Shown: one piece after another, positions 1 through 64,000 of the stretch
Layout of the letters: each line of letters starts with the position of its first letter
Position numbering within the stretch: position 1 is the first letter of the stretch
NCBI GenBank assembly: GCA_024275075.1
Contig: JAJRZU010000043.1
Span: 6,696-70,695, forward strand
Length of the DNA stretch: 64,000 bases
Origin: Deltaproteobacteria bacterium
GTDB lineage: Bacteria; Desulfobacterota; JAJRXV01
Reading direction: 5' to 3'
Translations under genes and position numbers: made by a program
Notes under the pieces: generated by a model
Told to the model about the DNA's origin: nothing
What the model saw: only the letters and a program-made list of their open reading frames with translations
The model's database searches: none

Positions 1-23
1 TTCGTGTATATCAAGCATAAAGG

Positions 24-1637
24 TTGCAAGACCTGACAAAACCTATTAATCAAGGAGACAAGATGGAGAAATTCAGTAAGGTATTGGCAATAATCGGGCT
101 AATCGCCCTTATCGCCGCTTTCATTATAAATGATATCTTAATAGATTTTACGATATACTTTAAGATCATACAGGTAGTCGCGCTTGTGTGTTTCATCTTT
201 TACTTTCTGGTCAACTTTAATATCATAAAGCTGTTCTCAAAGCAGAGATCTACAAAATACGGCGCTACATCGATACTTGGCGTTGTAATATTCATCGCGA
301 TATTAGTCATTATAAATATCCTGTCTTATTATAACAGTACCTCGTATGACCTGACGAAAGGGGATATCTACTCTTTTTCTGACCAAACAATAAAAGTGAT
401 TAATAATCTTAAGGCTGATGTTGTCATAACCGCGTTCTTCAAGAAAAACTCCCGTGAGCAAAAGTCGATGGAAGCAGTCCTGACCAAATATACGGACATC
501 TCTGACAAGATCAAGTATGAGTTTATCGACCAGGACCTGCAGCCGACCGTCGCAAGGCAGTATAAGGTGAAGAAACTGTTTACAACGGTCTTTGAAAGCG
601 GGGAGAAGGAGTTCCGGTTCGTTTTCACTTCAAACGAGAATTTAGAGGGGCTTATTACCAATGCTATCGTTAAGGTCACAAGAGGTAAGAAGAAGCATGT
701 TTACTTCACTAAAGACCACGGTGAAGGCGGCATTAATGACCAGACCCCGGCGGGCTTCTCTTTTATGAAAGAGCAGCTTGAGGGGATCAACTATATAGTT
801 GACGAGGTATCGTTTCTTAAGATCGGTAAGATACCCGACGACTGCGACGTATTGGTGATCGCCGACCCGAAGAAGCCGTTTTTGGAGAATGAACTTGCTT
901 TGTTAGATGAATATGTCTCAAGGAATGGAAAATTTGTCTTCCTTGTCGATGTTGACGCGGATAAGACGATAATCGATTATCTTGCTAAATACGGGATCCA
1001 TATTAATTACGATATCATTATCGATAAGAGTATGCAGATATTCGGCGGCGATTTCTCACGGCCTCTGATCTCTGATTATCATAAAGACCACCCGATCACA
1101 AAGGGTTTTACGCAGCCTGCTCTGATGTCTGTTGCAAGATCTATCGCTTACACCCTCCCCTTCGAACCGTGGCGGACGTATAAGACGATAGCGAAGACGA
1201 ACCCGTACCCGAGCGTATGGGGAGAGACTAATGTGAAGGACATGAAGAATATCAAGTATGACAAGGATGAAGACGGAAAGGGGCCGTTAGATGTCGTCGG
1301 CCTGTTCATCTATGACAGCGCGCTCGAGAAGGGCGATAAGCAGGTGACACCGGTGAAGGATGAGAATGTCGCAGAGATGGCCATCTTTGGCGATGCGGAT
1401 TTCGCGTCGAACCTGTATTTCAACTACTACGGGAACGCCGATTTATTTACGAATACGGTGAATTATCTCGCAAGGGAACTGGATCTTATCGCAGTCTCAC
1501 CAAGAAAAGCGTCCTCTGCCACAATCCTGCTCTCTGACTCTCAAAGGTCGCTGTTATACTACTTCTCGATAATCATCCTGCCTTCGATAGTGTTTATTGT
1601 CGGTATCGCAGTGTACTTAAGAAGGAGAAATATGTAG
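24..1637 (+). CDS. GldG-like ABC-2 transporter auxiliary protein (ABC_transp_aux domain)
   Basis: 537-aa ORF with N- and C-terminal TM helices flanking a large domain. The DVLVIADPKKPF...GKFVFLVD block is typical of the Gldg family. It directly abuts a DUF4340 gene, as in known gldG loci. Confidence 0.6.
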   Translation: MQDLTKPINQGDKMEKFSKVLAIIGLIALIAAFIINDILIDFTIYFKIIQVVALVCFIFYFLVNFNIIKLFSKQRSTKYGATSILGVVIFIAILVIINILSYYNSTSYDLTKGDIYSFSDQTIKVINNLKADVVITAFFKKNSREQKSMEAVLTKYTDISDKIKYEFIDQDLQPTVARQYKVKKLFTTVFESGEKEFRFVFTSNENLEGLITNAIVKVTRGKKKHVYFTKDHGEGGINDQTPAGFSFMKEQLEGINYIVDEVSFLKIGKIPDDCDVLVIADPKKPFLENELALLDEYVSRNGKFVFLVDVDADKTIIDYLAKYGIHINYDIIIDKSMQIFGGDFSRPLISDYHKDHPITKGFTQPALMSVARSIAYTLPFEPWRTYKTIAKTNPYPSVWGETNVKDMKNIKYDKDEDGKGPLDVVGLFIYDSALEKGDKQVTPVKDENVAEMAIFGDADFASNLYFNYYGNADLFTNTVNYLARELDLIAVSPRKASSATILLSDSQRSLLYYFSIIILPSIVFIVGIAVYLRRRNM

Positions 1638-3059
1638 ATGAAACCAAAGTCAGCGCTGATATTACTGGTAATCCTGCTCGCTTTGTCAGGGTATCTTTAT
1701 TTCTATGAGATGCCGAAGCAGGAGACGATCGAGACGGCCAAGGAGATCGATGAGAAGATCTTCGCTTTTGATGAGACCAAGGTGCAGGCCTTTACTTTCA
1801 CTTTAGAGCACGATGTTATAAAGTTCAAAAAAGAGGCGGGTTCGGATGATTTTGTCATCGTAGAGCCGATCAGCGCGAAGACAGATATGAAGGTCATCAA
1901 CAATTTGTTCTTAAAACTCCAAAAAGTAAAGTATGTACGGTTCCTTGACAGCGAAGGTAAGGATTTAAGGGATTACAGGCTGCAAATACCTCATTATAAG
2001 ATCACGCTTGACCTGAAAGACCCCGCAAAAGAGGGCGGGATAACTACCGAAGTCTTCAGGTTCGGTGACTTTAACATGTCCAAGACGATGATCTACGCGA
2101 AAAGGGATTCTGACAACAGGATATTCCTTGTAGATAAGGACGTGCGGGAGATTTTAGACGTTGACCTGCGCGCTTTCAGGGATAAGCGGCTCATCAAAAA
2201 TAACTTGGAAGATTTAGGGCAGATCCAGATAGTCAGGGGAGATGAGGAGATAGTCATCAGCAAGGATGGCGAAAGATGGCAGATAACGAAACCGGCCAAC
2301 TTAATGGCCGATATCGCCGAGGTAAGGGGACTTATCAATAATATCAAGAAGATCCAGGCGGTGAGGTTCCCTGAGGATAATATAAAAGATACTGATAAGT
2401 GTGACTTTACGAAACCGGACTTTTTGATGATATTGACCTCTTTGGATGGCGAGGTGATAGAGTCGGTCAAAGCGGTGAAGAAGGGGCCGGTGGTTGAAAA
2501 AGATATGACCATGGCAGAGCGTGAGAAAGAGGACTGCCTCTCCTCCCCCACGAAGAGCGGTCTTAGCACCACATTTTTTAAAATGGCTTCAGACCCCGCC
2601 ACTTATCTCATCACTTACGATGATTATAAGGATCTGGATAAATCTTTAAAGGAGCTTAGGAGCAAAACAATATTCACCTTAAAGAAGGAGGATGTTTTTA
2701 AGATCCAGATTATCAAGGGCAATAAGCGGCTTGTGTTAAACAAAGATGAAAAAGGCGCATGGAGCAATATAAGTAATAAAAACAACCCGTTAACATTTAA
2801 CTCTAACGATGTGAGTAAGATATTCAATTTCCTGAATTTTGTTAAAGCGGATGAGTTTATTGACGACGCTGATATGGCGGATGATCTGTATGGCTTCAAA
2901 AACACTACGCTTGTGCTGGAGTTCTATGACGAAAACGGTAATATGTTAGAGGGACTTATCGCGGGGAATGTAGAAGGAAATTATATATATTTAAGGCGGC
3001 TTAACGACCGGACTGTCTATATGATCGACAAAAACTTCACCAATAGATTTGTTATGTAA
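1638..3059 (+). CDS. DUF4340 family protein (GldG-associated)
   Basis: 473-aa ORF with an N-terminal TM helix. Start codon abuts the GldG stop (TAGATG). DUF4340 is the usual downstream partner of gldG. Confidence 0.5.
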   Translation: MKPKSALILLVILLALSGYLYFYEMPKQETIETAKEIDEKIFAFDETKVQAFTFTLEHDVIKFKKEAGSDDFVIVEPISAKTDMKVINNLFLKLQKVKYVRFLDSEGKDLRDYRLQIPHYKITLDLKDPAKEGGITTEVFRFGDFNMSKTMIYAKRDSDNRIFLVDKDVREILDVDLRAFRDKRLIKNNLEDLGQIQIVRGDEEIVISKDGERWQITKPANLMADIAEVRGLINNIKKIQAVRFPEDNIKDTDKCDFTKPDFLMILTSLDGEVIESVKAVKKGPVVEKDMTMAEREKEDCLSSPTKSGLSTTFFKMASDPATYLITYDDYKDLDKSLKELRSKTIFTLKKEDVFKIQIIKGNKRLVLNKDEKGAWSNISNKNNPLTFNSNDVSKIFNFLNFVKADEFIDDADMADDLYGFKNTTLVLEFYDENGNMLEGLIAGNVEGNYIYLRRLNDRTVYMIDKNFTNRFVM

Positions 3060-3101
3060 TATATTGATTTATAAATAAACCCCCAATAACTTAGGCGCGT
3101 A

Positions 3102-3626
3102 ATGAACGAAGATATCATCATTGACTGATACAACCTCCTAAGACAATCTAACCTGCCTTCTAAGCATCATGGCGATGATCTCGAGACAGAAAGAGACGGA
3201 CTTATTCAACTGCTGGCATCATATAAGCGGATAAAGGCGTGTAAGATCGCGGTGGTGTTTGACGGTTGGAATAGCGGGAACCTGTCGCAGCGCTCATACA
3301 TGGCAAGAGGTATCAAGGTCATCTACACGAAACAAGGGGAAGTCGCGGATTCCGTCATTAAGCGAATCGCCGAGAAATCAAAAAGAGAACTGGTCATAGT
3401 TACTTCTGACATGGAGATAAAGACCTTTGCCGAAAAGTGCGGTAAAATAGTGATCTCATCGCCCGAATTCCTGGACAAGATAGATATGGCAAGGTACTTC
3501 AGCATGAAGGGCGGCGTTTGTGAGGATGACCCGGAACCAGCAAGAACCGGCACCAAAAAGAAGGGCAACCCAAGGAGACAGACCAGGAAGGAGCGTAAAA
3601 AGAAGCGCCGGCTGGATAAACTGTAA
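3102..3626 (+). pseudogene. YacP-like NYN-domain protein interrupted by an in-frame TGA at 3126-3128 (uninterrupted ORF part is 3252-3626)
   Basis: The frame from ATG 3102 reads MNEDIIID-TGA-YNLL...IAVVFDGWNSG... The canonical N-terminus is (L/I)(L/I)DGYN, so TGA sits where the conserved Gly is expected (GGA to TGA). The downstream 124-aa ORF has the NYN/YacP core and a Lys/Arg-rich tail. Confidence 0.55.
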
Positions 3627-3636
3627 ATAATATGAT

Positions 3637-4290
3637 ATGAATGACGCACAGCGTACCTTAAATATAACCGAACTATTCTATTCCATTCAGGGGGAGACAT
3701 CCTTTTCAGGGCTGCCGTTCATCTTCATCAGGCTGACCGGCTGTAACCTGAGATGCTCTTACTGCGATACAAAATACGCTTACGACGGCGGGCAGGAGCT
3801 CTTGATCGATACGATATCAGGGCGGCTCAAGGAGTTTCCTTGCCGGCGGGTCACTATTACCGGCGGCGAACCGCTTTTACAAAAAAACTCTTTCTGGCTG
3901 ATGGATACTCTGGTGCAAAACGGGTATACGGTGCTGTTAGAGACAAACGGTACGGTTGACATCTCTTCGGTCAATAAGAGTGTTGTAAGGGTCGTCGATA
4001 TCAAGTGCCCGGGCTCGAATCACGCGGACAGTTTTGATTTCAGCAATATCGCTCACCTGAGAGAGCGTGATGAAGTCAAGTTTGTGCTTACAGATGAGCG
4101 GGACTATGAATTTGCAAGGGAGATCATCATGGGATATCAACTGACGAAGAAATGTAAAGTAATTATTTCAGCCGCTTATGAACGGGCGCCGCTTGAGACG
4201 TTCGCGAAACGGATACTAGAAGATGGGCTTGATGTCCGGTTGCAGATGCAGCTACACAAATACATTTTCGGGGATAAAGAGGGTGTGTAG
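3637..4290 (+). CDS. queE: 7-carboxy-7-deazaguanine synthase QueE (radical SAM)
   Basis: 217 aa with the N-terminal QGEG motif and the CNLRCSYCDT radical-SAM cysteine motif. Directly followed by queC. Confidence 0.85.
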   Translation: MNDAQRTLNITELFYSIQGETSFSGLPFIFIRLTGCNLRCSYCDTKYAYDGGQELLIDTISGRLKEFPCRRVTITGGEPLLQKNSFWLMDTLVQNGYTVLLETNGTVDISSVNKSVVRVVDIKCPGSNHADSFDFSNIAHLRERDEVKFVLTDERDYEFAREIIMGYQLTKKCKVIISAAYERAPLETFAKRILEDGLDVRLQMQLHKYIFGDKEGV

Positions 4291-4968
4291 ATGAAGCGTT
4301 GTGTAGTGTTACTTAGCGGTGGTGTGGACTCGACCACTGTGATGGCGATAGTGAAGAGCCAGGGCTATGAAATATATGCGATCAGCTTCGATTATGGTCA
4401 GCGCCACAAGATCGAGCTTGAGAAAGCAAAGAAGATCGCCGCTCTTTATGGCGCGAAGAAGCATATCGTCGTGGATGTCGATCTTCGCAAGATCGGTGGT
4501 TCCGCCCTGACCGATGATATCGCCGTACCAAAGGCGCGCGTGATAGACGCCACCATACCCGTCACTTATGTGCCCGCGAGGAACGTGATATTCTTATCGA
4601 TTGCGCTGGGCTACGCGGAAGTGAACGAAGCGGACGAGATATTCATCGGCGCTAACGCGATAGATTACAGCGGGTACCCTGACTGCCGGCCGGATTTCAT
4701 CAAAGCGTTTGAGGATATGGCGAACCTCGCGTTAAAGGCGGTTGCTACCAACACGGAAACAAAGATACACATAAGATCGCCGCTGATAAATATGACGAAA
4801 GCACAGATAATTCAGACAGGGCTCTCATTGGTAGTGGACTACTCTCTCACATTCAGCTGTTACGACCCGATCGGCGGGGCCAAGCACTGTGGGGAATGCG
4901 ACAGCTGCATATTGCGCGCTAAAGGTTTCAAAGAGGCGAAAAAGGAGCGTGACGCTCCACCCAATTAG
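4291..4968 (+). CDS. queC: 7-cyano-7-deazaguanine synthase QueC
   Basis: 225 aa with the SGGVDSTT PP-loop and a C-terminal CGECDSC zinc motif. Confidence 0.9.
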   Translation: MKRCVVLLSGGVDSTTVMAIVKSQGYEIYAISFDYGQRHKIELEKAKKIAALYGAKKHIVVDVDLRKIGGSALTDDIAVPKARVIDATIPVTYVPARNVIFLSIALGYAEVNEADEIFIGANAIDYSGYPDCRPDFIKAFEDMANLALKAVATNTETKIHIRSPLINMTKAQIIQTGLSLVVDYSLTFSCYDPIGGAKHCGECDSCILRAKGFKEAKKERDAPPN

Positions 4969-5039
4969 CAACCTCTCTTATGGGCGCAAAACAGTGTGCA
5001 ATACTAAATATAAATACTCTTTTTTATTGCAATTTAGAA

Positions 5040-5606
5040 CTAATTCGCGTCGAATTTCCGGCGCACCTCACGACCGATGAAGCATGCTTCTTGTAGTATT
5101 TCGTCGTTGTTTAGTACAGCGCCTTTATCTTCGACACCGTCAGCGACGATGATGCTTACGTCCATCCCGTACTTTAAGAAGATGTGCCGGACATCTGATA
5201 TGACGTCCTCATACCGCTCGCGTCCCGGGGCGCCCTGCACGATGACAAAGATGCACTTTTTCCCTTCAGGGAACCTCAGCTCCTTTTTTGAGTCCCGAAA
5301 AGCGTACCACCTGTCAAGGAAGCACTTGGTCTGACCGGACAAGTACCCGTAATATATCGGTGAGCCGATGATCACCACATCCGCGGCGATTATTTTTGGG
5401 TAGAGTGTCTGCATATCGTCATCGATGACGCAGCCAGCCGCGCCTTCCTGCCGGCATGATTTGCAGGCCTGACAGCCCCTGATGCTCAGATCGTTTATCC
5501 TGATGATCTTATCGGCGGTCTCCCCCATACCTTCAAGCACCCTGGCAATGACTATCTCTGTGTTCCCGTTTTGTCTCGGGCTGCCGGAAATCGCGACTAT
5601 ATTCAT
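5040..5606 (-). CDS. Flavodoxin-like NADPH-dependent FMN reductase / iron-sulfur flavoprotein (Isf-like)
   Basis: 188 aa with a flavodoxin_2-like fold (AISGSPRQNGNT) plus a compact CQACKSCx7C cysteine motif of the kind seen in Isf proteins. Confidence 0.55.
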   Translation of the reverse strand: MNIVAISGSPRQNGNTEIVIARVLEGMGETADKIIRINDLSIRGCQACKSCRQEGAAGCVIDDDMQTLYPKIIAADVVIIGSPIYYGYLSGQTKCFLDRWYAFRDSKKELRFPEGKKCIFVIVQGAPGRERYEDVISDVRHIFLKYGMDVSIIVADGVEDKGAVLNNDEILQEACFIGREVRRKFDAN

Positions 5607-5732
5607 AATATATTATCAACCCTCTCTTTTCGTTAAAAATATCGTACCTATTTATAGCAAAATATTTCAGAAAATACAAACTGATTTATTCAGGCTTGCC
5701 TGTTTCTATGATTTAATACCTCGCAGCTTGCT

Positions 5733-6080
5733 GCGTAATTATTTAAAATTGATACCTCGTAGCTCTGCTACGGGGTAGCCCATTTATAAGGCCTCTGCGC
5801 GGTCAGGCAGAGCTATTAATCCGGCAATCAAACAGTGCGCTTTTACGACACGTCATCCCCGCGCACGCCGTCATCCCCGCGAAAGCGGGGATCCATAAAG
5901 CCAATAACGACAACTGGATTCCTGCTTTCGCAGGAATGACAACCGGCTATATTTTTGACGATAAAGCATACTTATTTAGTTGCCGTGTTAATTCGATAAA
6001 GGGCATGTTGCCCAATCCAGTTTAGGGGCTGAAAACCCCTACGCTTCCGTTGGTCGCTACCCCGTAATATCAGCTACTTA
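5733..6080. repeat. Cluster of short palindromic intergenic repeats (REP/MITE-like)
   Basis: Hairpins CGCAGCttGCTGCG and CCCCGCGAAAGCGGGG (two copies of gtcatccccgcg), plus TCCTGCTTTCGCAGGA. Also motif GGCCTCTGCGCGG (found again at 25338 and 48078) and motif GGGCATGTTGCCCAAT at 6001 (found again at 45097 and 48100). Confidence 0.5.
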
Positions 6081-6143
6081 CAAAAGCGCTTTTTTGAAAA
6101 ATTCGTAAAATATGCTATTTGGCAGCACTCCTATAAAGTGTAA

Positions 6144-8783
6144 TTATTCATCTTTTTGTGGTCTTCTGATATTGATTATCTTGGTATTCTTTAAGTGGGT
6201 GGACGTCTCGTATCTTGTTAACAACTCTATCTTGTTGACTATGCTTAACATCCTGTCCGCTTCTTCTGTTATGATCTTCAATGTCTGGTAAATATTTGAA
6301 TCTTCCTTCGTATCGTTCATCAGAAACTCAGAGTATGACATGATCGTCGTCAGCGGCTGCTTCAGTTCATGCGCGGACGAACCCGCCAATTCACTCTCTG
6401 CAATCAGCCGGTCTTTCTCTATCGCAGTCTCTTCGGATTTCTCAAGGCTCTTCGATGCCTTTGCAAGCTTGTCATCGAGATACCGGTTCATTACCGCCGC
6501 GCCAAGCTCACTACCGACCGTATCTAACAGCTTCAAGTCATACCCTGTCTTCTCCCTGGCGCTTGTACCGACAAGGAATATTGCGCCATACATCTTTTCC
6601 CGTACCTTTATAGGCACCAAGATGAACCGATCAATACCGCTGCTTGCGCAAAGGGTCTTTAATTCAAAAGAGATAGCGGCTCTTTTATCAACGTCATCGA
6701 CGGCGACAGAGGCCTTGCTTTTTATAAATTCATTGATTATCTCTTCGGCTCCCCACAACTCGATTATTTTATTGGAGAATCTTTCAAATAGATCATACAC
6801 GGCTCTTAGCTCAATTTTCTTCTTCTCTTCATCGAACAATAATACTATGCCGCCCTTTAGCTCTAAGAATTTGACAATCACTTTTAGCGAGCTGTCCAAA
6901 ACGCCCGTCAAGTCTGTGTCTTCATTAATTATTTCAGGGATAGCGCCCAGCAGTGCAAGCTCCTTGTTTTTCCTTAGCGCCTTGAGCTCCAATAGTTTTG
7001 TACCTGTCACGTCCCTTACTAAGGAGATAAAGCCGTAGACCTCATTTTTCGCGTTGCGCACCGGCTGGGTGAACAGGTCGTAATATTTCTCCTTACCAGA
7101 GCGGGCAATTATCCTCATCTCATGATTGTTCGGGGTCTGTTTTTCGAGCGTTACCGTTGCCGGACAGTTGTTGCAAACCGCACTATGCCCCCTGTATACG
7201 TTATAACACTTGTTCCCGATCAGCTCATTTGGCTGTTTATTAAACAGGTGCGCCTGGTACTTGTTGACCATCGCGACTTCAAAGTCACTGGTGATCAACG
7301 ATATCCCCATTTTCAGGCCGTCAAACACTGACTGAAGCTTGTTTCTCGTCCTGCTAAGCTCGTCGGCCAGTTCCTTCTGGGGAGTGATATCCGTACCTAT
7401 ACACTGGATGGAATCAGGGGCTGCGTCATCTTTGACAATGGTATTCGTTATTGAAAACACCTTTGGCTTCCCCCATTTATCATTTTGTATACAAAGCTCA
7501 TAAGCCGCGCTTGCACCCCTTAAAGCCCTCTTGTAATTCTCCTTGAATATCTCCTGATTCTCCGTACTTAGCAGGTCTAAGAAACTTGTCTGCGATATAT
7601 TATCCGTATTTAGTTCAAGCTCTTGTACAAAGCAGTTGTTATACGATTTTATCTTATAATCATCTCTTGTGACAATAAATATAATATTCGCGGCGTTTTC
7701 AAACAGCTCCTTGTACTTCTTCTCCGCCTCGCGCTTTTTGTCGCTGACCTCTTTTTCAAACTTTATCTGCATGTATTTTTTAAAGACTTTGTTTATCGTA
7801 AAGTTTGAGACAAAGAAGAGCAGAACCAACAGCGCGGCAATGATCACATTGTGCTCAAAATTCTCCGCGTTTACTTCTTGCACCACCTTTGCCGGTGTCG
7901 CGATGGCAAGCTACCAGAAGTTCTGCCAACCGACAATTACAGGGGTGTATGCGACGTAGAAGTCCTCGTTTTTATATCTGTATCCGCCGCCGCCGCTCTC
8001 CTGCGCTATCATGGACAACGATGTCTCGTAAAGCTTCCCGTAACTTTTTGAACGGAACGCATTCTCGCTTTTCATACCGACGAGCTCGGGCGACATGGAG
8101 TGTATGATGATCTCGCCGCGATTGTCAAGCGCCCACAGATAAGTGTTCGGGTGGAATTTCAGACTCTCGATAAAGAGCTGCTCGACCCGGGCAAGCTTTA
8201 TTGTAACAGCAACCGCTCCGGTGAAATCCTCAGGATGGAACGTCTTGCCAGGATCGCTTCTTGAATCATACATGGGCGCTGATACCGTTATGACCCGCTC
8301 ACCCATATCATCTACATGGACTTGCGATGTATACATGTTTTTCTTGTACTTGTTGGTATGGTCGCGGACAGATGTAAAGAAATCGCTTGACGCAAACGAT
8401 TTATTTATTTTTTCCGTGTATACTCTTGAAGGGAGCGCAAAGAGCAAGGTTCCGGATTTATTATAAATCCTTATACTTGATATCTCTTTTTGCTTCAGCC
8501 TGTAAAATGACAACAAATCCCTTATCTTCTCTAAATCAGAACCTTCATGTAAAGACAAGTTATTTGAAAAGATCTCAAGCTCACGCTTCTGGGTATTGAT
8601 AAATTCCTGAATGCCGTTTGATATCTGCTCGACTATCAGTATCTGGCTTTCATTGAACTGGTTGGCGTAAGAGAGTTTTTGAGATGCATAGTTGTGGTAT
8701 GCCACATAGGAGATAGCTATAAAGAACACTATGAAAAAAACATATATTAAGTAGTAAGTCTTCTTTTCTGTTGTCATTGGCAT
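6144..8783 (-). pseudogene. Sensor histidine kinase (Cache-TM-PAS-GAF-HisKA) interrupted by an in-frame TAG at 7911-7913 and lacking a HATPase_c domain
   Basis: ORFs 7911..8783 (TM plus periplasmic Cache-like sensor) and 6144..7886 (TM2, PAS, GAF, HisKA with SAHELKQPLTTI) are in the same frame, separated only by TAG. The read-through is ...GWQNFW*LAIATPAKVVQEV.... The protein ends about 70 aa after the H-box with no ATP-binding domain. Confidence 0.6.
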
Positions 8784-8892
8784 CCTAAGCAGGCTCGCCT
8801 GATTTTTTCTGCGGGTTAATTCCCTTCCCCACGCCGGTTGCTGTGAAGTTTAAGCCCGCCCCCCGTCAGCTTGCAGGGGAGGGGCGGTTCAT

Positions 8893-9600
8893 TTAGCTGT
8901 CAGATTGGATTTCAGTTAACGCTAAAAGGATGATCGTTTTATTATAACCCTTCACTAACCGCCCTTTTAAAAGAAGGTTCCTGACTCTTTTCTCCTTTGT
9001 AAGAATATCAAATCTTACATTTCTAATGTAACTCTCCTCTTCTATATTATTAAACAAGCGCTTATTCGCTTTATTATCGCTTGTCAATGTCAAGGAGTAA
9101 ATGCTCATCTCTAATAGATCCACCCTTAGATAACCGCTTATCACCTCCGCGCTCTGGTTCACCTCTAATATCTTACCGCTTTTCGGGTCGATTATTATTA
9201 CTGCGTCGTTGACTATCTCTAACAACCGGTAATAATTCTCCTCCGCCTCCCAAAGCTCCTGGAAATTCTTGTTGACCATTTTCTTTAACCTGAAGACATC
9301 GAAAGTGAGTAGAGCGATGATGCCAAGCGAGGAGAGCAGAAAGGCCAGTACCGGTATGTAGCCCCTGTGAAACCACGCCTTCCACGAGATATCCTCTTCG
9401 TTCCACCTCTTATACGCTTTTATGTTAGAGAGCGGGATGATATCGTTTGAAAAAAGCGCGAAATCATCTAATATGGTACCGGAAAAACTAAGCAGGGGGG
9501 AGTTGTTTGCTTTGAAAGAACCGCAATGAGCGTCATTTATACTGACAACAGTAATGAAGATAGCTGCCAAAATGAATATTTTTGCCGCTAATTTTACCAT
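8893..9600 (-). CDS. Membrane-anchored PAS-domain protein
   Basis: 235 aa with a signal peptide/TM, a second TM, and then a PAS fold (NDAVIIIDPKSGKILEVNQSAEVISGY). Confidence 0.45.
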   Translation of the reverse strand: MVKLAAKIFILAAIFITVVSINDAHCGSFKANNSPLLSFSGTILDDFALFSNDIIPLSNIKAYKRWNEEDISWKAWFHRGYIPVLAFLLSSLGIIALLTFDVFRLKKMVNKNFQELWEAEENYYRLLEIVNDAVIIIDPKSGKILEVNQSAEVISGYLRVDLLEMSIYSLTLTSDNKANKRLFNNIEEESYIRNVRFDILTKEKRVRNLLLKGRLVKGYNKTIILLALTEIQSDS

Positions 9601-9715
9601 AATCTACCGTATCATAGTTGTTAATAAAACAATATTATAAAATATAGCGCTATTTGTCAATAATATTCAATATTATTTCAGCTGATAACGCGCTTAAACA
9701 AGGGAATTTAACATG

Positions 9716-10234
9716 TTACTTTTTACTCTTACGCTTATAATACATGGTTTGTGCAGCTTTAACCGCCCTTTTTATGGTATCGTCTTTGATATGTCTGGTA
9801 TCCCTGGCTATCACCATCTCTGTCTCGTCGTCTAACTTTATGTCGCCTAAGTACACTTTATCTGCCGGCCTTTTCTCGATTCCGCTCTTTGGGAGCTTAC
9901 CAACTCTAAAAATGATGTTAGTGACAGACTTCTTCCCAAGCTTACCATTTATCTTGCTGATCATATCGGCTTTTATAAAAGAAAGCTGCATAAGCCACGC
10001 GGAACTGATTACCGTAAGATGAAGGCTGCGGTTAATGAGCTTAGCAGGGAATGAGTTCTTAGATATATCGCGGCCAAACAACTCGGCATAATACTTTTGA
10101 ATGTAATACTCATCAAGTTGCGACTGGAAGTTCAATGATCTGGCTATCTTATGAATCAGGTCACCTGAACGTTGTAAACCTTTTCTACTCCGCCTCTTCC
10201 TTGGATGCCTTTTTTTTGTATAGTCTTGCGCCAA
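9716..10234 (-). CDS. DUF721 (DciA-like) protein
   Basis: 172 aa. The LHLTVISSAWLMQLSFIKADMISKIN block matches the DUF721 core. Confidence 0.45.
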   Translation of the reverse strand: MAQDYTKKRHPRKRRSRKGLQRSGDLIHKIARSLNFQSQLDEYYIQKYYAELFGRDISKNSFPAKLINRSLHLTVISSAWLMQLSFIKADMISKINGKLGKKSVTNIIFRVGKLPKSGIEKRPADKVYLGDIKLDDETEMVIARDTRHIKDDTIKRAVKAAQTMYYKRKSKK

Positions 10235-10454
10235 TTAACTGTCCCAATACTGCAAAAGTGATCGTAACGGGTATGATACCGATACCGATTTTGAAATGTC
10301 TCCTTAGTAAATACAGAAACGGTATTGATAAGTGAATATATAAAAACCACTTAAAAGAAAACTTTTTGCACGGCGCCCTTATGTACCCCAGCGGTAGATT
10401 CGCGACCAGCGCAAATAACGTTAGAATAATAATATTAATGATGTACGGTTCCAA
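10185..10454 (-). CDS. Small integral membrane protein, unknown function
   Basis: 89-aa ORF with 2-3 predicted TM helices. Overlaps the 5' end of the DUF721 gene by 50 nt. Confidence 0.3.
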   Translation of the reverse strand: MEPYIINIIILTLFALVANLPLGYIRAPCKKFSFKWFLYIHLSIPFLYLLRRHFKIGIGIIPVTITFAVLGQLIGARLYKKKASKEEAE

Positions 10455-10689
10455 AGATAGCCTTATAAAAGTTTAAGTAAAAGCAGATGATACTACAAAA
10501 ATAAATAAATAACAAAGTTTTTTTCGTAAAAGACCGTCAAGAAGTTTTTTTAAGAGCGGTCTAAGTTAATGCCGCTGATTTTGCGTTAACATTGACTCAA
10601 AACTCTTGACATCACCTTCGTACCGAAAAGGGTAATAATTTGCTTGACATTTTTTTTTAAAGGAATATCATACATTTAAGTATTAGGAG

Positions 10690-10923
10690 GTGCAAAAATA
10701 TCATATTATGAAAATCAATAATCTTTTAAAATGGTTCAGCGCGATTACCGGTGTGGTCCTCCTGCTCATCGGCTTAGTCCTTAAGATAGGGGAAGCGCCG
10801 GCAAACTACGACCAATTTATATCAGGCAATAGTTTCGTTATGCTGGTTATCGGTATTGAGGCGATAATAATCAATTTTGCCTTCAATCATATTTTAGATG
10901 AAGATTATACTAAACAAAAATAA
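10690..10923 (+). CDS. Small membrane protein, unknown function
   Basis: 77-aa ORF with two hydrophobic helices. GGAGG RBS about 8 nt upstream. Confidence 0.3.
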   Translation: MQKYHIMKINNLLKWFSAITGVVLLLIGLVLKIGEAPANYDQFISGNSFVMLVIGIEAIIINFAFNHILDEDYTKQK

Positions 10924-10932
10924 CTGATAAAG

Positions 10933-11697
10933 GTGTATTATTTGATGAAGAGTATATTTCGTAACTTATTTGTATCATTTATAATTCTCGCATTATTCTC
11001 GTGCGGCGGCAAGGATCTGAAGAAGAAGAAATTAGCGGAGGCGCATTACAAAATGGGGCTCTCATTCTTTAGTGAAGGCGACCCGACAGCCGCGTTAAAG
11101 GAATTCATGGGCGCTTATGAGAACGCCCCTGATGACTATGAAATAAACCACATGCTTGGTATCGCGTACCTGAAGAAGAAGGATTACGTTAATGCGGAAA
11201 AGCACTTATTAAAAGCGACAACGCTCAAAGATAATGCTTCTAAAGCCTATAACAGCCTGGGCGTCGTATACCTTGAATCGCACCGGTACATAGACGCCAT
11301 CGAGCAGTTTAAAAAAGCGGTCGATAATATCCTGTACGACACGCCCGAATACTCTTATGCCAATATGGGCTGGGCATATTACAAAAAAGGTGAGTTTATA
11401 GAAGCGAAGAAGGCGTACGAGAAGTCTATCGAGGTTGAGCCCCGCTTTGGCCTTGCGTATTTTAACCTTGGACTTTTATATTTCGACCTTGAAAAATATG
11501 ATGAGGCTGTCAAATAATATAATAATGCCATCCGCTACTTCCCAAATTATCTGGATGCGTGGTACAATTTGGGGTTGACTTATTTTAAGATGAAGAAGAA
11601 CATCAAAGCGGAAGAGGCATTTAGTAAAGTAACGGAAATTGCACCGGATTCTGAAAAAGCTGAGCTGGCGAAGGGTTATCTGGAACTTCTTAAATAA
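10933..11697 (+). pseudogene. TPR-repeat lipoprotein interrupted by an in-frame TAA at 11515-11517
   Basis: Lipobox LFSCGG, then TPR repeats. The frame continues through TAA as ...KYDEAVK*YNNAIRYFPNYLDAWYNLGLTYFKMKK... to a stop at 11695-11697. TAA occupies the position of the conserved Tyr of a TPR (TAT/TAC to TAA). Confidence 0.55.
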
Positions 11698-11707
11698 GGG
11701 GATTTTT

Positions 11708-12637
11708 TTGGAGAGTTTAGGTGAATACCTGAAAAAAGAGCGGGAGAAGAGAAATATCGAGTTGAAGGATATTTCCAAGAAGACCCGTATAAGCGTTCGG
11801 CTCCTCCATGCGTTAGAGAACGACGACAAATCAATCCTGCCAGGGGGTACGTTCAACAAAGGGTTCTTAAAAGCGTATGCGAAATACTTAGGGCTCGACG
11901 AGACGGAAGTCCTGACAAAGTATAGTCAGCTTTATCAAAGTGATAACAGCGCTTATGAAAAATATAAGTTAGAGATTATTGAGGACATAGACAAGAAACC
12001 AAAAAGACCGCTTGCCATTGTAATCATATTCCTTGTTGCGGCGGCTCTTTTTTATATGGCGTATAGCTACAAGAAGATACCACTGCAAGAGCGCTATGAC
12101 ACGACAACAAAAAAAAAATATCAGAATGAAAAGATAGCGAAAGAGGACAAAGTAACTAATAAGGAGAAGAAACCCGATGAAGCAACGCCAGCCAAAGAGT
12201 CGGTGCAAAAGGAGACGCGGCAACAGAACTTGAGCAAAGAGACGCCGGCAACAAAAGAGAGTGTCAAAGAAGAGACGCTAAAGGCAGACCCCGGGCAGAC
12301 AACACCTGTAAAAGAAGCGCCGCGAGAACCGTCACAAAAAGCGGCGGAAGCGACACCCGTCAAAGAAGAGACGCAGCAAAAGAAGGCGGTAAAAGAGGCG
12401 GGCAAAGGGCATACGATAGTATTTCGTGCCGAGGCCATGGTCTGGATGCGGATTCAGATAGATGACACCGATCCTTATGAAGTCATTTTAAGAAAAGGCG
12501 AGAGTTACAAAAGAGTGGCGGACAAGAAATTCAAGCTTAAGATCGGTAATGCTGGTAAGCTGCGGGTATCCCTTGATGGTAAGGACTTGGGTTACCTTGG
12601 TAAGGATAAAGAGGTGAAGGAAGTAACGCTTCCGTAA
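11708..12637 (+). CDS. rodZ: RodZ-like cytoskeleton protein (XRE HTH, TM, Lys/Glu/Pro-rich linker, DUF4115)
   Basis: The ORF frame opens at 11639, but that region overlaps the TPR gene tail. A likely TTG start at 11708 is preceded by AAGGGG. The protein has an N-terminal HTH (LGEYLKKEREKRNIELKDISKKTRISVRLLHALEND), one TM, a KE-rich spacer and a C-terminal DUF4115-like beta domain. Confidence 0.55.
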   Translation: MESLGEYLKKEREKRNIELKDISKKTRISVRLLHALENDDKSILPGGTFNKGFLKAYAKYLGLDETEVLTKYSQLYQSDNSAYEKYKLEIIEDIDKKPKRPLAIVIIFLVAAALFYMAYSYKKIPLQERYDTTTKKKYQNEKIAKEDKVTNKEKKPDEATPAKESVQKETRQQNLSKETPATKESVKEETLKADPGQTTPVKEAPREPSQKAAEATPVKEETQQKKAVKEAGKGHTIVFRAEAMVWMRIQIDDTDPYEVILRKGESYKRVADKKFKLKIGNAGKLRVSLDGKDLGYLGKDKEVKEVTLP

Positions 12638-12651
12638 ATGGAGGTAAGGTA

Positions 12652-13443
12652 ATGCGTGGTAACTTAGAGGAGACAATAAAGTATTTAAGAGCAAGGTGTG
12701 AACTCAATCCAGAAGTCGCGGTTGTGCTGGGCTCCGGGTTAAACACATTGATCGATGATCTGGACGTGAAGCTCAAGCTAAGCTATGATGATGTACCTCA
12801 TTTTTATCTTAGCTCCGTCAAAGGGCACAAGGGGAATATTGTCTATGCGAATGTTGATGGTAAGGAAGTGCTCTTGTTCCAGGGGCGGCTCCACCTTTAC
12901 GAGGGGTTTTCTCCTGATGAGGTCACTTTCTATGTACATCTTCTAAGCATCATCGGCGTCAAAAAGCTGATCATAACTAACGCCGCCGGCGCGATAAACG
13001 AGAGTTACCATACCGGTGATATAATGATAGTGAATGACCATATTAATATGACGGGCGTTTCGCCTTTGATGAATGACATCATCGATCCTAACAAGAGATT
13101 TGTTAATATGTGCAACGCGTATCAGATGGAACTATTTGATAATATTGACCTGTCTGGCCTGCCAGTACAAAAAGGCGTTTTGGCTCAGCTGCTGGGCCCG
13201 AACTATGAAACGGGCGCGGAAGTCAGGATGCTAAGGAGACTTGGCGCCGACGCGGTGACTATGTCAAGCGTTATTGAAGCTATAACGGCACGATACTATA
13301 ATATGGGGACGATATGTCTTTCGATGATCACCAACGAACCGAACCATGACAAAAACACGTCGCATGAACATGTTGTAGTCAATGCGAATAAATACAAGGC
13401 GACATTTATTGATCTATTGACCAGAGTGATCAAAGCATTTTAG
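12652..13443 (+). CDS. Purine nucleoside phosphorylase (PNP/MTAP family)
   Basis: 263 aa with VVLGSGLN, YETGAEVRMLRRLGADAVTMS and NAAG motifs. Confidence 0.8.
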   Translation: MRGNLEETIKYLRARCELNPEVAVVLGSGLNTLIDDLDVKLKLSYDDVPHFYLSSVKGHKGNIVYANVDGKEVLLFQGRLHLYEGFSPDEVTFYVHLLSIIGVKKLIITNAAGAINESYHTGDIMIVNDHINMTGVSPLMNDIIDPNKRFVNMCNAYQMELFDNIDLSGLPVQKGVLAQLLGPNYETGAEVRMLRRLGADAVTMSSVIEAITARYYNMGTICLSMITNEPNHDKNTSHEHVVVNANKYKATFIDLLTRVIKAF

Positions 13444-13571
13444 GCGGTTGAATAAAGAGGCAGGGGTACCCGATGATATACAGAGCGTAGAACAGGGTAA
13501 TAGCAGCATACCCCATTAAATAAACAATGACCTCTTTGTGAATAAAATTTTTCATTACAAGGAGAGAAGAT

Positions 13572-15710
13572 ATGAGGTCATCAGCTAAATTCGTTTTATT
13601 ATTATTTCTTGCGTTATTCCTTTCATTTCCGGTCACAGGTTGTGATATCGGCGGCAGCAGCGGCAGCTCTACGGATAATGACGATGACGGCTTCCCCAAG
13701 GGTAAAGACTGTAATGACAATAATGCAGATATCCATCCAGACGCTATTGAGATACCGAATGACGGTATTGACCAGGACTGCGACGGTTCTGACTCCAGCA
13801 GCTACTATAAAGACGCGGACGGTGACGGGTATGGAAATGCAAACGATTCGAGCATAGCATCCACACAGCCTGACGGATATGTCGTTAACGATGATGACTG
13901 CAACGACGACGACGCGGATATCGACCCTTATGCCGCAGAGTTATGCGACGGTGTTGACCAGAACTGCAACGGGCAGATAGATGAGAGTTGCACTTCATAT
14001 TACTATGATTCTGATGGTGACGGGTACGGTGACCCAAACAACACGACTTCGGGGATGACCCAGCCTGACGGATATGTGACGAACAGCGAAGATTGCGATG
14101 ACTTAGACGCTACTGTCAATCCGGCGGCGGTGGAGTTATGCGACGGCATTGACCAGGATTGCGACGGTCAGGCAGACGAGGGTTGTATCAGTTATTACCT
14201 TGATGCGGACGGTGACGGCTACGGGGATTCGGGCGCCGCGGTCACCGCTGCTACTCCTCCCGCCGGTTATGTAAGCAACGGCGATGACTGCGACGATGCG
14301 AACGCGGATATCAACCCGGCGGCGGCGGAGACATGCGACGGGCTGGACAACAACTGCGACGGCCTGATTGATGACACGTGCCTTAAAGTACCAGAAGATT
14401 ATTTGACTATTCAGGCGGCGATCGACTCGGCGCCGACAAACAGCATTATATACGTTAACGACGGTACATATTATGAGAGCATAGATTTTAAAGGTAAATC
14501 GATCACTATTCAATCGATCAACGGCGCGGCTGGCGCTGCTATCGATGGAAGCGGTAGCGCTACGGTAGTCATCTTCGGCGCCGGCGAATCGTCAAGCACG
14601 GTGTTAGACGGGTTCACCATCACCAACGGCGACACAGCTTTTGCCGGCGGTATCTACATAAGCGGCAGCTCTCCCACTATCAAAAATTGTATCATCTCAA
14701 ACAACTCCGCAAACACGGGTAGCGGCGGCGGCGTCTATTCCATAAGCAATTCATCACCGACATTTGAGAACTGTACTATCTCAAACAATACAGCGGCCGC
14801 AAGCGGCGGCGGGATTTACTCTGATAATTCCACATTGACGCTGACTTCGAGCACTATCAGCAATAACACTGCCGATGAACATGGCGGTGGGATTTATATC
14901 GATTCCAAACCGCTTTCTATGACATCCACTACTATCAGCGATAATACCGCCAACTGGGGCGGCGGCGCGATTTTTGGCAACGATTCGACCATCACCGCGT
15001 CCTATTCTGATATCAGTAATAATGTCGCAAACTCTGCCGGCGGCGCTTTTTATACAAATAATTCAACTGTGACGATAGCATCTTCCTCTATAGCTGACAA
15101 CTCAGTTAACTCATCGGGTGGCGGCGGTTTCTGGATGAACGGTAGCGGCGGCGCTGTTTATAGTGACGCTTCCACGTGGACGATAACTAACAGCGTGATT
15201 GACGGTAACAGCGCGGTTGGCGGCGGTGGCGGAATAGTTTGTGACTGGAGCTCACAGCTAAACTTCACAAATTGCATTATAACCAATAATGCCGCGAACT
15301 ATGGCGGTTTCTTCTTCTTGTACTGGTACTCCTCATCCACGATAAAGAACTGTACGATAAGCAATAATTCGGCGACTACCGAAGGCGGCGCGATCTACTG
15401 TTCATATGAGAGCCTGACAATAGTCAACAGTATCCTGTGGGGCGATACAGCCGCTGCCAATAACGAAATATCGCCTTCGCCTAATGGCACCGTTGATATC
15501 ACATACTCTGACATCGACGGCGGATGGACTGCGACCGGTAACATAAACGCTGACCCGCTCTTTTCTGCCAGTGGCAACTACCGCCTTGGCGCCGGTTCTC
15601 CGTGCATCGATGCCGGTACGGCAACAGGCGCGCCGGCTGACGATATCGACGGTGATACAAGACCGCAGGGCAGCGGCATCGATATGGGGGCGGATGAGTA
15701 CGCGCAGTAA
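13572..15710 (+). CDS. Surface lipoprotein with four MopE-like Cys-rich metal-binding repeats and a right-handed parallel beta-helix domain
   Basis: Signal peptide plus lipobox (VTGCD). It has four repeats of DGxDQDCDG...DADGDGYG...CDDxDAxIxPxAxExCDGxDxNC, then many NxxANxGGGIY beta-helix turns and a C-terminal DIDGDTRPQGSGIDMGADE tail. Confidence 0.6.
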   Translation: MRSSAKFVLLLFLALFLSFPVTGCDIGGSSGSSTDNDDDGFPKGKDCNDNNADIHPDAIEIPNDGIDQDCDGSDSSSYYKDADGDGYGNANDSSIASTQPDGYVVNDDDCNDDDADIDPYAAELCDGVDQNCNGQIDESCTSYYYDSDGDGYGDPNNTTSGMTQPDGYVTNSEDCDDLDATVNPAAVELCDGIDQDCDGQADEGCISYYLDADGDGYGDSGAAVTAATPPAGYVSNGDDCDDANADINPAAAETCDGLDNNCDGLIDDTCLKVPEDYLTIQAAIDSAPTNSIIYVNDGTYYESIDFKGKSITIQSINGAAGAAIDGSGSATVVIFGAGESSSTVLDGFTITNGDTAFAGGIYISGSSPTIKNCIISNNSANTGSGGGVYSISNSSPTFENCTISNNTAAASGGGIYSDNSTLTLTSSTISNNTADEHGGGIYIDSKPLSMTSTTISDNTANWGGGAIFGNDSTITASYSDISNNVANSAGGAFYTNNSTVTIASSSIADNSVNSSGGGGFWMNGSGGAVYSDASTWTITNSVIDGNSAVGGGGGIVCDWSSQLNFTNCIITNNAANYGGFFFLYWYSSSTIKNCTISNNSATTEGGAIYCSYESLTIVNSILWGDTAAANNEISPSPNGTVDITYSDIDGGWTATGNINADPLFSASGNYRLGAGSPCIDAGTATGAPADDIDGDTRPQGSGIDMGADEYAQ

Positions 15711-15792
15711 CGCGCGAGCCGCTTGACCTGATGATAAATCTGGCGTCCTCGCCGTCGGGGCGTTGGCGGCATGGAAGGTAATGGAACCGGCG

Positions 15793-16488
15793 CTATTCTC
15801 TTAGTTTCTTTACTTCGTGGAAGAATTCGGAGATTGTCGTGATGCCCTTTTTGACAAGGATATTCCTTATCGCTCTTAGCTCTAAGAGGACCTCCTCGAT
15901 GTCGTGATCGCTTTGCACCGCCGGTTTCGCTTCGGTCGCCTCTTCCCGGCCCCTGAATATCTCTAAGTTGTCATCTATGTCAGACAAATCGATCTTTATC
16001 GGTTCGTTTGTAGTATCTATTTTCGGTGATATCGATTTATTCCCATAATAATATATCTGGATAGCACGCCATATAGCGCCTTCTTGAGCAATGCCCGCTT
16101 TCACCTTCATACCCGTAGAGAACTGTATCTCATCTATCGCGCCTAAGTCAAGCGGATCCGCCATAGCGATAAGCACGGTATAGGAACCTGCACTGCTCTT
16201 ACTCGCGACAGGCATCAGCATATATTTTTCAGCGACTTCTTTTGTTATTATCTTGATCACGTTATCCTTGATCCTTATAGAACCAAGATCGATACTGGGG
16301 ATACTAAGCTGGTGGCTGAGAAACTGAGCGAGCTTCTCCTCCTTGATGAACCCCATATTGACAAGAATAGAGCCTAACCTGCCGCCCCATTCGCGCTGGT
16401 TCGTCAAGGCGATAGCAAGCTGGTTCTTATTGATCAGCCCCGCATCGAGCAACATCTCGCCTAACTTCACCTTACTCTTGCTTTTCAT
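15793..16488 (-). CDS. Stand-alone T2SSE_N / MshEN-domain protein (putative c-di-GMP receptor)
   Basis: The N-terminus KLGEMLLDAGLINKNQLAIALTNQ matches the 24-residue MshEN c-di-GMP-binding motif RLGxxLLxxGLIxxxQLxxALxxQ. A second copy (GRLGSILVNMGFIKEEKLAQFLSHQ) follows. Confidence 0.5.
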   Translation of the reverse strand: MKSKSKVKLGEMLLDAGLINKNQLAIALTNQREWGGRLGSILVNMGFIKEEKLAQFLSHQLSIPSIDLGSIRIKDNVIKIITKEVAEKYMLMPVASKSSAGSYTVLIAMADPLDLGAIDEIQFSTGMKVKAGIAQEGAIWRAIQIYYYGNKSISPKIDTTNEPIKIDLSDIDDNLEIFRGREEATEAKPAVQSDHDIEEVLLELRAIRNILVKKGITTISEFFHEVKKLRE

Positions 16489-16570
16489 AGCACCTCCTTT
16501 TGATGAAATAAGTCAAGGCGTAGGTCGAGGCAGCGGCAACGTGCCTCGGCCTACGAATGTACATCTTCAT

Positions 16571-17545
16571 TTACTCATGCCTGATCCTCGGGTCGGCGAA
16601 CGCGTAAGAGATATCCGCGACAAGATTACCGATCAGAGTCAGAATCGCACCGATAACCAGTATCCCCATGATTACAGGGTAATCCCGTGACATAACGCTC
16701 GTATAAAAAAGCATACCCATACCCGGTATCGCGAATATCGTCTCGAATATTACAGATCCGCCGATAAGAGCCGGTATCGAAAAGCCTATTATTGTGATGA
16801 CCGGTAAAAGGGCGTTCCTCAGGGCGTGCTTATATATTACAACCCGTTCTTTGAGCCCCTTTGCGCGCGCGGTCAGGATATAGTCCTGCCGGATCACCTC
16901 TAACATGTTTCCGCGCATGTACCGGGAAATTCCCGCCAGTCCGCCGAATGACGAGATAAATATCGGTAATACCAGGTGTTTCGAGACGTCAATGAACTTC
17001 TGGGCGGTGGTGAAGTTAGCGGTGTACAGTGAACTCCACCCGGATATAGGTAATATACCGAGTTTCACCCCGAACAGTATCATCAAAAGTATCGCGAGCC
17101 AGAACGTGGGCGTCGCGAAACCGATAAAGACGAACACTGTCGTAAGCTTATCTATAAGACTGTATTGGTGCGTGGCGGACATTATCCCGATCGGTATTGC
17201 CAGGAAGAAGATGACGGCCATGGATAGCACGTTAATTATTATTGTTTTCGGGAGGCTCTCTTTGATCTTGGTGAGGACAGGTTTCCCATCAGGTGAGAAT
17301 GAATCACCGAAATCAAGCACCACGACCTTTTGCACCCAGTCAAAGTACTGAACGTGGAGAGGCCTGTCAAGACCGTAATATTTCCTTAAACGCTCCTTCA
17401 TCTCTTTCGTCGCCTTCGGGTTCAAGTCCGTTGCTATATCAATGGGTTCTCCCGGCGCTAAGTGCATCACACCAAAAGAAATCACAGTAATGCCAAACAG
17501 AAGCGGCACCATCATTACTAAGCGTTTTAGAATATATTTTAACAT
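16571..17545 (-). CDS. Oligopeptide/dipeptide ABC transporter permease (OppB/DppB family)
   Basis: 324 aa with 6 TM helices and the BPD_transp_1 signature region. Preceded by the substrate-binding protein gene. Confidence 0.8.
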
Positions 17546-17596
17546 AGTTAATTCAAATTATATCAAATAACAAGAGAATTTCACTTTTCCTTTAAA

Positions 17597-19243
17597 TTAT
17601 TCCTTGTATACCTGCAACTCCTTAGGAACATACCACTTTATGAAATTATGCGTTATCCCAGAAGGCGCCGGTTCTATCTCCTGGAACCGCGAGCTGATCA
17701 CCGGCAGAGCTTCGGCTACATATAAGAAGACATAAGGCACCTCTTCGGCGAGAATCTCCTGGAACTTGTAATAATATTTTTTCCGCTCCTCCTGGTCAAA
17801 AGTCGTGCGCCCCTTCTCTAACATCTCATCTACCTCTTTGTTTTTATACGTTACAAAATTCAGCTCGCCCTCTTTTGTCTTGCTCGAATGCCATATATCA
17901 TACGCGTCAGGATCGCGCGAGAGCCCCCAACCCAGGACAAGCGCCTCGAACTTCTTCTTGTTGACAAATTCGTTGATGAACGTCGCCCACTCATAGATCC
18001 TTATCTCTACTTTTATACCGACCTGCTTCAACTGAGCCTGGATTATCTCGCACACCTTGCGCCTGACATCATTACCCTGGTTGGTAATAATAGTAAATTC
18101 AAACGGCTTGCCGGCTTTATCAAGGATACCGTCATCATTCGTATCCTTCCAGCCAGACTCCGCTAAAAGGAGCTTAGCCTTCTTCGGATTATACGGGTAC
18201 TTCTTCACAGCACTGTTATGAAACCAGGTCTCCGGCTTATATGGGCCGGTGGCGACCCTGCCCAGACCGAAAAGCACCCCTTTGATTATCGCCTCTTTGT
18301 TAATGGAATAGTCGATCGCCTGCCTGACGCGCTTATCCTTAAACTTATCGTTCGTCAGGTTGAACCCCATGTAGGTGTACCCATTAGCTAAATATTTGTA
18401 TTTATTGAATTTTTCGTTGAATTTGGCAGAGCCAGTCTGCTTCGTGTACTGCACGGGGTCAAGACCCATAAAATCGATGCCGCCGGATTGCAGCTCTAAG
18501 AACATCGTCGCGGTGTCAGGTATTATGCGGTTGATTATCTTGTCGATATATGGCCTGCCCTCGAAGTAGTTATCGTTCGCGACCAGCACTATCTTCTCTT
18601 TTGGCAGCCACTGTTTGAATTTAAACGGCCCCGTACCGACGGGTTGTGTAGCCAGCGAAGTGGTCTTTAGGGTCTTCCCCTCCATCAGGTGCTTGGGTAG
18701 TATCCATATCCCCAAGCTGATGAGCGCCGGCGCGAAAGGTTCGTCATAAGTCACCTCGATGGTGTACAGATCCTTCACCTCAACGGATTTCACCATCAAA
18801 AAGTCACCGGCGTAAGCTGTCGGGGTGTCAGGGTCTACCATGAACTTGTAGGTGAACAGTACATCGTCGGCGGTAAAGAGTTCACCGTCATGCCACAGGA
18901 CGCCCTTGCGCAGATAGAAGGTTATCTTCAGCCCGTCCTCGGAGATGTCCCAGGACTCCGCGAGCTCACCCTCGATGTTCAGGTTCTTGTCGTAGCGAAC
19001 GAGACCGTTGTAAATATAGCTCCCGATCTCCTGCGAAGAACCGTCAGAGGTGATATGCGGTATGAGCCCGGATATGTCGCCGATCGAACCCATGACGATC
19101 GTATCACCATAGGCCGGTTTGTAATCTACCTTCTTATCAGCCGGTATTGCCGCCTTGTCGCCCGCGCCATCCTTGTTACCGCAACTGGTAATGACCAGTG
19201 ACAACATAACGACAAGTAGTATCCTCCTGATAATTCTATTCAT
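17597..19243 (-). CDS. ABC transporter substrate-binding lipoprotein, family 5 (peptide/nickel)
   Basis: 548 aa with lipoprotein signal LVITSCGN and SBP_bac_5 architecture. Confidence 0.8.
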   Translation of the reverse strand: MNRIIRRILLVVMLSLVITSCGNKDGAGDKAAIPADKKVDYKPAYGDTIVMGSIGDISGLIPHITSDGSSQEIGSYIYNGLVRYDKNLNIEGELAESWDISEDGLKITFYLRKGVLWHDGELFTADDVLFTYKFMVDPDTPTAYAGDFLMVKSVEVKDLYTIEVTYDEPFAPALISLGIWILPKHLMEGKTLKTTSLATQPVGTGPFKFKQWLPKEKIVLVANDNYFEGRPYIDKIINRIIPDTATMFLELQSGGIDFMGLDPVQYTKQTGSAKFNEKFNKYKYLANGYTYMGFNLTNDKFKDKRVRQAIDYSINKEAIIKGVLFGLGRVATGPYKPETWFHNSAVKKYPYNPKKAKLLLAESGWKDTNDDGILDKAGKPFEFTIITNQGNDVRRKVCEIIQAQLKQVGIKVEIRIYEWATFINEFVNKKKFEALVLGWGLSRDPDAYDIWHSSKTKEGELNFVTYKNKEVDEMLEKGRTTFDQEERKKYYYKFQEILAEEVPYVFLYVAEALPVISSRFQEIEPAPSGITHNFIKWYVPKELQVYKE

Positions 19244-19258
19244 AAAGTCTCCCGTTGG

Positions 19259-19762
19259 TCAAAAGCTCATTTTCTGGATCTTTTCGTTCTTCTGGATAAC
19301 GCGCTTCTTCATATCTTTGCGGTACTTTCCCAGCCGCGCGCGGATCTTTTCATCACACAACGCGAGTATCGCGAGCGCAAAAAGAGCGGCGTTCTTGGCG
19401 CCCGCCTTACCTATCGCCATGGTTGCGACCGGCACCCCGCCGGGCATCTGCGCCGTGGACAAAAGCGCATCCATCCCGCTTAAAGGAGAGGAATCTATCG
19501 GTATCCCGATTACAGGTAATTTCGTGTGAGCGGCGATTATCCCGCCTAAGTGCGCGGCTGCGCCTGCCGCGGCTATTATCACCTTGATACCGTTTTCTTC
19601 GGCGTTTACAGCGAAATCAGCGACTAAATCCGGCGTCCTGTGCGCGGACGCGACGCGCACTGAGTATGCGACGCCAAACTCCTTTAAGACCTTTAGACAC
19701 TCGCTGACTACACCAATATCTGAGTCGCTACCCATTACTATCGCGATTAAGCTGTCACTCAT
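19259..19762 (-). CDS. purE: N5-carboxyaminoimidazole ribonucleotide mutase PurE
   Basis: 167 aa with VAIVMGSDSD and IIAAAGAAAHLGG...PVIGIP motifs. Confidence 0.85.
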   Translation of the reverse strand: MSDSLIAIVMGSDSDIGVVSECLKVLKEFGVAYSVRVASAHRTPDLVADFAVNAEENGIKVIIAAAGAAAHLGGIIAAHTKLPVIGIPIDSSPLSGMDALLSTAQMPGGVPVATMAIGKAGAKNAALFALAILALCDEKIRARLGKYRKDMKKRVIQKNEKIQKMSF

Positions 19763-19983
19763 AACGTCTCCTCTTTTAATGATTTATAATAACAAATAAT
19801 AGGTTCTTTTAAAAGCTTTTTATCTACCGCCGCGTGCGAACGACCAAACTACATAGGCCTTTAATTATCCGGTGACCGTATTTATGTGCATTAGAAGCTA
19901 TTATCAGCGGTATTTCCATTATAGCACTTGTATATTTCAATGCAAAGGGATTTTTTGGTTAATGCGTATTAGCGTCCTGCAAG

Positions 19984-20013
19984 TTATTTTTTTCTTGACT
20001 TGTATTATAAACA
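19984..20013 (+). promoter_or_regulatory. Candidate sigma70 promoter upstream of hup
   Basis: TTGACT (19984-19989), an 18-nt spacer, then TATATT (20008-20013). It lies about 230 nt upstream of the hup start. Confidence 0.25.
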
Positions 20014-20241
20014 TAAACTATATTACCTGCACAATGACTGTTTGAGCCATCGAGATGGACTATAAGGAGTCTCTTGATTTTGATATCGTGGATTTTGTGC
20101 TGATATTGACACAAGGCTCCTGTTATCCCTTGAACATTATTGAATGATACTGTGCAAAGCATACTCATGTATGATACGCATATTAAGGATGTAACATCTT
20201 AAAACATTATTAATTGACTATTTTAAAGGGGGATGTATCAG

Positions 20242-20517
20242 ATGAACAAGACAGATTTAGTAGCGAAGATCGCGGATGGAGCGGAGATTTCAAAGACAGC
20301 GGCGGCTAAGGCATTAAACGCGTTTACAACAAGTATCACAAAAGCATTGAAAAAGGGCGATAAAGTTACGTTAGTCGGTTTCGGGACTTTCTCTGTTGTC
20401 AAAAGAAAGGCGAGAAACGGCGTAAACCCTCAAACAGGCGAGAAGATAAAGATCAAGGCAAGAAAAGTTCCAAAGTTTACATGCGGAAAAGCTTTGAAGG
20501 AATCCATAAAAAAGTAA
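20242..20517 (+). CDS. hup: DNA-binding protein HU
   Basis: MNKTDLVAKIA...GFGTFSVVKRKARNGVNPQTGEKIKI is the canonical HU/IHF fold. ATG 20242 sits 9 nt after an AAAGGGGG RBS. Confidence 0.85.
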   Translation: MNKTDLVAKIADGAEISKTAAAKALNAFTTSITKALKKGDKVTLVGFGTFSVVKRKARNGVNPQTGEKIKIKARKVPKFTCGKALKESIKK

Positions 20518-20580
20518 TATAACTTTACCATTGATGTATATACTGAACCGCTGCCGCCAGGAAGGCGGCAGGTTCGAATA

Positions 20581-20802
20581 GTCGGCAAAAAGCCCGACTT
20601 ACGATATGCGAGGGAAGCGCCCTGAATGTCATTGCGAGGCGCTCACGGTCTTTGTGAGTACTGTGGCAATCTCATCTTTTAATGCATTATACGAAAGACA
20701 AATGATGGGATCGCCGCGTCGTTTGCATAAAGCCGCTACGCATCTAGATGCTCACTCCTCGCGATGCCAGTTGCGCTTAGTTATTGCTGTAACATGTTGT
20801 GC
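20581..20802. repeat. Composite mosaic intergenic repeat (modules D, C and A-like) carrying a nested insertion of about 134 bp
   Basis: GTCGGCAAAAAGCC (20581-20594) and AAAGCCGCTACG...CGCTTAGTTATTGC (20728-20787) are contiguous in the compact copy at 45033-45112. Here they are separated by 134 bp flanked by AAAGCC direct repeats. The insert carries GTCATTGCGAGGCGC, the inverted end of repeat family B. Confidence 0.5.
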
Positions 20803-20955
20803 TAAGAAGCCTTCTATTTTATACTGAAGTTTTCGCCTAAAGGCGGGGGATTTTATATCCCATTAATGAGACATTAGTAAAACCACTGCGCGACCATCAT
20901 TGCTATTTTTTTTGTGACGAAGCAATCTCATAAGTTATCGATACCACTAAAGACG

Positions 20956-21004
20956 AGATTGCCGCGCCGCTTTCTGAAAAGCGCGAAGGCGCCTCGCAAT
21001 GACC
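20956..21004. repeat. Repeat family B copy (AGATTGCCGCGCCGnTTTCTGAAAAGCG...GCGCCTCGCAATGAC)
   Basis: Near-identical 47-49-nt sequence at 56089-56135, and its terminal 15-mer in inverse orientation at 20628-20642. Confidence 0.5.
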
Positions 21005-21069
21005 AAAATGTGAGCTTTTTCAGGTCGTGCCAAGGTCTTTTAATAGAATTTTTATCATAGGGGTAATAA

Positions 21070-22923
21070 ATGAAAAAAACTGTTTCAGGTGCAAATAACG
21101 GTTCCGTCAGGTTGACCGACACTACGCTCAGGGATGCGCACCAATCGCTCTGGGCGACAAGGATGCGGATCGAGGATATCTTACCGATCGCAAAGAGGAT
21201 CGATAACATCGGTTATCATTCCGTCGAGGTATGGGGCGGAGCTACTTTCGATGTGTGCCTGAGATTCTTGAACGAGGATCCGTGGGAACGCCTGAAATCT
21301 ATGAAGAAGATATTCAAGAAGACCCCCTTGCAGATGCTCTTACGCGGTCAGAACATTGTCGGTTATACTAATTATCCCGACGATGTACTCAAAGCGTTTG
21401 TCAATAAAGCCGCGCAAGACGGTATAGACATTTTCCGGATATTTGATGCGTTGAACGATGTAAGGAACCTGAAGAAAGCGATAGAGTTTGTCAGGAAAGC
21501 CGGTAAGCACGCGCAGGGCAACGTCTGCTACACGATCAGCCCGGCGCATGACATCAACTCATACGTCAAGTGCGCGAAGGAGCAGGTGGAGATCGGTATC
21601 GATTCCCTTTGCATAAAGGATATGTCCGGTATCCTGACCCCTTACATCGCGTATGAGCTTGTCTCGAGGCTGAAGGATGCCATAGACGTACCGATACAGC
21701 TCCACTGCCACTCATCGAGCGGGATGGCTACCGTTACGTATGTAAAGGCGATCGAGGCCGGTATCGACATAATCGACTGCGCCGTTGCGCCGCTGGCTCT
21801 ATACACCTCCCAGCCACCGGTAGAGAGCATCATAGCTATCCTTCGTGACACACAGTACAAGACTAACCTTAACCTGAAACTGGTGAACGAGGTCTCAGAG
21901 TATTTTGAGAAGATCGCGTCAAAGAGGCACCTAAAAAGAATACGGCAGTCGATGATCGACATCAATGTCATCATCCATCAGATACCAGGCGGCATGATGT
22001 CAAACCTTATCGTGCAGCTTGAGAACCAAAAAGCGCTTGACAAGTTAGAAGAGGTGCTGAACGAGATACCAAAGGTGCGCGAGGAGTTAGGGTTCCCGCC
22101 GCTGGTCACGCCGACCTCCCAGATAATCGGGATACAGGCCGTGTTGAACGTCCTGATGGGTAAGCGCTACAAGATAGTGCCGAATGAGGTGAAGAACTAC
22201 GTGAAGGGCTATTACGGGAAGTCACCGGTACCGATAAAACCGGCTATGCTGAAAAAGATATTAGGCGATGAGAAACCGATAACGTGCCGACCGGCAGATA
22301 TGTTAGCCCCCCTGATGGGCAAGGTGAAGAAGTCTCTGGCAAAGGAATATGTGACGAAGGATGAGGATTACATCTCCTACGCATTGTTCCCGAAGGCGTC
22401 TTTGAGCTTCTTCAAGAAGCGTAAGGATCCGGAGAAGTACATGGAGGAACCGCCCGAAGAGGCGAAACTCCTGCCAAAGGACGAAGCAGTAGAGATGGAA
22501 GAGGTGCTTCAGGATGTCGCGCAATACGTTATGGGTAAGAACATCGGTGAGGCGTCGTTTGAGACCGAGAAGTACAATATCCGGCTCAAGAGCAATATAA
22601 AGAGCGTCATAAAGATGATTGAAGAAGTCAAGGAAGATGAAACGGTGAAGACCAGCAAGAAGGTGATCGAGGATGACGCCGGTTACGTAAAGGTAGTCTC
22701 CCCGATGATCGGCACCTTTTACCGGTCGCAGTACCCCGGTGCGAAGCCATTTGTTAAAGAGGGCGAGAGAGTGAAGAAGGGTGACACGCTTTGTATCGTC
22801 GAGGCTATGAAGCTTATGAACGAGATAAAAGCGCCGGTCAGCGGAACGGTAAAAACAATTTTAGTAGAGAATGCCAAGCCTTTGGAGAAGGGTCAGGTAA
22901 TGTTCTACCTGGAGAAAAAATAG
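21070..22923 (+). CDS. pycB: Pyruvate carboxylase subunit B / oxaloacetate decarboxylase alpha-type (carboxyltransferase 5S plus biotinyl domain)
   Basis: 617 aa with an HMGL-like TIM barrel (DTTLRDAHQSL) and a C-terminal biotinyl-lysine motif CIVEAMKLMNEI. Followed by a biotin carboxylase gene. Confidence 0.8.
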   Translation: MKKTVSGANNGSVRLTDTTLRDAHQSLWATRMRIEDILPIAKRIDNIGYHSVEVWGGATFDVCLRFLNEDPWERLKSMKKIFKKTPLQMLLRGQNIVGYTNYPDDVLKAFVNKAAQDGIDIFRIFDALNDVRNLKKAIEFVRKAGKHAQGNVCYTISPAHDINSYVKCAKEQVEIGIDSLCIKDMSGILTPYIAYELVSRLKDAIDVPIQLHCHSSSGMATVTYVKAIEAGIDIIDCAVAPLALYTSQPPVESIIAILRDTQYKTNLNLKLVNEVSEYFEKIASKRHLKRIRQSMIDINVIIHQIPGGMMSNLIVQLENQKALDKLEEVLNEIPKVREELGFPPLVTPTSQIIGIQAVLNVLMGKRYKIVPNEVKNYVKGYYGKSPVPIKPAMLKKILGDEKPITCRPADMLAPLMGKVKKSLAKEYVTKDEDYISYALFPKASLSFFKKRKDPEKYMEEPPEEAKLLPKDEAVEMEEVLQDVAQYVMGKNIGEASFETEKYNIRLKSNIKSVIKMIEEVKEDETVKTSKKVIEDDAGYVKVVSPMIGTFYRSQYPGAKPFVKEGERVKKGDTLCIVEAMKLMNEIKAPVSGTVKTILVENAKPLEKGQVMFYLEKK

Positions 22924-22924
22924 T

Positions 22925-24310
22925 ATGTTTAGCAAGATTCTCATAGCGAACAGGGGCGAGATCGCCGTACGAATAATAAGAACGTGTAAGCGGCTTGGTA
23001 TAAAGACCGTCATCGTGCTTTCTGAAACCGACAAGGAGACTCTTGGCGCGAAGCTTGCCGACGAGGCGGTGCTGATCGGCGGCAAAACGTCATCTGAAAG
23101 CTACCTTGATATGAACAAGATCCTTCAGGCGGCAAGGATAACCTCGTGCGACGCTATTCACCCGGGTTTCGGGTTCCTCGCCGAGAATGCCGAATTTGTC
23201 AAGAAGTGCGCGAAGCATAACTTAACCTTCATCGGCCCTACTGCTGACCATATATCGAAGATGGGTAACAAGTCGTTTGCGAAGAAGACTATGCAAAAGG
23301 CGAAGATACCGATAATCCCCGGCAGCGAAGGTACGGTAAAAGACCTTGCCGGCGGCATCAAGGAAGCGAAGCGGATCGGGTACCCGATAATGATCAAAGC
23401 TTCAGCGGGCGGCGGCGGCAAGGGTATGCGGATCGTCAATTCGCAAAAAGAGCTGAGCAGCCTGTTTAATGTAGCGAAGCATGAAGCGGAGTCTTTTTTC
23501 GGTTCCGATGAGATATACTTCGAGAAATATATCGCGAATCCGCGCCACTTAGAGGTGCAGATAATCGCAGATAAATACGGCAATGTCATACACTTAGGGG
23601 AGCGTGACTGCTCTATCCAGAGGCGCTACCAGAAGCTGCTCGAGGAGTCGCCGTCGCCGTCTATTAGCGCAAAGCTCAGGAAAGAGCTCTGCGACAACGC
23701 GGTCAGGATCGTCAAGACTATCGGTTATGAGAATGCCGGTACGGTGGAGTTCATCGTCGATTCTGATAACAAGTTCTACTTCATGGAGATGAACACGCGG
23801 ATACAAGTCGAGCACCCTGTGACAGAGGCGGTTACCGGTATCGATATCGTAGAAGAGCAGATCCGTGTCGCGGCCGGCGAGAAACTCTTGGTTACCCAAA
23901 GCAAGATAAAATTCAGCGGCCACGCTATCGAGTGCAGGATAAACGCCGAGGATTATTTCAATAATTTCACACCTTCTCCCGGGACGATAAAAAGATTCAT
24001 ACTGCCCGGCGGACAGGGCGTGAGGACAGACACCCACGTGTTCCAGGGGAGCGTTATCTCACCGCACTTCGACTCGATGATCGCGAAACTTATCGTACAC
24101 GGCAAAACGAGAACCGAAGCGATAAACAGGATGAAGACAGCGCTATCTGAGTTCAAGATAGAAGGTATCGAAACGACTATCCCGCTCCATAAGAGCATAA
24201 TGAAGAACAGCGATTTTATTGACGGAAACGTGACGACGAGCTTTATCACCGATTCACTGAAACTCGACGAAAAACTCTTCATAGAGATAGAACTCACCGT
24301 CGAACATTAG
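22925..24310 (+). CDS. pycA: Biotin carboxylase (pyruvate carboxylase subunit A / AccC-like)
   Basis: 461 aa with KILIANRGEIAVRIIRTC and an ATP-grasp fold (MIKASAGGGGKGMRIV). C-terminal biotin carboxylase domain present. Confidence 0.85.
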   Translation: MFSKILIANRGEIAVRIIRTCKRLGIKTVIVLSETDKETLGAKLADEAVLIGGKTSSESYLDMNKILQAARITSCDAIHPGFGFLAENAEFVKKCAKHNLTFIGPTADHISKMGNKSFAKKTMQKAKIPIIPGSEGTVKDLAGGIKEAKRIGYPIMIKASAGGGGKGMRIVNSQKELSSLFNVAKHEAESFFGSDEIYFEKYIANPRHLEVQIIADKYGNVIHLGERDCSIQRRYQKLLEESPSPSISAKLRKELCDNAVRIVKTIGYENAGTVEFIVDSDNKFYFMEMNTRIQVEHPVTEAVTGIDIVEEQIRVAAGEKLLVTQSKIKFSGHAIECRINAEDYFNNFTPSPGTIKRFILPGGQGVRTDTHVFQGSVISPHFDSMIAKLIVHGKTRTEAINRMKTALSEFKIEGIETTIPLHKSIMKNSDFIDGNVTTSFITDSLKLDEKLFIEIELTVEH

Positions 24311-24314
24311 GGCG

Positions 24315-25178
24315 TCATCCCCGGGATAACTTTATCAACCGTTTCAGATTGACTACATCGCTTTCAACACCTTTCTCCTTTGGTGTCTCAAGGATCTTCG
24401 GGATGGCCGCGAACCGGTCATCGCGCATGATGAGCGCAAACGGCAGGTCGCCGAGCGTGCCCTTACCGATATGCTCGTGCCGGTCGACCCTGCTGCCAAG
24501 CCCCTTCTTCGCGTCGTTTAAGTGGAAGCAGAGCAGGTTACTGATCCCTAATATCGTATCAAACGCGTCCATCGTCGATTCGTAAGACTCTTTTGAAGTT
24601 ATGTCGTAGCCCGCGACGAAGGTATGGCACGTATCGTAGCAGTAACCGAGCCTTGCGCTATCCGCTACATTATCGTAAATCGTCCGCAGATGCTCGAAGC
24701 GGTAACCGAGATTTGTGCCCTGACCGGCTGTAGTCTCAAGCAGTATCTTCACCTTGAACCCCGCCGCCATATTGTGTACAATATCAAGCGCCTTCGCGAC
24801 CTTCAAAAGACCGGTATCGTCACCGGTACCCATGTGTGAGCCTGGGTGCATCACCAGGTACGGTATCTCGAGCTGTTCGCAACGTTTCAGCTCGTCGAAT
24901 ATCGTATCTATCGATTTGCGCCACAGCTTGTCATTCGGGGACGCCAGGTTGATGAGGTAGCTGTCGTGCGCGATGACCGGTGCTATACCGGTGCGGCCGA
25001 CCTCGGCGATGAACCTCTTCGCGTCGTCATCTGATATCGGTTTGGCCTGCCACCGGCTCGCGTTCTTCGTGAATATCTGGATCGTCGCGCAACCCGCCTG
25101 CTCACCCGCCGTAAGAGCGTTATATACACCGCCTGCGATCGATTTATGCGCCCCGATGAGCGGCCTGTCCTTATTCAT
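24315..25178 (-). CDS. nfo: Endonuclease IV (AP endonuclease family 2)
   Basis: 287 aa with IGAHKSIAGG, HDSYLINL and ELKRCEQL motifs matching Nfo. Confidence 0.85.
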   Translation of the reverse strand: MNKDRPLIGAHKSIAGGVYNALTAGEQAGCATIQIFTKNASRWQAKPISDDDAKRFIAEVGRTGIAPVIAHDSYLINLASPNDKLWRKSIDTIFDELKRCEQLEIPYLVMHPGSHMGTGDDTGLLKVAKALDIVHNMAAGFKVKILLETTAGQGTNLGYRFEHLRTIYDNVADSARLGYCYDTCHTFVAGYDITSKESYESTMDAFDTILGISNLLCFHLNDAKKGLGSRVDRHEHIGKGTLGDLPFALIMRDDRFAAIPKILETPKEKGVESDVVNLKRLIKLSRG

Positions 25179-25461
25179 AGCGTCTCCATTTGGTTACTTC
25201 TTGTCTACCATATTTTAGGCCTTAAGCCAAATAGAATATTTTACATATTTTCAAAAATGCTGATGTTGTAACTTAAGACCCTGCACGGCCTTAAAATGTC
25301 CCATCAATGGCGGGGAGTTTTTTAAGGCTGTGCAGAGGCCTTAATAAATAAAATTGGGGTGACATCAGAATATTTGCGAAGTGTGTAGGCAAAAAAAATC
25401 TTGTAAATATGGTCATATTATGTTAGTAAAGTGAGCAAAAAAAGAAGGAAGACAGGTACAG

Positions 25462-26796
25462 ATGGCAGATATAAAACCGTTTAGGGGTATTGTTTACAAT
25501 GAGGAGAATGTCTCATCATTAAAGGATGTTACGACCCCGCCTTATGATGTGATAACGAAAGAGGAGCAAGAGCGTTTTTATGCGGAGAGCGCGCATAACG
25601 TTGTCCGGCTGATCCTTGGCAGGCAGGGTGAGCTTGACAATTCAAATGATAACAGGTACACGCGGGCGGCGGCGTTTTTTGGTGACTGGTTGTCCGCGGG
25701 CGTTCTGACCAGGGACGATGATGAGCTGATATACCTTTACCAGCAGGATTACAAAGGGGCGGACGGTACGATGAAGACGCGCACCGGTTTCATCGCGCTT
25801 GCCAGGTTGGAGGATTTCTCTTCGGGTAAGATACTGCCGCATGAGAAGACGCTTGCCGGCCCACGTTCGGACAGGCTGAAGCTGATGGAGGCGTGTCACA
25901 GCAATTTTTCTCAGATATTCACGTTGTATTCGGACAAGGAGCTAACGGTAAACGCGCTTCTCTCAAATTGCTCCCGCGGCGCGGCGCCGGACATGGAAGT
26001 GACCGACGACGCGGGCGTTACTCACCGGATATTCAAGATCGGTGATCCTGATGCGATAGCGAAGATCGTTCGGATAATGAAGGAGAAGAACCTGTTTATC
26101 GCCGACGGCCATCACCGGTACGAGACGGCTTTGAATTTCAGGAACATAATGCGCAAAAGGCGCGATATTCCCGCGGACAGCCCGTACAATTACGTTATGA
26201 TGTATTTCTCTAACATGGATGATGACGGGCTGGTGGTCTTCCCGACTCACAGGGTGCTTTTTAATTTGCAGGGCTATCAGATGGACTTCCTGAAGAGTGA
26301 GGTCGGTAAGTACTTCACCGTGACAACGTATCCGTTTAGCGGCAATGATGAGGAGAGCGTCACTAATGAGTTTTACAGCAAGCTCGAGGAAGAGGGCGGC
26401 TCGAAGCACGCTTTTGGTATGTACTGCAAGGGTGATGACCATTACAGCCTTTTGGTGCTGGATGACGGCGGCAAGGTGGACGGGATACTGCCCGATGACA
26501 TGGATGCGAACCTGAAGAGCCTTGATGTGACCATCTTGCACTCGGTTTTGATCGACCACCTCTTAGGTGTCGGTACGGCGGCGCAGGAGAACCAGGAGAA
26601 CCTGAAATATGTGAAGGAGAGCGGGAAGGCGATCCGGCTTGTGAAGGATGGGGACTACCAGGTGGCGTTCATATTGAACCCGACAAAGATAGAGCAGGTC
26701 AAAGCCGTTGCGAGCTCTGGCAACAAGATGCCGCAAAAGTCTACGTTCTTTTACCCGAAGCTTCTGACCGGGCTTGTCATCAACAAACTGGATTGA
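25462..26796 (+). CDS. DUF1015 family protein
   Basis: 444 aa with the N-terminal MADIKPFRGIVYN signature of DUF1015. Confidence 0.7.
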   Translation: MADIKPFRGIVYNEENVSSLKDVTTPPYDVITKEEQERFYAESAHNVVRLILGRQGELDNSNDNRYTRAAAFFGDWLSAGVLTRDDDELIYLYQQDYKGADGTMKTRTGFIALARLEDFSSGKILPHEKTLAGPRSDRLKLMEACHSNFSQIFTLYSDKELTVNALLSNCSRGAAPDMEVTDDAGVTHRIFKIGDPDAIAKIVRIMKEKNLFIADGHHRYETALNFRNIMRKRRDIPADSPYNYVMMYFSNMDDDGLVVFPTHRVLFNLQGYQMDFLKSEVGKYFTVTTYPFSGNDEESVTNEFYSKLEEEGGSKHAFGMYCKGDDHYSLLVLDDGGKVDGILPDDMDANLKSLDVTILHSVLIDHLLGVGTAAQENQENLKYVKESGKAIRLVKDGDYQVAFILNPTKIEQVKAVASSGNKMPQKSTFFYPKLLTGLVINKLD

Positions 26797-26840
26797 TATT
26801 ATGCAGTTACTTTTCACTTTAGTTTTGGTATAATGTATAT

Positions 26841-27590
26841 ATGACAAATGACCGGCCACAACCTAACCACGATGAGACCTTAGATTCCTTCTTCAAGGGC
26901 AAGGTGAAGATATTCCAGAAGAAAAAGGGGTACCGGTTCTCTATCGACGCCGTTTTGCTGGCTGATTATGTGCTGCGGAAAAAATGTGATAATATTTTAG
27001 ATATCGGTACCGGGTGCGGCGTTGTGCCTTTGATGATCGCGAAGAAGAACCAGCACTGCCGCATCGTCGGCGTTGAGATACAGGATTCGCTGTATGACCT
27101 TGCGATAAGGAACATCACGGAGAACGGTTTTCAGGACCGCGTAACAATAATCAAGCATGACATAAGGGATATAAAGAGCGTCTTTTTGCAGGAGAGTTTT
27201 GATCTAATAATGGCTAACCCGCCTTATGTAAAGGTCGATTCGGGCAGGCTGAACCCCGAGGCGGAGAAAGCGATCGCGAGGCATGAGCTTACGATGTCTT
27301 TGTCAGACCTTGTAAGGACGATAAAATATCTTTTGACCCCGACTGGCAAAGCGGTGGTAATCTACCCGTCAAAGAGGGCGATCGACCTGATAGAAGAGCT
27401 TCGGCGGTGTAATATTGAACCGAAGTACATGCAGGTCATCTATTCCAGCGTCAATTCAGAGGGGAAGCTTGTGATTGTCGAGGCTACCAAATCCTCGAAA
27501 AAAGGCGGTTTGAAGATATTGCCGCCCTGCATCTTGTACAATTTGGATAACACCTATACCAAGGAGATAGAAAAAATACTTGCGGGATAA
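26841..27590 (+). CDS. trmN6: tRNA1(Val) (adenine37-N6)-methyltransferase TrmN6/YfiC-like
   Basis: 249 aa with FKGKVKIFQKKKGYRFSIDAVLLADYV, SAM motif ILDIGTGCG and NPPY (MANPPYVKV). Confidence 0.7.
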   Translation: MTNDRPQPNHDETLDSFFKGKVKIFQKKKGYRFSIDAVLLADYVLRKKCDNILDIGTGCGVVPLMIAKKNQHCRIVGVEIQDSLYDLAIRNITENGFQDRVTIIKHDIRDIKSVFLQESFDLIMANPPYVKVDSGRLNPEAEKAIARHELTMSLSDLVRTIKYLLTPTGKAVVIYPSKRAIDLIEELRRCNIEPKYMQVIYSSVNSEGKLVIVEATKSSKKGGLKILPPCILYNLDNTYTKEIEKILAG

Positions 27591-27931
27591 ACCTGATAAA
27601 GGCAGGAATGCCGGCGCATTTCACTTATTCAGGGTCTTTTCCCGTTTTTAATGGATTTCATAATAACCAGCTTCTTAGAAAGTGGTTATGAAGAAGGGCT
27701 TTGCCTGAAACTGTGAATAATAAAACAATCTTGATAACAAAACCTGAATCAGCAGACTGACCGCCACCCAAGGAGAGAGATGCTCTGATTCAAACGTTTT
27801 TTTATTTTTCCGTTAACACCACTTTTTGTCTTGACAATAATGAGCCTGCTATGCTAAATTAGTCCCTGTCAGTTTTCAGATATAAAATGTTTAAATGTTT
27901 AGTAAACTTAGATAATCTATTTACTTAAATT

Positions 27932-29122
27932 TTGGAGGGGAGCATGTCTGAAGAAAAGAAGGATGGCCAGGTAGAACAGCTAAAAAAGGACTTTCAAGTT
28001 ATAAAGGATTTTTTGCCAAGGGTTCTTGATTTTGTCAAAGAGCATAAGCGGAAACTCATTATTCTCGGCGCTGTTTTAGTTGCATTAGGGGCGTTATTCA
28101 CGTATAAGATGATTCACTACACCTCAGAGCCTGAGTTTTGCAACCTGTTTTGTCATGAAATGACCCCTGAGGTTGAGTCATGGGAGAATTCATTCCATTC
28201 TCAAAGGGGTGTCGATTGTAAAGAGTGTCATTATGGCGAGGGTATTATGGGGGTTGTTAAAGCTAAGTATTACGCACAGTTTCAGCTTCTGCATCATATC
28301 ACCGGTTCATATTCAAACAACCCGCTTTAAAAGGCGAAGGAGCACGGATTTGAGTTAGCCGCACAGAACATCCACAAGAAGGGTAATAAGGTCTATTACA
28401 TCAAAGCGCATGGATATGCCGCCGAAGTCATCAATTTTAACTGTAAAAGGTGTCACCCGAACGTATTTGACATAGTTAGATCATCAGGTCGGTCGGTCAG
28501 GATGGCTCATAAGCAGCATCTTGAGAAGGGTTATGAATGTACTGACTGTCACATGAATATCGTTCATGGCACAGATCCTGAGGGCTTGAACCTGCCGACG
28601 ATGTGGACGTGTTTCAAGTGCCACGATGATGATAAGGCTCCAAGGGAAGAGTGTGCGTTATGCCACGTCGGGCAAAAGGAGATGTGGGAAGGTGTCGGCG
28701 CGAAAGACATAGATGATGAATCTGCGATGATGCTTGACGAGGTGGAGTGTTCTGACTGCCATTTAGCAGAGGATGACTATATCCCGCCGAGGGATGGCGC
28801 GGTATGCGCAGAATGTCATGATGATGAATCGTATGCGGATACTCTTAAGGAGTGGCAGACGGAAGTCAAGTCAAAAGGCTTCAAGTTAAGAAATATTTTA
28901 GATGAGCTTGCGCAAAGGATGAAGAATATTCAAGAATCTAAGAGAAAAGTGCGTGATTATGATACAGCAAAGGATCTTTATAACAAAGCTACCTACAATG
29001 CCGCGATGATTGAGCATGATGGCAGTAAAGGCGCACATAATTACGATTATGCTGTCTCGATATTAGATGCAAGCCTTAAAATGGCCAGGGACGCAAGGAA
29101 GATATTAACTGCTGGAAAGTAA
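27932..29122 (+). pseudogene. NapC/NirT/NrfH-family membrane-anchored multiheme cytochrome c (8 CxxCH) interrupted by an in-frame TAA at 28328-28330
   Basis: ORFs 27932..28330 and 28502..29122 share a frame. The 171 nt between them is open and encodes another CxxCH (CKRCH). The N-terminus has a TM anchor plus CNLFCHEM...W..SFHS...CKECHY, typical of NapC/NirT. Confidence 0.6.
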
Positions 29123-29168
29123 TAAGTTATTGAATAGTTATAAATCATTTAGGGAGGGGAATAAATAA

Positions 29169-30371
29169 ATGTTACCGCGGTTAAAAGTTTTAATAGGTTT
29201 AATGTTTGTGACGGTCTTTTTATGTGGTTTGACGCTATCTTCTGATGTATCGGCCGCAGATAAGGAAAACTGTCTTATGTGTCATAAATACGCGGGCAAT
29301 GGGCGTTTTGATGACAAAGGCCACCGGAAGATATTTTATGTAAACGAGGAGGTCTTTAGAACTACCGTTCATGGCTTCTTAAGGTGCAGGCAGTGCCACC
29401 AGGACATCAACAAGATTCCACACATAGGCGCCAAGAAAGTAAATTGTACTGTTGACTGCCATCTGGTGGAGCCTTCCACGAAAGACTGGGGCGAGGAGAA
29501 GAAGAATTTTTCTCACGGGAAAGTCGCGGCAATATTCAATGTAAGCGTTCACAACCCAGAAACCAGAAGCGATGGCAAGAAAAGGAAGAACCCGGAGGAT
29601 GTTCCAACCTGCAAGTATTGCCATACAAACCCGAAATATTATACCGGTGCAACCGCACAAGCTGTTGCGGCTGAGAAGAGAGAGACCGCGGTGGTTAACG
29701 ACATCTGCGGGCAGTGCCATGAAAACCTTGAATGGGCAAAAAGATTCTATGGGCACTTTACAAGGCGTGTCAACAAAAGACGAGGCGCCGCCCAGATGGT
29801 TGAGCTGTGCTTAGGCTGCCACTCAGACGTCGAGCTGATGAACAGAAACGGCCTGCCCCCTATCAACGCTTTTGAGGATTCATTCCACTTTAAGGCTATC
29901 AAATTTGGAGATACAAGGGTGCCTGACTGTTTAGGCTGCCATGCTCCGCTTGGGTTCCCTGCTCACAGCATCAAAACCCTTGAGGATCCTGACTCCGCCG
30001 TCTATGCGCAAAACAGGTTACAGAACACCTGCGCGTTAGAAGATTGTCACGGGGCTAACACTACTGAGGACTTTGCATCAGGCCGTGTTCATAACATCGA
30101 CGTTGATGTCAGGGTTGGTAAGGGCTTATTAGAAGGTATGGCTACTGACTATATCAAGGAGACGATTGAAAAAGGAAACAAATTTGATGAGATTATGACC
30201 GAAAAGACCAGGGCAGGCGCTGGTACTGAGCTTGAGGTACTGATATTGAATCTCGTCAGGTTTGTGTATCTTTTCTTAATTATAGCGCCTACTTTGATCG
30301 GAATGTTTTTGCATCAAATCCTTGACTTATATTCAACGTTAAGGGATAGAAAGAAGGGGGGGCACCATTAA
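29169..30371 (+). CDS. Multiheme cytochrome c (about 6 CxxCH plus 2 variant motifs) with C-terminal TM anchor
   Basis: 400 aa with a signal peptide. Motifs: CLMCH, CRQCH, CKYCH, CGQCH, CLGCH x2, plus CTVDCH and CALEDCH. Hydrophobic C-terminal helix. Confidence 0.7.
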   Translation: MLPRLKVLIGLMFVTVFLCGLTLSSDVSAADKENCLMCHKYAGNGRFDDKGHRKIFYVNEEVFRTTVHGFLRCRQCHQDINKIPHIGAKKVNCTVDCHLVEPSTKDWGEEKKNFSHGKVAAIFNVSVHNPETRSDGKKRKNPEDVPTCKYCHTNPKYYTGATAQAVAAEKRETAVVNDICGQCHENLEWAKRFYGHFTRRVNKRRGAAQMVELCLGCHSDVELMNRNGLPPINAFEDSFHFKAIKFGDTRVPDCLGCHAPLGFPAHSIKTLEDPDSAVYAQNRLQNTCALEDCHGANTTEDFASGRVHNIDVDVRVGKGLLEGMATDYIKETIEKGNKFDEIMTEKTRAGAGTELEVLILNLVRFVYLFLIIAPTLIGMFLHQILDLYSTLRDRKKGGHH

Positions 30372-31228
30372 TGCTTATTTTTGATGATAATGAATTAGAA
30401 CCGACAAAAGAACAAGAAAATGAAGAAGATAAAATGGTCTCTTCTGAAGAATATGCCAGTGAGCCGGCTGCCGAAGACACTACGCATGATGAAGTTATCG
30501 ATGATGACTACTCTGATTTGGGGATAGACGAGCACGAAGAGTATATTGTCAGGATGACGAAGAATGAGAGGGTTCAGCACCTGATCCTGTTTATATGCGT
30601 TACTACGCTGGTAATAACCGGATTCGCTCTAAAGATACCAATCGATTATATCACTAAATTAGGATGGATCGGCGCGACTTTATTTAAAATAAGAGGGTAC
30701 GTGCATAGATTATTTGGTACCACCTTACTATTAGCCACCGTTTATCACTTTATCAACCTGGCAGTCTCGAAGGATGGCAGGCGCTATTTTAAAGAGATGG
30801 TGCCAAGGATAAAGGATGTTACTGATGGTATCCACAATATCTCTTTTATGTTAGGTTTCGCGAAAGAGCCGCCGAGGATGGAGTGGTTTGACTACAAAGA
30901 GAAGATCGAGTATTGGGCGCTTCAGGCTGGTACAATGCTTATCGGCACTACCGGGCTGATTCTCTGGTCTAACAGGAGATGGCCTCAGTTAGTAGTAAAC
31001 CTGGCTTATCTGATTCACGGTATGGAGGCTATCTTAGCAACGGGCGCCATCATTATCTGGCACTTTTACTATATACATTTCAAACCAGGCCAGTTCCCGA
31101 TGAACAGGACATGGATAGATGGCAAGATGTCGCTGGCTCATCTGAAGCATGAGCACAGGGCTGTCTATGATAGATATATGGCTGAGAGAAGAAGAGATAT
31201 GCAGCGCAAAAAAGATACTGAAGAATAA
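30371..31228 (+). CDS. Di-heme cytochrome b (Ni/Fe-hydrogenase / FdnI-type b cytochrome family) with acidic N-terminal extension
   Basis: 285 aa. Start overlaps the upstream stop (TAATG). About 60 aa of D/E-rich N-terminus, then ERVQHLILF..TG and four TM helices with conserved His. Confidence 0.55.
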   Translation: MLIFDDNELEPTKEQENEEDKMVSSEEYASEPAAEDTTHDEVIDDDYSDLGIDEHEEYIVRMTKNERVQHLILFICVTTLVITGFALKIPIDYITKLGWIGATLFKIRGYVHRLFGTTLLLATVYHFINLAVSKDGRRYFKEMVPRIKDVTDGIHNISFMLGFAKEPPRMEWFDYKEKIEYWALQAGTMLIGTTGLILWSNRRWPQLVVNLAYLIHGMEAILATGAIIIWHFYYIHFKPGQFPMNRTWIDGKMSLAHLKHEHRAVYDRYMAERRRDMQRKKDTEE

Positions 31229-31267
31229 TATCATTTAGGTGAAAACATTGTTTAGGAGGGGGCTAAA

Positions 31268-32152
31268 TTGTCTGTAAAAAAAGAAAAAACATTCTTAGGT
31301 ATAGTAAAGGGGATAATTGGCAGGATATTCTGTGTCAGCATGATGATCCTGACGGCTTGGACGCTGATCGTCCTTCTTCGAGGATTATACTTCCCAAAAA
31401 AAGTTGCTACAGTTATTAAGGAGTCAGGGAAAAAGGGTAGCGTACTTCAGGAAAAAATGAAAGAGATCACAGAGTCAAAAGATATCAGAAATCATTTTCA
31501 TAATGTTGATAAGTCTATCTTTGTTGAGGCGAAAGACCCGCCGCTTTGTTTGACATGCCATGGTAACCTGCCGCACACAAAAGCTCTGGAAATGAGAGCA
31601 TTGTTAAACATGCACACATATTTTATTGCCTGCGAGGTTTGTCATATCAGGAAAGAGGCTGATGATGACATATACTTTGCGTGGTATGATTTTGATACAA
31701 GGGAAGAAACTTATACTTTAGAGGGGCCTCCCGGAGATTATAACGCAAAGATAGTACCGGTAAGAAGGTTACCTGGAAAGAAAAAGAGAAGGTTAGACAC
31801 ACCTCTTAACGAGGATTACGCAAGGGACTTTATCGAAAGCGGTTATAAGTGGACATTAGAAGAGAGAGCTAAAGCTAAAGCTCTTATACATGAGGAGCAC
31901 ACTAAGCAACCGGTTCTTTGCAATGAGTGTCATACAAGCAAGAACGGGTATCTGCCTTTTGAAGACCTGCATTTATCTGAAAAAAGAGCGGGGCAACTTA
32001 GAGGCACGGCAGCCGCGGGAATGGTTGAAAGGTACATCAAATTCTACCTGCCGACTATGTTTGATCCGGCGCTCGTCAAGAAGAGAAAGCCATCTGAAAC
32101 CAAAAGTGACGCTTTGATGATTAGCGATGAAGAAATCTTTAATGTCAAATAA
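31268..32152 (+). CDS. Membrane-anchored c-type cytochrome (3 CxxCH)
   Basis: TTG start 6 nt after AGGAGGGGG. N-terminal TM helix, then CLTCH, CEVCH and CNECH. Confidence 0.6.
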   Translation: MSVKKEKTFLGIVKGIIGRIFCVSMMILTAWTLIVLLRGLYFPKKVATVIKESGKKGSVLQEKMKEITESKDIRNHFHNVDKSIFVEAKDPPLCLTCHGNLPHTKALEMRALLNMHTYFIACEVCHIRKEADDDIYFAWYDFDTREETYTLEGPPGDYNAKIVPVRRLPGKKKRRLDTPLNEDYARDFIESGYKWTLEERAKAKALIHEEHTKQPVLCNECHTSKNGYLPFEDLHLSEKRAGQLRGTAAAGMVERYIKFYLPTMFDPALVKKRKPSETKSDALMISDEEIFNVK

Positions 32153-32240
32153 ACGAATTAAGTATCTGAAATGAATTAATAAGGGGAGTTTTTTTAAACT
32201 CCCCTTATTTATAAATCCATATAAATTACAAATAACTCTC

Positions 32241-33200
32241 ATGGTTCTGACTAACAAAAAGCTCTGCCTTTTAATTCTAAATTTATTGATTTTGTCGTGT
32301 TTGTTAATTCTTGCCAATAAATGTCATGCATTAAACGTTGTCTCTACAAAGCTTTTGTTTGAGTTGACGGGCAGTCCAAAAGGAAAATTTGATCAACCTA
32401 CTGCTGTTACATTAGGTAAAGGTGGACGTATCTATGTCATGGATGGCGTCAACAACAGGGTTGTCTATTTTAATAATAATGGTAAATTCTTAAAAGAATT
32501 TGGTGGGGAGGGGTTTGCCGAAGGGCGTTTCTTCTTCCCGCTTGGTATCAAAACGGACGCTGAGGGGAATGTATATGTAGCTGACTCGAAAAACGGCAGG
32601 ATCCAGGTATTTACATATAGTGGTGAATATATAAGAAGTTTCAACTTAGAGAAGATCCAAAAGGGGTTCCAGGCAGACCCTACCGATATCGCCATAAATG
32701 ATAAAATCAATAAGTGCTACATCGTAGATAACGATAATCACAGGATATTAGTTTACAACAAGCAAGGTGAGTACCTGACGAGATTTGGTAGTATGGGGTT
32801 CATAGAGGGTGACTATTTCCGCTACCCGTATAAGGTCGATCTTGACAGCGAAGGCAATGTTTACGTTTTAGAGGTGATTAACACAAGGGTTCAGGTTTTT
32901 GATAAGGATTTGAACTATAAGTACTCGATAGCTGAGTGGGGGCTGGATAAAGGGCAGTTTTTCAGACCCCAGGGGCTTGTGATCGACAATGAGGACAGAG
33001 TCTTCATCGCTGATAACTATACCGGTGTCATACAGGTCTTATCCAAATCAAGTAAGTTTATTGCGGTATTAGGTGATGAAAACGGTGAAATATTAAGGCT
33101 TGATACGCCATGCGGTATGTATATCGATGAAGATAACCGGTTATTTGTTACTCAGATGTTAAAGAACGTTGTATCAGTATATCAACTACAATGGCAATAA
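32241..33200 (+). CDS. NHL-repeat beta-propeller protein (secreted)
   Basis: Signal peptide. Six repeats of the G(R/N)IYV(M/A)D..N.R(V/I)..F type, characteristic of NHL propellers. Confidence 0.7.
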   Translation: MVLTNKKLCLLILNLLILSCLLILANKCHALNVVSTKLLFELTGSPKGKFDQPTAVTLGKGGRIYVMDGVNNRVVYFNNNGKFLKEFGGEGFAEGRFFFPLGIKTDAEGNVYVADSKNGRIQVFTYSGEYIRSFNLEKIQKGFQADPTDIAINDKINKCYIVDNDNHRILVYNKQGEYLTRFGSMGFIEGDYFRYPYKVDLDSEGNVYVLEVINTRVQVFDKDLNYKYSIAEWGLDKGQFFRPQGLVIDNEDRVFIADNYTGVIQVLSKSSKFIAVLGDENGEILRLDTPCGMYIDEDNRLFVTQMLKNVVSVYQLQWQ

Positions 33201-33201
33201 T

Positions 33202-36200
33202 ATGAAAAAGTTTTTTTTTATATTACTCTTTATTTTATTCTTTTGCTCATTTATATGCCTTAAAAGCTCTTTTGCTTACGATAAAGAGAAGGCAAAGATG
33301 TTAAGGGATGAGACAAAAGAGTGTGCTATATGTCATTATGAGTTTATCCCCCAGATATGGGTAGGTAACGGTACCGAACTGGTTGAATATGTTCCCGGCA
33401 GGTTTGTCGGGGACGAACGCGTTTGCTACGGATGTCATAATGGCGGCGTCGCTGATTCCAGGTGGCGTGCATGGTCGATGCAAAGGCACCCGCTAAAAAA
33501 ACCTTCTGACAAAATCAAGATTACAAAGGAATTCCCCTTAAATGACAAGGGTGAGATGTATTGCGGGACATGTCACACCGCTCACGGCGTGGATACGGAC
33601 GCATCCGTTGAGATGGAGCGAACGATATTCCTAAGATACTCAAACAACAATTCTGAGATGTGCATGAGCTGCCACACAAACCAGGCCAAGGGGAAGGAGG
33701 GCGGCAGCCACCCTGTAAATGTATCAACGATCAAATTACCTGAGAAGCTGTCTCATATTGGTGGCTTTACCGGGGATGAACCGAATAAAGTGATCTGTCA
33801 AAGCTGTCACAGCCCGCACGGGACAAGTGAGAAAAAACTGCTGGTCGCCCCGATAAAAAATGCCGAACTATGCGTTCTGTGCCATTATGATAAGGACGCG
33901 AAAACGAGAAAAGAAGCGGCTCGCAAAGGCACGCACCCGGTAAACATCGCGTCAGACACGGTGAAGATATCAGAGAAGTTGAGAAAATTAGGTAGTCGAA
34001 CCGGTACGAAGGGCAGGATAAATTGTCTTTCATGCCACACCGTTCATGATGGCATCAAGGGAAACAAACTTGTTTTAAAAAGAAACTCTGACTCTTCGTT
34101 CTGCCTTGAGTGCCATGAGAAGCAGGAATCGGTATTAGACTCAAAGCATGACCTGCGGGTTACCGCACCGAATGAGCGAAACAAGCTAAAGCAATCACCA
34201 AAGCGCTCCGGGCCTTGCAGCGCCTGCCATATCCCTCATAAAGCCGCCGCGGCGAAGATATGGGCAAAGGAGATCGACACCCGCGGCGAAGCGATAGAGG
34301 AGCTTTGTAAAACCTGTCATGAAAAAGGGGCATGTGCCGAAAAGAAGCAGGTCGGCTTAAATTCGCACCCGGTGGGGATACCGCTTGCCAGGGTAGGCGG
34401 GAGCAGATCGGCTCTGCCGACGTTTGATGAAAATGGCGTAAAAACTATAGTCGATACGAATGTCACCTGCTCCACATGCCATAACGTTCATCAGTGGGAC
34501 CCCCGCAATAAAGTGGTAAAGGGTGACAAGGACATTGACGGTAACTATACAAACAGTTTCTTACGGATAAGGAACCTGTTTGGACTGAGGCTTTGTACTG
34601 ATTGCCATAAGGACCAGGAGTTTATTTTCAGGACTGAACATGACCTGACAGTAACCGCTCCTTTAGAGAAGAACATCCTCGGGCAGACTCCCGCTGAGTC
34701 AGGGCCGTGCGGTGTGTGTCATACCGTCCACAACGCGTTAAGCAAGAACAAGCTCTGGGCGCGACAGTTAGGTGACGCCGATGACGCTGTCTCCATGTTC
34801 TGCTTCAGCTGCCATGAGGAGGGCAGGGTCGCACAAAAGAAGCTTACCGGTGAACATTCCCACCCTGTGATGGCCGACATAAAGCGGGCGGATGGATCGA
34901 CAACGCTCCCTTTGTATATGATAAACAGTAAAAAGGACCCTGAAAAGGGTAAGGTTACCTGTGCAAGCTGCCATAATCTTCACCAATGGGACCCCGAGAT
35001 CAAGGGGCAGGGACCCGGGGAGAATACCGAAGGCGATGTTACAAACAGTTTCTTACGGATAAGGAACGATGCGGATTCCGCTCTTTGTAATGATTGCCAT
35101 GAGGGGAAATATCTGATAGAGGACACCGACCACGACATGGCGGTGACCGCTCCGGACGAGAAGAACCTGCTCGGGCAGACAGTAGCCGAAACAGGGGTAT
35201 GCGGCGCCTGTCACACTATTCATAACGGTGTCTCCTCATTCAAGCTCTGGGTAAAAAAACTCGGCGGCACCGAGCTTGATGATTGTATATCAAGGCTCTG
35301 CTTTAGCTGTCATGACAGGCAGCGTGTCGCACAAAAGAAGCTGGTCGGGGAGAATTCCCACCCAGTGAACGCCGATATAAAGAAAGCGGACGGCTCGACA
35401 GACCTGCCATTATTCAACAAGGAGGGGCGCATCCCGAAAGAAGGCGAGGAGGGCAGGGTCTTTTGTTCCACCTGCCACAACCTGCACCAATGGGACCCGA
35501 CGAAGAAGGAGAAAGGACCAGGGGAGCCTGTGGAGGGTGATATCTCAAACAGCTTCCTGCGCCTGCCGAATGACGCCGGCTCTACGCTGTGCAAAAACTG
35601 CCATGACGGTAAAGACCTCGTTGAGGGGACTGACCATGACATGGCGGTAACGGCGCCCGGGGAGAAAAACATTGTTGGGGAGACCGTGGAGAAGACCGGC
35701 GCGTGCGGCGCGTGTCATATCGTCCATAACGGTGTCTCAACGTATAAACTGTGGGGTAAGGAGTTAGGCGGCGACGAGGATACAGATGGTATTTCGCGGC
35801 TATGCTTCAGCTGTCACGAGGAAGGCAGGGTGGCGCACAAGAAGCAGGTCGGTAAGAATTCCCACCCCGTTGGCGTCGATATCTCGACCGTAGGCGGTGA
35901 GACAGACCTGCCGCTCTTTGATGAAAAAGGTAAAAAAATTGACGGTAATGGCAATGGAAAGGGCAAAGTGTTCTGCTCCACCCGCCACAACCTGCACCAG
36001 TGGGATCCGCTCATAGATGATTATGGCTCCAATGAAAACCTTGAGGGCAACCGCACCAACAGCTTTTTGCGCCTGCCGAATGACGCCGGCTCCACGCTGT
36101 GCAAAAACTGTCACAAGGGTAAGGAATATGTGGAGGGGACAGAGCATGACCTTTCGGTAACCGCGCCGGCCGCAGAGAACGCTATCGGCGAGACAGTCGA

Positions 36201-37203
36201 TGTCGCAGGCGTTTGCAGCGCATGTCACCTTGTCCATAATGGATACGCGTCCGCGTTTTTATGGGCGCGAGTACCGGGCGTGGGGGAGGACAAAGTATCA
36301 AGGTTGTGCACAAGCTGCCACTTAGAGGGACGTGTCGCGCAGAAAAAGACATTAAATGAGAACTCGCATCCGGTTAACGTGCTGATCAGCAGGGCGGACG
36401 GCAGCACCGATTTCCCGCTTTATAATGATATGGGGAAGAAAGACCCTGAAGGCAGGGTGTTTTGCAGCTCTTGTCACAATGTTCATCAATGGAATCCGTC
36501 TAAAGTGGATTATGGGCCAAGGATCAACATTGAAGGAACGCCCCAGACAAGCTTCCTGCGCGCGCCCGGCCTTGACCTGTGTATTAATTGCCACGAAGGG
36601 AAAGATTATATTATCGATACAGAGCATGACCTGAGCGTCACCGCACCCGAAGAGAAGAATCTCCTTGGCAGGACTGTCGCCGAGGACGGCGTTTGCAGCG
36701 CGTGTCACATTATCCATAATGGTGTCAACAAACCGCTCCTGTGGGCGCGTCTTTTCGGGCCGCCGTTCATCAGGGACTGGCAGACGAAATTCGGGGCGGA
36801 AGAGGACCCTGTGGTTCAGGCTTGCACAAGCTGCCATTCTGAAAAAAACATCGCCGAGAAGAAACAGCCGATAGTCGGGCTGCACCCGCGCGGTATTTTT
36901 GTCGGGATAAAACCACTGCCGTTCATCTCCAAGGGAGAGCCGATTCCACCACTATATGATGTGCACGGCGCGAGGATAAAAACAGGGAACTTAGTCTGCC
37001 CTACATGCCACAATCTGCACCAGTGGAGCGGTAGAAAGAAGAAGAAGGGGCCGGGCAAGAACATCGAGGGCAATGCGAACAACAGTTTTTTAAGGAGTGG
37101 AGTCTCTTTCGGCTTATGTCCTGACTGCCACTCATTTGACGGATTGTTCCGGTTCAAGTATTATCATGTACCAAGGATGAGAAACAGAAAATCGAAGAAA
37201 TAG
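33202..37203 (+). CDS. Giant repetitive multiheme cytochrome c (about 31 CxxCH motifs)
   Basis: The ORF frame opens at 33169, but ATG 33202 (MKKFFFILLF signal peptide) follows the NHL stop. The C-terminal two thirds consists of about 5.5 tandem units of roughly 165 aa, each with 4 CxxCH, with 80-90 % nucleotide identity between units. Confidence 0.8.
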   Translation: MKKFFFILLFILFFCSFICLKSSFAYDKEKAKMLRDETKECAICHYEFIPQIWVGNGTELVEYVPGRFVGDERVCYGCHNGGVADSRWRAWSMQRHPLKKPSDKIKITKEFPLNDKGEMYCGTCHTAHGVDTDASVEMERTIFLRYSNNNSEMCMSCHTNQAKGKEGGSHPVNVSTIKLPEKLSHIGGFTGDEPNKVICQSCHSPHGTSEKKLLVAPIKNAELCVLCHYDKDAKTRKEAARKGTHPVNIASDTVKISEKLRKLGSRTGTKGRINCLSCHTVHDGIKGNKLVLKRNSDSSFCLECHEKQESVLDSKHDLRVTAPNERNKLKQSPKRSGPCSACHIPHKAAAAKIWAKEIDTRGEAIEELCKTCHEKGACAEKKQVGLNSHPVGIPLARVGGSRSALPTFDENGVKTIVDTNVTCSTCHNVHQWDPRNKVVKGDKDIDGNYTNSFLRIRNLFGLRLCTDCHKDQEFIFRTEHDLTVTAPLEKNILGQTPAESGPCGVCHTVHNALSKNKLWARQLGDADDAVSMFCFSCHEEGRVAQKKLTGEHSHPVMADIKRADGSTTLPLYMINSKKDPEKGKVTCASCHNLHQWDPEIKGQGPGENTEGDVTNSFLRIRNDADSALCNDCHEGKYLIEDTDHDMAVTAPDEKNLLGQTVAETGVCGACHTIHNGVSSFKLWVKKLGGTELDDCISRLCFSCHDRQRVAQKKLVGENSHPVNADIKKADGSTDLPLFNKEGRIPKEGEEGRVFCSTCHNLHQWDPTKKEKGPGEPVEGDISNSFLRLPNDAGSTLCKNCHDGKDLVEGTDHDMAVTAPGEKNIVGETVEKTGACGACHIVHNGVSTYKLWGKELGGDEDTDGISRLCFSCHEEGRVAHKKQVGKNSHPVGVDISTVGGETDLPLFDEKGKKIDGNGNGKGKVFCSTRHNLHQWDPLIDDYGSNENLEGNRTNSFLRLPNDAGSTLCKNCHKGKEYVEGTEHDLSVTAPAAENAIGETVDVAGVCSACHLVHNGYASAFLWARVPGVGEDKVSRLCTSCHLEGRVAQKKTLNENSHPVNVLISRADGSTDFPLYNDMGKKDPEGRVFCSSCHNVHQWNPSKVDYGPRINIEGTPQTSFLRAPGLDLCINCHEGKDYIIDTEHDLSVTAPEEKNLLGRTVAEDGVCSACHIIHNGVNKPLLWARLFGPPFIRDWQTKFGAEEDPVVQACTSCHSEKNIAEKKQPIVGLHPRGIFVGIKPLPFISKGEPIPPLYDVHGARIKTGNLVCPTCHNLHQWSGRKKKKGPGKNIEGNANNSFLRSGVSFGLCPDCHSFDGLFRFKYYHVPRMRNRKSKK
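34549..37140 (+). repeat. Intragenic tandem repeat array (about 500-nt period) inside the giant cytochrome gene
   Basis: Unit landmarks (N)SFLR(I/L)(R/P)N at about 34549, 35041, 35548, 36058, 36550 and 37085. For example, 35545-35610 versus 36055-36120 are nearly identical. Confidence 0.6.
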
Positions 37204-37228
37204 CTAAACGCTAAAAAGGGGAATAGTA

Positions 37229-37882
37229 ATGGCAAAACCTGCGGGAGTCCAGATCAAAAGATGGTTTATGATACTTATTATATTGCTTATAACAGTCAAC
37301 ATTATCTCCGTGTTATCTTTCTTCGTCGTTTATTCGAAGATAAATGAGATAAAGGCGGCATACCAACCGATCGTCAAATCAAGCGCGGCTATCAACTCGA
37401 AGATATTGTCAGCCCAGATAGACCTGTATAAATACTTGTCAGAGTATCAGGATGACTTAGGGTCGGTATACATTAAGACAAAAGGCCTGACAAATGAGTT
37501 GAAAAACATCAATTCTATCGTTAAAGAGGCAAATATCAAGGCGTTGGACGTTAAGTTATTAGATGGCGTATTAGAGTCTACCGAGAAGTTTGAGAGCGCT
37601 ATAAAACGGTTGGACAGTATTGATGAGCAAGGCGTGGTAGACTGGGACAGAGTGAATGAATTAAGAGATTATGCCGCTACGATGGGGACGGAGGCATCGA
37701 TTAAAATAGAAAGCGTAAACAACGAGATCAACCTCTTGATAACTAACCATAACATCAGGGTCACGCTTATCGCCCTGATAGTCGTCTGTATCCTGTTCGC
37801 GTTCCTTATCCTGAGCTTTGTCATCATGATCCAGCTCCACTACTGGTGGAAGAAATTTGAAGACCTGATATTAGAACTATAA
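37229..37882 (+). CDS. Membrane protein with periplasmic helical/coiled-coil domain between two TM helices (sensor-like, no output domain)
   Basis: 217 aa with TM helices at both ends and a helical middle. No recognisable catalytic motifs. Confidence 0.35.
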   Translation: MAKPAGVQIKRWFMILIILLITVNIISVLSFFVVYSKINEIKAAYQPIVKSSAAINSKILSAQIDLYKYLSEYQDDLGSVYIKTKGLTNELKNINSIVKEANIKALDVKLLDGVLESTEKFESAIKRLDSIDEQGVVDWDRVNELRDYAATMGTEASIKIESVNNEINLLITNHNIRVTLIALIVVCILFAFLILSFVIMIQLHYWWKKFEDLILEL

Positions 37883-37894
37883 AATCATTATTTG

Positions 37895-37918
37895 CCCCCC
37901 TCTCATCAAGGGAGGGGG
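37895..37918. terminator. Bidirectional stem-loop between convergent genes (37229..37882 + and coaX -)
   Basis: CCCCCTC-tcatcaagg-GAGGGGG: 7-bp GC-rich stem with A/T-rich flanks. Confidence 0.4.
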
Positions 37919-37927
37919 AGTTCGTGT

Positions 37928-38704
37928 TCATCCCACCAATAAGGCATGGTTATAAACTTCGTTAAGACCTTTAAGGATCAGAGAGTAGTCACAGGTATCG
38001 ATGACATTTTTCAGATCGTCCCGCAAAGCGGGTAATGCCCCGCCTGTCGCGATGACTTTGACGTCCTCGCCTATCTCGTCTTTCATGCGTGATACGATGT
38101 GCGTCACCAACCCCGCGAACCCGTTGAATATGCCGCTTTGCATCGCAAGGGAAGTATCCTGCCCGATGACTTTTTCCGGCGCCCGAAGCTCGATCACCGG
38201 TAATTTACTTGTATTGCGATACAAGGCCTCGACGCAGATGTTTATCCCCGGCGCTATCACCCCGCCCAAAAACTCGCCCGCTTTGTTGATATAATCAAAG
38301 GTGATCGCCGTACCAAAATCGATCACGATGACGCCGCCTTTTATGGTATGATGAGCGGCGCACGCGTTGACGAGCCTGTCCGCCCCTACCTCGCGGGGAG
38401 AACGCACCATGACCTTGATATCAGGAATGGATTGTAGCCCCGCAAAAAACGGGTGCGCGTCGAACATCCTTGTCATAAGCTTTTTGTATGCCGCGTCAAG
38501 TTCGGGCACTACTGATACAATGATGACATCCTTTATCCCGCTCTTGTTCACGCCCTTACACACCAGCATCTTGTCTATGACAGCCTCATGCTCCTTCGCC
38601 TTGTGCGCCTTGTTGGTGGGGAACCGGAAATCCGCGATGACCCTGCCGCCGCTGATAATACCCGCGAATACTGTACTGTTACCGATATCGACTGCCAGAA
38701 GCAT
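37928..38704 (-). CDS. coaX: Type III pantothenate kinase
   Basis: 258 aa with MLLAVDIGNST and the GADRL motif of CoaX. Confidence 0.85.
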   Translation of the reverse strand: MLLAVDIGNSTVFAGIISGGRVIADFRFPTNKAHKAKEHEAVIDKMLVCKGVNKSGIKDVIIVSVVPELDAAYKKLMTRMFDAHPFFAGLQSIPDIKVMVRSPREVGADRLVNACAAHHTIKGGVIVIDFGTAITFDYINKAGEFLGGVIAPGINICVEALYRNTSKLPVIELRAPEKVIGQDTSLAMQSGIFNGFAGLVTHIVSRMKDEIGEDVKVIATGGALPALRDDLKNVIDTCDYSLILKGLNEVYNHALLVG

Positions 38705-39670
38705 CTACTTGACCCCGCTTATCGTACCTGAAAATACTTTTCGGATTCCACTGTCTGAGCGCAAAATCAGGAAGCCGTTCTCGTCGATCCCTTAGGCGAC
38801 GCCCGTTACCTCGTCGGCGATCGTCTTAACGGTGACTACCCTGTTCAAGAGGAGGCAATAGCTGTTCCATTCCCCCCGTATTTTTTCAAAACCCTCTTTT
38901 GTCAATATTATATACATTTTTTCAAGATTTAAAATGATTTTCTCAAAAAGGCTCCGCTTCGAGATCTTTGCGCCGCACTCATGCCTTAGTGTGGTAGCGG
39001 CAGCTATGAGCTCCTTCGGGAAGTCATCGGGCTGCGAGTTCACGTTGACGCCGATACCGGTGATAATAAAATCGATAGCGTCGGACTCGCTTTTCATCTG
39101 TGTCAGGATGCCGCATACCTTTTTGCCGCCGATGTAGATGTCGTTAGGCCACTTGATACCGGGTTTCAGGCCGGTGACCTCCATGATCGCCTGTGCGACG
39201 GCTATCGCGCTCATCACCGTTACCCTTGGTGCGAATGACGGGAGCATCTTCGGCTTCAGTATGACAGAGAAGTACAGGTTCTCGCTTGACGCCGAGACCC
39301 ACTCCCTGCCCATCCTGCCCCTGCCTTTTGTCTGCCTGTCGCTGATGACGACTGCGCCCTCACCGCCGCCGCTTTGCGCCAGCCTGTACGCTTCATCGTT
39401 GGTGGAGCCGATAGTATTGTAGTGGATGATGTTACCGCCAAGCAGGTGACCGGTGAGGCTTTTCCCCACCGCGGCGAAATCGATGCAGTTAAGGTCATCG
39501 ACCAGCTTATAACCGTACGACCTCATCGATATGATGTTATAGCCCTGTGATCTCAGGATGTTGATGCGCTTATGCACGGCGTTCCTCGTGATGCGTAGCT
39601 CACCGGCTATCTTCTGGCCGGACAGATAATCTTTATTATTCTTTAGAAGTGTAAGGATGCTATCTTTCAA
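38705..39670 (-). pseudogene. birA: Biotin-protein ligase / biotin operon repressor BirA interrupted by an in-frame TAA at 38792-38794
   Basis: N-terminal HTH and a catalytic domain with GRGRMGREW. ORF 38792..39670 stops before the C-terminal SH3-like domain. The same frame continues ...TGVA*GIDENGFLILRSDSGIRKVFSGTISGVK to TAG at 38705, matching the BirA C-terminal domain. Confidence 0.65.
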
Positions 39671-39688
39671 GGGGTTCGCCTGGTTTTC

Positions 39689-40522
39689 TTATTCGATCAA
39701 TAATGAGATATCAACAGCGCGTGCGGAATGAGTGAGCGCCCCGACGGAGATAAAATCCGGTGACCGCTTCGCGTAATCAGCGACATTCTCCATGGTGACG
39801 CCACCAGATACTTCGGTGACAGCTTTCCCCCCCACGATCGCCAGCGCCTCCTTTACTGTATCAGGCGGCATATTGTCAAGCATGATGATGTCCGCGCCGG
39901 CGGTAATAGCCTCCCGCACCTGTGCGAGACTCTTCACCTCGACCTCAATCTTGACGTAGTTCATGCGATGCTTCTTCGCTTCAAAAACGGCTTTCGCAAC
40001 GCCGCCGCAATATTTTACATGGTTGTCCTTTATCAGGATGCCGTCATAAAGCCCGAAACGGTGGTTGTAGCCGCCACCGGCGATCACCGCCTCCTTCTCC
40101 ATGTACCTCAGGTTCGGCGTCGTTTTGCGCGTGTCATATATCTTCACGCCAGAACCCTTTACCGCTTCCACATACCTTCTCGTCATGGTGGCGATGCCGC
40201 ATAAACGCGCAAGGAAGTTCAAGGCGACCCTCTCGCCGGCCAAAATGTTTCGCAACCCGCCGTCTAATGTGATTATCGTATCGCCGCTCCTCACACTGTC
40301 ACCGTCATTGAAAAACGTCCGAATCCTTATGTCAGGGTCAATAATCTCAAAGACGCGCGCGGCGACTAAAGATCCCGCTAATATGAAATCTTCCTTGGCC
40401 GATATGTGAGCCGTCGCGTCCGCGCTTTCATCGATGAGGATGTCAGACGTAATATCGCCCTGTCTGATATCCTCTTCCAGCGCCTGTTTTATTACAGTAT
40501 CAAGGGCTAATCGCGTGACCAA
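39689..40522 (-). CDS. nadC: Nicotinate-nucleotide pyrophosphorylase (quinolinate phosphoribosyltransferase)
   Basis: 277-aa QPRT fold. C-terminal TIM barrel with the GADIIMLDNM motif. Confidence 0.85.
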   Translation of the reverse strand: MVTRLALDTVIKQALEEDIRQGDITSDILIDESADATAHISAKEDFILAGSLVAARVFEIIDPDIRIRTFFNDGDSVRSGDTIITLDGGLRNILAGERVALNFLARLCGIATMTRRYVEAVKGSGVKIYDTRKTTPNLRYMEKEAVIAGGGYNHRFGLYDGILIKDNHVKYCGGVAKAVFEAKKHRMNYVKIEVEVKSLAQVREAITAGADIIMLDNMPPDTVKEALAIVGGKAVTEVSGGVTMENVADYAKRSPDFISVGALTHSARAVDISLLIE

Positions 40523-40526
40523 TTCG

Positions 40527-43172
<2,646 letters not shown>

Positions 43173-43249
43173 TATTTATCCTTACCTGTATAGACTATAA
43201 AAAAGGGGTTATAAAAACCCCTTTGATTTCTTCAAGCTGTGGATTCCCA

Positions 43250-44806
43250 CTACTCTTTTTTAAGCTTCTCTATCTCTTCTTTTATCAAACGTTCCGCGAG
43301 ATCCGGTACTACTTCCCAGACAACGTTCTCGATTATGCTCTTCGTAAGCTCTGCCGCGGTTTTTCGCAACGTCTGCTCGTTTACTATCTCGCCAAGCTTC
43401 TCTTGCACAATAGCATTGATCTTGCTCTCATCTAACTTGAGCTCCTGTATTACCGCCGGTTGCTCTGCCTCTCCTTCAGCTGTGCCTTCAAAAGCGCTTA
43501 CATCCCAGCCATCTTCCTCTTCAACCGGAGCCGCCTCTTCTTCTGCCGCTGCCATGATCTCTTCTTCGGACTCCCATTCCTCTTCTTCCACTTCGACCGG
43601 CGCTTCCACTTCGACCGGCGCTTCCACTTCGACCGGAGCCTCCACTTCAACCGGAGCCTCCTCTTCGACCGGCGCCTCCACTTCAACCGGCGCCTCCACT
43701 TCAACCGGCGCCTCCACTTCAACCGGAGCCTCCTCTTCGACCGGCGCTTCCACTTCGACCGGCGCCTCCACTTCGACCGGCGCTTCCACTTCAACCGGCG
43801 CCTCCTCTTCAACCGGCGCTTCCTCTTCGACCGGAGCTTCCTCTTCGACCGGAGCCTCCACTTCGACCGGAGCCTCCACTTCAACCGGAGCTTCCACTTC
43901 AACCGGCGCCTCCACTTCGACCGGAGCTTCCACTTCAACCGGCGCTTCCACTTCAACCGGAGCTTCCTCTTCGACCGGAGCTTCCTCTTCGACCGGAGCC
44001 TCCTCTTCGACCGGCGCTTCCTCTTCGACCGGAGCCTCCTCTTCAACCGGCGCTTCCACTTCGACCGCCTCGACGACAAACGCTTCAGCGGTTTCTTCTA
44101 ATTCACCCTCTTCGATTATCTCCGCTTCGTGTATCTCTTCATCATCATATTCCCCTTCTAATATTTCCGCGGCTTCAATGATCTCTTCTTCGGGTTCATG
44201 CTGTATCTCCTCAACAGGAGTGATCGACCAGTCACCGTCACTGGACGCGGGAGCCTCCCCTGCTTCAGAATCATCGACAGAAGAGAAGGAGATATCCTCG
44301 TCAATAGAGAGTGGGGCTTCTTCCCCAGCAGGCTCTGTCACGGTAGCAGGTTCTTCAGCCGCGGCGCCTTCATCCATAGCGCCCAATTCCATTTCAATGG
44401 CCTGCTCTTCTATTACCTCAGCTTCAGCGTCTTTAGTGCCTGCCGCGTAGAGCGCATTCACTTTCTCGATGAGTTCATCGCCCCCAAAAGGCTTTATTAT
44501 ATGATCATCAGCTTTGGCATCGGCAAGCTTAGTTTCATCGACTTCTATATATTTTGAGATCATAATGGCAACAGGTATGCCGCTAAGCTCTGGGTCATTT
44601 TTGATCTCTTTACACACATCATAACCGTTTTTGTCGGGCATGTTAAGATCGACAAGGATAGCGTCGGGCATAGTCTCTTTTGCTCTTGATACGCAGTCAG
44701 CACCGTCTGTAACGCATATTATTTCATCATCTATGTTATAATAGATCAGTTCGATAACTTTTCTAATGGTCGCGCTATCATCGGCAATAAGAAGTTTTTT
44801 TGACAT
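43250..44806 (-). CDS. CheY-like receiver domain protein with long acidic EAPVE(V/E) tandem-repeat region
   Basis: N-terminal REC (LLIADDSATIRKV...D54-like DLNMPDKNG...KP). About 170 aa of EAPVEV/EAPVEE repeats, then a short conserved helical C-terminus. Confidence 0.6.
   Translation of the reverse strand: MSKKLLIADDSATIRKVIELIYYNIDDEIICVTDGADCVSRAKETMPDAILVDLNMPDKNGYDVCKEIKNDPELSGIPVAIMISKYIEVDETKLADAKADDHIIKPFGGDELIEKVNALYAAGTKDAEAEVIEEQAIEMELGAMDEGAAAEEPATVTEPAGEEAPLSIDEDISFSSVDDSEAGEAPASSDGDWSITPVEEIQHEPEEEIIEAAEILEGEYDDEEIHEAEIIEEGELEETAEAFVVEAVEVEAPVEEEAPVEEEAPVEEEAPVEEEAPVEEEAPVEVEAPVEVEAPVEVEAPVEVEAPVEVEAPVEVEAPVEEEAPVEEEAPVEEEAPVEVEAPVEVEAPVEVEAPVEEEAPVEVEAPVEVEAPVEVEAPVEEEAPVEVEAPVEVEAPVEVEAPVEVEEEEWESEEEIMAAAEEEAAPVEEEDGWDVSAFEGTAEGEAEQPAVIQELKLDESKINAIVQEKLGEIVNEQTLRKTAAELTKSIIENVVWEVVPDLAERLIKEEIEKLKKE
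43588..44075. repeat. 18-nt coding tandem repeat (about 27 copies; GAAGTGGAAGCGCCGGTC on the coding strand, encoding EVEAPV)
   Basis: Direct reading of the sequence shows two alternating unit variants (…CCACTTC / …CCTCTTC), giving EAPVEV versus EAPVEE. Confidence 0.8.
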
Positions 44807-45032
44807 TTAATCCCCCTGTCAGGAGTTTTAGACCTACAGTGTAGGTTACGTGTATATAAATAACCTAAATAAATAATTTTGTCAACAGTTTATTACATAC
44901 TATAGCGGGAACTACACCATTTTTAATGATTCTTTATCAAGTTTTGGCAGGTGACCGGTTTTATTCTTCGGGTTTGGCACCCGCGGTCTGGCCGCCCCAA
45001 AGAGCGGAACCGACAAAGTAGAAGGTAAGATC

Positions 45033-45112
45033 GTCGGCAAAAAGCCGCTACGATAGACGCTCACTCCTTGCGACGACAGTTACGCTTAGTCATTGCCGGG
45101 CATGTTCCCCAA
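45033..45112. repeat. Compact composite intergenic repeat (modules D, C and A)
   Basis: GTCGGCAAAAAGCC, then AAAGCCGCTACGatagACGCTCACTCCTtGCGAcgaCAGTTaCGCTTAGTcATTGC, then GGGCATGTTcCCCAAT. Same module order as 20581-20802 without the insertion. Confidence 0.5.
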
Positions 45113-45266
45113 TGCAATAAAGGGGGGATTCCCCTTCGCCTCCAGTTGTCGGCGCCTCCTTTTTTCAATAACTTACAAGCGGTGTTTTTTTTGAAATAGG
45201 GATATTTTGCTATTTGACTGAAGTCCTATAATAAAGTACCACAAAATATATGGATCTGCTATATTT

Positions 45267-45288
45267 AACATGTGATTAATTACATGTT
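45267..45288. promoter_or_regulatory. Near-perfect 22-bp palindrome AACATGTGATTAATTACATGTT upstream of phoB
   Basis: 20/22 self-complementary. Centred about 75 nt upstream of the phoB ATG in an AT-rich region. Confidence 0.3.
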
Positions 45289-45350
45289 TCTAATGCAATC
45301 CTAACATTAGTATTGTAAACTAATTAAATTAGTGCAAACAAGGTAAAAAT

Positions 45351-46043
45351 ATGAGTAAAAAAACTATTTTAGTTGTTGAAGATGAAGAAAACATTTTAGA
45401 AGTGGTCTGTTATAACCTGAAAGTTGAAGGCTTTCTGGCTGTTGGCGCTGCTTCTGGAGAAGAGGCTTTAGAGCTGGCGAAACAGACTCAGCCGGATTTG
45501 ATTCTGCTTGACCTGATGCTCCCTGGGATCAATGGTCTGGATGTATGCAGACACTTAAAGAGCAATGATACAACTAAAGATATACCAGTAGTAATGTTGA
45601 CCGCTAAGGGAGAGGAGACCGATATCGTCTCTGGTCTGGAGCTTGGGGCGGACGATTACATTACAAAACCATTCAGCCCGAAAGTCCTTATAGCCAGAGT
45701 GAGGGCGGTATTGCGCAGGGGAGTAGACGATGAGCCAGGCATCTCCAAAAGTATAGTCCGCATCCATAATATTAAGATAGATCCCAGGCGTCATGAAGTA
45801 TTAGTCGATGGAGAAGTGGTAAAGCTTACTCTGTCAGAGTTCCGGCTGCTCTATTTCCTCGGCTTAAGGCCAGGGTGGGTGTATTCCCGTTACCAGTTAG
45901 TCGATGCAATACATGGTGACGACTATCCGGTTACAGAGCGGGCGATTGATGTACTCATAGTAAGCCTGAGGCGGAAGCTTGCCGCTGCGGGGAAGTATGT
46001 TGAAACAGTTCGCGGTGTAGGGTATAAATTGAAGGAAGCGTGA
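45351..46043 (+). CDS. phoB: Phosphate regulon response regulator (OmpR/PhoB family)
   Basis: 230 aa with REC (ILVVEDEENI...DLMLPG) and a winged-helix C-terminus. Followed by phoR and pstSCAB-phoU. Confidence 0.8.
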   Translation: MSKKTILVVEDEENILEVVCYNLKVEGFLAVGAASGEEALELAKQTQPDLILLDLMLPGINGLDVCRHLKSNDTTKDIPVVMLTAKGEETDIVSGLELGADDYITKPFSPKVLIARVRAVLRRGVDDEPGISKSIVRIHNIKIDPRRHEVLVDGEVVKLTLSEFRLLYFLGLRPGWVYSRYQLVDAIHGDDYPVTERAIDVLIVSLRRKLAAAGKYVETVRGVGYKLKEA

Positions 46044-46153
46044 TTCTTGCATCTATATGCTTCCCTGATTTATGCGAGAGCTTTACGGGTAAATAAATAT
46101 TATCATTTAAGATAGAGTTGTTACTTGACTTATTCCATTAAAACAGGGACATA

Positions 46154-47944
46154 ATGCGTAAAAAGCGCCTGCTTTGGCAGCTATACCCGTCATATATTGT
46201 AATCGTTTTGCTGTCCATATTATCGGTGACGTGGTACGCCTCGATAGCGCTTCGCGAATTTTACCTCGATCAGGTGGCCGCAGACTTAGAGGCGCGCTCA
46301 ATCCTTATAGAACCCAGTGTATCAAAGCTGATAAATGATCACGAGTTAAAAAAGATCGATTCATTGGCAAAAGAGCTCGGCGCCGCCGCGTCCATGCGGA
46401 TTACCGTGATATTGCCAGATGGCAGAGTCACCGGTGATACTGAAAATGACCCCGCGCAAATGGATAATCATTCTGACCGGCCGGAAGTAATCGATGCGCT
46501 CGCCGGTCGCACCGGTACGTCGATAAGGTTCAGCTACACCCTCAACCAACAAATGATGTACGTTACCATACCAGTAGAGTCAGGCGGTAGTATAGTGGGC
46601 GTGCTAAGGAGTTCACTGCCGCTGACTTTTATCTATAAGGCGCTTAACGTAATATACATAAAGATCGTTTTCGGATGTATCGTCGCGATAATATTGGTTG
46701 CGGTTATCAGCCTCATCATATCAAAACGTATCAGCAGTCCCTTAGTGGAGCTGAAGCGGGGCGCAGAACTTTTCGCAAAAGGGGATTTAAAACATAAGCT
46801 TAGAGTCTTTGCGTCATACGAAATCGGTGCATTGGCAAATGCGATGAATCAGATGGCCGCTGAGCTTGATGAGAGGATCAGCACGATCGAGCTTCAACGC
46901 AACGAGCAGAACGCTGTGCTCTCAAGCATGGTTGAGAGCGTATTCGCCGTTGATATGGCTGGGAATCTGGTAAGCATGAATCAGGCCGCGGAGAGGCTTT
47001 TTAGTATTAATATTAAAGATGTTCGCGGGCGTAATATCCAGGAGGCTGTAAGAAACTCTGACCTCCTTAACTTCGTGGTGAGGACGCTTGAGAGCCATGA
47101 CCCGATCGAGGATGATATAACTCTTAAAGAGGATGACGAACGGTTCTTAATCGTGCACGGCACTATTCTCAGGAATTCTTCAAGAAAGAGTATTGGCGCC
47201 CTTGTCGTTCTTAACGATGTTACCCGCATACGGCGGCTTGAAAATATACGCCGCGATTTTGTGGCGAATGTCTCGCATGAGATAAAGACTCCTCTTACAT
47301 CGATAAAAGCGTATGTGGAAACATTGCTCGATGGCGCGATGAACAGGCCAGATGACGCGACTCGGTTCCTTGAGATAATCGCCAGACAAGCTGACCGCTT
47401 AAACGCGATCACAGAAGACCTTTTGACCCTGGCAAGGATCGAGCAGAGCGGTAAAGAACACGAAATATTAATGCGGGACGTCAAAGTAACCGACATTATG
47501 CAGGCCGCGGGTCAGACTTGTAAAATGAAGGCGGCAGAAAAGAACATTCAGCTTATCTTTGATTGCGATGAGTCTCTTCATGCCAGCCTGAATCCGCAGC
47601 TTATTGAACAGGCTCTCGTTAATCTCGTTGAAAACGCGATCAAATACAGTGAACCAAAGAGTGCGGTAAATATTTCAGCCAACATTGCCGGTCACAGGCT
47701 GACTATAGCCGTTCGCGATGAAGGGGGCGGTATAGCGAAAGAGCATCATGGGCGGCTCTTTGAACGCTTCTACCGGGTTGACAAGGCGCGCAGCAGAAAG
47801 CTTGGCGGTACCGGTCTCGGCCTGGCAATCGTAAAACACATATCAAAACTGCATGGCGGAGATGTCAGCGTTGACAGCGCTCCGGGGAAAGGGAGCGCCT
47901 TCTTGATTAATCTCCCTATAGATCAGCCCCCCATTTTTCACTAA
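46154..47944 (+). CDS. phoR: Phosphate regulon sensor histidine kinase
   Basis: 596 aa with two TMs, HAMP, PAS, HisKA (VANVSHEIKTPLTSI) and HATPase_c (GGTGLGLAIVKHI). Confidence 0.8.
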   Translation: MRKKRLLWQLYPSYIVIVLLSILSVTWYASIALREFYLDQVAADLEARSILIEPSVSKLINDHELKKIDSLAKELGAAASMRITVILPDGRVTGDTENDPAQMDNHSDRPEVIDALAGRTGTSIRFSYTLNQQMMYVTIPVESGGSIVGVLRSSLPLTFIYKALNVIYIKIVFGCIVAIILVAVISLIISKRISSPLVELKRGAELFAKGDLKHKLRVFASYEIGALANAMNQMAAELDERISTIELQRNEQNAVLSSMVESVFAVDMAGNLVSMNQAAERLFSINIKDVRGRNIQEAVRNSDLLNFVVRTLESHDPIEDDITLKEDDERFLIVHGTILRNSSRKSIGALVVLNDVTRIRRLENIRRDFVANVSHEIKTPLTSIKAYVETLLDGAMNRPDDATRFLEIIARQADRLNAITEDLLTLARIEQSGKEHEILMRDVKVTDIMQAAGQTCKMKAAEKNIQLIFDCDESLHASLNPQLIEQALVNLVENAIKYSEPKSAVNISANIAGHRLTIAVRDEGGGIAKEHHGRLFERFYRVDKARSRKLGGTGLGLAIVKHISKLHGGDVSVDSAPGKGSAFLINLPIDQPPIFH

Positions 47945-48035
47945 ATTCTCATGAGAGCCTAACACCAACCTAACATTTCTTGATTATATTTTATGCATCT
48001 TATGGCAAGGGTCTCTGCGCGGCCTCCTCCTCCAA

Positions 48036-48072
48036 CCCTCTTCTCCCCAAAGCAAGAGGGAGTAAGTTTTTT
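48036..48072 (+). terminator. Putative rho-independent terminator after phoR
   Basis: CCCTCTT-ctccccaaagc-AAGAGGG hairpin followed by agtaagTTTTTT. Embedded in a larger inverted repeat (…CTCTGCGCGGCC…GCTGCGCAGAGGCC). Confidence 0.4.
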
Positions 48073-48137
48073 GTGTGCTGCGCAGAGGCCTGATAAAAAG
48101 GGCATGTTGCCCAATACAAATTAAGGGGGGCATGCGT

Positions 48138-49028
48138 ATGTTTTCAAAAGCGAGAATTTTATTAGTAAGAATTAACTTTTATAAAATTGCGGTGGTCTGC
48201 TCACTCGCCGTGGCGGTTCTCCTCGGGTGCGGCAGGGGGAACAACTCTGAAAACAGCAATAGTATCACAATCAAGGGTTCAGACACTATGGTGCACCTTG
48301 CCAGCGCATGGAGCGAAGCGTTTATGGCCGCGAACAGTGACTATGAGGTCTCTGTCACCGGCGGAGGTTCTGGTACCGGTATCGCGGCGCTGCTGAATGG
48401 TACTACCGATATTTGTATGGCGTCGCGTAAGATGAAGAACAAGGAGCTCGATCTTGCCCGTCAGAAAGGGATGAATCTAAAAGAGATAGTCGTAGCTTTA
48501 GACGGGATAGCCGTCATCGTGAACCCGGCGAACCCTGTAAGCGAGCTGACTGTTGGTCAGGTAGGTAAGATATACAAAGGGGCATACGAAACCTGGGGTC
48601 AGGTGGGCGCACCAAAAGAAAATATAATCGTGCTCGCGCGCGAGTCAAGTTCGGGTACTTATGTCTTCTTCCAGGAGCATGTCCTGAAAAAAGCTGATTA
48701 CACTCAAAAAGCGAGACTGATGCCGGCGACTTCCTCGGTCATCCAGTCAGTGTCCGCGGATAATTGGGCGATCGGTTACGTCGGGCTCGGGTATGCGCTG
48801 GACGCGAAGGGGAAAGTGAAAGTACTTTCCATAAAGGAGAACGTAGCTGCTAAGGCGGTTGCGCCGTCAAGTGAAAGCGTGAAATCGGGTGAATACTCTA
48901 TCGCGCGGCCGCTTTACCTGTACATTGACGATAACGCTTCAGATACCGTGAAGAGATTTATAGACTTTTGTTTAAGCGCCAAAGGGCAGGAAATTGTGAA
49001 GAGCTCCGGGTACGTTACGGTAAATTAA
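48138..49028 (+). CDS. pstS: Phosphate ABC transporter substrate-binding lipoprotein
   Basis: ORF opens at 48075. ATG 48138 is 7 nt after AAGGGGGG. Lipobox LLGCG. PBP_like_2 fold with the SGS/TGG phosphate-binding segments. Confidence 0.8.
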   Translation: MFSKARILLVRINFYKIAVVCSLAVAVLLGCGRGNNSENSNSITIKGSDTMVHLASAWSEAFMAANSDYEVSVTGGGSGTGIAALLNGTTDICMASRKMKNKELDLARQKGMNLKEIVVALDGIAVIVNPANPVSELTVGQVGKIYKGAYETWGQVGAPKENIIVLARESSSGTYVFFQEHVLKKADYTQKARLMPATSSVIQSVSADNWAIGYVGLGYALDAKGKVKVLSIKENVAAKAVAPSSESVKSGEYSIARPLYLYIDDNASDTVKRFIDFCLSAKGQEIVKSSGYVTVN

Positions 49029-49904
49029 ATGAAAATAATTGTTACGAAAGAAAAAGCTATTAAGCTGATCATGCTTATCGCGGCTTCTACCTCTGTTTTT
49101 ATTGTACTGCTGATATTCCTGTTTTTAGGTAAAGAGGCCGCCCCGTTTATTATCAAGCCCGGGTTGTCTGAGCTTCTTGGCGCGCGCTGGGTACCGGTTT
49201 CATTTCAAAAGGAATCTTTCGGGATATTGCCGCTGCTCACCGGATCTCTGCTCGTGACTGCCATCGCGACCTTGATCGCAGTACCGGTCGGGGTGTGCGG
49301 CGCGGTATATATTTCCGAGGTGGCGGGCAGCGGCGAAAGGAACTTCTTGAAACCGTTCATCGAACTTCTCGCTGGTATACCTTCGGTCGTTATCGGCTTC
49401 TTTGGGCTTACAGTGCTGGCGCCGGTAGTCAAGGCCGTCTTCGGTCTGCAAACAGGGCTTAACGCTCTAACCGGGGCGCTTTTGCTCGCGCTTATGGCGA
49501 TACCGACGATCGTATCTATATCCGAAGACGCGGTACGAAGCGTACCAAAATCGTATAAAGAAGCATCGCTCGCGTTAGGGGCGAGCAGGCTTGAGACGAT
49601 CTTGCGGGTTACCACCCCCGCGGCGCTGCCGGGAGTTCTCGCCGCGTCGATGCTCGGGATGGGGCGCGTGATCGGTGAGACTATGGCTGTCATGATGGTC
49701 ACTGGTAACGCCGCTCAGATAACAGCGTCACCGCTTGATTCCGTCCGTACCATGACCGCCACGATAGCCGCTGAAATGGGGGAGGTAGCTTTCAGGAGCG
49801 ACCACTACAGGGCTCTGTTTAGCGTGGGGATTGTCCTGCTTTTGCTAACCTTCACGTTTAACATAATAGCGCAGAAAGTCCTTAAAAAACACAATGGAGC
49901 GTGA
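49029..49904 (+). CDS. pstC: Phosphate ABC transporter permease PstC
   Basis: 291 aa with 6 TM helices and the BPD_transp_1 EAA-like loop. Positioned in the pstSCAB array. Confidence 0.85.
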   Translation: MKIIVTKEKAIKLIMLIAASTSVFIVLLIFLFLGKEAAPFIIKPGLSELLGARWVPVSFQKESFGILPLLTGSLLVTAIATLIAVPVGVCGAVYISEVAGSGERNFLKPFIELLAGIPSVVIGFFGLTVLAPVVKAVFGLQTGLNALTGALLLALMAIPTIVSISEDAVRSVPKSYKEASLALGASRLETILRVTTPAALPGVLAASMLGMGRVIGETMAVMMVTGNAAQITASPLDSVRTMTATIAAEMGEVAFRSDHYRALFSVGIVLLLLTFTFNIIAQKVLKKHNGA

Positions 49905-49949
49905 CGATTCTCCCATTTATGCGTGAGGTTGACGGATAAATAAATTTGA

Positions 49950-50822
49950 TTGTTAAAAAGAAGAGGCTTGATGAAAAAAAAATCTTATGAAAAAATTGTA
50001 TATGCCGCCATGCGTTTTACAACGTACCTGATCATACTGATCATAGCGTATATCATTATAGAGATTGTATGGAACGGAGCCGCCGCGCTGAGCGTTGAGT
50101 TCCTGACGGACTCGCCGAAGCAAAGCGGCGCCGCGGGCGGTATATTCCCCGCGATAATCGGCACCTTGTATTTGGTTACTGGTACTATATGCATCGCGCT
50201 GCCGCTTGGTATGGCGAGCGCTCTCTACCTCTCTGAGTATGCCGCCGTCGGAAGGCTGACGAATACGATACGCCTTGCTATCATCACTCTTGCCGGTGTT
50301 CCCTCGATAGTGTTCGGGCTCTTCGGGCTCGGGCTCTTCGTAATATTTCTAAATTTTGGGACATCCATTCTGGCGGGGAGTTTGACGCTCGCCTGCCTGA
50401 TATTGCCGACGATCATCGTCTCGAGTGAAGAGGCGCTTAGAACCGTGCCACAATCCTTGAGGGAAGGGAGCCTTGCGCTCGGCGCCACAAAATGGCAGAC
50501 TATATATAAGAATGTGCTCCCGTATTCAGTGCCAGGGATGATAACCGGCTCCATATTAGGGGTCGGGCGGGCGGCGGGAGAGACCGCACCGATACTGCTT
50601 ACTGCGGCGGCGTTCTTCCTCCCGAAACTGCCGAATTCCATATTTGACCCGGTGATGGCTCTGCCGTATCACCTTTACGTTCTGGCGACTCAACACCCGG
50701 ACGCGGCAAAGGTCAGGCCGATGCAGTATGGCACGGCGCTCGTACTACTGCTTATGGTTCTTGGGATAAACCTTGTCGCGATATTGATTCGCAGACATTT
50801 TAGGAAGAGGTATCGATGGTAA
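49950..50822 (+). CDS. pstA: Phosphate ABC transporter permease PstA
   Basis: 290 aa, 6 TM helices, in pstSCAB order. Confidence 0.85.
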
Positions 50823-51601
50823 AAGTAATTGATTTAAAAAGCAAAACGAAAACTAAAGTCAGCGTGAGTAATCTTGACTTTTATTACAATACGGTGCAGG
50901 CGCTGTTTGATATTACTATCGACGTTCCCGCCAACCAGGTCACCGCGCTGATCGGCCCCTCAGGATGCGGGAAATCGACATTTTTACGGACACTTAACAG
51001 GATGAACGATATCATCCCCGCAACAAGATGTGAGGGTAAAATACTCATAGATGATAAGGATATTTACGACACTTCAACCGATGTTGTCGCTCTTAGAAAA
51101 ATGGTCGGGATGGTCTTTCAAAAATCAAACCCGTTCCCGAAATCCATTTTTGATAATATAGCTTACGGACCACGCATACATGGGATTAATAAACAATCAG
51201 AACTTAGCGGGATCGTAGAGAGGAGCCTTGACCGCTCGGGCTTGCTCAATGAAGTTAAAGACCGTCTGCATAAAAGCGCTCTTGAGCTGTCAGGTGGTCA
51301 GCAGCAGCGGTTATGTATTGCAAGGGCGCTGGCGGTAGATCCTGAGATACTCTTGATGGATGAGCCCGCATCCGCGCTCGATCCACAGGCTACTATGAAA
51401 ATAGAAGAGTTGATCGATGAACTAAGAAAAGATTATACTATTATCATCGTTACGCATAACATGCAGCAGGCGGCAAGGGTCTCGGATTTTACGGCGTTCT
51501 TTTACGAAGGAAAGCTTATTGAGTTTGGGGAGACGCAGAAGGTCTTCACCAAACCGAAAAAGAAACATACCGAGGATTACGTTACCGGTCGTTTTGGGTA
51601 A
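50816..51601 (+). CDS. pstB: Phosphate ABC transporter ATP-binding protein
   Basis: Walker [10 protein letters not shown], signature LSGGQQQR and Walker B LLMDEP. Confidence 0.9.
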
Positions 51602-51654
51602 ACGTGAAATCACCATTACGCAACATGTAAAACAATAGGTATTGGAGAAGCGAA

Positions 51655-52323
51655 ATGACGACTCATTTAAGAAACGAAATAGAAAATTTAAAGAAGAAAC
51701 TTTTGTCAATAAGTATACTGGTAGAGGAGAGTTTGAGAGACGCCGTAGTTTCGATAACAAAAAGGGATAAAGCTCTCGCGGCTGAAGTTATCAAAAAAGA
51801 TGAGGATATCGATGAGATGGAAGTCTATATCGAGGAGGAATGCTTGAAAATTCTGGCGCTCTACCAGCCGGTCGCGATTGACCTTCGTTTTATTGTCGCT
51901 ATACTTAAGATCAACAATGACTTAGAGCGTATCGGCGACCTGGCTGTCAATATAGCTGAACGGGGTCTCTTTCTTGCCGGTCAAAGTAAGCTGAGCGTCC
52001 TTTTTGATTTCCCTGGCATGGCAGAAAAAGTCCAGATTATGCTAAGAAAAAGTCTGGATTCTCTGGTTACCCTTGACGCGGCTCTGGCTCGTGAAGTCTG
52101 TGCCGCGGATGATGAAGTAGATGAGATGAACCACCAGATGTACGATCAGGTTAAAGACGGTATCCGTAGCCAACCAGAAGGCATTGACAGCCTTATACAT
52201 ATTCTTGGTGTCTCCCGCCACCTTGAACGGATAGCTGACCTTGCCACGAATATCGCTGAAGATGTTATTTACATGGAAGAAGGGAAAATCGTACGTCACA
52301 GGACAGAAGAGTTTAATAGTTAA
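51655..52323 (+). CDS. phoU: Phosphate signalling complex protein PhoU
   Basis: 222 aa with two PhoU repeats (E..RIGD motifs twice). Confidence 0.85.
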   Translation: MTTHLRNEIENLKKKLLSISILVEESLRDAVVSITKRDKALAAEVIKKDEDIDEMEVYIEEECLKILALYQPVAIDLRFIVAILKINNDLERIGDLAVNIAERGLFLAGQSKLSVLFDFPGMAEKVQIMLRKSLDSLVTLDAALAREVCAADDEVDEMNHQMYDQVKDGIRSQPEGIDSLIHILGVSRHLERIADLATNIAEDVIYMEEGKIVRHRTEEFNS

Positions 52324-52398
52324 AGCATCGGATTACGCCCACATTGTTACATCAGCCCAACTGATAAGTGAAGCGTAGCCCGACACACAGCTAAGTTA

Positions 52399-53565
52399 TT
52401 ATTTTTCTTGAGCCCTGTTCAGCTGAATCTTAGTCACAAGCTGTCTGAATGATTCCTTCAGGCTGCTGATAGAGTTTCCATAGTCTTTGATATTATTATA
52501 TGATTTAGCCAGATAATAGTGCACTCTGGGCATATTCTTATTAAGCTCCAAAGCTCTTTGGAATTCGATTATAGCCTCTTCATCCTGACCCTTTGCCTGC
52601 AAAAGGATACCCTTCGCCTCTAAACATGTCAGGAAGTTTGAGTCAAGCTCTAACGCCCTCTTGATCGCGGCATCCGCTTCTGGGAACTTCCCCATCTTTG
52701 CGTAAACCCTGACCAGGCCGCATTGTGCAAACAAATTCTCCTCGCTACGTTTCAATGCCCTGGTAAAAGCGTCCGCTGCATTCTCCAAGTGCTTCGCCTT
52801 CTTACTCTTTGACCTCACCCGCAAATACTCATCTTCATACAACTCCCCAAGCAGGACAAGCGGCAGGTCATAGTTTTCATCAAGTTTTGCGGATTTTTCA
52901 AGCTCCCTGACCGCCTTTATGCCCATGCCGCGCTCGATCAGCTTCCTGCCAAGACCGTAATGGAGCTTTGCGGCTTTCAATATCTTCGGCCCCTCATCCT
53001 TAACCATCTCCAGATCTTTTTCTGGTTCCCTTAACCCAAGCATAACCTCGATATCGATCTTCATATCCAGGCGGGCGCTTGTCGGATAACCATCATATAT
53101 CTTTTTTATCGCACCGGCGCCATCTAATATAATAGTTGATGGAACAGCGATAACGCCATACTCGTAAAACGTCGAAAGGCCTGAATCCAGCAAAAGCTTA
53201 AAATCCACGTTAAATGTCTCTTTCATCTCCGCCATTTTCGCTAATTCTTCTGGTGTCGGCTCCTCCTTCTCCACATTGACAGCGATAACTTCAACGCCCT
53301 TGTCAAGATAATCCTGCCTCAGCTTCACCAAATCCTCTAACTCCTCGCTTGACCGCGGGCTCCACGTCGCCCAAAACAAGAGAACGATTACTTTATTCTC
53401 ACCAATATAATCATCCAAAGAAACTGTGCTCTCACTGTCAAGCTCCTTCAAGCTAAACTTTGGTGCGTCTTCTCCTAATTTCACGTTTTTAAATGCTGCG
53501 ACAGAGCTTCCGTACGTCACCAAAGACGCGAGAAATAACACAATGCTTATGATCTTCTTCATCAC
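52399..53565 (-). CDS. Secreted thioredoxin-fold (TlpA/redoxin-like) protein with C-terminal TPR repeats; active site is SxxS rather than CxxC
   Basis: Signal peptide, then LLFWATWSPRSSEE where TlpA/ResA have WATWCPPCR. The codons are AGC and TCA, so this is not a single sequencing slip. C-terminal 180 aa are TPR. Confidence 0.55.
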   Translation of the reverse strand: MMKKIISIVLFLASLVTYGSSVAAFKNVKLGEDAPKFSLKELDSESTVSLDDYIGENKVIVLLFWATWSPRSSEELEDLVKLRQDYLDKGVEVIAVNVEKEEPTPEELAKMAEMKETFNVDFKLLLDSGLSTFYEYGVIAVPSTIILDGAGAIKKIYDGYPTSARLDMKIDIEVMLGLREPEKDLEMVKDEGPKILKAAKLHYGLGRKLIERGMGIKAVRELEKSAKLDENYDLPLVLLGELYEDEYLRVRSKSKKAKHLENAADAFTRALKRSEENLFAQCGLVRVYAKMGKFPEADAAIKRALELDSNFLTCLEAKGILLQAKGQDEEAIIEFQRALELNKNMPRVHYYLAKSYNNIKDYGNSISSLKESFRQLVTKIQLNRAQEK

Positions 53566-53847
53566 TTTCTCCTATGATAAAATTCTACTCCGAAATAATT
53601 TTGTTAATGATATAAATATTGTACAGCCCCAGAGAAGTTTTCTCATTTATTGTTTATGGCATCATGCCATCTCCTTATAATATTGTTCTATTTATTAGGG
53701 CGTTAGTCTGGTATTTTAATAATTATATCAACAAACAGTAACATTGTCAACACAAATTAAATATTTTATTTACCAATATTTTCGTCAAGTTAGCGCAATT
53801 CTACGCAAATTTTGAGTGTTTTTATAACGCCGTTTACATATATTGAG

Positions 53848-54582
53848 CTAATATATCACATCAATCAGGAAAAGGCCGCGGGCGGGGGCAGTGATATATG
53901 GTTTTTCTATCTTCTTCTGCCTTAAAACAACGTCAGCAAATCCTTCATCATACTTACCATAACCGATCTGCACCAAGAGACCGGTGATATTCCTCACCAT
54001 CTGCTTCAAAAAGCCGCTGCCTGTAAATGTCAGCGTAATATCATGTCCGTTTTTTTGTATATCGATATCATATATAGTCCTTAAAAAGCTCTTTACACTC
54101 GTACCGGTGGAAGTGAAGCCGGTGAAATCATGCTCACCGGTCAAACGCTTTGCCGCCCGCCGCATCTTACTGACATCAAGCGGCTTTCTTACGTACCATG
54201 AATACTTTTTCATAAACGGGTCTTTTGTGTCACGGTTAAATATATGATATTCATACACTTTTTTTTTCGCGGAGATTCGTGCGTGAAACCCATCATCGAC
54301 ACGGCGCATATCCACCACCGCAATATCATCTGGCAGTAGCGAGTTCAACGAATTCCGAAGCCTGACAATATCGATATCCCTTTCTATAAGAAAATTCGCC
54401 GTCATCTTCCTCGCGTGTACCCCTGCGTCAGTTCTCCCTGAAGAGTGTAGCGTCACGCGCTCTTTTGTGACGACCATAATACAGTTTTCTATCTCGCCCT
54501 GAACACTCCTCGCGTTCGACTGCCTCTGCCAGCCGCTATAATCCGTACCGACAAATTCTATTATCATCATTATATTATTCAT
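53848..54582 (-). CDS. truA: tRNA pseudouridine(38-40) synthase TruA
   Basis: IEFVGTDYSGWQRQ...RTDAGVHA motifs. The ORF extends to 54663, but the start is likely the internal Met just after the upstream gene's stop. Confidence 0.75.
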   Translation of the reverse strand: MNNIMMIIEFVGTDYSGWQRQSNARSVQGEIENCIMVVTKERVTLHSSGRTDAGVHARKMTANFLIERDIDIVRLRNSLNSLLPDDIAVVDMRRVDDGFHARISAKKKVYEYHIFNRDTKDPFMKKYSWYVRKPLDVSKMRRAAKRLTGEHDFTGFTSTGTSVKSFLRTIYDIDIQKNGHDITLTFTGSGFLKQMVRNITGLLVQIGYGKYDEGFADVVLRQKKIEKPYITAPARGLFLIDVIY

Positions 54583-54601
54583 TGTACGTGAACTATTACC
54601 G

Positions 54602-54946
54602 CTACTTATCGTTTTGATGAAGAAACTTGGTAACCTGAACAGTCTCTCTTGTGACCATACCACCTTGCATAACCGCGTAAACCTCAGGGAGAATGCTTAA
54701 TATGTTATCATCCGTATCAATAACCTCGATTATTATCGGCAGGTCTCTTGACAGCCTCAAGAACCGGTCTTCGTGAAGCTCGTGCCGGCAGCCAAAACCG
54801 GCGATGCCCTTTGTGACAGTCGCGCCGGATATATTGTGCTTAGCGCAAATATCCAGAATATGCTTGTAAAGCGGTTCATGCTCTACCTGATCCGCCTCGT
54901 CGATATAGACCTTCATCTTAACCATCTCACATTGAATCTTTTTCAT
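54602..54946 (-). CDS. DUF190 (PII-like) protein, CrcB-associated
   Basis: MKKIQCEMVKMKVYIDEAD...GIAGFG pattern of DUF190 (COG1993). Immediately downstream of crcB. Confidence 0.55.
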   Translation of the reverse strand: MKKIQCEMVKMKVYIDEADQVEHEPLYKHILDICAKHNISGATVTKGIAGFGCRHELHEDRFLRLSRDLPIIIEVIDTDDNILSILPEVYAVMQGGMVTRETVQVTKFLHQNDK

Positions 54947-55019
54947 CTCATCCACCTCTAATTGAACTGCCCCGCTGAAAGCCGCGGGGGCTAAGCCCGT
55001 TGCAAAACAAGCGCGTCGG

Positions 55020-55415
55020 TTAGAATATCCTGTCAAGTAGAACACCGAAAGACACACCGAGAAAAACCATAAACAGGCATATCGCAAGGTTTGTCAGGAT
55101 ATTCATAATTGATAAGTAATAGCTTCCCTCTTTTAACAGGTTAAACGTCTCGAAGCTAAAGGTTGAGAACGTCGTAAACGCGCCTAAGAAACCGATAGTC
55201 ACCGCTACGCGCAGGTTCTGCCCGAAAAGTTGCCTGTGCACCGCTAAAAATGAGATGAACCCTAACAGAAAGGACCCGATAGCGTTGACGGTGAGGGTGC
55301 CGTAAGGGAATCCGTCCCCGAAGAGCCTGTAAGCGATGCCTGACACGTAGAACCTGCTCACCGCGCCGAAGAACCCGCCGAAACCTATGTAAAGTATCTC
55401 ACGCAACCGGTTCAT
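55020..55415 (-). CDS. crcB: Fluoride ion channel CrcB/FluC
   Basis: 131 aa, 4 TM helices, with GFFGAVSRF...GTLTVN motifs. Confidence 0.85.
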   Translation of the reverse strand: MNRLREILYIGFGGFFGAVSRFYVSGIAYRLFGDGFPYGTLTVNAIGSFLLGFISFLAVHRQLFGQNLRVAVTIGFLGAFTTFSTFSFETFNLLKEGSYYLSIMNILTNLAICLFMVFLGVSFGVLLDRIF

Positions 55416-56010
55416 CTATATCCTTAATGTCAGAGCTGGTATTAATATTCCTGAGCGACAGCATATCCGGGTCGTACTGTTTCACCTCGTCGATGTTCAT
55501 CGTCTTCGCCCGAAGCTCGCGAAACAGAGGCGATATCTTAAGCTCATCATTAATTATCATACCCTTTATCGTTTTCAGGCACTTCTTGCTGTATATCGAG
55601 TGCAGCGGCTCATACCCCGCCGCCTCGCTTTTCCCTGGCTGCTCCCTGACAATCGTATAGATCCACGCGGTACCGATGCTCTTGATCATATACTTTATCA
55701 GCCGCTCACTCAGAAACGGCATATCGCAGGCCGCGACAAAGCAGCGGTCGTTAGTTGAGTGCAGGAGCGCCGTATATATCCCGCCAAGGGGGCCTTTTCC
55801 CCTGGCAGTATCGCTCACGATAACGGTATCGTACTTAAGGTACGGTATGCAATCGTTCGTGACGATGATTATCTCGTCGAAGAGCTTTTTGAACAGTTTT
55901 ACCTGCACATCGATTATCGGTGCCCCGCCTACCCTGATGAACGCTTTGTTCATGCCCGATAACCGTCTCGCCTTACCGCCCGCCAGAATGACCCCAGTCA
56001 TAATGTCCAT
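55399..56010 (-). CDS. mobA: Molybdenum cofactor guanylyltransferase MobA-like
   Basis: MTGVILAGGKARRLSG..K nucleotide-binding loop. The ORF extends to 56079, but Met 56010 fits. Confidence 0.65.
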   Translation of the reverse strand: MDIMTGVILAGGKARRLSGMNKAFIRVGGAPIIDVQVKLFKKLFDEIIIVTNDCIPYLKYDTVIVSDTARGKGPLGGIYTALLHSTNDRCFVAACDMPFLSERLIKYMIKSIGTAWIYTIVREQPGKSEAAGYEPLHSIYSKKCLKTIKGMIINDELKISPLFRELRAKTMNIDEVKQYDPDMLSLRNINTSSDIKDIDEPVA

Positions 56011-56088
56011 CCCTATGATATAATTCCAAGCGTGCCCATCCTGCCGCTGCCTGTAACCTACCGGTATTGCTAAAAGCAAGATTGCCGC

Positions 56089-56135
56089 GCCGATTTCTGA
56101 AAAGCGAAAGCGCCTCGCAATGACGAAAAAAGAAG
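56089..56135. repeat. Repeat family B copy
   Basis: AGATTGCCGCGCCGaTTTCTGAAAAGCGaaAGCGCCTCGCAATGAC matches 20956-21004 with 4-5 differences. Confidence 0.5.
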
Positions 56136-56177
56136 TTGCTCAGGAGCCTTTAATTAGAAGAAACATTATGTTTCCCT

Positions 56178-56627
56178 TTAACACAGGCTTAAGCTCTTAT
56201 TCGTAAAATACTGCTTATGTGACCAGACATACCGCAGTATCAAGAATAAGATCAAGCAGAAAATAAGGTTGATATTAGCGTAATCCACTAACGCGTCTGA
56301 GCTTTTCAGTATTTTTACCAGTGCATCCTTATCAACGAAAGCGAGCGTAATAAGAATATCCGCGATAGCGAATATATTATACCCTATCAACAAGGAGCGC
56401 GCAAATTCCTGTTTCTTATACGTCCCGATACTAAGGTACAAAAGGACAGAGGTCTCCGCCGCGATCACCAGCTTTGACAGCACCGGTGGCAGCGCCACGC
56501 TAAAGAGTATATAGACCTCGGATGCCCCTAATACGCTCATGAAAGCCATGAAGCCGTAGAACACCGCTATGAACACCATCGAAAATGGCAGGCGCCCGGT
56601 CTCATTCCCTGTCTCTTGTTCCTTCAT
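56178..56627 (-). CDS. Integral membrane protein, unknown function
   Basis: 149 aa with 4 predicted TM helices. Translationally coupled to the upstream DsbA-like gene (4-nt overlap). Confidence 0.3.
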   Translation of the reverse strand: MKEQETGNETGRLPFSMVFIAVFYGFMAFMSVLGASEVYILFSVALPPVLSKLVIAAETSVLLYLSIGTYKKQEFARSLLIGYNIFAIADILITLAFVDKDALVKILKSSDALVDYANINLIFCLILFLILRYVWSHKQYFTNKSLSLC

Positions 56628-58144
56628 CTATCCGGCCCGCTGTTTATGTAAGATATGAATCTGTTCAACCCGTCCTCGTCATACAGGTATACCGCCTCGT
56701 TGTCGTTGATGTAAAACACCAGATCACCCTCGACGTTCCTCTTTAGTAACCAGTCCAGCTCATCGGCGAGCATCTTGGCGACCTTCTCCTCATCCCTGGC
56801 CAGCCTTTTCAGCGTTTTCGGGTCTATCCCCGCCGCGATCACGGCATCTTCCCAATACGTAGTCTGATAATCCTCAACCTTCTGCCTTAAATAGTTAAAC
56901 AAGTTATCAGGGAAGTACTTCGCGATGACAAGACGCCTCACATCCTCCTCAAGCTCTGGCTGCCCGCGGCGCGTAGTAAACTCGCCCTCAGGGTTCTTCA
57001 CAACCATATAATGGAACGTAATGCCCCTGTTCTGTATATTGTCCACCTCGTCAAGCAGTCTTTTCATTACGCTATTACATTTTGGCGACATGCTCGAACA
57101 GAGCACCTCGAGCTTACCCGGCACCGGTTCCCGCTCTATCGCGATGGAGCTTTTCATCACATCGTATCGCAGTAAATAAGCGTCAAACCTTTTCGTGACA
57201 ATATTCTTTATCTGCTCAAAGTTCGAGTGCCTGACAACATTCTCGCTGAACAGATACGCCGGTATATACTTTATCCTGTACTTCTTCACCATCTCCTGAC
57301 CCTCTTTGGAATCGTAATCAATCCGCCGGATATCTATCTTTGGGAACAGTTTCTTCGTCGCCGCCACCGCCTTATCCAGATTGTTGAAAGGCGAGTCGTT
57401 CGTTATGATATAGTGCGTAATATTCTGTGCCGCCTTTACTCCGGTATCGGCGCTGTCGTCGTCACCGGCGCCGGCACAACCCTCATCCGGCGAACTCTGC
57501 CCGTCATTCATGCTGATACCGGCGGGCACATTGTCGCAGACGGCGTCAGTCACGCGCCCGCATATCATGTTATAAACGGCGAGGCTCGTGATGCTGCCGG
57601 AAAACCTTTTGCCATCGACAAACAGCGTCGGTGAGTTCTCGATCTTCGCGTCCTTTCGCTTTTGCACATCCTCGCGCAGGGCGTCCGCGCCATCCTGCGA
57701 ATACGCGCACCCGTTGACATCACCGGGGTCGATACCGATCTTCGCGGCTGTCTAATCGAATGTAAGTCTGTCGCCTTCAGTGTTGAACAGTTTCAGGTAC
57801 TCAAAATATTTGTCAGGGTAAAGCTTCATGATACACATCTGCCGGATATCCTGGGAAAGGCCGTCCTCACCGAACATGGAACTCATCGCGCCGGTCTCGT
57901 CGATCCGCTCGATGAACCGGATATTCAGCTCGACACTCTCACCGAACAGCTCCTTCACCTTTATCATCGCCAGCTCCGCGTTCATTCCGTACCGGCATAA
58001 ACTCGACACATAAAGGTCGAGCGTTACCTTCGCTGCGGCATCCTCCACAGCACGCCCCTTCTCTTTCGGTGCGTCTTTCATACCGGTGCAGCCCGCGCAC
58101 GCCATGAAAAACGCGGCTAATGTAAATAATATTACTTTTCTCAA
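56624..58144 (-). pseudogene. DsbA-like thioredoxin-fold lipoprotein (two-domain) interrupted by an in-frame TAG at 57752-57754
   Basis: ORFs 57752..58144 (lipobox MACAGC, SSLCRYG) and 56624..57667 are in the same frame. The 84 nt between them is open and encodes ...TAAKIGIDPGDVNGCAYSQDGADALREDV.., which continues into ENSPTLFVDGKRF (DsbA-type C-terminal motif). Confidence 0.5.
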
Positions 58145-58255
58145 AAACAGCTCCGTTTCTTCAGTTTTTTACAGCACTTATTAAGCTTCCACACTGTAGC
58201 GAAACCGCCCCTACCCTGAGGGAGGAGCGCCAGAACTCATCCCACCTACCCTGGT

Positions 58256-58278
58256 GGGAGGGGGCAAGGGGGTGGGGG
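58256..58278 (+). other. G-quadruplex-forming motif GGGaGGGGGcaaGGGGGtGGGGG in divergent intergenic region
   Basis: Four G-runs of 3 or more with 1-3-nt loops. Preceded by the CCCACC..GGTGGG hairpin. Confidence 0.35.
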
Positions 58279-58580
58279 AAGTTTTTAAAAACCACCACAC
58301 ATAAAAACCCGCGCGCCTGTCGGTTTTAAATATACATTTTCATTTAAGCTACGTCAAGTATTAATATCAGGAAGCGCGCCCATTTTTTGCACCCATCCTC
58401 CCCTTATACAGGAATTAAAGGGATACAGACCTCCTGCCGTCGCCGGCAAGCCCGAAAGCGGCATGACCTCCCGCAATTCCTTTTTCATAAATCAACAATT
58501 TTTTACTTGTCTTTTTTTGACATAGAAACTACAATTGCGTTGAAAGTTCATAATGTGTCGATGCGTTAATCAGTAATCAA

Positions 58581-59402
58581 ATGGGAGCATTAATGGAAAA
58601 GTATAACAGCAAGTTCAGCCTTGACAATATGAACAGCTCTCACGCGAGGTTGATAAGCCTGGTGCCCGACGGTAGCGATGTGTTAGAACTCGGCTGTCAG
58701 CGCGGCTTTATCTCGAAGCACCTGCACAGAAAGGGCTGTAAGGTGACCGGTATCGAGATCGTCCCCGAGGCAGCGGAAAAAGCGAAGCCATTTTGCGAGA
58801 AAGTGATAGTCACCGATATCGAGAAACTTGATTTCAAGAAGGATCTTGGTAAGAAGAAGTATGACGTGATCACTTTCGGTGACGTTTTGGAGCACCTGAA
58901 ACGCCCCGAGGCGGCGCTGGAATATGTCCGCGACCTGTTGGCGGATGACGGCCTTTTGCTGGCGTCGATACCGAACATAACCTTCGGGTATTACCGGCTC
59001 GAGCTGCTCAAGGGCAGCTTCAACTATGAGAATACCGGTATCCTGGACAGGACGCATATCCGGTTCTTCGACAGAAACGGCGTCTACTCGCTCTTTGAGT
59101 CCGCCGGTTACTATATAGGCAGGTTCCACCGTATAAAGAGGGAAGTATCAAAGGAGTACGTAAAGGATACGCTTAAAGAGGTCGGTCTTGACGACTCAGC
59201 CGCCGCCGTGGAGAACCTCACCAACCTGCTTGATTTCGAGACGCTCCAGTACTTCGTGACGGCGTTTCCGGCTACCGAGCAAAACGCGCTGAAGATAATG
59301 CGCGAGAAGGAGCGCGGCTACATCACCGAGCTGAAGGACTACAAGCGCAGATCATACCTGACTCGCCCCTGGTGGAAGCGGATCGGTAAGCGCCGTCATT
59401 GA
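58581..59402 (+). CDS. Class I SAM-dependent methyltransferase
   Basis: VLELGCQRG (motif I), DVITFGDVLEHL (motif II/III), Methyltransf_11/23-like. Basic C-terminal tail. Confidence 0.6.
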   Translation: MGALMEKYNSKFSLDNMNSSHARLISLVPDGSDVLELGCQRGFISKHLHRKGCKVTGIEIVPEAAEKAKPFCEKVIVTDIEKLDFKKDLGKKKYDVITFGDVLEHLKRPEAALEYVRDLLADDGLLLASIPNITFGYYRLELLKGSFNYENTGILDRTHIRFFDRNGVYSLFESAGYYIGRFHRIKREVSKEYVKDTLKEVGLDDSAAAVENLTNLLDFETLQYFVTAFPATEQNALKIMREKERGYITELKDYKRRSYLTRPWWKRIGKRRH

Positions 59403-59423
59403 ACAATGGAGGCGGACGCAGCA

Positions 59424-60932
59424 TTAAACTTCACTTTTTGTCTTCAGGTGGGAGACGTTTTGTTTAAGGTCTTCAGCTTGTGCGGCAAGCTCCTCTGAAG
59501 CGGCTGCAAGTTCTTCTGACGCAGATGCGTTCGACGTTGTTATTGAGGCGCTCTCGGTCATTACCACGGATTGCTCATCCGTCGCGGATGTGATATTCCC
59601 AACCATCTCAACTGTCTGTTTGACTACCTCAATTATCTCATTCACTATCCGCTCAGAGTTCTCTACAAGCTTCGCGCCCTCCTCAGCGTGGAGTACGTTA
59701 GTCTTGATGGTTTCCCCTATCTCCTTGGCCGCATGAGCTGATCGCTCCGCCAATTTGCGCACTTCATCGGCTACGACAGCGAACCCTTTACCAAGTTCAC
59801 CGGCGCGCGCGGCCTCGATCGCGGCATTCAGCGCCAGCAGATTTGTCTGGTCGGCTATGTCAGTTATCGTTTCTACCGCTTCGTTCATCAGATGAGAACT
59901 CTTTTTTATCTCCTGCATAGTTGAATTGGTTTTTGACATCGCTTGCTCGACTTTATTCGCTTTTACAGCCATCTCATTTGCCGCTTTATTCGTTTCCCTT
60001 GCATTTTTCGCGATACGTTTGATAGCATTCGATACGCTGTCAAACGAGATCGCTTGTTGTTGAGCTCCATCAGAAACCTGCATGGAAGCAGAAGATATAT
60101 CGTTCGACGCACCGGCTAATTGGATACTTGAATTTTTGACCTGCTCAACGAGTACATTAAGGTCATCCGCCATCCGAAGCATACTTGTACCAAGGGTAGC
60201 TATCTCATCTTCACCGCTTACAGATAATTTGCCAGTCAGGTCGCCTCTTGAGATTTGCTGCGCGAAATCCGAAGCGTCTTTTATCGGTACAGCAATGATC
60301 CTCTTTAAATAGAAATATGACAACACCACCAGTACCAGACTGAGAATAACTATGAAAAACTGAGATGCTAACAAGGTGCTGATCTTTTTTTCAGATTCCT
60401 TTTGCATCAAAACAACGGCAGCGTTCATCCTGTTTCTAAGCTCAATATTATTATCGACGATGAATTTAAGCGCATTTTCACTTGTATCATCATCGGATAA
60501 CATCAGTTGCTCTTGACCCTGGACAAGCTCCTCGAGCCTCGCTTTAAAATCTCCCCATAATTCAAGGCCGTGAGCCAAAGCCGCCGCAATTTTCTCTGGT
60601 GGCCTTGGTATCGTCTGCATAGCACCGGCAAACTGTATTTCCCCGCCATCTTTTAGCGTGACCAGCCTTTTTTCAAATAATTCCATCGCCCCGTAGACTT
60701 CATTAAGCGCCTTATCTGTAGGGTTCTGTAAGAAAAACGCAACATCCTTTGTTATCTTCTGGGTGAGCATCCTTTGCGCTCCCGCCAAATTGATCACAAG
60801 ACCGTCTGCCTTCTGCTTTGAGGTCAAATGCTTTGTCCACGCAAACACGCCAAGCTGTAAGATCAAAAACACCACTAAAATAAAAGTGATCTTCGCAAGT
60901 ATATTTTTCCTGAATACGCAGATAAATCTCAT
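59424..60932 (-). CDS. Methyl-accepting chemotaxis protein (PilJ/NarX-type 4HB sensor, HAMP, MA domain)
   Basis: TM, periplasmic [13 protein letters not shown] nitrate/PilJ-type sensor, TM, HAMP, and a highly conserved [15 protein letters not shown]...[16 protein letters not shown] signalling domain. Confidence 0.8.
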
Positions 60933-61028
60933 TTTTACCTCTCTTATGAAATTTTTCCCCCTAACATGTAAAATGTATAATACTTTTTTTTAATGTCAAG
61001 TGAGGTGAAATTTTAATTGAGTAACAGT

Positions 61029-63926
61029 CTATTTTATTGTGATGACCTTTGAGGCAGGGCTTTTGTCGATAAACGATATCAGCTCGGCGTATACCGCGTC
61101 TTTGGTGAGTATACGTCTGTTCCCGACCAATATCAATTTCTTGCATGCTCTTGTAATCGTTACGTTTAGTTTCCGGTTCAAGGCGTCGTTCTCTTCGAGG
61201 AATTTCAGGCCGCCTGCGTCACCGACAACGAAAGATGTGATGATGATATCACGCTCGGAGCCCTGGAACCGCTCGACCGTATCGACGAGTATCCCGTTAT
61301 CTTTGTTAAACGGCTCTATCATCCTTCTAATAAGAGCGCACTGAGCCTTGAAGGGCGATATGACACCGATGCCTGAACCGGTAATATTCTCACTGACAAG
61401 TCCGCTCACTATCTTCGCGACAAGCTCGGCTTCTGCTTTGTTCTCCCTTAGCTCGCTTGAGCCCTGAACATCTATGAAGACGACCGGTGCGTCAGGGTCT
61501 AATATATCATACAGCTCATTTGACTGGTTGACGGTTATCTTGCCGGTTGCGACGCTCTCGTGAGTCTTGAGTATACCGCCATAAAATTTCCCGCTGGGAA
61601 AGCGGATAATCTCCTCGTTCATCCTGTACTGAGTATCGAGCGACCCGCACGGGTTGTTGTCATCCTCGATGTCATCGCGGGTGGAATTAAACTCCCAGAG
61701 CCGCTGGAACAGTGTCTTGTCAAGGCCTGTAACGCCGGGGATGACGCTCTTCTCTTCGTCAGGCATTGCGCAGTCTGACCGGATGACCGGTCCGAGCTGG
61801 TGCAGATCCCCCACCATGATGAACTTACCGGCCTTTGTGAGAGCGGCCAAAACAATCGGTTCGGGTATCTGGCTCGCTTCATCGATGACCGCGGCGTCAA
61901 AGTTTATGCCGTCAAATATAAACGATACGGAAACCGAGGCGGTAGTCGCCGCGATCACCCCCGCCGCCGCTATCTCCTTCTTCAGCCCGCGTATCTGTTC
62001 GACGGTGTAGTTCGCGGCTTTTACCGACAAAAGATGATTGTGCAGCCGCGGATCGACCCTGGCCACGCCACCTACCCGCAGGAAATCGTCAAAGCCATGA
62101 TCCTGGATCAACCGCAAAAGGACATTATCGACCGCGCGGTTGGTGAGGGCGGACAATATGACGCGCTGCTTCCGCTTTACAAGCTCTGTTATGATGGCGG
62201 CGATGGTCTTTGTCTTGCCGGTACCGGGGGGGCCCTGCAAGAGGTAGTAATCCTTGCTGCAAACGCTCTTTATGACAGCGCTTCTTTGCGCCGGGTTCAG
62301 GTCGGAATCCGTCTTGTCATATACCAGATTGATATTGTCGAATTCCGGGCGCCGGTTTAGCAGTATCAGGTCTTTGAACCGGCCTGGGCTCTTCGCGAAA
62401 TTATACAGCCCGTCTAACATAGTATCCGCCACCATCGTGCTGTTAAAGATGCTCAACGTCCATTTCACGTTTTTGTCAAGCTCGTTTGCAAATGCGTTCC
62501 ATAACCTGACGTTGACGGAGTTTTTTTGCAGGCTGATAACTTCGCCCCGAAGAAGCGGTTCTTTTTGCGGGCTACCGCAGTACAAGGCTATCGGATCGCC
62601 GCCCCTTATCTCGGACGGGTTGTCACCGAACTGTAAGGTGACTACCCCTTCATCGCTGTTATAATCGGTGACCGTGAGATCGGTCATCTTATATTTCACT
62701 TCGTTTTCGCTGTCCCACAGTCTGGCGTTCCTTCCCGCCGCGACAGCTCTCTCACGCTCCGCCATCTTATAAAACGAGAAGTAGTAACTCCTTTGCTCAT
62801 CGGTCAGGTCATCAAATATCCGGTAGATATTTTTGCACTTATCCTTTAAATATGACGGACATTTATTACAGCGCGTCAGGTCTCGCCTGAACGAGAGCAT
62901 CGTCTCATAGTCGAAATCGGTGTAGCGCTTCTCATAAAACACCATCTTGTTGCGCAAGAAGATGAAATCACGTTTAAGCGCGGCCGGTATGCGCAGGCTC
63001 CGCTGAACGTCTTTTGAGCCGGAGTATAAGACGATATTGCGGGCAGGGGCGTCATTACCGGCGGCATCACCATAAACGGAGTCGAAGATGAAATTGTACG
63101 CGATCACCTGAAACTTGTGATTTATCCATGCCTCGTTCTTCCCGTCGGGTGATCTGCCGGTCTTCAGCTCAATGATGCTCGATGCTGTGCCGTCTGATGA
63201 TTTGAACAGGATGTCCATCCTGCCCAGTAGCCCGTATTTGGGCGAGATGTAGTAAGGTTCGATGAATTTGGCGCAATCTTTGAAATTACTGTTTAAGCGC
63301 CAGTTTGTCAGTGCCCCCATATCCTTCCTGATATCATCTTTTATATTCTTCAGCTTTGGTACATAATCCGTTTTGATGAACTTTATCTTCTCTTTGCCTA
63401 TATGCTTCTCGAACGAGGCGTTGAAATCAAACCCATCGATATCCATAAGGAAATCATCAAATACATTCCCGACGACAATACCTTTTATCACATAATAATT
63501 GATGACCTTCTGGATCTTCATCCGATTTTGGTGGTACTTGAAAAAACAGTAATGATCGTTCCTTATCGCTACCGAAGCCATCTTTGTGGCGTCGATAAGG
63601 ATTGACGGCTCTAAGATTATATAGCTCATCGCGTTAGAATCCAATACGTTAACGGTCTTCGTCTCATCGAAATCGCGTGATTTGGCGCGGATGACGTTGA
63701 CGTTGTCACCTTCGGTGAGGTAATGAGAAAGACCCCGCCACTTCCCCCACAGATTAGCTTTATAAGTCTCTTCCCCCGCGCGCAGTTCCAGAGCGCAGAT
63801 ATCGATTTGGGAGTTGTTCTTAGCGGTTACTTTCGCGTCTTTTGTTATAGAGATGATCTTTGCGTTAAAGATATCGACGCTCGCGATATCATCTTTGAAC
63901 TGTTTTATATTGACGAAACTTTTCAT
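61029..63926 (-). CDS. Dna2-like nuclease-helicase: N-terminal RecB/Cas4-type PD-(D/E)xK nuclease with Cys cluster, fused to SF1B (Upf1/Dna2-like) helicase
   Basis: Nuclease motifs GRMDILF...IIELKTG...QVIAYNF and CNKCPSYLKDKC. Helicase motifs GPPGTGKT (I), VIDEASQ (II), VGDLHQLGPV and VERFQGSERDIIITS (VI). Confidence 0.7.
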   Translation of the reverse strand: MKSFVNIKQFKDDIASVDIFNAKIISITKDAKVTAKNNSQIDICALELRAGEETYKANLWGKWRGLSHYLTEGDNVNVIRAKSRDFDETKTVNVLDSNAMSYIILEPSILIDATKMASVAIRNDHYCFFKYHQNRMKIQKVINYYVIKGIVVGNVFDDFLMDIDGFDFNASFEKHIGKEKIKFIKTDYVPKLKNIKDDIRKDMGALTNWRLNSNFKDCAKFIEPYYISPKYGLLGRMDILFKSSDGTASSIIELKTGRSPDGKNEAWINHKFQVIAYNFIFDSVYGDAAGNDAPARNIVLYSGSKDVQRSLRIPAALKRDFIFLRNKMVFYEKRYTDFDYETMLSFRRDLTRCNKCPSYLKDKCKNIYRIFDDLTDEQRSYYFSFYKMAERERAVAAGRNARLWDSENEVKYKMTDLTVTDYNSDEGVVTLQFGDNPSEIRGGDPIALYCGSPQKEPLLRGEVISLQKNSVNVRLWNAFANELDKNVKWTLSIFNSTMVADTMLDGLYNFAKSPGRFKDLILLNRRPEFDNINLVYDKTDSDLNPAQRSAVIKSVCSKDYYLLQGPPGTGKTKTIAAIITELVKRKQRVILSALTNRAVDNVLLRLIQDHGFDDFLRVGGVARVDPRLHNHLLSVKAANYTVEQIRGLKKEIAAAGVIAATTASVSVSFIFDGINFDAAVIDEASQIPEPIVLAALTKAGKFIMVGDLHQLGPVIRSDCAMPDEEKSVIPGVTGLDKTLFQRLWEFNSTRDDIEDDNNPCGSLDTQYRMNEEIIRFPSGKFYGGILKTHESVATGKITVNQSNELYDILDPDAPVVFIDVQGSSELRENKAEAELVAKIVSGLVSENITGSGIGVISPFKAQCALIRRMIEPFNKDNGILVDTVERFQGSERDIIITSFVVGDAGGLKFLEENDALNRKLNVTITRACKKLILVGNRRILTKDAVYAELISFIDKSPASKVITIK

Positions 63927-64000
63927 TACTGGTAATAATATTATAAAAGCGCTTATAAAGCAACAGGCGTGCCTGTTTTTATTCTGCGTACCTGTTTTCC

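Follow-up and report, generated by a model that had tools for sequence, protein, structure and literature searches.

Isolated in-frame stop codons in six otherwise intact genes of a Desulfobacterota-like contig: probable substitution errors in a deposited assembly

The stretch of deltaproteobacterial DNA analysed here, a window of 64,000 nucleotides, holds about 52 genes, and six of them are interrupted by a stop codon (Table 1). An earlier sequence-only reading had claimed exactly one in-frame stop for each of these genes, and translation confirmed this: all six stops lie in frame at the positions listed, one premature stop per gene, with no other damage. It had also held that each reading frame runs through the stop into conserved sequence, and here too we agree. 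When the stop is read as X, a Pfam domain match crosses it in five of the six genes, the sensor kinase being the exception, and the homologues of all six genes are uninterrupted, full-length proteins whose genes have a sense codon in the stop column. Across the six genes some 1,481 codons 3' of the stops remain open, their domains are intact and their lengths are like those of the homologues.

Table 1. Interrupted genes and their in-frame stop codons (window coordinates)
Gene	Location (strand)	Length (codons)	Stop codon and position	Codon number
YacP/Rae1-like NYN-domain gene	3102..3626 (+)	174	TGA 3126-3128	9
dCache-PAS-GAF-HisKA sensor	6144..8783 (-)	879	TAG 7911-7913	291
TPR lipoprotein	10945..11697 (+)	250	TAA 11515-11517	191
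NapC/NirT-like multihaem cytochrome	27944..29122 (+)	392	TAA 28328-28330	129
birA, biotin-protein ligase/repressor	38705..39670 (-)	321	TAA 38792-38794	293
DsbA/thioredoxin-like lipoprotein	56624..58144 (-)	506	TAG 57752-57754	131

In the YacP-like gene, the PF05991 match covers residues 5-134, across the stop, and the segment 'IIIDxYNLL' aligns with 'LLVDGYNMI' of B. subtilis YacP (5mq8), in which Gly occupies the stop column. The original codon was thus probably GGA (Gly), altered by a G>T change at 3126; the fragment 3' of the stop (124 aa) is a singleton from the NCBI contig. The dCache match of the sensor kinase ends at residue 283, eight residues ahead of the stop, which is itself flanked by Pfam domains. 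Its sole orthologue (P0141; 870 aa, 46% identity) reads 'NFWSIAISTP' against 'NFWxLAIATP', and the original codon would accordingly seem to have been TCG (Ser), with a + strand change of G>T at 7912. A 580-aa fragment of this protein (P0125) also comes from the NCBI contig. The kinase has no HATPase_c domain and we suspected a further truncation, a suspicion rejected on finding that the orthologue has the identical architecture. In the TPR lipoprotein, TPR repeats span the stop. The claim that this stop sits at a conserved Tyr does not survive comparison with 47 metagenomic homologues, where the column holds A/H/Q/Y/N/I and mostly Ala, His or Gln; Tyr does occupy it in the designed consensus TPR proteins of the PDB. 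A 190-aa fragment (P0126) is again from the NCBI contig, and the gene lies directly upstream of a rodZ-like gene, an order which we take to recall that of the PilF/PilW genes.

The NapC/NirT-like cytochrome matches PF03264 over residues 38-209, across its stop, and the stop column is Glu in five and Ser in two of seven relatives (52-73% identity, 388-423 aa). The original codon was therefore probably GAA (Glu), or else TCA (Ser), either of which would imply a G:C>T:A change; the NCBI contig is again the source of both fragments (P0127 and P0128). The birA stop falls inside the C-terminal BPL_C domain (PF02237, residues 275-318), and the truncated 292-aa product (P0001) is present in the NCBI record. 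The gene had been singled out as normally essential, which is a fair claim, but the stop costs it only the last 29 residues, the final 9% of the gene. Homologues have L/K/I/V/E at this column, the closest of them Leu or Lys, and TTA (Leu) or AAA (Lys) is the probable original codon. Two relatives (L081 and L082) keep the birA-coaX pair, L081 with valS-nadC upstream as well, and their BirA proteins are intact (321-322 aa) and abut coaX exactly as the read-through frame of birA does in the window. Two biotin-dependent carboxylase genes share the window with birA. Finally, the DsbA-like lipoprotein matches PF13462 over residues 35-187, across the stop; its homologues are full length (491-785 aa) and show D/E/Q/S/K/V/T/A at the stop column, and its fragments P0129 (347 aa) and P0144 (117 aa) are from the same NCBI record. 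Both the TPR and the DsbA-like stop columns are variable, and stops there are compatible with a single-base change.

The fragments of the split proteins each occur as an exact singleton entry, all derived from a single NCBI contig (82,748 bp), and their presence in the record means that the stops belong to the deposited public sequence. The stops are absent from the relatives (all at most 73% identical) and the genes are otherwise intact, which makes these stops private to this record and not thereby errors. A QueC-based scan of the GTDB representative genomes gave none above 66% identity and no synteny. With no relative found above 73% protein identity, the lineage is isolated, and comparison with relatives consequently leaves room for unusual biology.

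How complete is this list of lesions? A dicodon coding-potential scan recovered four of the six stops, the only four that were testable with 50-codon flanks, and showed no seventh interrupted gene in the window, the remaining signals being true gene junctions. The earlier statement that frameshifts are absent is borne out by the domain matches, a check of the gaps and the dicodon scan: none was seen among the ~52 genes, all of the uninterrupted genes have full-length domain matches, and the intergenic gaps in the window proved non-coding. The overlapping open reading frames at 53848-56079 were considered as possible frameshifts and rejected as such, since four separate and complete genes (TruA, DUF190, CrcB and MobA-like) account for them. 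The share of genes with nonsense codons, previously put at about 10%, is fairly stated (6 of ~52, ~11%), and set against a background of 1-2% such a count has a binomial probability of 1e-5 to 6e-4. Under random placement the probability that six stops fall in six different genes is 0.66.

An interrupted fraction of ~11% is what might be expected of ordinary pseudogene decay in a shrinking genome. Yet the window showed neither frameshifts nor deletions, and neither IS elements nor second lesions, the domains are intact, and the probability of six nonsense mutations to zero frameshifts is 0.016 even at 1:1 odds. Moreover, the window matches a healthy, free-living genome in gene density and in the structure of its operons. 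Ordinary decay, which the sequence-only reading had already found ill-fitting, is on this evidence the least credible explanation of all.

A very improbable alternative is that the stops are decoded, whether by genome-wide nonsense suppression (suppressor tRNAs or weak release factors), by insertion of selenocysteine or pyrrolysine, or through a changed genetic code. It would account for six frames that stay open and homologue-like past the stop, it would keep birA functional, and the single TGA at a Gly is what code 25 would give. Against it, TAA, TAG and TGA terminate 29, 14 and 9 normal genes of the window, respectively, and each affected gene has one in-frame stop while the ~46 other genes have none. 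These six occurrences in 19,344 codons fall at Gly, Glu/Ser, Ser, Leu/Lys and variable columns; with all three stops still ending ordinary genes and the replaced residues differing, code reassignment does not fit, just as had been argued before. The TGA aligns to Gly, not to Cys/Sec or Pyl. No stable RNA structure was detected in the 100 nt from each stop codon (z from -1.2 to +1.4), nor any SECIS- or PYLIS-like structure, and the window contains no Rfam match and no tRNA gene. The +4 bases (T, C, T, A, G, A) likewise show no bias to leaky contexts.

The four changes whose original codon can be proposed are GGA>TGA, GAA>TAA, TCG>TAG and TTA/AAA>TAA, each a single transversion away from the codon of the homologues. 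Such transversions exclude deamination-type damage (ancient DNA, deaminase toxins) as the sole cause, on account of GGA>TGA and GAA>TAA, and these same two changes, together with the lack of indels, exclude a mismatch-repair mutator as the sole cause. With the codon usage of the window, 4.07% of uniform random substitutions create a stop, and the observed spectrum equals this random expectation because 72% of the stop-creating random changes in the window are AT>TA or GC>TA. A rough calculation suggests that a natural mutation spectrum would give a similar mix. As a discriminator between explanations the spectrum was therefore rejected: transversions are simply what uniform random substitution yields. 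Six stops imply ~147 substitutions (range 54-321), roughly 0.25%, and in spontaneous bacterial mutation the ratio of substitutions to indels is ~10:1. At this ratio the probability of seeing no frameshift is 4e-6 for the point estimate and 0.01 for the lower bound.

The main rival to an artefact, though an unlikely one, is that the stops are real, very recent and the work of a substitution-only process such as the loss of 8-oxoguanine (GO) repair (mutY/mutM) or a proofreading defect, with a load that might be tolerated through relaxed selection, through many genome copies that mask recessive alleles, or because the population is dying or a relic. GO mutators give substitutions without frameshifts, matching the 6:0 count, and their G:C>T:A signature appears in three of the four inferable changes. 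The stops are in the record, each as a single fresh lesion in its gene; the one in birA lies near the end of the gene, the cell could plausibly do without the other five genes, and the lineage is isolated. However, uniform random substitution predicts the same spectrum, which is thus not specific, and the closest homologues of BirA (Leu/Lys) indicate A:T>T:A rather than G:C>T:A at that site. The IS elements, second lesions and frameshifts that typify relaxed selection are missing from the window. If the genome as a whole is hit at the observed density, knock-outs would affect about 10% of its genes, birA among them, which a haploid free-living cell could presumably not survive. Mutator isolates are not known to have some 10% of their genes knocked out. 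Neither mutY nor mutM lies within the window.

It is also improbable that a mixed population really carries the nonsense alleles as rare variants, which low depth or the resolution of ambiguities then fixed in the consensus. The stops are indeed private, single-base changes, and T is the new + strand base in three of the inferable changes (G>T at 3126, 7912 and 28328), or in four if the lost BirA residue was Leu (A>T at 38793); a fixed rule for resolving K/W ambiguity codes could have produced this. The strand pattern was spotted post hoc, though, and has a probability of ~0.05 by a rough estimate; moreover, the window has no ambiguity codes. In addition, the chance that a rare allele reaches the consensus is set by its frequency, so that the consensus load equals the average load per cell and cannot be 10% of genes.

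Considered together, these results lead us to conclude, with a probability of about 0.65, that the six stops are single-base substitution errors in the deposited assembly and most likely not biological; the changes would have arisen in sequencing or assembly and not in the cell. The record may be the consensus of a metagenome- or single-cell-derived assembly of an uncultured Desulfobacterota-like (sulfate-reducer-like) bacterium, in which bases miscalled where local depth or quality was low, or template DNA that was damaged or had passed a bottleneck, would be the likely sources of error. Random substitutions at roughly 0.25% per base would then strike ~58 kb of coding sequence, and the ~4% of them that turn a sense codon into TAA, TAG or TGA would leave about six isolated nonsense codons, scattered randomly over the genes and over positions within them. 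An error process of this kind would make almost no indels, leaving the frames intact and the downstream sequence open and homologue-like. The stops do strike regardless of the importance of the gene, birA included.

This explanation has a published precedent. Base miscalls create spurious internal-stop pseudogenes, and low-quality reads increase internal stops and not frameshifts (Cooley & Wright 2024, PMC11017572); the excess of internal stops tracks assembly error with R2 = 0.96 and serves as a proxy for overall error (PMC11017572). Substitutions without indels fit natural decay poorly and match base-miscall artefacts. The pattern had earlier been called hard to explain, and nonsense without indels is indeed its key oddity, but it matches this published signature of base miscalls (PMC11017572). 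From the four options then offered (substitution-type sequencing or assembly errors, a recent mutational burst or relaxed selection, a collapsed population mixture, and nonsense suppression), we favour the first, and the evidence argues against the last. The density of internal stops counts against the assembly-error reading: it is about 94 per Mb in the window, far above the ~1 per Mb of simulated low-coverage Illumina assemblies at 10-fold coverage or less (PMC11017572). A contig of 82.7 kb also argues against a uniformly very low depth. If the stops are assembly errors, this high density in so long a contig means that an unusual error source is needed.

Collateral missense changes were also sought. 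The catalytic motifs of ValS, AccC, PstB, QueC and CoaX are intact and private substitutions are not in excess in the NapC-like protein, both being checks with little power at 0.25%. Two residues of BirA depart from the consensus of 119 homologues: a Gln (CAG) stands at a column that is Glu in at least 98% of them, and a Lys (AAG) at one that is Arg in at least 95%, each one base from the consensus codon. These two deviations, at columns conserved to at least 95%, may be a weak hint of extra missense errors, although 9 of the 119 homologues do as badly and the comparison is under-powered at 0.25%.

If the stops are errors, the record probably carries ~0.25% substitution errors, the six split genes sit in public protein collections as singleton fragments, and the proteins of this record are unfit for evolutionary or functional inference unless the reads are checked; an excess of internal stops without frameshifts would then be a cheap flag for such assemblies. 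If they are real, the organism survives a nonsense load, an essential gene included, beyond that of any known free-living bacterium, which would point to polyploidy masking or broad stop-codon suppression. We regard it as improbable that these are genuine alleles of a living, deep-branching Desulfobacterota-like organism able to bear nonsense codons in ~10% of its genes, birA included, by means of complementing genome copies or efficient suppression of all three stops, with the load stemming from a substitution-only regime of the oxidative-damage type.

Comparison with known systems follows the same lines. The recoding systems (UGA reassignment in codes 4 and 25, selenocysteine, pyrrolysine) share with the window the presence of in-frame stops in conserved genes, but the window has all three stops, all of them still terminators, very sparsely placed and with inconsistent replaced residues. 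The reductive genomes of Mycobacterium leprae, Sodalis and Anaplasma ovis similarly have a high fraction of interrupted genes, but they show frameshifts, deletions, IS expansion and multiple lesions where the window has just one nonsense codon per gene. Mutator lineages deficient in GO repair (mutY/mutM) resemble it in part, with nonsense changes that lack frameshifts and G:C>T:A at three of the four inferable sites; they differ at the BirA site (A:T>T:A), and random substitution explains the spectrum equally well. The internal-stop artefacts (PMC11017572) are unlike the window in density (~1 against ~94 per Mb) and in the length of its contig (82.7 kb), but they are like it in showing lone in-frame stops in intact, conserved genes, without indels and in one record.

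Six genes in the window each carry a single in-frame stop codon, and the explanation that we favor, with a probability of roughly 0.65, is that these stops are substitution errors in the assembly. Translating each locus through its stop leaves one interruption per gene and an open frame downstream, just as the sequence-only reading had described. With the stop masked before the Pfam search, a domain match crosses it in five of the six proteins; in the sensor, the dCache_1 match (residues 40-283) ends eight residues short of the TAG, and the PAS, GAF and HisKA matches lie past it. The split products are exact singletons in a collection of 15 billion proteins and all come from a single NCBI contig (82,748 bp), so the stops are part of the deposited sequence.

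Interrupted genes and other features of the window, in window coordinates
Feature	Position	Strand	Codon / gene length	Pfam match across stop	Residue in stop column	Split products (aa)
YacP/NYN gene, TGA	3126-3128	+	9 / 174	NYN_YacP, 5-134	Gly (B. subtilis YacP structure 5mq8)	124
dCache-PAS-GAF-HisKA sensor kinase, TAG	7911-7913	-	291 / 879		Ser (single orthologue)	580
TPR lipoprotein, TAA	11515-11517	+	191 / 250	TPR repeats	Variable (A/H/Q/Y...)	190
NapC/NirT-like multihaem cytochrome, TAA	28328-28330	+	129 / 392	Cytochrom_NNT, 38-209	Glu 5/7, Ser 2/7 (seven closer relatives)	128 + 206
BirA, TAA	38792-38794	-	293 / 321	BPL_C, 275-318	Leu/Lys/Ile (closest seven)	292
DsbA/thioredoxin-like lipoprotein, TAG	57752-57754	-	131 / 506	Thioredoxin_4, 35-187	Variable (D/E/Q/S/K...)	117 + 347
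Intergenic gap	5607-6143
REP-like element	5851-5940
Sensor gene	6144-8783	-
77-aa ORF	10690-10923	+
Longest TPR start	10933	+
TPR start used (ATG)	10945	+
Cytochrome cluster	27944-37203	+
BirA Lys238 (AAG)	38957-38959	-
BirA Gln191 (CAG)	39098-39100	-
birA start (TTG)	39670	-
403-aa ORF	43239-44450	+
518-aa response-regulator-domain gene	43250-44806	-
DsbA-like gene start (TTG)	58144	-

The other ~46 genes are complete and belong to distinct families according to Pfam scans, and the intergenic gaps of the window hold no coding remnants. A dicodon coding-potential scan, which required a stop with 50 open, coding-like codons on either side, picks up the stops at 11515, 57752, 7911 and 28328; those of YacP and BirA are beyond its reach, the gene end being nearer than the 50-codon flank, and the remaining high-scoring matches are true junctions of different genes that share a frame by chance. 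These three approaches together give a final count for the window of six nonsense codons, with neither a frameshift nor a second lesion, which bears out the earlier remark that stops occur here without indels (6 versus 0 in ~52 genes). Such a proportion of interrupted genes (6/~52) is far above a background of 1-2% (P = 1e-5 to 6e-4). Ordinary pseudogene decay is scarcely credible, as had been argued from the sequence, since frameshifts, second lesions and IS elements are all absent from the window.

Two further ORFs, both without a Pfam match, deserve mention. The 77-aa ORF shares the frame of the longest TPR ORF, from whose start it is separated by 9 nt on the upstream side; it has good coding potential, its product has two predicted membrane helices, and it resembles an independent small membrane-protein gene more than a seventh gene with an interruption. 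The 403-aa ORF, antisense to the response-regulator-domain gene, occupies the region of the window with the highest GC content and a strong skew (GC 0.545, GC skew -0.26) and is probably a spurious shadow ORF.

The gene content (queE/queC, valS-nadC-birA-coaX, the pst genes and an extensive cluster of multihaem cytochromes, among others) and the best matches place the contig near Desulfobacterota-type MAGs. The best matches are ~65% identical for QueC, 58% for BirA and 73% for the NapC-like protein, with one orthologue at 46% for the kinase; no close relative was found. In all the relatives compared the gene is full-length and has a sense codon in the stop column. The "conserved Tyr" noted earlier at the TPR stop does not appear as such in the orthologues, where the column is variable; it is found in PDB entries for TPR proteins of designed consensus sequence. 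The birA-coaX pair is kept in two relatives, in one of which (locus L081) valS-nadC is also upstream. BirA is intact in both (321-322 aa) and terminates exactly at the coaX start, and the window's birA, read through its stop, has the same geometry.

The cytochrome cluster comprises the NapC/NirT-like cytochrome, a 400-aa MtrC/MtrF-domain cytochrome, a cytochrome b561-like membrane protein, a 294-aa unknown protein, an NHL-repeat beta-propeller and a 1,344-aa multihaem cytochrome with many paired-CXXCH, cytochrome c7 and MtrC/MtrF-domain model matches; the density of the cluster suggests electron transfer, either extracellular or periplasmic. The sensor is devoid of a HATPase_c catalytic domain. 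Truncation was rejected as the cause, because its sole orthologue, P0141 (870 aa; locus L083, 4899-7511), has the same architecture and is likewise preceded by a small PAS protein; the two thus form a conserved HisKA-only family. Just downstream of the sensor gene is a GC-rich, palindromic REP-like element with an 18-nt tandem unit CGTCATCCCCGCGCACGC (second copy 89% identical) and two inverted copies of ATYCCYGCTTTCGCRGGRATGAC. Both of its strands translate to an "IPAFAGMT"-type peptide, a type known from spurious ORFs in many proteobacterial genomes.

Could the stops be decoded? TAA, TAG and TGA end 29, 14 and 9 genes normally in the window, and the replaced residues differ, so the earlier case against code reassignment stands. 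The window has no tRNA genes and no Rfam families, and the 100 nt from each stop show no significant RNA structure (z -1.16 to +1.43). The bases directly 3' of the six stop codons (T, C, T, A, G, A) are not biased to leaky contexts. Given these observations and the sparseness of the stops, reassignment, Sec/Pyl insertion and programmed read-through are all very unlikely, and there is little chance that suppression or recoding of any kind is at work.

The changes that can be inferred (GGA>TGA, GAA (or TCA)>TAA, TCG>TAG, TTA or AAA>TAA) are each a single transversion. Calculated with the codon usage of the window itself, the share of uniform random substitutions that produce a stop is 4.07%, and these are distributed as AT>TA 39%, GC>TA 33%, GC>AT 11%, AT>CG 10% and GC>CG 8%; the observed mix is thus what unbiased substitution yields. 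By a rough calculation the natural spontaneous spectrum gives a similar mix, so that oxidative damage is not singled out. The transversions rule out, as sole cause, processes that give C>T/G>A changes alone, such as deaminase damage or that of ancient DNA. A mismatch-repair mutator is also ruled out as sole cause; such mutators add chiefly transitions and frameshifts. For the 58 kb of coding DNA, six stops correspond to ~147 substitutions (95% range 54-321), or 0.25% (0.09-0.55%). In spontaneous bacterial mutation, substitutions outnumber indels about 10:1 in mutation-accumulation studies, a ratio at which 5-27 frameshifts would be expected and none would be seen with P = 4e-6 (point estimate) or 0.01 (lower bound). 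No additional lesion is present in the 1,481 codons that follow the six stops, so the events are either younger than ~0.5% neutral divergence or never took place in a cell. A real, very recent, substitution-only burst, whether in a mutator defective in 8-oxoguanine (GO) repair or proofreading, perhaps masked by polyploidy, or in the DNA of a non-viable population, would account for the 6:0 ratio of nonsense to frameshift and for three G:C>T:A changes; with so unspecific a spectrum and so implausible a nonsense load, we consider it unlikely.

The three to four changes of inferable direction all give T on the + strand, irrespective of gene strand: G>T at 3126, 7912 and 28328, and A>T at 38793 if the original BirA residue was Leu. 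This pattern, spotted post hoc and with a chance probability of ~0.05 by rough estimate, could be a sign that the consensus has an artefact specific to a strand or a rule; it also bears on the fixation of rare population alleles into the consensus, which we regard as improbable. In BirA, Gln191 in the "GILTEM" motif and Lys238 are each one base off the consensus (Glu in at least 98% and Arg in at least 95% of 119 homologues), which the four closest relatives retain. They may be further substitution errors and are the sole hint of collateral missense in tests of low power. The apparent TTG starts of birA and the DsbA-like gene could be natural usage, as one BirA homologue likewise begins with Leu, or further A>T substitutions; most homologues start with ATG (6/7 close BirA homologues, and P0142, with which the DsbA-like start was compared).

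Any biological reading must explain haploid survival with ~10% of the genes knocked out, birA among them, and the window also has two biotin-dependent carboxylase genes. The stops are probably not a biological feature. Base miscalls in the consensus would create isolated nonsense codons, and stops that occur in one record only, differ from the expected codon by one base, fall at random over genes and positions and come without indels match the known signature of such errors; of the four options put forward in the sequence-only reading, sequencing or assembly substitution errors thus appear the likeliest. Cooley & Wright (PMC11017572) found that internal-stop pseudogenes report base miscalls and frameshifts report indels, that internal stops, not frameshifts, go up with low-quality reads, and that the internal-stop excess follows assembly divergence from the truth (R2 = 0.96). 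On a contig of this length, the source of error would have to be unusual, perhaps template DNA that was badly damaged or had passed through a bottleneck, amplification with very uneven coverage, or poor polishing. Whereas ~1 internal stop per Mb is expected in their simulated assemblies at 10-fold or lower coverage (PMC11017572), this record has ~94 per Mb, which is extreme by comparison.

Follow-up and report, generated by a model that had tools for sequence, protein, structure and literature searches.

Repeat modules of the window

The window, the whole 64-kb stretch of DNA analysed here, comes from an uncultured lineage, and small repeats lie in its intergenic gaps, among them the leader of pstS and the gap between a mobA-like gene and a gene for a 149-aa protein. 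Repeat counts given below refer to the window and to the relatives, viral contigs and plasmids that were scanned. A first-pass annotation had described five modules, A to E, as one mosaic family of palindromic repeats occupying most large intergenic regions, and all five (5/5) were found at or close to the coordinates it gave. The repeats are real; however, they are not one family but belong to at least three mechanistically different kinds that adjoin or nest in one another. They occupy about 6 of the 12 gaps of at least 250 nt, and 6 of the 17 gaps of at least 120 nt, rather than most of them, and palindromy does not extend to module C (folding z of +0.4 and +1.6). The kinds are Ssn-target-like hairpins, a miniature transposon and an inverted-repeat cassette, all of which are ordinary biology. 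Two features had been overlooked, namely that module A is merely the first 16 nt of an element of ~130 nt, and that the strongest palindromes of the region lie at 5851-5941 (fold of 5850-5945, -19.4 kcal/mol, z -3.95).

A miniature transposon and an inverted-repeat shell

Module A is the end of a miniature transposon of 90-145 nt. The complete copy in the window occupies 6001-6132 on the + strand (5996-6137 with the ATAAA direct repeats at 5996-6000 and 6133-6137) and is composed, in order, of a terminal repeat GGGCATGTTGCCCAAT, a G/C hairpin, a hairpin TTTTCAA..CTTAC/GTAAG..TTGAAAA, a conserved box GTAAAATATnCTATTTGGCA and a second terminal repeat. A long form lies at 45098-45227 (+ strand; 89% identical to the related genome L002 over 83 nt), a 3' fragment with the conserved box and hairpin at 25217-25275 (- strand; 92-93% identical to the L002 copies), which is cut exactly where the E1 element starts, and a 31-nt 5' fragment at 48100-48130 (+ strand), which ends at AAGGGGGG, directly in front of the start codon of pstS. 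The sites previously listed for module A hold at 6001 and 48100 on the + strand, and the one at 45097 moves to 45098 with one mismatch; three matches arose in 0 of 100 shuffled sequences.

A-type elements are small and non-coding and exist in long and short forms. The window has four copies or fragments and 14 kb of L002 has two, each beside different genes, and the copies of the two genomes stand at unrelated loci. Between the window and L002 the copies are 89-95% identical, and the flanking coding DNA is 72-78% identical. Their 16-nt terminal inverted repeats are imperfect, with 11-12 matching positions: GGGCATGTTGCCCAAT agrees with the reverse complement of the 3' end at 12/16 positions in each of the two L002 copies and at 11/16 in the window copy at 6001. 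All three complete copies (3/3) are bounded, at consistent positions, by perfect 5-bp direct repeats, which are ATAAA in the window and ATAAT and CACAT in L002, and these target duplications indicate transposition. The copy at 45098 has no matching duplication because its right flank is ATAAT and its left flank is module C.

Considered together, these properties are those expected of a classical non-autonomous transposon (MITE), which would be moved by a transposase presumably encoded elsewhere that makes the 5-bp target duplications. No autonomous insertion sequence carrying the A terminal repeat was found; the window encodes no transposase, and neither the source genome nor its lineage turned up in the genome and metagenome scans. 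Thirteen matches of the A 16-mer in viral contigs were rejected as chance matches. A resembles Correia elements and other bacterial MITEs in its size (~100-150 nt), its imperfect terminal inverted repeats, its short A/T-rich target duplication, the existence of long and short forms that an internal segment sets apart, its insertion both between genes and in leaders, and a promoter that may point outward. Unlike Correia elements, it has a target duplication of 5 bp instead of TA and a different terminal repeat, GGGCATGTTGCCCAAT, and no parent insertion sequence was found for it.

E consists of inverted repeats that form a lineage-specific shell round a variable hairpin, and its arms recur in relatives. 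In E1 (25275-25343, + strand) the arms AAGACCCTGCACGGCCTT and AAGGCTGTGCAGAGGCCTT enclose a 22-nt core, and in E2 (48010-48090, + strand) the arms GGTCTCTGCGCGGCC and GCTGCGCAGAGGCC pair over 14 bp round an inner hairpin CCCTCTT..AAGAGGG (fold z -3.18). A lone arm on the - strand at 5785-5815 (reverse complement ...GACCGCGCAGAGGCCTTATAA) carries a short local hairpin CTCTGC/GCAGAG. Of the earlier coordinates for E, 48078 stands and 25338 corresponds to 25328, each with its partner arm, and 5783 corresponds to the lone arm at ~5785-5804. The shell would carry the variable hairpin as cargo, which in relatives is a B- or F-like hairpin.

Hairpins with a GTC head

According to the passages of PMC11893778 that deal with them, Ssn-related motifs (SRMs) form hairpins in single-stranded DNA, where small single-domain GIY-YIG nucleases, Ssn, bind and cut them, with NTS/SRM sites and Ssn single-strand DNA nucleases described in Neisseria, Wolbachia, Rhizorhabdus and others. 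The pattern published there is HGTCWYN(0-2)YYVSBRHN(0-5)WNVSBRGN(0-2)RNCYNB; cutting and binding are determined by the three bases that precede the palindrome and by the C that follows it, and the loop can be replaced or extended. The only match to this pattern in the window (shuffle mean 0.24) is the F-type hairpin CGTCATCCCCGCGAAAGCGGGGATCCAT at 5869-5896 (+ strand). Directly upstream of it, at 5851-5868 (+ strand), stands a half-site, CGTCATCCCCGCGCACGC, which consists of the head and 5' stem only, and the same arrangement of half-site and full hairpin is found in the relative L034 (16072-16124). A second F-type hairpin, TGTCATTCCTGCGAAAGCAGGAATCCAG at 5914-5941 (- strand), forms an inverted pair with the first; it misses the SRM pattern by one position and has three mismatches to the Neisseria NTS consensus, two of which are a compensatory pair. 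The F type is thus like NTS/SRM in that it matches the SRM pattern or, apart from the compensatory pair, the NTS consensus. The exact dRS3 repeat, given as ATTCCC-N8-GGGAAT in the part of PMC11893778 that introduces it, is absent, its closest counterpart being ATTCCTGCGAAAGCAGGAAT at 5918-5937. The window also resembles Neisseria intergenic mosaic elements (NIMEs), which are built on dRS3, with mosaic intergenic arrays, short inverted repeats round variable units and, at 5914-5941, a near dRS3/NTS. Unlike in NIMEs, however, the roles are partly inverted, as E arms bracket SRM-like hairpins whereas dRS3 brackets RS units, and the organism is unrelated.

B-type hairpins lie at 20627-20673 (+ strand, head first, TGTCATTGCGAGG-CGCTCACGGTCTTTGTGAGTACT-GTGGCAATCTC), 20955-21004 (- strand; the + strand reads G-AGATTGCCGCGCCGCTTTCTGAAAAGCGCGAAGGCGCCTCGCAATGAC) and 56078-56125 (- strand; the + strand reads AGATTGCCGCGCCGATTTCTGAAAAGCGAAAGCGCCTCGCAATGAC), the last in the gap that separates the mobA-like from the 149-aa gene. 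The copy annotated at 20956 and the inverted one at 20628-20672 were confirmed, and that annotated at 56089 starts at 56079. The copies at 20956 and 56079 are 90.6% identical over 53 nt, and a weaker similarity of the former to the 56-kb copy continues 25 nt further left (20931-20955). At 20896-20929 (+ strand), ATCATTGC-TATTTTTTTTGTGACGAA-GCAATCTC is possibly a decayed B-type hairpin, an assignment of low confidence. The B frame is (T)GTC-ATTGCGAGG-[variable, covarying inner hairpin]-CGTGGCAAT-C(C/T), 26-53 nt in all; its outer stem (ATTGC) has 5 bp, its internal loop, GAGG / CGTG, is fixed, and its inner hairpin varies. The GTC head and C tail are present in all three window copies and in a copy from L036, and in a scan with unconstrained flanks, which yielded 96 new B contexts, positions -3 to -1 were G in 85, T in 69 and C in 70, and +1 was C in 72. 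Single B-type copies fold weakly (z ~-1, the F pair reaching -3.95). The inner stem covaries, with 27 double-change cells compared with 9.0 +/- 2.1 after shuffling (0/500) and 3-8 in slid controls.

GTC immediately 5' and C immediately 3' of the palindrome are found in 5/5 full F and B copies of the window (5869, 5917, 20628, 20957 and 56080). F and B hairpins have in common the SRM/NTS frame, that is, (T/C)GTC, a stem starting with AT, a loop or inner hairpin, the complementary stem and C. For the B type, the (T/C)GTC head, the AT start of the stem and the C directly after it correspond to the determinants of cutting and binding in the relevant passages of PMC11893778, which also describe extended loops as tolerated, and two-tier hairpins were observed here beside Ssn-like genes. 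Where sequence is available to either side of an Ssn-like gene (Pfam GIY-YIG), a GTC-stem-C hairpin stands on both sides in 8 of 9 loci, and many of 62 further Ssn-like loci have such hairpins beside the gene, which reproduces for the F type, in viral contigs, the flanking of ssn genes by hairpins; some of the flanking hairpins are two-tier and 36-63 nt long (L303, L318, L331, L336 and L339). Inverted pairs and clusters around ordinary genes are a further feature that the window hairpins share with NTS/SRM.

Judging from sequence, the F/B hairpins are most likely the cognate sites of an Ssn-type nuclease, whose gene would lie in another part of the genome. As repeats of an Ssn system they would spread and be maintained, and they would act on single-stranded DNA, be it incoming, replicating or recombining, and not as RNA signals. 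The link to Ssn that we infer is good for the F type and architectural only for the B type. In contrast to the known NTS/SRM, no copy was seen with an ssn gene near it, and the host is an uncultured lineage instead of Neisseria, Wolbachia or Rhizorhabdus. Pfam searches of all ORFs found no Ssn-like, RAYT, transposase or integrase gene in the 64-kb window, hmmsearch found no Ssn-like ORF either in relatives (~115 kb) or in B-type loci (~2 Mb), and a cd10448-type small GIY-YIG (ssn) gene was found in none of these three sets. Among the Ssn-like loci scanned, no Ssn gene was flanked by a B-type (ATTGC) hairpin.

None of the B-type copies matches the published SRM pattern because their interior is longer, and they differ from SRMs in the 5-bp ATTGC outer stem, the fixed internal loop and the variable inner hairpin. 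Relatives carry both B and F hairpins, and so do hundreds of contigs unrelated to them. The B type is found in at least 120 IMG/VR viral contigs, on proteobacterial plasmids and on replicons of methanotrophs and Halomonas. Most of all, it is found in many uncultured phages, within their structural operons, where related phages have it at different spacers. One phage related to these has GTAG-headed hairpins at a spacer where its relatives have B-type ones. Despite being very common in phage structural modules, the B type goes unmentioned in the passages of PMC11893778 that bear on such hairpins, and one hairpin type is far commoner than the literature searched records. We tentatively suggest that the B type may be a distinct, extremely widespread class of single-strand DNA hairpins outside the published SRM. 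If so, it could serve a separate clade of Ssn-like nucleases or an unknown enzyme, and its spread in phages could reflect hairpin-copying machinery acting on phage DNA during infection or, alternatively, phages that use or tolerate the hairpins against host single-strand nucleases.

Instead of nuclease sites, the GTC-headed hairpins might be attachment or target sites of a site-specific recombinase or an IS110-type transposase, considering that phage and prophage contigs are rich in B/F hairpins and that dRS3 is cited, in the part of PMC11893778 on this repeat, as a phage-recombinase target in Neisseria. However, the phage B-type hairpins lie inside structural operons at variable spacers, neither at genome ends nor beside integrases, no recombinase is near any window copy, and use as targets leaves hundreds of copies unexplained, so that we consider this unlikely.

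It is quite improbable that all modules are one system, a single modular REP/BIME-type family moved by a RAYT as in E. coli or Pseudomonas. Like REPs and BIMEs, the window hairpins are short palindromes outside genes, have a conserved head that is not palindromic, and occur singly, in inverted pairs or clusters (5869-5941; 20628 and 20956, which bracket 324 nt) and in intergenic mosaics. REPs, however, have a GTAG tetranucleotide head, whereas the head here is GTC(A/G)T. Furthermore, the modules differ in architecture, as A has terminal repeats and target duplications, which are absent in REPs, and C has no hairpin, and neither a RAYT gene nor any other Y1 transposase (Y1_Tnp) was seen among the ORFs of the 64-kb window. 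An analogy between NTS-ssn-NTS and REP/RAYT is noted by PMC11893778 itself, in the passage comparing the two.

The pstS leader, modules C and D, and the occupation of the gaps

E2 lies in the 5' leader of pstS, downstream of the Pho box, and is followed by the A fragment at 48100-48130 and then by the start codon. Alignment with the orthologous pstS leader of the relative L034 showed that E2 and the A fragment are both absent there, and at the position of the A fragment end AAGGGGGG the relative has its own GGGAGG ribosome-binding site. The pstS leader has gained ~115 nt of E and A, including a new ribosome-binding site. Such effects of the repeats on genes are real but secondary. As another reading, the modules could be RNA structures under selection that act in cis as terminators, leaders, mRNA stabilisers or small RNAs and are conserved by function and not by mobility. 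This would agree with the supply of a ribosome-binding site, with the covarying inner stems of the B type, and with a weak sigma-70-like TTGCCA-16-TATTTT in L002 A copies, oriented in all five copies toward the gene that follows. Against it, the window copies have a degenerate form of this promoter-like site, and the target duplications of A speak for transposition. Terminator-like sites are as frequent as in shuffled sequence and lie outside A, B, E and F; one weak call falls inside C (20760-20775). T-tracts are almost absent, and B-type hairpins are of mixed orientation relative to genes (16 on the same strand, 24 on the opposite), with no strand bias. Rfam gave 0 matches in the window at gathering score and 0 at E<=0.5, and 0 matches in 12 B-type loci. 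The terminator and sRNA roles suggested in the first-pass annotation hence find no support, the modules appear to lack an RNA-level function, and we give RNA structures a low probability as an explanation.

Module C is present as had been described, with copies at 20725-20787 (+ strand) and 45037-45096 that are 82.5% identical over 63 nt. Module D is present at both 20581 and 45033, but on its own it is at chance level (at least two matches in 13 of 100 shuffles) and is credible only because it abuts C. At 20581-20600 (+ strand) it is a small hairpin, GTCGGCAAAAAGCCCGAC, separated from C by ~130 nt that include a B-type hairpin, whereas at 45033-45096 (+ strand) D and C are fused and end in a B-type head, AGTCATTGC. 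Of the D-C-A order said to be shared between 20.6 and 45.0 kb, D-C is common to both sites and A is not, although the DNA downstream of C at 20.79 kb has a 9/15 resemblance to A in a hand alignment. The first C copy contains TCCTCGCGATGCC, which matches the B-type end CCTCGCAATGAC at 10/12 positions, and then AGTTATTGC, a B-type head (GTCATTGC); from this resemblance, it may derive by decay from the junction between two B-type hairpins in inverted orientation. Both C and D are probably what is left of small repeat elements that have decayed.

Among the DNA searched, C and D have two copies each, in the window only, and C was not found in viral contigs or relatives, which would fit similarities that arose as local duplications in this stretch of chromosome, but A, B, E and F recur at unrelated loci in other genomes, which refutes this origin for these four, and as an explanation of the similarities in general it is highly improbable. 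Since the A element stands at unrelated sites in a relative and B, F and E are also present in relatives, the proposed REP/MITE-like dispersal of intergenic repeats is borne out, and the uniqueness to the window that would have spoken for local duplication applies to C and D alone.

It is fairly likely that the big gaps of the window were colonised independently by several small non-coding repeat kinds, namely F/B Ssn-like hairpins, the A MITE, the E shell and the C/D remnants. Different small repeats would now lie side by side or nested in the same gaps, and the mosaic look would result from this adjoining and nesting of repeats that arrived independently. Upstream of pycB, three relatives have three different hairpin types.

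Several kinds of repeat in ordinary chromosomal DNA

The intergenic repeats of the window had been described in a first-pass annotation as one mosaic REP/MITE-like family. They are real repeats and the general class was right, but they fall into several kinds: Ssn-type hairpins, a miniature transposon (MITE), an inverted-repeat shell formed by the E arms, and remnants. They were also said to occupy most large intergenic regions, whereas we found them in about 6 of the 12 gaps of at least 250 nt. Inserted repeats account for the unusual length of several intergenic regions in the source genome, and annotators should be cautious with ORF or sRNA calls that span them.

The window (G+C 43-54%) holds ordinary chromosomal genes, including purE, hup, those for pyruvate carboxylase subunits, phoBR-pstSCAB-phoU, multihaem cytochromes and valyl-tRNA synthetase, and no transposase, integrase, RAYT or GIY-YIG gene was found by Pfam among all ORFs of the 64 kb. 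We compared it with relatives of ~76-81% protein identity from JGI metagenomes 3300041080, 3300041085 and 3300041077 (loci L001, L002 and L035, respectively) and from NCBI assembly GCA_024276115.1 (L034 and L036); two more distant relatives, L300 and L301, carried none of the families A to F. The Rfam check proposed for the repeats matched no family in the window even at E<=0.5, nor did 12 B-type loci give an Rfam match, and the module sequences matched only unrelated primers in published full text. Terminator-like and promoter-like calls were at shuffle level. Integron attC sites, dif/Xer sites and CRISPR arrays were dismissed on inspection of motifs and spacing.

Ssn-type hairpins in the window and in phages

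A pair of palindromes at 5851-5941, here called F, had been overlooked; the stretch folds with a z of -3.95. It consists of a half-site at 5851-5868 (+), a full hairpin directly downstream at 5869-5896 (+), CGTCATCCCCGCGAAAGCGGGGATCC, and a second hairpin at 5914-5941 (-), TGTCATTCCTGCGAAAGCAGGAATCCAG. PMC11893778, found by a literature search on the Neisseria dRS3 repeat, defines the hairpin motif NTS as CGTCATTCCCGCGMAVGCGGGAATCYRG, together with a degenerate Ssn-related motif (SRM). According to the same paper, NTS/SRM hairpins are substrates of small GIY-YIG proteins (Ssn, cd10448), which bind and cut them solely as single-stranded DNA; cutting depends on the three bases preceding the palindrome and binding on the C following it, and the loop is dispensable or extendable (PMC11893778). 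The hairpin at 5869-5896 is the sole SRM match within the window (0.24 expected), and that at 5914-5941 is an NTS with three changes, two of them compensatory. A fixed-loop F pattern matched at least 120 viral contigs. Furthermore, a GTC-stem-C hairpin lay on both sides of an Ssn-like gene (Pfam GIY-YIG) in eight of the nine loci having sequence on each side, and such hairpins also stood beside the gene at many of 62 further loci; their stem sequences are highly variable, and several are two-tier, 36-63 nt long. On motif grounds, we regard the assignment of F to the Ssn-type hairpins as secure, which extends these recently described repeats to an uncultured lineage. One viral contig (L346, 582-1114) has a regular array of eight GTC-headed hairpins upstream of an Ssn-like gene; two sequence types alternate in it, and its period is ~146 nt.

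Module B was recovered at 20956 with an inverted copy at 20628-20672, but the second copy lies at 56079 instead of 56089 (90.6% identity over 53 nt). Read on the other strand, it is a two-tier hairpin, TGTC-ATTGC-GAGG-(inner hairpin)-CGYG-GCAAT-CT, which by itself folds weakly (z about -1). The pattern AGATTGCC-N15-35-CCTCGCAATGAC occurred in at least 120 viral contigs; the matches listed comprise 77 distinct sequences. Changes in the inner stem are compensatory, with 27 double-change cells versus 9.0 +/- 2.1 in shuffles (0/500) and 3-8 when the pairing was slid as a control. When the flanks were left free, the three positions ahead of the stem read G in 85, T in 69 and C in 70 of 96 new contexts, and C followed the stem in 72; contexts that deviate are evident coding matches. 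Thus, both flanking determinants of the Ssn motifs are kept in B-type hairpins, which the published SRM pattern fails to match.

The viral contigs with B are real phages carrying major head, portal and terminase genes, and in related phages B occupies differing spacers of the structural operon. Relative to the nearest gene, B lies on the same strand in 16 cases and on the opposite strand in 24. Short B-type forms were found on replicons of Methylosinus trichosporium OB3b, where the hairpin lies between convergent genes, of Methylocystis rosea and of a Halomonas strain, and one B-type pair in the relative L036. No Ssn-like ORF adjoined any B-type copy, so that the proposed link to an Ssn nuclease is one of architecture, and no protein family recurred beside B hairpins in viral contigs except ordinary phage head genes. 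Judged by this architecture, B is probably an Ssn-type hairpin. The point of most potential is the abundance of B-type hairpins in phage contigs together with the gap in the published motif: a longer two-tier type, very common in phage contigs, has been overlooked by the published search pattern. If B-type hairpins are nuclease sites, they would enlarge the known repertoire of nucleases that cut single-stranded DNA sequence-specifically, enzymes of interest as tools, and the question would arise how such repeats reach phage genomes. The spacer that follows the major head gene differs in hairpin content among three related phages (L141, 2186-2270; L155, 6658-6729; L133, 8112-8184): it has a B-type hairpin in two of them, and two copies of a GTAG-headed hairpin, ACGTAGGGGCGTTGCTTTAGCTGCGCCCGAG, in the third. 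Different hairpin families seem interchangeable at one phage site.

Modules C and D are probably remnants, each with two copies in the window, and no further copies were found in the relatives or, for C, in viral contigs. The two copies of C (20725-20787 and 45037-45096) were confirmed and are 82.5% identical, but neither is a palindrome (z of the folds +0.4 and +1.6). C includes TCCTCGCGATGCC, a 10/12 match to a B-type end, and terminates in AGTyATTGC, a B-type head; we therefore read it as a putative, now decayed junction between two B-type hairpins in inverted orientation. D is present at 20581 and 45033, although alone it is at chance level (at least two matches in 13/100 shuffles). Of the D-C-A order reported at 20.6 and 45.0 kb, D-C is common to both places, but the sequence that follows C at 20.79 kb resembles A at only 9/15 positions. 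The D and C modules of the 20.6-kb site stand ~130 nt apart with a B-type hairpin in between, and AAAGCC borders both sides of the intervening segment, which is compatible with its insertion into a D-C unit.

The A element, the E arms and remodelled leaders

Module A is present at 6001, 48100 and, with one mismatch and a start one base later than listed, 45098 (three matches in 0/100 shuffles). In L002 it begins a larger element with two copies, the neighbouring genes of which are unrelated. Alignment of the window and L002 copies gave the order: terminal repeat GGGCATGTTGCCCAAT; an optional G/C hairpin segment; the hairpin TTTTCAA..CTTAC-AAC-GTAAG..TTGAAAA; a conserved box GTAAAATATnCTATTTGGCA; and the end AGTyCy, whose reverse complement agrees with 11-12 of the first 16 nt. 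When boundaries were set identically per copy, each of the three complete copies had perfect 5-bp direct repeats at its ends, ATAAA in the window (5996-6000 and 6133-6137) and ATAAT and CACAT in L002. The long form is ~130-145 nt and the short form ~90 nt, and copies of the window and L002 are 89-95% identical as compared to 72-78% for adjoining coding DNA. The window also holds a 3' fragment at 25217-25275, interrupted by the E pair at 25275-25343, and a 31-nt 5' fragment at 48100-48130. Considering its terminal repeats, 5-bp duplications, long and short forms and high copy identity, A bears the hallmarks of a non-autonomous transposon and, by these features, is a MITE with target duplications. 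Its parent element was not found: genome and metagenome scans with the conserved box GTAAAATATNCTATTTGGC gave chance singletons only, with the lineage absent from the matches; the 16-mer gave 13 chance matches in viral contigs, none with element context; and the element matched no plasmid.

A weak promoter-like site, TTGCCA-16-TATTTT, was called in the L002 copies only, directed from the conserved box toward A, and a gene start lies downstream in this direction in 5/5 copies. Because three of the five occupy divergent regions, this evidence is weak, and an outward promoter is a possibility. The conserved box as a sigma-54 or Bacteroidetes-type promoter was dismissed on inspection of motifs and spacing. 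Beside the copy at 6001, a sensor kinase (6144-9600, -) is apparently split into three ORFs with PAS (8893-9600), dCache (7911-8783) and PAS-GAF-HisKA (6144-7886) domains; the last is without a HATPase domain, and 7 nt separate its end from the MITE target duplication. A homologue search with this truncated ORF (580 aa) at E<=1e-60 returned only itself, and no empty site for the 6001 MITE was obtained.

The E inverted pairs were confirmed at 25275-25343 and 48010-48090, the latter with a strong fold (z -3.18), along with a lone arm near 5785-5804. Arms of ~17-20 nt (approximate consensus TTATAAGrCCyCTGCrCrGCC, the opposite side being the complement ending GGCTGyGCAGAGGCCTTATAA) enclose a variable core; E-like arms in L034 and L036 surround GTC-headed hairpins, and those in the window other small hairpins. 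E arms were absent from viral contigs, so E appears to be a lineage-specific inverted-repeat shell.

At least one operon leader, that of pstS, has been remodelled by inserted elements. The phoR-pstS spacers of the window and L034 can be aligned across the Pho box (CTAACA-N5-CTAACA) as far as the -10 region. Beyond it, the window leader has ~115 extra nt, made up of the E pair at 48010-48090, 8 nt of spacer and the A fragment, and reaching the start codon; AAGGGGGG of this fragment stands where L034 has GGGAGG. Upstream of pycB, three genomes carry a B-type hairpin (window), an F-type hairpin (L001) and an E-like composite (L036). The CTAACA-N5-CTAACA direct repeats upstream of pstS (~47955-47975) and CTAATG..CTAACA upstream of phoB (~45285-45310), kept in L034 at 11795-11815 and 9240-9265, are probably Pho boxes.

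Other repeats and interrupted genes

Another small repeat outside the listed modules, a 31-nt A/T-ended hairpin, ATTTATGCGnGAGnTTnACGGnTAAATAAAT, directly follows the phoB and pstC stops (46067-46099 and 49914-49945, 87% identical). Small hairpin repeats of still other types lie at ~58.2 kb (58190-58290; CCCTACCCTGAGGGAGG, CCCACCTACCCTGGTGGGAGGGGG) and ~5.7 kb (5716-5770; ACCTCGCAGCTTGCTGCG, ACCTCGTAGCTCTGCTACGGGG), and a near-perfect 32-nt palindrome, AATAAGGGGAGTTTTTTTAAACTCCCCTTATT, between two cytochrome-cluster genes (32178-32209) may be a bidirectional terminator. A NapC/NirT-type cytochrome gene (27932-29122) appears interrupted, its N-terminal part stopping at TAA 28328 and the cytochrome ORF restarting at 28502; a pseudogene, a sequencing error and a truly split gene are the possible readings. 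A multihaem cytochrome of 1344 aa (33169-37203) contains four to six internal repeat units of ~500 nt, 60-84% identical. Finally, an 18-nt tandem repeat, CTTCCACTTCGACCGGCG (43585-44067, 26.8 copies, 90% identity), lies inside the ORF at 43250-44806 (-) and encodes a hexapeptide-repeat region of a 518-aa protein in which Pfam recognises a single domain, a response-regulator receiver at the N terminus.

Follow-up and report, generated by a model that had tools for sequence, protein, structure and literature searches.

The analysis suggested that a cluster of multihaem cytochrome genes in the 64,000-nt stretch of DNA examined here (the window) encodes a two-part respiratory electron conduit, which would combine a quinone-linked b/c complex with a beta-propeller and a cytochrome wire. 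On balance, we favored this reading, with reversible electron exchange and uptake as the likelier direction. The probable function of the island is to link the quinone pool to the cell envelope as a path for respiratory electrons. The cluster consists of seven genes (g1 to g7), all on the + strand, and the features assigned to it were as follows.

27831..27860, + strand, candidate sigma-70-like promoter, TTGACA-18-TAAATT, TG-extended (10/12 matches)
27944..29122, + strand, g1, NapC/NirT-superfamily octahaem cytochrome frame interrupted by TAA (PF03264, E 4e-18, 66 bits)
29169..30371, + strand, g2, CbcA-like octahaem cytochrome c (haem motifs, signal peptide, C-terminal TM helix)
30371..31228, + strand, g3, FdnI/HydC-type dihaem cytochrome b with four TM helices (cytochrome b family PF01292, E 1e-11)
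31268..32152, + strand, g4, N-terminally TM-anchored trihaem cytochrome c (three CxxCH motifs, synteny)
32178..32209, + strand, GC-rich hairpin plus downstream U-rich tract in the g4/g5 gap (z -3.7)
32241..33200, + strand, g5, secreted six-bladed NHL beta-propeller (PF01436, E 7e-26)
33202..37203, + strand, g6, secreted cytochrome c of 1333 aa and 32 haem sites (Paired_CXXCH, E 1e-61)
35974..35988, + strand, degraded haem-attachment site CSTRH in g6 unit 6 (TGC to CGC)
37229..37882, + strand, g7, 217-aa protein with a TM helix at each end and a helical middle of about 130 aa (conserved after g6)
37896..37918, + strand, terminator-like hairpin closing the cluster after g7 (9 pairs, 7 of them G-C, -19 kcal/mol, z -3.1)

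The preliminary description of this DNA had listed six co-directional genes in tandem; their strand and coordinates were confirmed, and Pfam matches backed g1, g3, g5, and g6. The gene at 37229, which had been taken to bracket the island, belongs to it as g7. This gene matched no family in our search and was conserved downstream of g6 within the close clade alone, where it occupied the same position in loci L002 and L080 with 62% and 59% identity, respectively. All 47 CxxCH motifs in the island were located in the coding frames of g1, g2, g4, and g6, and a six-frame reading of the remaining 54.7 kb of the window yielded only 2; the CxxCH density of the island is far above the chance expectation. 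The gaps from g1 to g7 were, in order, 46, -1, 39, 88, 1, and 25 nt, the overlap corresponding to the one base shared by the g2 stop and g3 start codons (TAATG at 30369-30373) that had been noted before. GGAGG-type sites were found 5' of g1, g2, g3, g4, and g7 but were not seen upstream of g5 and g6. Thus, the earlier account of gaps of about 40 to 90 nt and AGGAGG-type ribosome-binding sites held for g1 to g4 but not for the g5-g6 and g6-g7 junctions or the starts of g5 and g6.

The putative promoter at 27831 is located in a 340-nt gap 5' of g1. The TTGACA element that had been proposed as a promoter does match at 10 of 12 positions, but the region contained 22 sigma-70-like matches versus 18.5 expected from shuffles; because there was no excess of such sites, the element is only a candidate. 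The hairpin between g4 and g5, which the first reading had missed, is an internal terminator or attenuator candidate that would part g1-g4 from g5-g7. Loci L002 and L001 each have a hairpin of different sequence at the equivalent position, and the one in L001 has a clear U-run. The hairpin after g7 has a weak T-tail.

The order g2-g3-g4-(NHL)-giant cytochrome was kept in about 40 of the 71 genome loci that were retrieved with g3 motifs. These cassettes were found in several phyla (Desulfobacterales, Desulfobulbales, Nitrospirota, and, separately, Gallionellaceae), and the carriers include many sediment and iron-oxidizing bacteria, with Desulfosediminicola flagellatus IMCC35005 and Desulforhopalus sp. 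IMCC35007 as cultured examples. This recurrence clearly contradicts the case that the first reading had named as refuting its proposal, namely that homologues are never found co-localised. The recurrence of this order and the signal peptide or anchor present on every cytochrome c of the island supported the idea, put forward previously, that the genes form one electron-transfer module. In relatives, additional small tetrahaem proteins, a 704-aa protein without a family match, and extra NHL genes were observed beside the cassette.

The first part of the proposed conduit is centered on g2, g3, and g4. As previously suggested, g2 encodes a cytochrome of about 400 aa with about eight haem motifs and a C-terminal anchor. 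Specifically, it contains six CxxCH motifs, the variants CTVDCH (CX3CH) and CALEDCH (CX4CH), a signal peptide, and a C-terminal TM helix that bears His382. In 53 g2 homologues, the eight haem motifs, eight further His residues, and His382 were all invariant or nearly so. The g3 product has four hydrophobic peaks and matched PDB 1kqf_C with an E value of 6e-6 as a single sequence and 8e-8 as a profile, and its His70, His112, His216, and His231 aligned with the haem-ligand positions of FdnI. The acidic N terminus reported for this dihaem cytochrome b is a cytoplasmic extension of 60 aa with 24 D/E versus 2 K/R residues. The g4 product, correctly described as a three-haem anchored cytochrome, has an N-terminal TM helix and matched no Pfam family above the cut-off. 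Its gene always follows g3, and its conserved residues are the three CxxCH motifs plus His76, His78, His103, His116, and His208. In other organisms from independent lineages, g3+g4 and g2+g3+g4 are fused as single proteins with a consistent 1+4+1 TM topology. Given these natural fusions, the products of g2, g3, and g4 are predicted to be one inner-membrane complex.

In the mechanism that we propose, this complex (here also with g1) would be a menaquinone:cytochrome c oxidoreductase in which g3 is flanked by the membrane-anchored periplasmic cytochromes c, octahaem g2 and trihaem g4. An FdnI-like mode of action for g3 would place the quinone site on the cytoplasmic face; membrane potential would then be built when electrons pass from the periplasm to menaquinone and consumed by the reverse flow. 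The g1 product would supply a NapC-type, periplasm-facing quinol site, which is broken in this assembly. The g1 frame had been described as an octahaem NapC/NirT gene, and its Pfam match, its eight haem sites (CNLFCH and seven CxxCH motifs), and its N-terminal TM anchor bore this out; it also has an NrfA-like helical C terminus. The first reading missed an in-frame TAA at codon 129 (28328-28330). This codon breaks the frame into two ORFs as assembled, and a 206-aa C-terminal ORF is the only call in the source assembly. The TAA aligned with GAA (Glu) in L002, the closest relative, and with TCC in L001, and seven close g1 homologues were intact (388-423 aa). The g1 family is tiny (11 proteins found). 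This rare NapC-like type was found clustered with the cassette a second time, in another gene arrangement. Because g1 is missing from most cassettes, it is dispensable for the core.

The second part would comprise g5, g6, and g7, behind the internal terminator-like hairpin. In the case of g6, the most likely start is the ATG at 33202, which gives 1333 aa rather than the 1344 aa reported; the secreted nature of the protein and the count of about 31 haems were upheld, and a degraded CSTRH site has to be added to the 31 CxxCH motifs. The aligned position in L002 is CSTCH, and the giant cytochromes of L002 and L080 have 32 CxxCH motifs each. The g6 product consists of eight tetrahaem units in tandem, with a conserved His-containing tail at the C terminus, and six clear units of 165 aa each contain 4 CxxCH motifs and 4 further invariant His residues. 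This modular build, which resembles nanowire subunits, had not been noticed in the first reading. A profile of the unit matched PDB 7tfs_A and 9yuq_N (E ~4e-8), collinear across all four haem motifs; we take 7tfs to be Geobacter OmcE, its database label being merely 'Cytochrome c'. The haem counts of g6 homologues, which were also found in Gallionellaceae and Sulfuricella, clustered at 20, 24, 28, 32-35, and 48, with about 42 aa per haem. A C-terminal His was present in 104 of the 115 short-tailed homologues, and its spacing was that of the HDL His of internal units. No lipobox or known sorting signal was found in g6. An AlphaFold2 model of two units was poor (pLDDT 55) and a Foldseek search with it found nothing, and for this reason the nanowire-like fold is proposed from sequence profiles.

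We read g6 as a putative finite, single-chain wire. It would contain 32 haems, all bis-His, in eight fused units that are each a homologue of the OmcE-type tetrahaem nanowire subunit. The N-terminal HDL His of each unit is the probable ligand of the last haem in the preceding unit, and the conserved C-terminal KYYH would cap the final haem. The chain would therefore be finite, with a length of roughly 25-30 nm that would be enough to span the periplasm. The gene content, the sets of haem and His ligands, the homologies, the synteny, and the fusions were observed directly; we infer this wire geometry, as we do the localization of g6, a complex with g6, and the direction of electron flow.

The g5 product was confirmed as a secreted NHL beta-propeller by its Pfam match and signal peptide. 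Its homologues have SPase-I-type signal peptides and do not conserve Cys20, and it is not a lipoprotein. The best PDB matches were the NHL domains of TRIM71/Thin (E 1e-44 to 1e-46), and the conserved polar residues include Asp68, Asp115, Asn118, Arg120, DNDNH 163-167, Arg216, and Arg242, among others. Propeller proteins are conserved partners of OmcE (bioRxiv 2025.10.22.684050) and of the Desulfovibrio ferrophilus cytochromes (PMC5815863). We propose that g5 would be a non-redox partner with a role in assembly or docking.

Because g1 carries a nonsense codon and g6 has lost a haem site, this copy of the island may not be fully functional. It is possible, but doubtful, that the locus is decaying or partly inactive, or that its two defects are assembly errors, and that the cassette does not work as described. 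The part of g1 located 3' of the TAA has no signal peptide and therefore would not be exported or receive haem; the Cys-to-Arg change in g6 removes one site; and another gene of the window, for a sensor kinase, is broken into three ORFs. However, the other motifs, the reading frames, and the nucleotide collinearity with L002 (about 70%) are intact, each defect is a single base change of a kind typical of metagenome consensus or strain-variant effects, and the core can spare g1.

For a working conduit, we judged that electrons would pass either way between the quinone pool and the outer envelope, and uptake (from outside to menaquinone) would be the likelier direction in this Thermodesulfobacteriota lineage. 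The opposite proposal is outward extracellular electron transfer, in which quinol would be oxidized by g1 and/or g2-g4 and a surface-located g6 would pass electrons to Fe(III)/Mn(IV), electrodes, or partner cells. The architecture does fit the Geobacter quinol oxidases ImcH, CbcL, and CbcBA (bioRxiv 2021.04.15.440034), the g6 units share homology with subunits of extracellular nanowires, the large cytochrome DFE_0465 of the D. ferrophilus island was present in the extracellular proteome (PMC8322314), and the genes found beside the cassette in relatives are consistent with this proposal. Nevertheless, we consider it unlikely. Quinol oxidation with FdnI-type geometry would consume membrane potential, Fe(II)-oxidizing Gallionellaceae are among the carriers, and Fe(III) oxide reduction was unimpaired in D. 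ferrophilus when NHL-type island cytochromes were deleted (PMC9769857). In addition, no porin, lipoprotein cytochrome, or secretion system was found in the window, as had been noted for the beta-barrel porin, or at the L002 and L080 loci. Because the window encodes no outer-membrane electron component, an extracellular role for the island is a conjecture. Thus, the Geobacter/Shewanella-type logic first ascribed to the island survived as a single electron-transfer module, but its NapC gene is disrupted and the window encodes no outer-membrane part.

The lack of an encoded outer-membrane part also speaks for a periplasm-only role, in which g6 would be a quinone-connected electron store (capacitor) or a bus that distributes electrons to periplasmic enzymes. 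Such a role would suit 32 bis-His haems packed at about 42 aa per haem in a chain with a self-capped C terminus, and the giant periplasmic cytochromes of PCC3 have been suggested to act as capacitors or to span the periplasm (PMC9900912). We regard it as improbable, since storage alone leaves the strict NHL partnership and the homology to extracellular filaments unexplained, and the variation of haem number by whole units (5 to 12) makes length tuning likelier than capacity, with both possible. That g5 provides the catalysis in a periplasmic redox enzyme for some soluble substrate, with cytochromes that only feed or drain it, seemed very improbable: its conserved polar residues could form a site on one face, some NHL or six-bladed propellers are enzymes, and there were weak Pfam SGL and arylesterase matches, but it has no metal-ligand constellation (one conserved His and no conserved Cys), the structures most closely related to it are TRIM71/Thin-type interaction domains, 43 c-type haem sites outside the eight of g1 are very many for one small enzyme, and propellers accompany cytochromes where catalysis is not suspected (bioRxiv 2025.10.22.684050).

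The conduit reading can be compared with several known systems. By architecture, the closest match to the quinone end is CbcBA (Cbc5, GSU0593-0594) of Geobacter sulfurreducens, in which an FdnI/HydC-type dihaem b directly follows a multihaem c with a conserved His on its C-terminal TM helix, within a larger cytochrome cluster that forms the quinone end of a route to or from the envelope (bioRxiv 2021.04.15.440034). Its function and a proposed reverse operation in sulfate reducers have been described (bioRxiv 2021.04.15.440034, PMC10553843). In contrast to CbcBA, g2 has 8 haem motifs rather than 7, and the island has an obligatory, often fused third subunit (trihaem g4) and no sigma-54/BccR-type regulator adjacent to the cluster. 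Furthermore, g3 itself has all four canonical b-haem ligands, and therefore the g2 TM His has a different role from the one proposed for CbcA. No Geobacter or Desulfuromonas was among the 71 loci found with g3 motifs. Escherichia coli FdnI (PDB 1kqf chain C) shares with g3 the PF01292 domain, four TM helices, the four aligned haem-ligand His residues, and a partner that gives one extra TM helix (FdnH there and g2 here). However, g3 scored far under the NCBIfam equivalog cut-offs (35.9 versus 115.85 bits), its partners are multihaem cytochromes c, it has the acidic extension, and no formate dehydrogenase or hydrogenase catalytic genes were found near it. Like NapC, NirT, NrfH, CymA, and Geobacter ImcH, g1 combines an N-terminal anchor with a NapC/NirT tetrahaem domain; unlike them, it has eight haem sites (the first CX3CH), the NrfA-like tail, and the stop codon, and it scored far under the NrfH, NapC, and TorC equivalog cut-offs.

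In the case of g6, its unit shares with OmcE-type subunits (7tfs and 9yuq) the order HDL, CxxCHxxHN, LW, CxSCH, HPV, CxxCHxxH, FLR, CxxCH and eight His per four haems, and both have beta-propeller genes in the neighborhood (bioRxiv 2025.10.22.684050). The g6 product, with a fold predicted from sequence profiles, fuses eight units in 1333 aa in an apparently C-terminally capped chain, whereas OmcE consists of polymerizing subunits of about 230 aa; the island also differs from OmcE clusters in having no large beta-barrel gene, no glycosylation genes, and a propeller that is not a lipoprotein. By description, the DFE_0448-0465 island of D. ferrophilus IS5, a sulfate reducer, likewise has large secreted multihaem cytochromes adjoining six-bladed NHL propellers and no canonical porin-cytochrome genes, and its authors proposed that the propeller stabilizes the cytochrome complex (PMC5815863, PMC8322314). 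It differs in having no cytochrome b or NapC-type gene listed, a propeller (DFE_0463) that is a predicted lipoprotein, and an additional 7-bladed propeller, OmpA-family protein, and peptidyl-prolyl isomerase. The PCC3 systems of the Fe(II) oxidizers Sideroxydans and Leptothrix resemble g6 in their giant, repeat-built cytochromes with few amino acids per haem (21-27 and 10-85 haems), which are proposed to span the periplasm and occur with an inner-membrane b-haem protein (PMC5566968, PMC9900912). PCC3 differs in having a porin, in having two HX13H motifs in an inner-membrane protein with 5 TM helices, and in lacking an NHL propeller, g2, and g4; the Gallionellaceae locus with a g6 homologue has the g2-g3-g4-NHL cassette, not the PCC3 layout. 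The earlier statement that this combination was undescribed was half right, since the b/c architecture and clusters of NHL propellers with multihaem cytochromes were already described, the latter in D. ferrophilus (PMC5815863, PMC8322314), OmcE clusters (bioRxiv 2025.10.22.684050), and Tenderia Uet (bioRxiv 2022.05.06.490989). The island adds a new variant to systems that are already known; it is not a system of a new kind.

The seven co-directional genes of the island (g1 to g7) were laid out as follows, with family assignments from Pfam and NCBIfam.

27944-29122, + strand: g1, NapC/NirT-type cytochrome c (PF03264, E = 4e-18; Pfam)
29169-30371, + strand: g2, multihaem cytochrome c (Pfam/NCBIfam)
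30371-31228, + strand: g3, cytochrome b (PF01292, E = 1e-11; Pfam)
31268-32152, + strand: g4, cytochrome matches below threshold only (Pfam/NCBIfam)
32241-33200, + strand: g5, NHL propeller (E = 7e-26; Pfam)
33202-37203, + strand: g6, giant cytochrome (Paired_CXXCH, E = 1e-61; Pfam)
37229-37882, + strand: g7, no Pfam or NCBIfam match

All 47 CxxCH motifs in the island were located within the coding frames of g1, g2, g4, and g6, and the part of the window outside the island (54.7 kb, six frames) contained two such motifs. Thus, the density of haem motifs in the island was not a product of chance. The preliminary description had reported that the start of g3 overlaps the stop of g2 and that the g3 product has an acidic N-terminus, and both features were confirmed (TAATG; 24 D/E in 60 residues). 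The candidate promoter that it placed at 27831 (TTGACA) was a 10/12 promoter-like match, but the region was no richer in such matches than shuffled sequences. The gap between g4 and g5 held a stable GC hairpin with a U-rich tract after it, and a hairpin of different sequence was located at the equivalent place in L002 and L001, the loci of two relatives. Strong GGAGG-type ribosome-binding sites preceded g1 to g4, and none preceded g5 or g6. Based on the hairpin and this contrast in ribosome-binding sites, the island appears to be divided into two expression units (g1-g4 and g5-g7). A second hairpin was found 3' of g7, and there was no Rfam match anywhere in the window.

To place the island in a wider context, we examined g3, whose product belongs to a large and specific cytochrome b family. 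A g3-based scan with one genome per species yielded 71 loci. In BLASTP synteny comparisons, the typical order was a g2-like gene, g3, a g4-like gene, often a gene for a pentahaem g4-like protein, an NHL gene, and then a giant cytochrome gene with 18-24 haems. This cassette order was present in about 40 of the 71 loci, in Desulfobacterales, Desulfobulbales, and Nitrospirota, and two or three paralogous copies were often side by side. The homologues were therefore clearly co-localised, in agreement with the proposal in the preliminary description that the genes form one electron-transfer module. Cultured carriers included Desulfosediminicola flagellatus IMCC35005 and Desulforhopalus sp. IMCC35007, and in a Gallionellaceae genome the g2-g3-g4 triplet was present twice, together with an NHL gene and a g6 homologue with 24 haems (30-41% identity). 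The exact gene order of the island was common to three close relatives (L002, L001/L007, and L080). The GC content was about 42% from 30001 to 34000, a stretch that includes g3-g5 and the beginning of g6, compared with 53% in the g6 repeats and about 50% in the housekeeping genes on either side. The low value may reflect biased codon or amino-acid use in the cytochromes, or acquisition at an earlier time. The flanks beside the low-GC stretch recurred in L002 and L080, including pantothenate kinase, BirA, NadC, and ValRS on the right, which bears on any reading of the composition as horizontal transfer.

The products of g2, g3, and g4 had the features expected of a membrane complex. In an alignment of g2 and 52 homologues (53 sequences), eight haem motifs, including a CX3CH and a CX4CH motif, were invariant or nearly so, as were eight further His residues and His382 of the C-terminal transmembrane (TM) helix. 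The g3 product matched PF01292 at 45.5 bits (cut-off, 30.1) and Escherichia coli FdnI (1kqf_C) with an E value of 6e-6 for the single sequence and 8e-8 for the profile. Its hydropathy plot had four peaks, and His70, His112, His216, and His231, which were invariant in 24 sequences, aligned with the four haem-ligand positions of FdnI. The g3 product therefore combined the PF01292 domain, four TM helices, and His ligands on TM1, TM2, and TM4 (two) that characterise FdnI/HydC-type dihaem cytochromes b. A more specific assignment as the gamma subunit of a formate dehydrogenase or Ni/Fe-hydrogenase was rejected because the scores fell short of the equivalog cut-offs (TIGR01583, 35.9 versus 115.85; TIGR02125, 23.5 versus 121.5) and no genes for the catalytic or FeS subunits of these enzymes were found in the window. 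As for g4, its product contained three conserved haem motifs and five other conserved His residues.

Gene fusions connected the three products. In Desulfobulbaceae, g3 and g4 were one protein of about 525 aa, and a library search with g4, the diagnostic subunit of the cassette (339 representatives at E ≤ 1e-3 after 50% clustering, at least 141 of them at E ≤ 1e-10) matched several g3+g4 fusions. In addition, four proteins of 861-908 aa (P0297, P0302, P0335, and P0386) contained all three parts in the order octahaem c, dihaem b, and trihaem c. The topology implied by the fusions, namely, one TM helix, four, and one with both haem-c domains in the periplasm, was self-consistent. These fusions and their topology provided strong evidence, at the level of sequence, that g2, g3, and g4 encode a single complex. 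They also delimit a three-subunit complex that is open to expression and assay, and triple fusions of the P0297 type are handy expression targets for the whole of it.

The quinone site of FdnI lies near the cytoplasmic haem. If the g2-g3-g4 complex were FdnI-like in this respect, then electron flow from cytochrome to menaquinone would be electrogenic and would conserve energy, and flow in the reverse direction, with oxidation of quinol, would be dissipative. The cytoplasmic N-terminal extension of g3 (30371-30550) was restricted to the closest clade, in which its sequence was unconserved and always acidic; in two homologues, P0002 and P0008, it was also His-rich (HGHGSHGHGSHSHG and SHKAHSHSSHEEAHSHH). 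A metal-binding or regulatory tail is possible.

The giant cytochrome encoded by g6 had been described as a 1344-aa protein with roughly 31 haems. We found the 31 CxxCH motifs, but the start codon was most plausibly an ATG one base past the g5 stop codon, yielding a 1333-aa protein that matched the length in relatives, and an additional site was present as CSTRH (35974-35988), which was CSTCH in L002. Six units, each about 165 aa long and 39-56% identical to the others, were clearly recognisable in tandem along the protein. Each of them had four CxxCH motifs and four other invariant His residues, so all haems are bis-His ligated. Counting two divergent N-terminal units as well, g6 has eight units with 32 sites. 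The family was large, with at least 1,193 proteins at E ≤ 1e-10, and Deltaproteobacteria, Gallionellaceae, Sulfuricella, and several candidate phyla were among the source taxa. Among the best 120 of these relatives, haem counts clustered at 20, 24, 28, 32-35, and 48, with about 42 aa per haem. One Poribacteria homologue, P0180 (1921 aa), had beta-helix/NosD domains fused to a g6-like cytochrome.

Profiles of the g6 units matched 7tfs_A (232 aa; E = 2.6e-7 and 4.3e-8), which we take to be the OmcE filament subunit, and 9yuq_N (218 aa, from a 16-chain assembly; E = 4e-8). The matches were collinear across the HDL, CxxCHxxHN, LW, CxSCH, HPV, CxxCHxxH, FLR, and CxxCH motifs. Past the last haem motif, g6 had a conserved tail (FDGLFRFKYYH) whose His had roughly the same spacing as the HDL His that comes after each internal unit, and this His was present in 104 of 115 short-tailed homologues. 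At the OmcE filament interface, the subunit that follows must donate a His to one haem (bioRxiv 2025.10.22.684050). Given this requirement and the tail, we infer that the HDL His would link successive units within one g6 chain, that the KYYH tail would cap the last haem, and that g6 would therefore be a finite wire. Scaling from MtrA, in which 10 haems extend across about 10 nm (PMC5566968), gave an estimated length of about 30 nm for 32 haems. An AlphaFold2 model of g6 aa 470-801, built from a 23-row alignment with no haems, was too poor to serve as evidence (pLDDT, 55; pTM, 0.44), and a Foldseek search of the PDB with this model returned only a meaningless match. Multihaem proteins modelled without haems from shallow alignments generally give poor structures.

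The g5 product was a six-bladed NHL propeller, with matches to the TRIM71 and Thin domains in the PDB at E values of 1e-44 to 1e-46. Its homologues had SPase-I-type signal peptides and a conserved polar patch. Cys20 of g5 fits a lipobox pattern in the window, yet this Cys was not conserved in homologues, and we rejected the idea that g5 is a lipoprotein. Propellers have been found beside multihaem cytochromes in D. ferrophilus, where a role is only proposed (PMC5815863, PMC8322314), and their role is likewise unproven in OmcE clusters (bioRxiv 2025.10.22.684050) and in Tenderia Uet (bioRxiv 2022.05.06.490989). Deletion of propeller-adjacent cytochromes in D. ferrophilus left Fe(III) oxide reduction unimpaired (PMC9769857). 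The g7 product had a TM helix at either end and no family match, and it was conserved in the close clade only.

In the case of g1, assignment to the NapC/NirT family stood: PF03264 scored 66.1 bits (cut-off, 24.1), and a hydrophobic segment at aa 35-58 provided the N-terminal anchor that accompanies the haem domain in this superfamily. The intact octahaem gene of the preliminary description did not, because the frame was broken by an in-frame TAA at 28328-28330. The aligned codon was GAA in L002, the closest relative, and TCC in L001, and all seven close homologues that we found were intact (388-423 aa). The source assembly annotates just a 206-aa ORF downstream of the TAA, and this ORF had no signal peptide. 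The TAA arose as a very recent nonsense mutation or else reflects an error in the consensus. Pieces of a sensor histidine kinase were found on three consecutive ORFs elsewhere in the window, as identified via Pfam.

8893-9600, - strand: PAS
7911-8783, - strand: dCache
6144-7886, - strand: PAS-GAF-HisKA

No HATPase_c domain followed the kinase ORFs at 6144-9600, and the pieces appear to come from a gene with a frameshift or truncation, or from assembly errors. The split kinase bears on how far the g1 stop codon can be trusted. Assignment of g1 as an NrfH, NapC, or TorC equivalog was rejected, as all three curated NCBIfam cut-offs were missed (TIGR03153, 53.8 versus 134.2; TIGR02161, 23.1 versus 310.6; TIGR02162, 32.4 versus 478.2). 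The octahaem NapC-like protein was rare (11 proteins found), and in the relative's locus L081 the NapC-like gene was again beside the cassette, at another position.

Several genes around the island and the relatives' cassettes were recorded. A DksA/TraR zinc-finger gene and a gene for a 162-166-aa multihaem cytochrome were directly upstream of the NapC-like gene in L001 (6115-7159) and L002 (2193-3111). Both were absent from the window, in which tblastn gave weak matches inside g6 only; a methyltransferase gene was at the corresponding place upstream of g1. In relatives such as L010 and L048, the cassette was accompanied by genes that the window lacked: additional cytochrome genes, genes for tetrahaem proteins (about 230-250 aa), one for a 704-aa product with no family match, and another NHL gene. 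Specifically, another multihaem cytochrome gene and genes for OmcE-sized tetrahaem Paired_CXXCH proteins, among others, were 3' of the cassette at 15331-20651 in L010 (Desulfosediminicola) and 16082-20012 in L048 (a Desulfobacteraceae MAG), a pattern that resembles published OmcE clusters. NosD/right-handed beta-helix proteins were encoded beside the cassette in L006 (11689-14265) and L081 (8915-9940), which hints at an additional accessory partner. In the window itself, a 712-aa protein (13572-15710, + strand) carried four putative Cu-binding motifs of the MopE type together with a right-handed beta-helix and a Chlamydia-PMP repeat; it may be secreted and bind metal or act like an adhesin. 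A 347-aa ORF (56624-57667, - strand) had no Pfam match.

Judged from its predicted products, the island is a quinone-coupled multihaem conduit. The preliminary description had gone further and likened it to an extracellular electron transfer conduit; the extracellular step and the direction of electron flow would both be putative, and no porin, lipoprotein cytochrome, or secretion system was found in the window. It had also held that the case for one module would weaken if signal peptides were lacking or if the genome had no cytochrome c maturation genes. The g6 product had an SPase-I-type signal (SFA/YD) with no lipobox, and Pfam scans detected no cytochrome c maturation genes in the window, where the flanks were housekeeping genes.

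One broader reading is tentative, and we consider it less probable than its negation: g6-type proteins would be widespread single-chain nanowires in a porin-independent, quinone-coupled conduit used mainly for uptake. Under this reading, OmcE-like tetrahaem subunits would have been fused head to tail, the inter-subunit His of the filament would have become an intramolecular link, and the C-terminal KYYH would serve as a built-in cap. The length of the wire would then be set genetically, in four-haem steps from 20 to 48 haems. The g2-g3-g4 complex, the NHL protein, and g6 would together form a trans-periplasmic conduit, porin-independent and quinone-coupled, that occurs alike in sulfate reducers, in Nitrospirota, and in Fe(II) oxidisers; it would mainly support energy-conserving electron uptake.

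The question addressed is how sulfate reducers and sediment bacteria that have no Mtr or Pcc system link the quinone pool to external electron sources and sinks. It arises for direct interspecies electron transfer with methane-oxidising archaea and also for the corrosion of iron and the oxidation of minerals. Because the cassette is common, crosses phyla, and has fixed parts, while cytochromes are poorly conserved, it is usable as a genomic marker. If g6 is indeed a covalent wire of defined length, it would give studies of long-range conduction between haems a monodisperse object and would serve bioelectronics as a building block.

Of the named systems, Geobacter CbcBA resembled the membrane complex. 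As described in bioRxiv 2021.04.15.440034, CbcBA pairs a dihaem cytochrome b of the HydC/FdnI type with a multihaem cytochrome c that has a His on its C-terminal helix; in the island a dihaem b gene likewise adjoins a multihaem c gene whose product has such a helix. For CbcBA in the sulfate-reducing partners of ANME, operation in reverse has been proposed (PMC10553843). The two systems differed in several respects. CbcA has seven haems and g2 has eight conserved haem motifs; CbcB supplies three b-haem ligands and CbcA the fourth, whereas g3 supplies all four; and the third subunit, g4, is obligatory in the island system, unlike in CbcBA. Moreover, CbcBA is encoded by a sigma-54-dependent operon with a BccR-type regulator nearby, and Pfam scans of the island-flanking genes in the window detected no sigma-54 activator domain. 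The g3-motif genome scan returned no Geobacter or Desulfuromonas loci. The likeness of g2-g3 to CbcBA (GSU0593/GSU0594), drawn from the published description, is one of architecture.

In the case of OmcE, the g6 units shared the motif order and the eight His residues per unit. OmcE is a single unit of about 230 aa that polymerises via an inter-subunit His, whereas g6 is 1333 aa long with eight fused units and a His tail. OmcE-type clusters contain propellers and a large beta-barrel; the island has the propeller g5, and family scans of the window found no barrel. The g5-g6 pair also resembled the D. ferrophilus type, in which secreted multihaem cytochromes are encoded beside six-bladed NHL proteins with no porin-cytochrome genes (PMC5815863, PMC8322314); this comparison was made with the published description of the proteins (DFE_0463/0451 and DFE_0464/0450/0465). 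An Mtr or Pcc conduit, in which a beta-barrel porin gene adjoins one for a periplasmic decahaem (MtrA/DmsE family) or Oma-type cytochrome, was rejected: Pfam scans, which report family matches only, detected no porin-like family in the island or window, g6 scored 72.6 against the MtrA/DmsE model (TIGR03508; cut-off, 192.2), and an outer-surface lipoprotein cytochrome was missing, g6 having no lipobox. PCC3, which has a porin and an inner-membrane protein that contains five TM helices and two WX3HX13H motifs (PMC5566968), was dismissed because the island has no porin and g3 is a 4-TM protein of the FdnI type. In the literature that we searched, the coverage of which was incomplete, neither the fixed cassette as a unit nor the fused and capped build of the giant cytochrome was described. 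Taken individually, the parts resemble known ones, namely, CbcBA/FdnI, NapC, OmcE, and the NHL companions of multihaem cytochromes.

Follow-up and report, generated by a model that had tools for sequence, protein, structure and literature searches.

The window that we analysed, a stretch of 64,000 nucleotides, encodes a giant multiheme c-type cytochrome that is very probably an ancient, Sec-exported heme wire. It has 32 heme sites and six modules resembling the nanowire subunit OmcE, and its single broken heme motif, CSTRH, would be sequence noise or a very young mutation. The gene is a single ORF of 1333 aa from its ATG (Table 1), with 31 CxxCH motifs plus CSTRH. It matches Paired_CXXCH_1 (PF09699, 204.5 bits, cut-off 20.6), Cytochrome_C7 (PF14522, 139.1 bits, cut-off 24.8), Cytochrom_c3_2 (PF14537, 107.2 bits, cut-off 25), and MtrC/MtrF II/IV (128 bits), so that both the multiple CxxCH motifs and the scores above curated domain cut-offs identify it as a multiheme c-type cytochrome. 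Such proteins need an export signal because heme is attached outside the cytoplasm, and inspection of the translation reveals a hydrophobic N-terminus of this kind. The preliminary description of a giant modular cytochrome at this locus is thus confirmed by ORF, motif count, and Pfam scores. The protein on record from the NCBI contig (P0001) is identical. The N-terminal octaheme region shows partial NCBIfam likeness to GSU2203 and DmsE-type decahemes, below their cut-offs, and a short basic tail follows module 6, up to position 37200.

Alignment recovered the proposed four-heme units of about 165 aa, with the consensus originally written for them. Each unit has 16 invariant Cys/His columns over 426 homologous units, which exceeds chance. 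The array had been read as some 5.5 units from around aa 450; it actually comprises six modules and starts at about aa 306. In the register of OmcE each module ends in FLR...LCxxCH, and the apparent C-terminal half unit therefore completes module 6.

Table 1. Features of the giant cytochrome gene and its operon (positions in the window).
Feature	Positions	Strand	Basis
NapC/NirT-type membrane-anchored octaheme cytochrome, first operon gene, interrupted by TAA 28328-28330	27944..29122	+	
~400-aa multiheme cytochrome, 8 motifs including CX3CH and CX4CH, C-terminal hydrophobic helix, cassette member	29169..30371	+	
Cytochrome b (Ni_hydr_CYTB / FdnI-like)	30371..31228	+	Pfam PF01292, 45.5 bits; 41/64 loci
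294-aa membrane-anchored triheme cytochrome	31268..32152	+	46/64 loci
Secreted NHL-repeat beta-propeller	32241..33200	+	Pfam NHL, 89.5 bits; 50/64 loci
Giant multiheme c-type cytochrome gene, stop codon included	33202..37203	+	ORF list, motif table, Pfam
Predicted Sec signal peptide, MKKFFFILLFILFFCSFICLKSSFA, cleavage before YD	33202..33276	+	translation inspected by eye
N-terminal octaheme region, CxxCH at aa 41, 75, 121, 154, 199, 224, 275, 301	33277..34116	+	motif table
OmcE-type tetraheme module 1, aa 306-469, motifs 339, 369, 423, 465	34117..34608	+	alignment; profile matches to OmcE 7TFS, 9YUQ
Module 2, aa 470-633, motifs 503, 534, 587, 629	34609..35100	+	alignment, OmcE profile matches
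Module 3, aa 634-801, motifs 667, 700, 755, 797	35101..35604	+	alignment, OmcE profile matches
Junction tract, 42/43 nt same as 36068-36110, both encode NSFLRLPNDAGSTLCKNCH	35558..35600	+	inter-unit match
Module 4, aa 802-971, motifs 835, 868, 925 (CSTRH), 967	35605..36114	+	
Degenerate heme motif CSTRH (TGC TCC ACC CGC CAC), aa 925-929, 23rd of 32, third motif of module 4	35974..35988	+	motif table
Arg codon CGC in place of Cys (TGC/TGT in every homolog), changed base C at 35983	35983..35985	+	
Module 5, aa 972-1131, motifs 1005, 1036, 1088, 1127	36115..36594	+	alignment, OmcE profile matches
Module 6, aa 1132-1310, motifs 1165, 1208, 1266, 1306	36595..37131	+	alignment, OmcE profile matches
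217-aa protein, terminal hydrophobic helices, last operon gene	37229..37882	+	close orthologs only
Terminator-like GC-rich hairpin, closes operon	37896..37918	+	consensus scan only

OmcE is the tetraheme subunit that polymerises into the cytochrome nanowires of Geobacter and Desulfuromonas, and profile comparisons indicate that the module is related to it. A profile of 34 units matched OmcE of D. soudanensis (9YUQ) with an E-value of 2.9e-11 and that of G. sulfurreducens (7TFS) with 6.6e-9. A profile built from the window alone gave 1.8e-7 and 1.3e-5, with collinear alignments that were its sole PDB matches. The order of elements is shared (HDL, CxxCH-x2-H, LW, CxSCH, HP, LPL(F/Y), CxxCHxxH, FLR, LCxxCH), every unit has the four CxxCH and four further conserved His of the OmcE type, and the fold may be alike, the similarity being moderate. 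OmcE consists of ~200-aa monomers that polymerise non-covalently, whereas the giant cytochrome joins six modules covalently behind an octaheme head. The gene neighbourhoods are alike in having a beta-propeller gene and additional multiheme cytochromes. The omcE cluster comprises a large outer-membrane beta-barrel gene, beta-propeller lipoproteins, and two multiheme cytochromes; the cassette of the giant cytochrome differs in encoding a cytochrome b and membrane-anchored cytochromes. We found no beta-barrel candidate in the operon, in the syntenic locus of an ortholog (L001), or in a Gallionellaceae locus (L064). The protein is therefore homologous to OmcE in its modules but, strictly speaking, falls outside the OmcE nanowire system.

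The four CxxCH and four further invariant His of each module imply four bis-His hemes. Six modules would then place 24 hemes within one polypeptide, in a continuous chain of stacked and T-shaped pairs as in OmcE filaments. At about 30 A per OmcE subunit this chain would measure ~18 nm, the octaheme head being extra. The gene belongs to a five-gene cassette made of a ~400-aa multiheme cytochrome (adjoining the giant one in 44 of the 64 loci), a cytochrome b, a small triheme cytochrome, an NHL propeller, whose stop lies here 1 nt upstream of the giant gene's ATG, and the giant cytochrome itself. The cytochrome b is presumably the quinone-interacting subunit. Together with this subunit, the two smaller membrane-anchored multiheme cytochromes and the propeller, and here also the NapC/NirT-type protein, the giant cytochrome would link the quinone pool electrically to a remote partner, periplasmic or further out. 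The 217-aa protein that ends the operon matched no family. We tentatively propose, as a reading with somewhat less than even chances, that the family is an undescribed, covalently fused form of the OmcE nanowire, with one to >12 tetraheme modules (20 to ~49 hemes), encoded in a porin-less five-gene cassette across several phyla and acting as a fixed-length, periplasm-spanning wire on the quinone pool.

The units had been taken for recent duplicates, 80-90% identical in DNA, which would make the gene a hotspot of unit gain and loss and its assembled copy number possibly unreliable. This is extremely unlikely. Unit alignment puts the pairwise identity of U1-U5 at 51-64% in DNA (46-61% in protein), and that between these units and U0 at 47-55% (36-43%). 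The patches of highest inter-unit DNA identity are short (84% over 50 nt), and Tandem Repeats Finder reported no array in the gene. The longest exact matches between units are 28 nt (at 34548 and 35040) and 25 nt, where recent expansion would show long exact repeats and DNA identities of at least 80%. A short-read assembler would not collapse units of such divergence. The three orthologs (L001, L002, L003), ~70-74% identical to the giant cytochrome and with no closer relative in the collections searched, have the same protein length, 32/32 motifs, and the same six units, without any gain or loss among them. Each unit of the window is closest to its positional counterpart in these orthologs (59-83%, against 37-69% for paralogs), so the six-unit array is older than the split of lineages that are now ~70% identical. 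What speaks for duplication is that unit number varies in the wider family, with heme counts in increments of four (20/24/28/32...48), and that near-identical short tracts at the junctions (42/43 nt, and the 28-nt exact repeat) show that units now and then exchange sequence. The 42/43-nt pair is probably a short gene-conversion tract between adjoining units; at the second junction the orthologs have LPNTSGS (P0002, P0003) or LPNDSGS (L003), and the window's LPNDAGS occurs in none of the three. In the wider family, unit number changes only over long evolutionary distances. In summary, the six-module array is ancient and stable, with no recent expansion. The lineage of the window cytochrome shows no rate acceleration either (73 lineage-unique residues vs 41-94).

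The broken motif had been correctly assigned to the fourth unit, one base (TGC to CGC) from CSTCH, although its coordinates were misplaced (35970-35984 and base 35976, instead of those in Table 1), as were the paralogous CSTCH motifs (34471 and 35461; their starts are at 34468 and 35464). It was also right that the change removes a heme-binding Cys: the second Cys is lost by a single T-to-C substitution. A natural variant would be conserved in orthologs or paralogs, but CSTRH occurs in 0/3 orthologs, all of which have CSTCH with TGC or TGT, and in 1/426 units, the other 425 retaining the Cys. Heme-motif sites of this type are intact in 456 of 457 cases in 120 homologs, and only 2 of the 6816 invariant Cys/His cells of the 426 units deviate. 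Besides CSTRH, all heme motifs of the operon are intact (50/50, of which 19 lie outside the giant gene). CSTRH is not an evolved heme-site variant but sequence-level noise or a very recent mutation. A consensus error in this metagenome-derived contig is somewhat more probable than not; a very young deleterious mutation has a substantial chance of being the cause.

This reading follows from the number of isolated point lesions in the 64 kb, which is at least five with CSTRH included. Single-base in-frame stops had been reported elsewhere in the window, and we indeed found four premature ones, in birA, the NapC/NirT-type cytochrome of the operon, a sensor kinase, and a thioredoxin-like gene, in a window where stop codons are otherwise used normally. 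In the NapC/NirT-type gene, the Cytochrom_NNT domain runs across the TAA at 28328, the ortholog in L001 has GAA (Glu) there within an intact 396-aa ORF, and the records of the same NCBI contig include the truncated product, 128 aa long. In birA (TAA 38792-38794) the read-through tail is conserved, and TAG 7913 and TAG 57754 each break a single-gene domain architecture. With substitutions modelled as uniform, three to four nonsense changes correspond to about 75-100 substitutions, with 0.33-0.44 changes expected on the heme Cys/His of the giant gene and a probability of at least one of about 0.28-0.36. The broken motif, a single event, is inseparable from this general lesion load. One could still regard the lesions as real and the operon as being inactivated, with its NapC/NirT-type quinol dehydrogenase knocked out and the Cys-to-Arg change an early sign of decay under relaxed selection. 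Two lesions fall within the one operon, the deposited 82,748-bp NCBI contig contains CSTRH as well as the stops of birA and NapC/NirT, and the sensor kinase has two defects, suggesting genuine pseudogenes in the genome. However, the operon has no excess of lesions: when four stops are spread over 57 kb of coding sequence, its 10 kb would receive at least one with a probability of about 0.5. The giant cytochrome has not accelerated, its operon's other 50 heme motifs are whole, and there are no indels or frameshifts, none of the 11 window genes comparable with orthologs being frameshifted. The essential gene birA is struck as well, its downstream codons being perfectly conserved. Indiscriminate substitutions, very recent or artefactual, account for this pattern better than decay of one particular pathway does, and we consider inactivation unlikely.

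A functional role for CSTRH, in which heme is held by the first Cys through one thioether and by His, or the site is left empty, so as to tune redox potential or gate electron flow at heme 23, has a negligible probability in our view. The motif keeps the proximal His and the first Cys, and natural single-thioether c-type hemes exist in other systems, namely the euglenozoan A/FxxCH cytochromes (PMC8262978) and SfmD (PMC8179489). Yet the known natural single-Cys motifs lack the first Cys and CSTRH the second; we found no dedicated lyase gene in the 64-kb window; and CSTRH is a singleton in a window where four unrelated genes have premature stops. The Ccm system processes single-Cys XXXCH or CXXXH cytochromes very poorly (PMC3268396, citing Allen 2002 and Goddard 2010), and since bacterial maturation copes so badly with such motifs, attachment of heme 23 would be poor or fail altogether if the Arg is real. 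Other non-canonical c-type motifs (CXXCK, CX3CH, CX4CH, CX15CH, A/FXXCH) likewise depart from CXXCH, with the His ligand kept, but they are conserved within their own families, often with dedicated lyases, which sets them apart from a singleton without its second Cys. The operon's true natural heme-motif variants are the conserved CX3CH and CX4CH motifs of the neighbouring cytochromes (CNLFCH, CTVDCH, CALEDCH). It is equally improbable that the Arg allele is adaptive.

Several known systems resemble this operon in part. The Uet cluster of 'Ca. Tenderia electrophaga' and Gallionella, proposed to conduct electrons over long distances (bioRxiv 10.1101/2022.05.06.490989; PMC10734462), also has NHL beta-propeller genes beside a long linear multiheme cytochrome, with doubled-CXXCH signatures. 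Its undecaheme UetJ, porin UetC, cupredoxin UetF, three c7-type trihemes (UetDEG), and PPIase are all absent from the operon; the NHL propeller is the sole common element, and we did not class the operon as Uet. The porin-cytochrome cluster PCC3 of Sideroxydans and Gallionellaceae (PMC5566968; PMC10734462) likewise involves multiheme cytochromes of very large size, with 21-35 hemes, for which a position across the periplasm or reaching out of the cell has been proposed. Its defining components are a porin and an FRD-like inner-membrane protein, and the cassette has neither, its membrane subunit being of the Ni_hydr_CYTB type, so it is not a PCC3. The periplasmic heme counts of PCC3 are 21, 24, and 27, whereas those of the giant-cytochrome family mostly rise in fours. 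Members of the family occur in some Gallionellaceae; the homolog of a Gallionellaceae MAG lies in a cassette of MHC, cytochrome b, small cytochrome, and NHL, with no porin. The outer-membrane cytochrome clusters of Desulfovibrio ferrophilus IS5 resemble the operon in context only: their multiheme cytochromes, smaller than the giant one, are co-expressed with NHL propellers proposed to stabilise the cytochrome complex (PMC5815863).

Point lesions that show up as a stop codon or as the loss of an invariant residue occur in this contig about once per 10-15 kb. At this density, single-residue oddities of the contig need reads before any biological interpretation, and the broken heme motif is best taken as a data-quality flag. 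Should the Arg allele be real, which has a fair but lesser chance, it would leave a gap in the chain at heme 23, and nature would have supplied, in this organism, a form of the wire with 'one heme missing'. The homology of the repeat to OmcE means that the same heme chain was apparently built in two ways, by polymerisation of monomers and by fusion of modules. In the fused wire, chain length changes in four-heme steps. The family is a candidate for a conduit across the periplasm in bacteria that cycle iron and sulfur (Gallionellaceae, Sulfuricella, Thiobacillus, Nitrospirota, and Desulfobacterota), where the giant cytochrome has no recognised porin-cytochrome partner, and the protein offers a genetically defined heme wire of fixed length for work on long-range electron transfer.

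The giant cytochrome gene encodes 1,333 residues from an ATG, the same length as its three closest homologs, and contains a tandem array of units of 163-178 residues with four CxxCH motifs each. The open reading frame, the repeat and the broken heme motif of the preliminary description are thus all there; the recent duplication of the units, and the hotspot of gain and loss read from it, are not. The translation has 31 CxxCH and a single CSTRH (aa 925-929, nt 35974-35988), and its Pfam matches are generic multiheme ones (Paired_CXXCH_1, Cytochrome_C7, Cytochrom_c3_2, MtrC/MtrF domain II/IV).

Coordinates of the operon, the parts of the giant cytochrome and the premature stop codons. Positions are those of the window, except those marked aa, which are residues of the giant cytochrome; L001 is an orthologous gene locus.
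Feature	Position	Strand	Remark
NapC/NirT-type octaheme cytochrome	27944-29122	+	operon gene 1
multiheme cytochrome of approx. 400 aa, C-terminal helix	29169-30371	+	operon gene 2
cytochrome b (Ni_hydr_CYTB)	30371-31228	+	operon gene 3
membrane-anchored triheme cytochrome, approx. 290 aa	31268-32152	+	operon gene 4
NHL beta-propeller	32241-33200	+	operon gene 5
giant cytochrome	33202-37203	+	operon gene 6
217-aa membrane protein	37229-37882	+	operon gene 7
terminator-like hairpin	37896-37918		3' of operon
octaheme N-terminal region	aa 41-301		motif positions
six complete tetraheme modules	aa 306-1310		OmcE register
SFLR unit starts	aa 452, 616, 784, 954, 1117, 1295		
TAA in NapC/NirT-type cytochrome gene	28328-28330	+	L001 has GAA (Glu); Pfam domain spans the stop
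TAA in birA (38705-39670)	38792-38794	-	orthologs have Leu or Ile
TAG in sensor kinase gene (6144-8783)	7911-7913	-	between dCache and TM-PAS-GAF-HisKA part
TAG in thioredoxin/DsbA-like lipoprotein gene (56624-58144)	57752-57754	-	inside Thioredoxin_4 domain

The unit resembles a protein of known structure. Searches of the PDB with phmmer (using the full-length protein and a single unit) and with Foldseek gave no significant match. When 34 diverse units were combined into a profile, it matched the OmcE nanowires of D. soudanensis (9YUQ, E 2.9e-11) and G. sulfurreducens (7TFS, E 6.6e-9), followed by OmcS (6EF8, E 1.5e-5). The alignment also gives the register: OmcE, a tetraheme nanowire subunit, begins just before HDL and finishes at FLR...LCxxCH. 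In this register, the protein consists of a signal peptide, an octaheme N-terminal region, six tetraheme modules and a short basic tail, and what had been described as a C-terminal half unit is the last heme of module 6. Across 426 full-length units, 16 Cys/His positions per module are invariant, i.e., four CxxCH and four further His. They match the 'four CxxCH and four other histidines' reportedly conserved in OmcE homologs. Among 1.84 billion representative proteins, we found 962 relatives, 225 of them with an E-value of 1e-30 or better. The smallest have ~220 aa, the size of OmcE, with two matched stretches each; the largest exceed 2,400 aa and have up to 16 matched stretches. By sequence homology, the array consists of OmcE-type nanowire modules.

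The array is old. Its units had been described as 80-90 % identical in DNA, but in codon-aware alignments units U1-U5 share 51-64 % of their DNA and 46-61 % of their protein sequence, and the divergent unit upstream of them (U0, aa 289-451) is 36-43 % identical to them in protein and 47-55 % in DNA. Tandem Repeats Finder detected no array in positions 32000-38500, a repeat finder saw only stretches of 50-200 nt with 60-84 % identity, and the longest exact matches between units have 28 and 25 nt. Three full-length orthologs are available, from a JGI metagenome (P0002, 74 % identity), a Thermodesulfobacteriota MAG (P0003, 70-71 %) and a 'Deltaproteobacteria' MAG (L003, 71 %). In all three, each unit of the window protein is closest to the unit in the same position (59-83 %, vs 37-69 % for paralogs). 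Because the units match their positional counterparts, the six-unit array must have been complete before these lineages split to ~70 % identity. Neither the window gene nor its three orthologs have gained or lost a unit since. Units as divergent as these would not be expected to collapse in an assembly. The heme counts of the wider family cluster at 20, 24, 28, 32, 34-35 and 48-49; judging by them, the number of units does change, but on long time scales alone.

Short tracts at the junctions between units are the sole sign of recent exchange. Units 3 and 4 code for the same 19 residues (NSFLRLPNDAGSTLCKNCH) at their junctions, in tracts (35558-35600 and 36068-36110) identical at 42 of 43 nt, and a 28-nt stretch recurs exactly at two junctions (34548-34575 and 35040-35067), in units with an overall identity of ~60 %. 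At the second of the 43-nt tracts two orthologs have LPNTSGS and the third LPNDSGS, and none of the three has the sequence of the window. Together with the near-exact repeats, these mismatched junctions suggest short gene-conversion tracts; the identity of the junctions would fit a small event between neighbouring modules.

The broken motif is the third of module 4, heme 23 of 32. Its codons in the raw sequence are TGC TCC ACC CGC CAC, which places the altered base, a C, at 35983 and not at 35976 as first described; the paralogous CSTCH motifs begin at 34468 and 35464 rather than at 34471 and 35461. All three orthologs have CSTCH at this site, with TGC or TGT for the Cys. In 120 family members, motif sites of this type number 457, of which 456 are CxxCH, and only 2 of the 6,816 invariant Cys/His cells in the 426 units deviate. 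The other deviation, in the MAG-derived protein P0032 (residues 683-846), is a one-base change of the proximal His to Tyr (CxxCY), and is probably the same kind of noise. The evolution of the window protein is not accelerated, with 73 lineage-unique residues vs 41, 79 and 94 in its orthologs, and the 19 heme motifs of the operon's other cytochromes are all intact. A change that is unique, in a protein that is not accelerated and among motifs otherwise intact, is either very recent or not real.

It is not alone in the window. The in-frame stops mentioned in the preliminary description exist: four were found, each in a conserved gene (Table). In birA, which encodes the biotin-protein ligase/repressor, 29 codons past the TAA are still conserved, including GIDENGFL, and this tail runs to the original stop, adjoining coaX. 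No frameshift was found among the 11 window genes for which an orthologous locus allows a comparison. Apparent frameshifts at 53848-56079 are four separate genes (truA, DUF190, crcB and a mobA-like gene), and the same-frame ORF pairs 24/1638, 3637/4291, 48075/49029 and 17597/19259 are adjacent genes, not split ones. Reassignment or readthrough of a stop codon is excluded because TAA, TAG and TGA all end normal genes; the replaced residues also differ (Glu in the NapC/NirT-type cytochrome, Leu or Ile in BirA). The CSTRH protein, a truncated BirA of 292 aa and a truncated NapC/NirT fragment are on public record from the same 82,748-bp NCBI contig, so the Arg and these two stops belong to the deposited assembly. 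A look-up of the sensor kinase's exact 290-aa fragment in the same public collection gave no match.

How many such lesions should be expected? Under a model of uniform substitutions in 57 kb of coding sequence, where stops make up 4.1 % of coding substitutions, three to four stops imply ~75-100 substitutions. Of these, 0.33-0.44 are expected to fall on a heme Cys/Cys/His of the giant cytochrome, with a probability of at least one of ~0.28-0.36. CSTRH thus requires no explanation beyond the cause of the stops, and it is very improbable that it represents a functional variant: in an assembly rich in lesions, it is one more ordinary singleton.

Whether that cause lies in the assembly or in the organism is a closer question. 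We lean, without much confidence, towards a consensus artefact, because the essential gene birA is cut short while the codons of its tail remain conserved, and because all four genes have one stop each and the ortholog-comparable genes no frameshift. A real but non-adaptive mutation is quite conceivable, if somewhat less so: the length of the contig speaks against very low coverage, and consensus errors made of substitutions alone, at ~1-2 per kb, would be unusual. In addition, the HATPase_c domain of the sensor kinase is missing, which resembles genuine decay; this domain was not found in the 537-nt gap after the gene (5607-6143), which contains REP-like repeats alone (translating as ...IPAKAGIQ...WIPAFAGMT...). 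We found no same-species sequence in the collections searched: a 178-aa query around the lesion returned distant matches alone (38-51 % identity), and the best match in a scan of genome contigs had 71 %, the source genome being absent from it. According to PMC3268396, the cytochrome c maturation systems of bacteria process single-Cys CXXXH motifs very poorly. Were the change real, heme 23 would probably be absent and the chain would have a gap.

Rfam and tRNA scans of the whole window revealed no RNA family and no tRNA. The 1.3 kb at 19763-21069 hold a small HU/IHF-like gene (20233-20517) and REP-like repeats, and nothing else. MopE-like copper-binding motifs, a right-handed beta-helix and PMP repeats occur together in a 712-aa protein (13572-15710, + strand) that is unrelated to the operon and may bind metal at the cell surface. 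The 518-aa response regulator (43250-44806, - strand) has a long low-complexity region; opposite its gene, FHFDRR/LHFNRR repeats (43433-44101, + strand) produce a spurious ORF of 200-400 aa.

The giant cytochrome gene is the sixth of seven operon genes, and locus L001 is syntenic with the operon throughout. The order 400-aa multiheme cytochrome, cytochrome b, small triheme cytochrome, NHL protein, giant cytochrome recurs in ~40-50 of 64 loci. Several phyla are represented, and the carriers include Gallionellaceae, Sulfuricella, Thiobacillus, Nitrospirota, Desulfobacterota and Schekmanbacteria. We found no description of this five-gene cassette in the papers searched. A porin gene was sought in three loci (the window operon, L001 and a Gallionellaceae locus, L064) and found in none of them. 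The cassette is none of three known clusters: the defining components of PCC3 are a porin and an FRD-like membrane protein (PMC5566968; PMC10734462), Uet combines a porin and a cupredoxin with c7 trihemes (bioRxiv 10.1101/2022.05.06.490989; PMC10734462), and the canonical omcE cluster includes a large beta-barrel. Two heme motifs of the 400-aa cytochrome are non-canonical: CTVDCH (CX3CH) and CALEDCH (CX4CH). L001 has both, and they are thus, unlike CSTRH, genuine variant heme sites. The first heme motif of the NapC/NirT-type cytochrome is also a conserved CX3CH (CNLFCH).

Such a cassette would couple the quinone pool, via cytochrome b and the membrane-anchored cytochromes, to a long heme chain. 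OmcE rises by 29-31 A per subunit; at this rise six modules would span ~18 nm, the octaheme head being extra, a length comparable to the width of the periplasm. We found no description of concatenated OmcE-type modules in the literature searched. On this homology and gene context, the giant cytochrome is a putative single-chain, fixed-length relative of the cytochrome nanowires, in a conserved porin-less cassette, and the OmcE-type identity of its repeat unit is the lasting result of this analysis.
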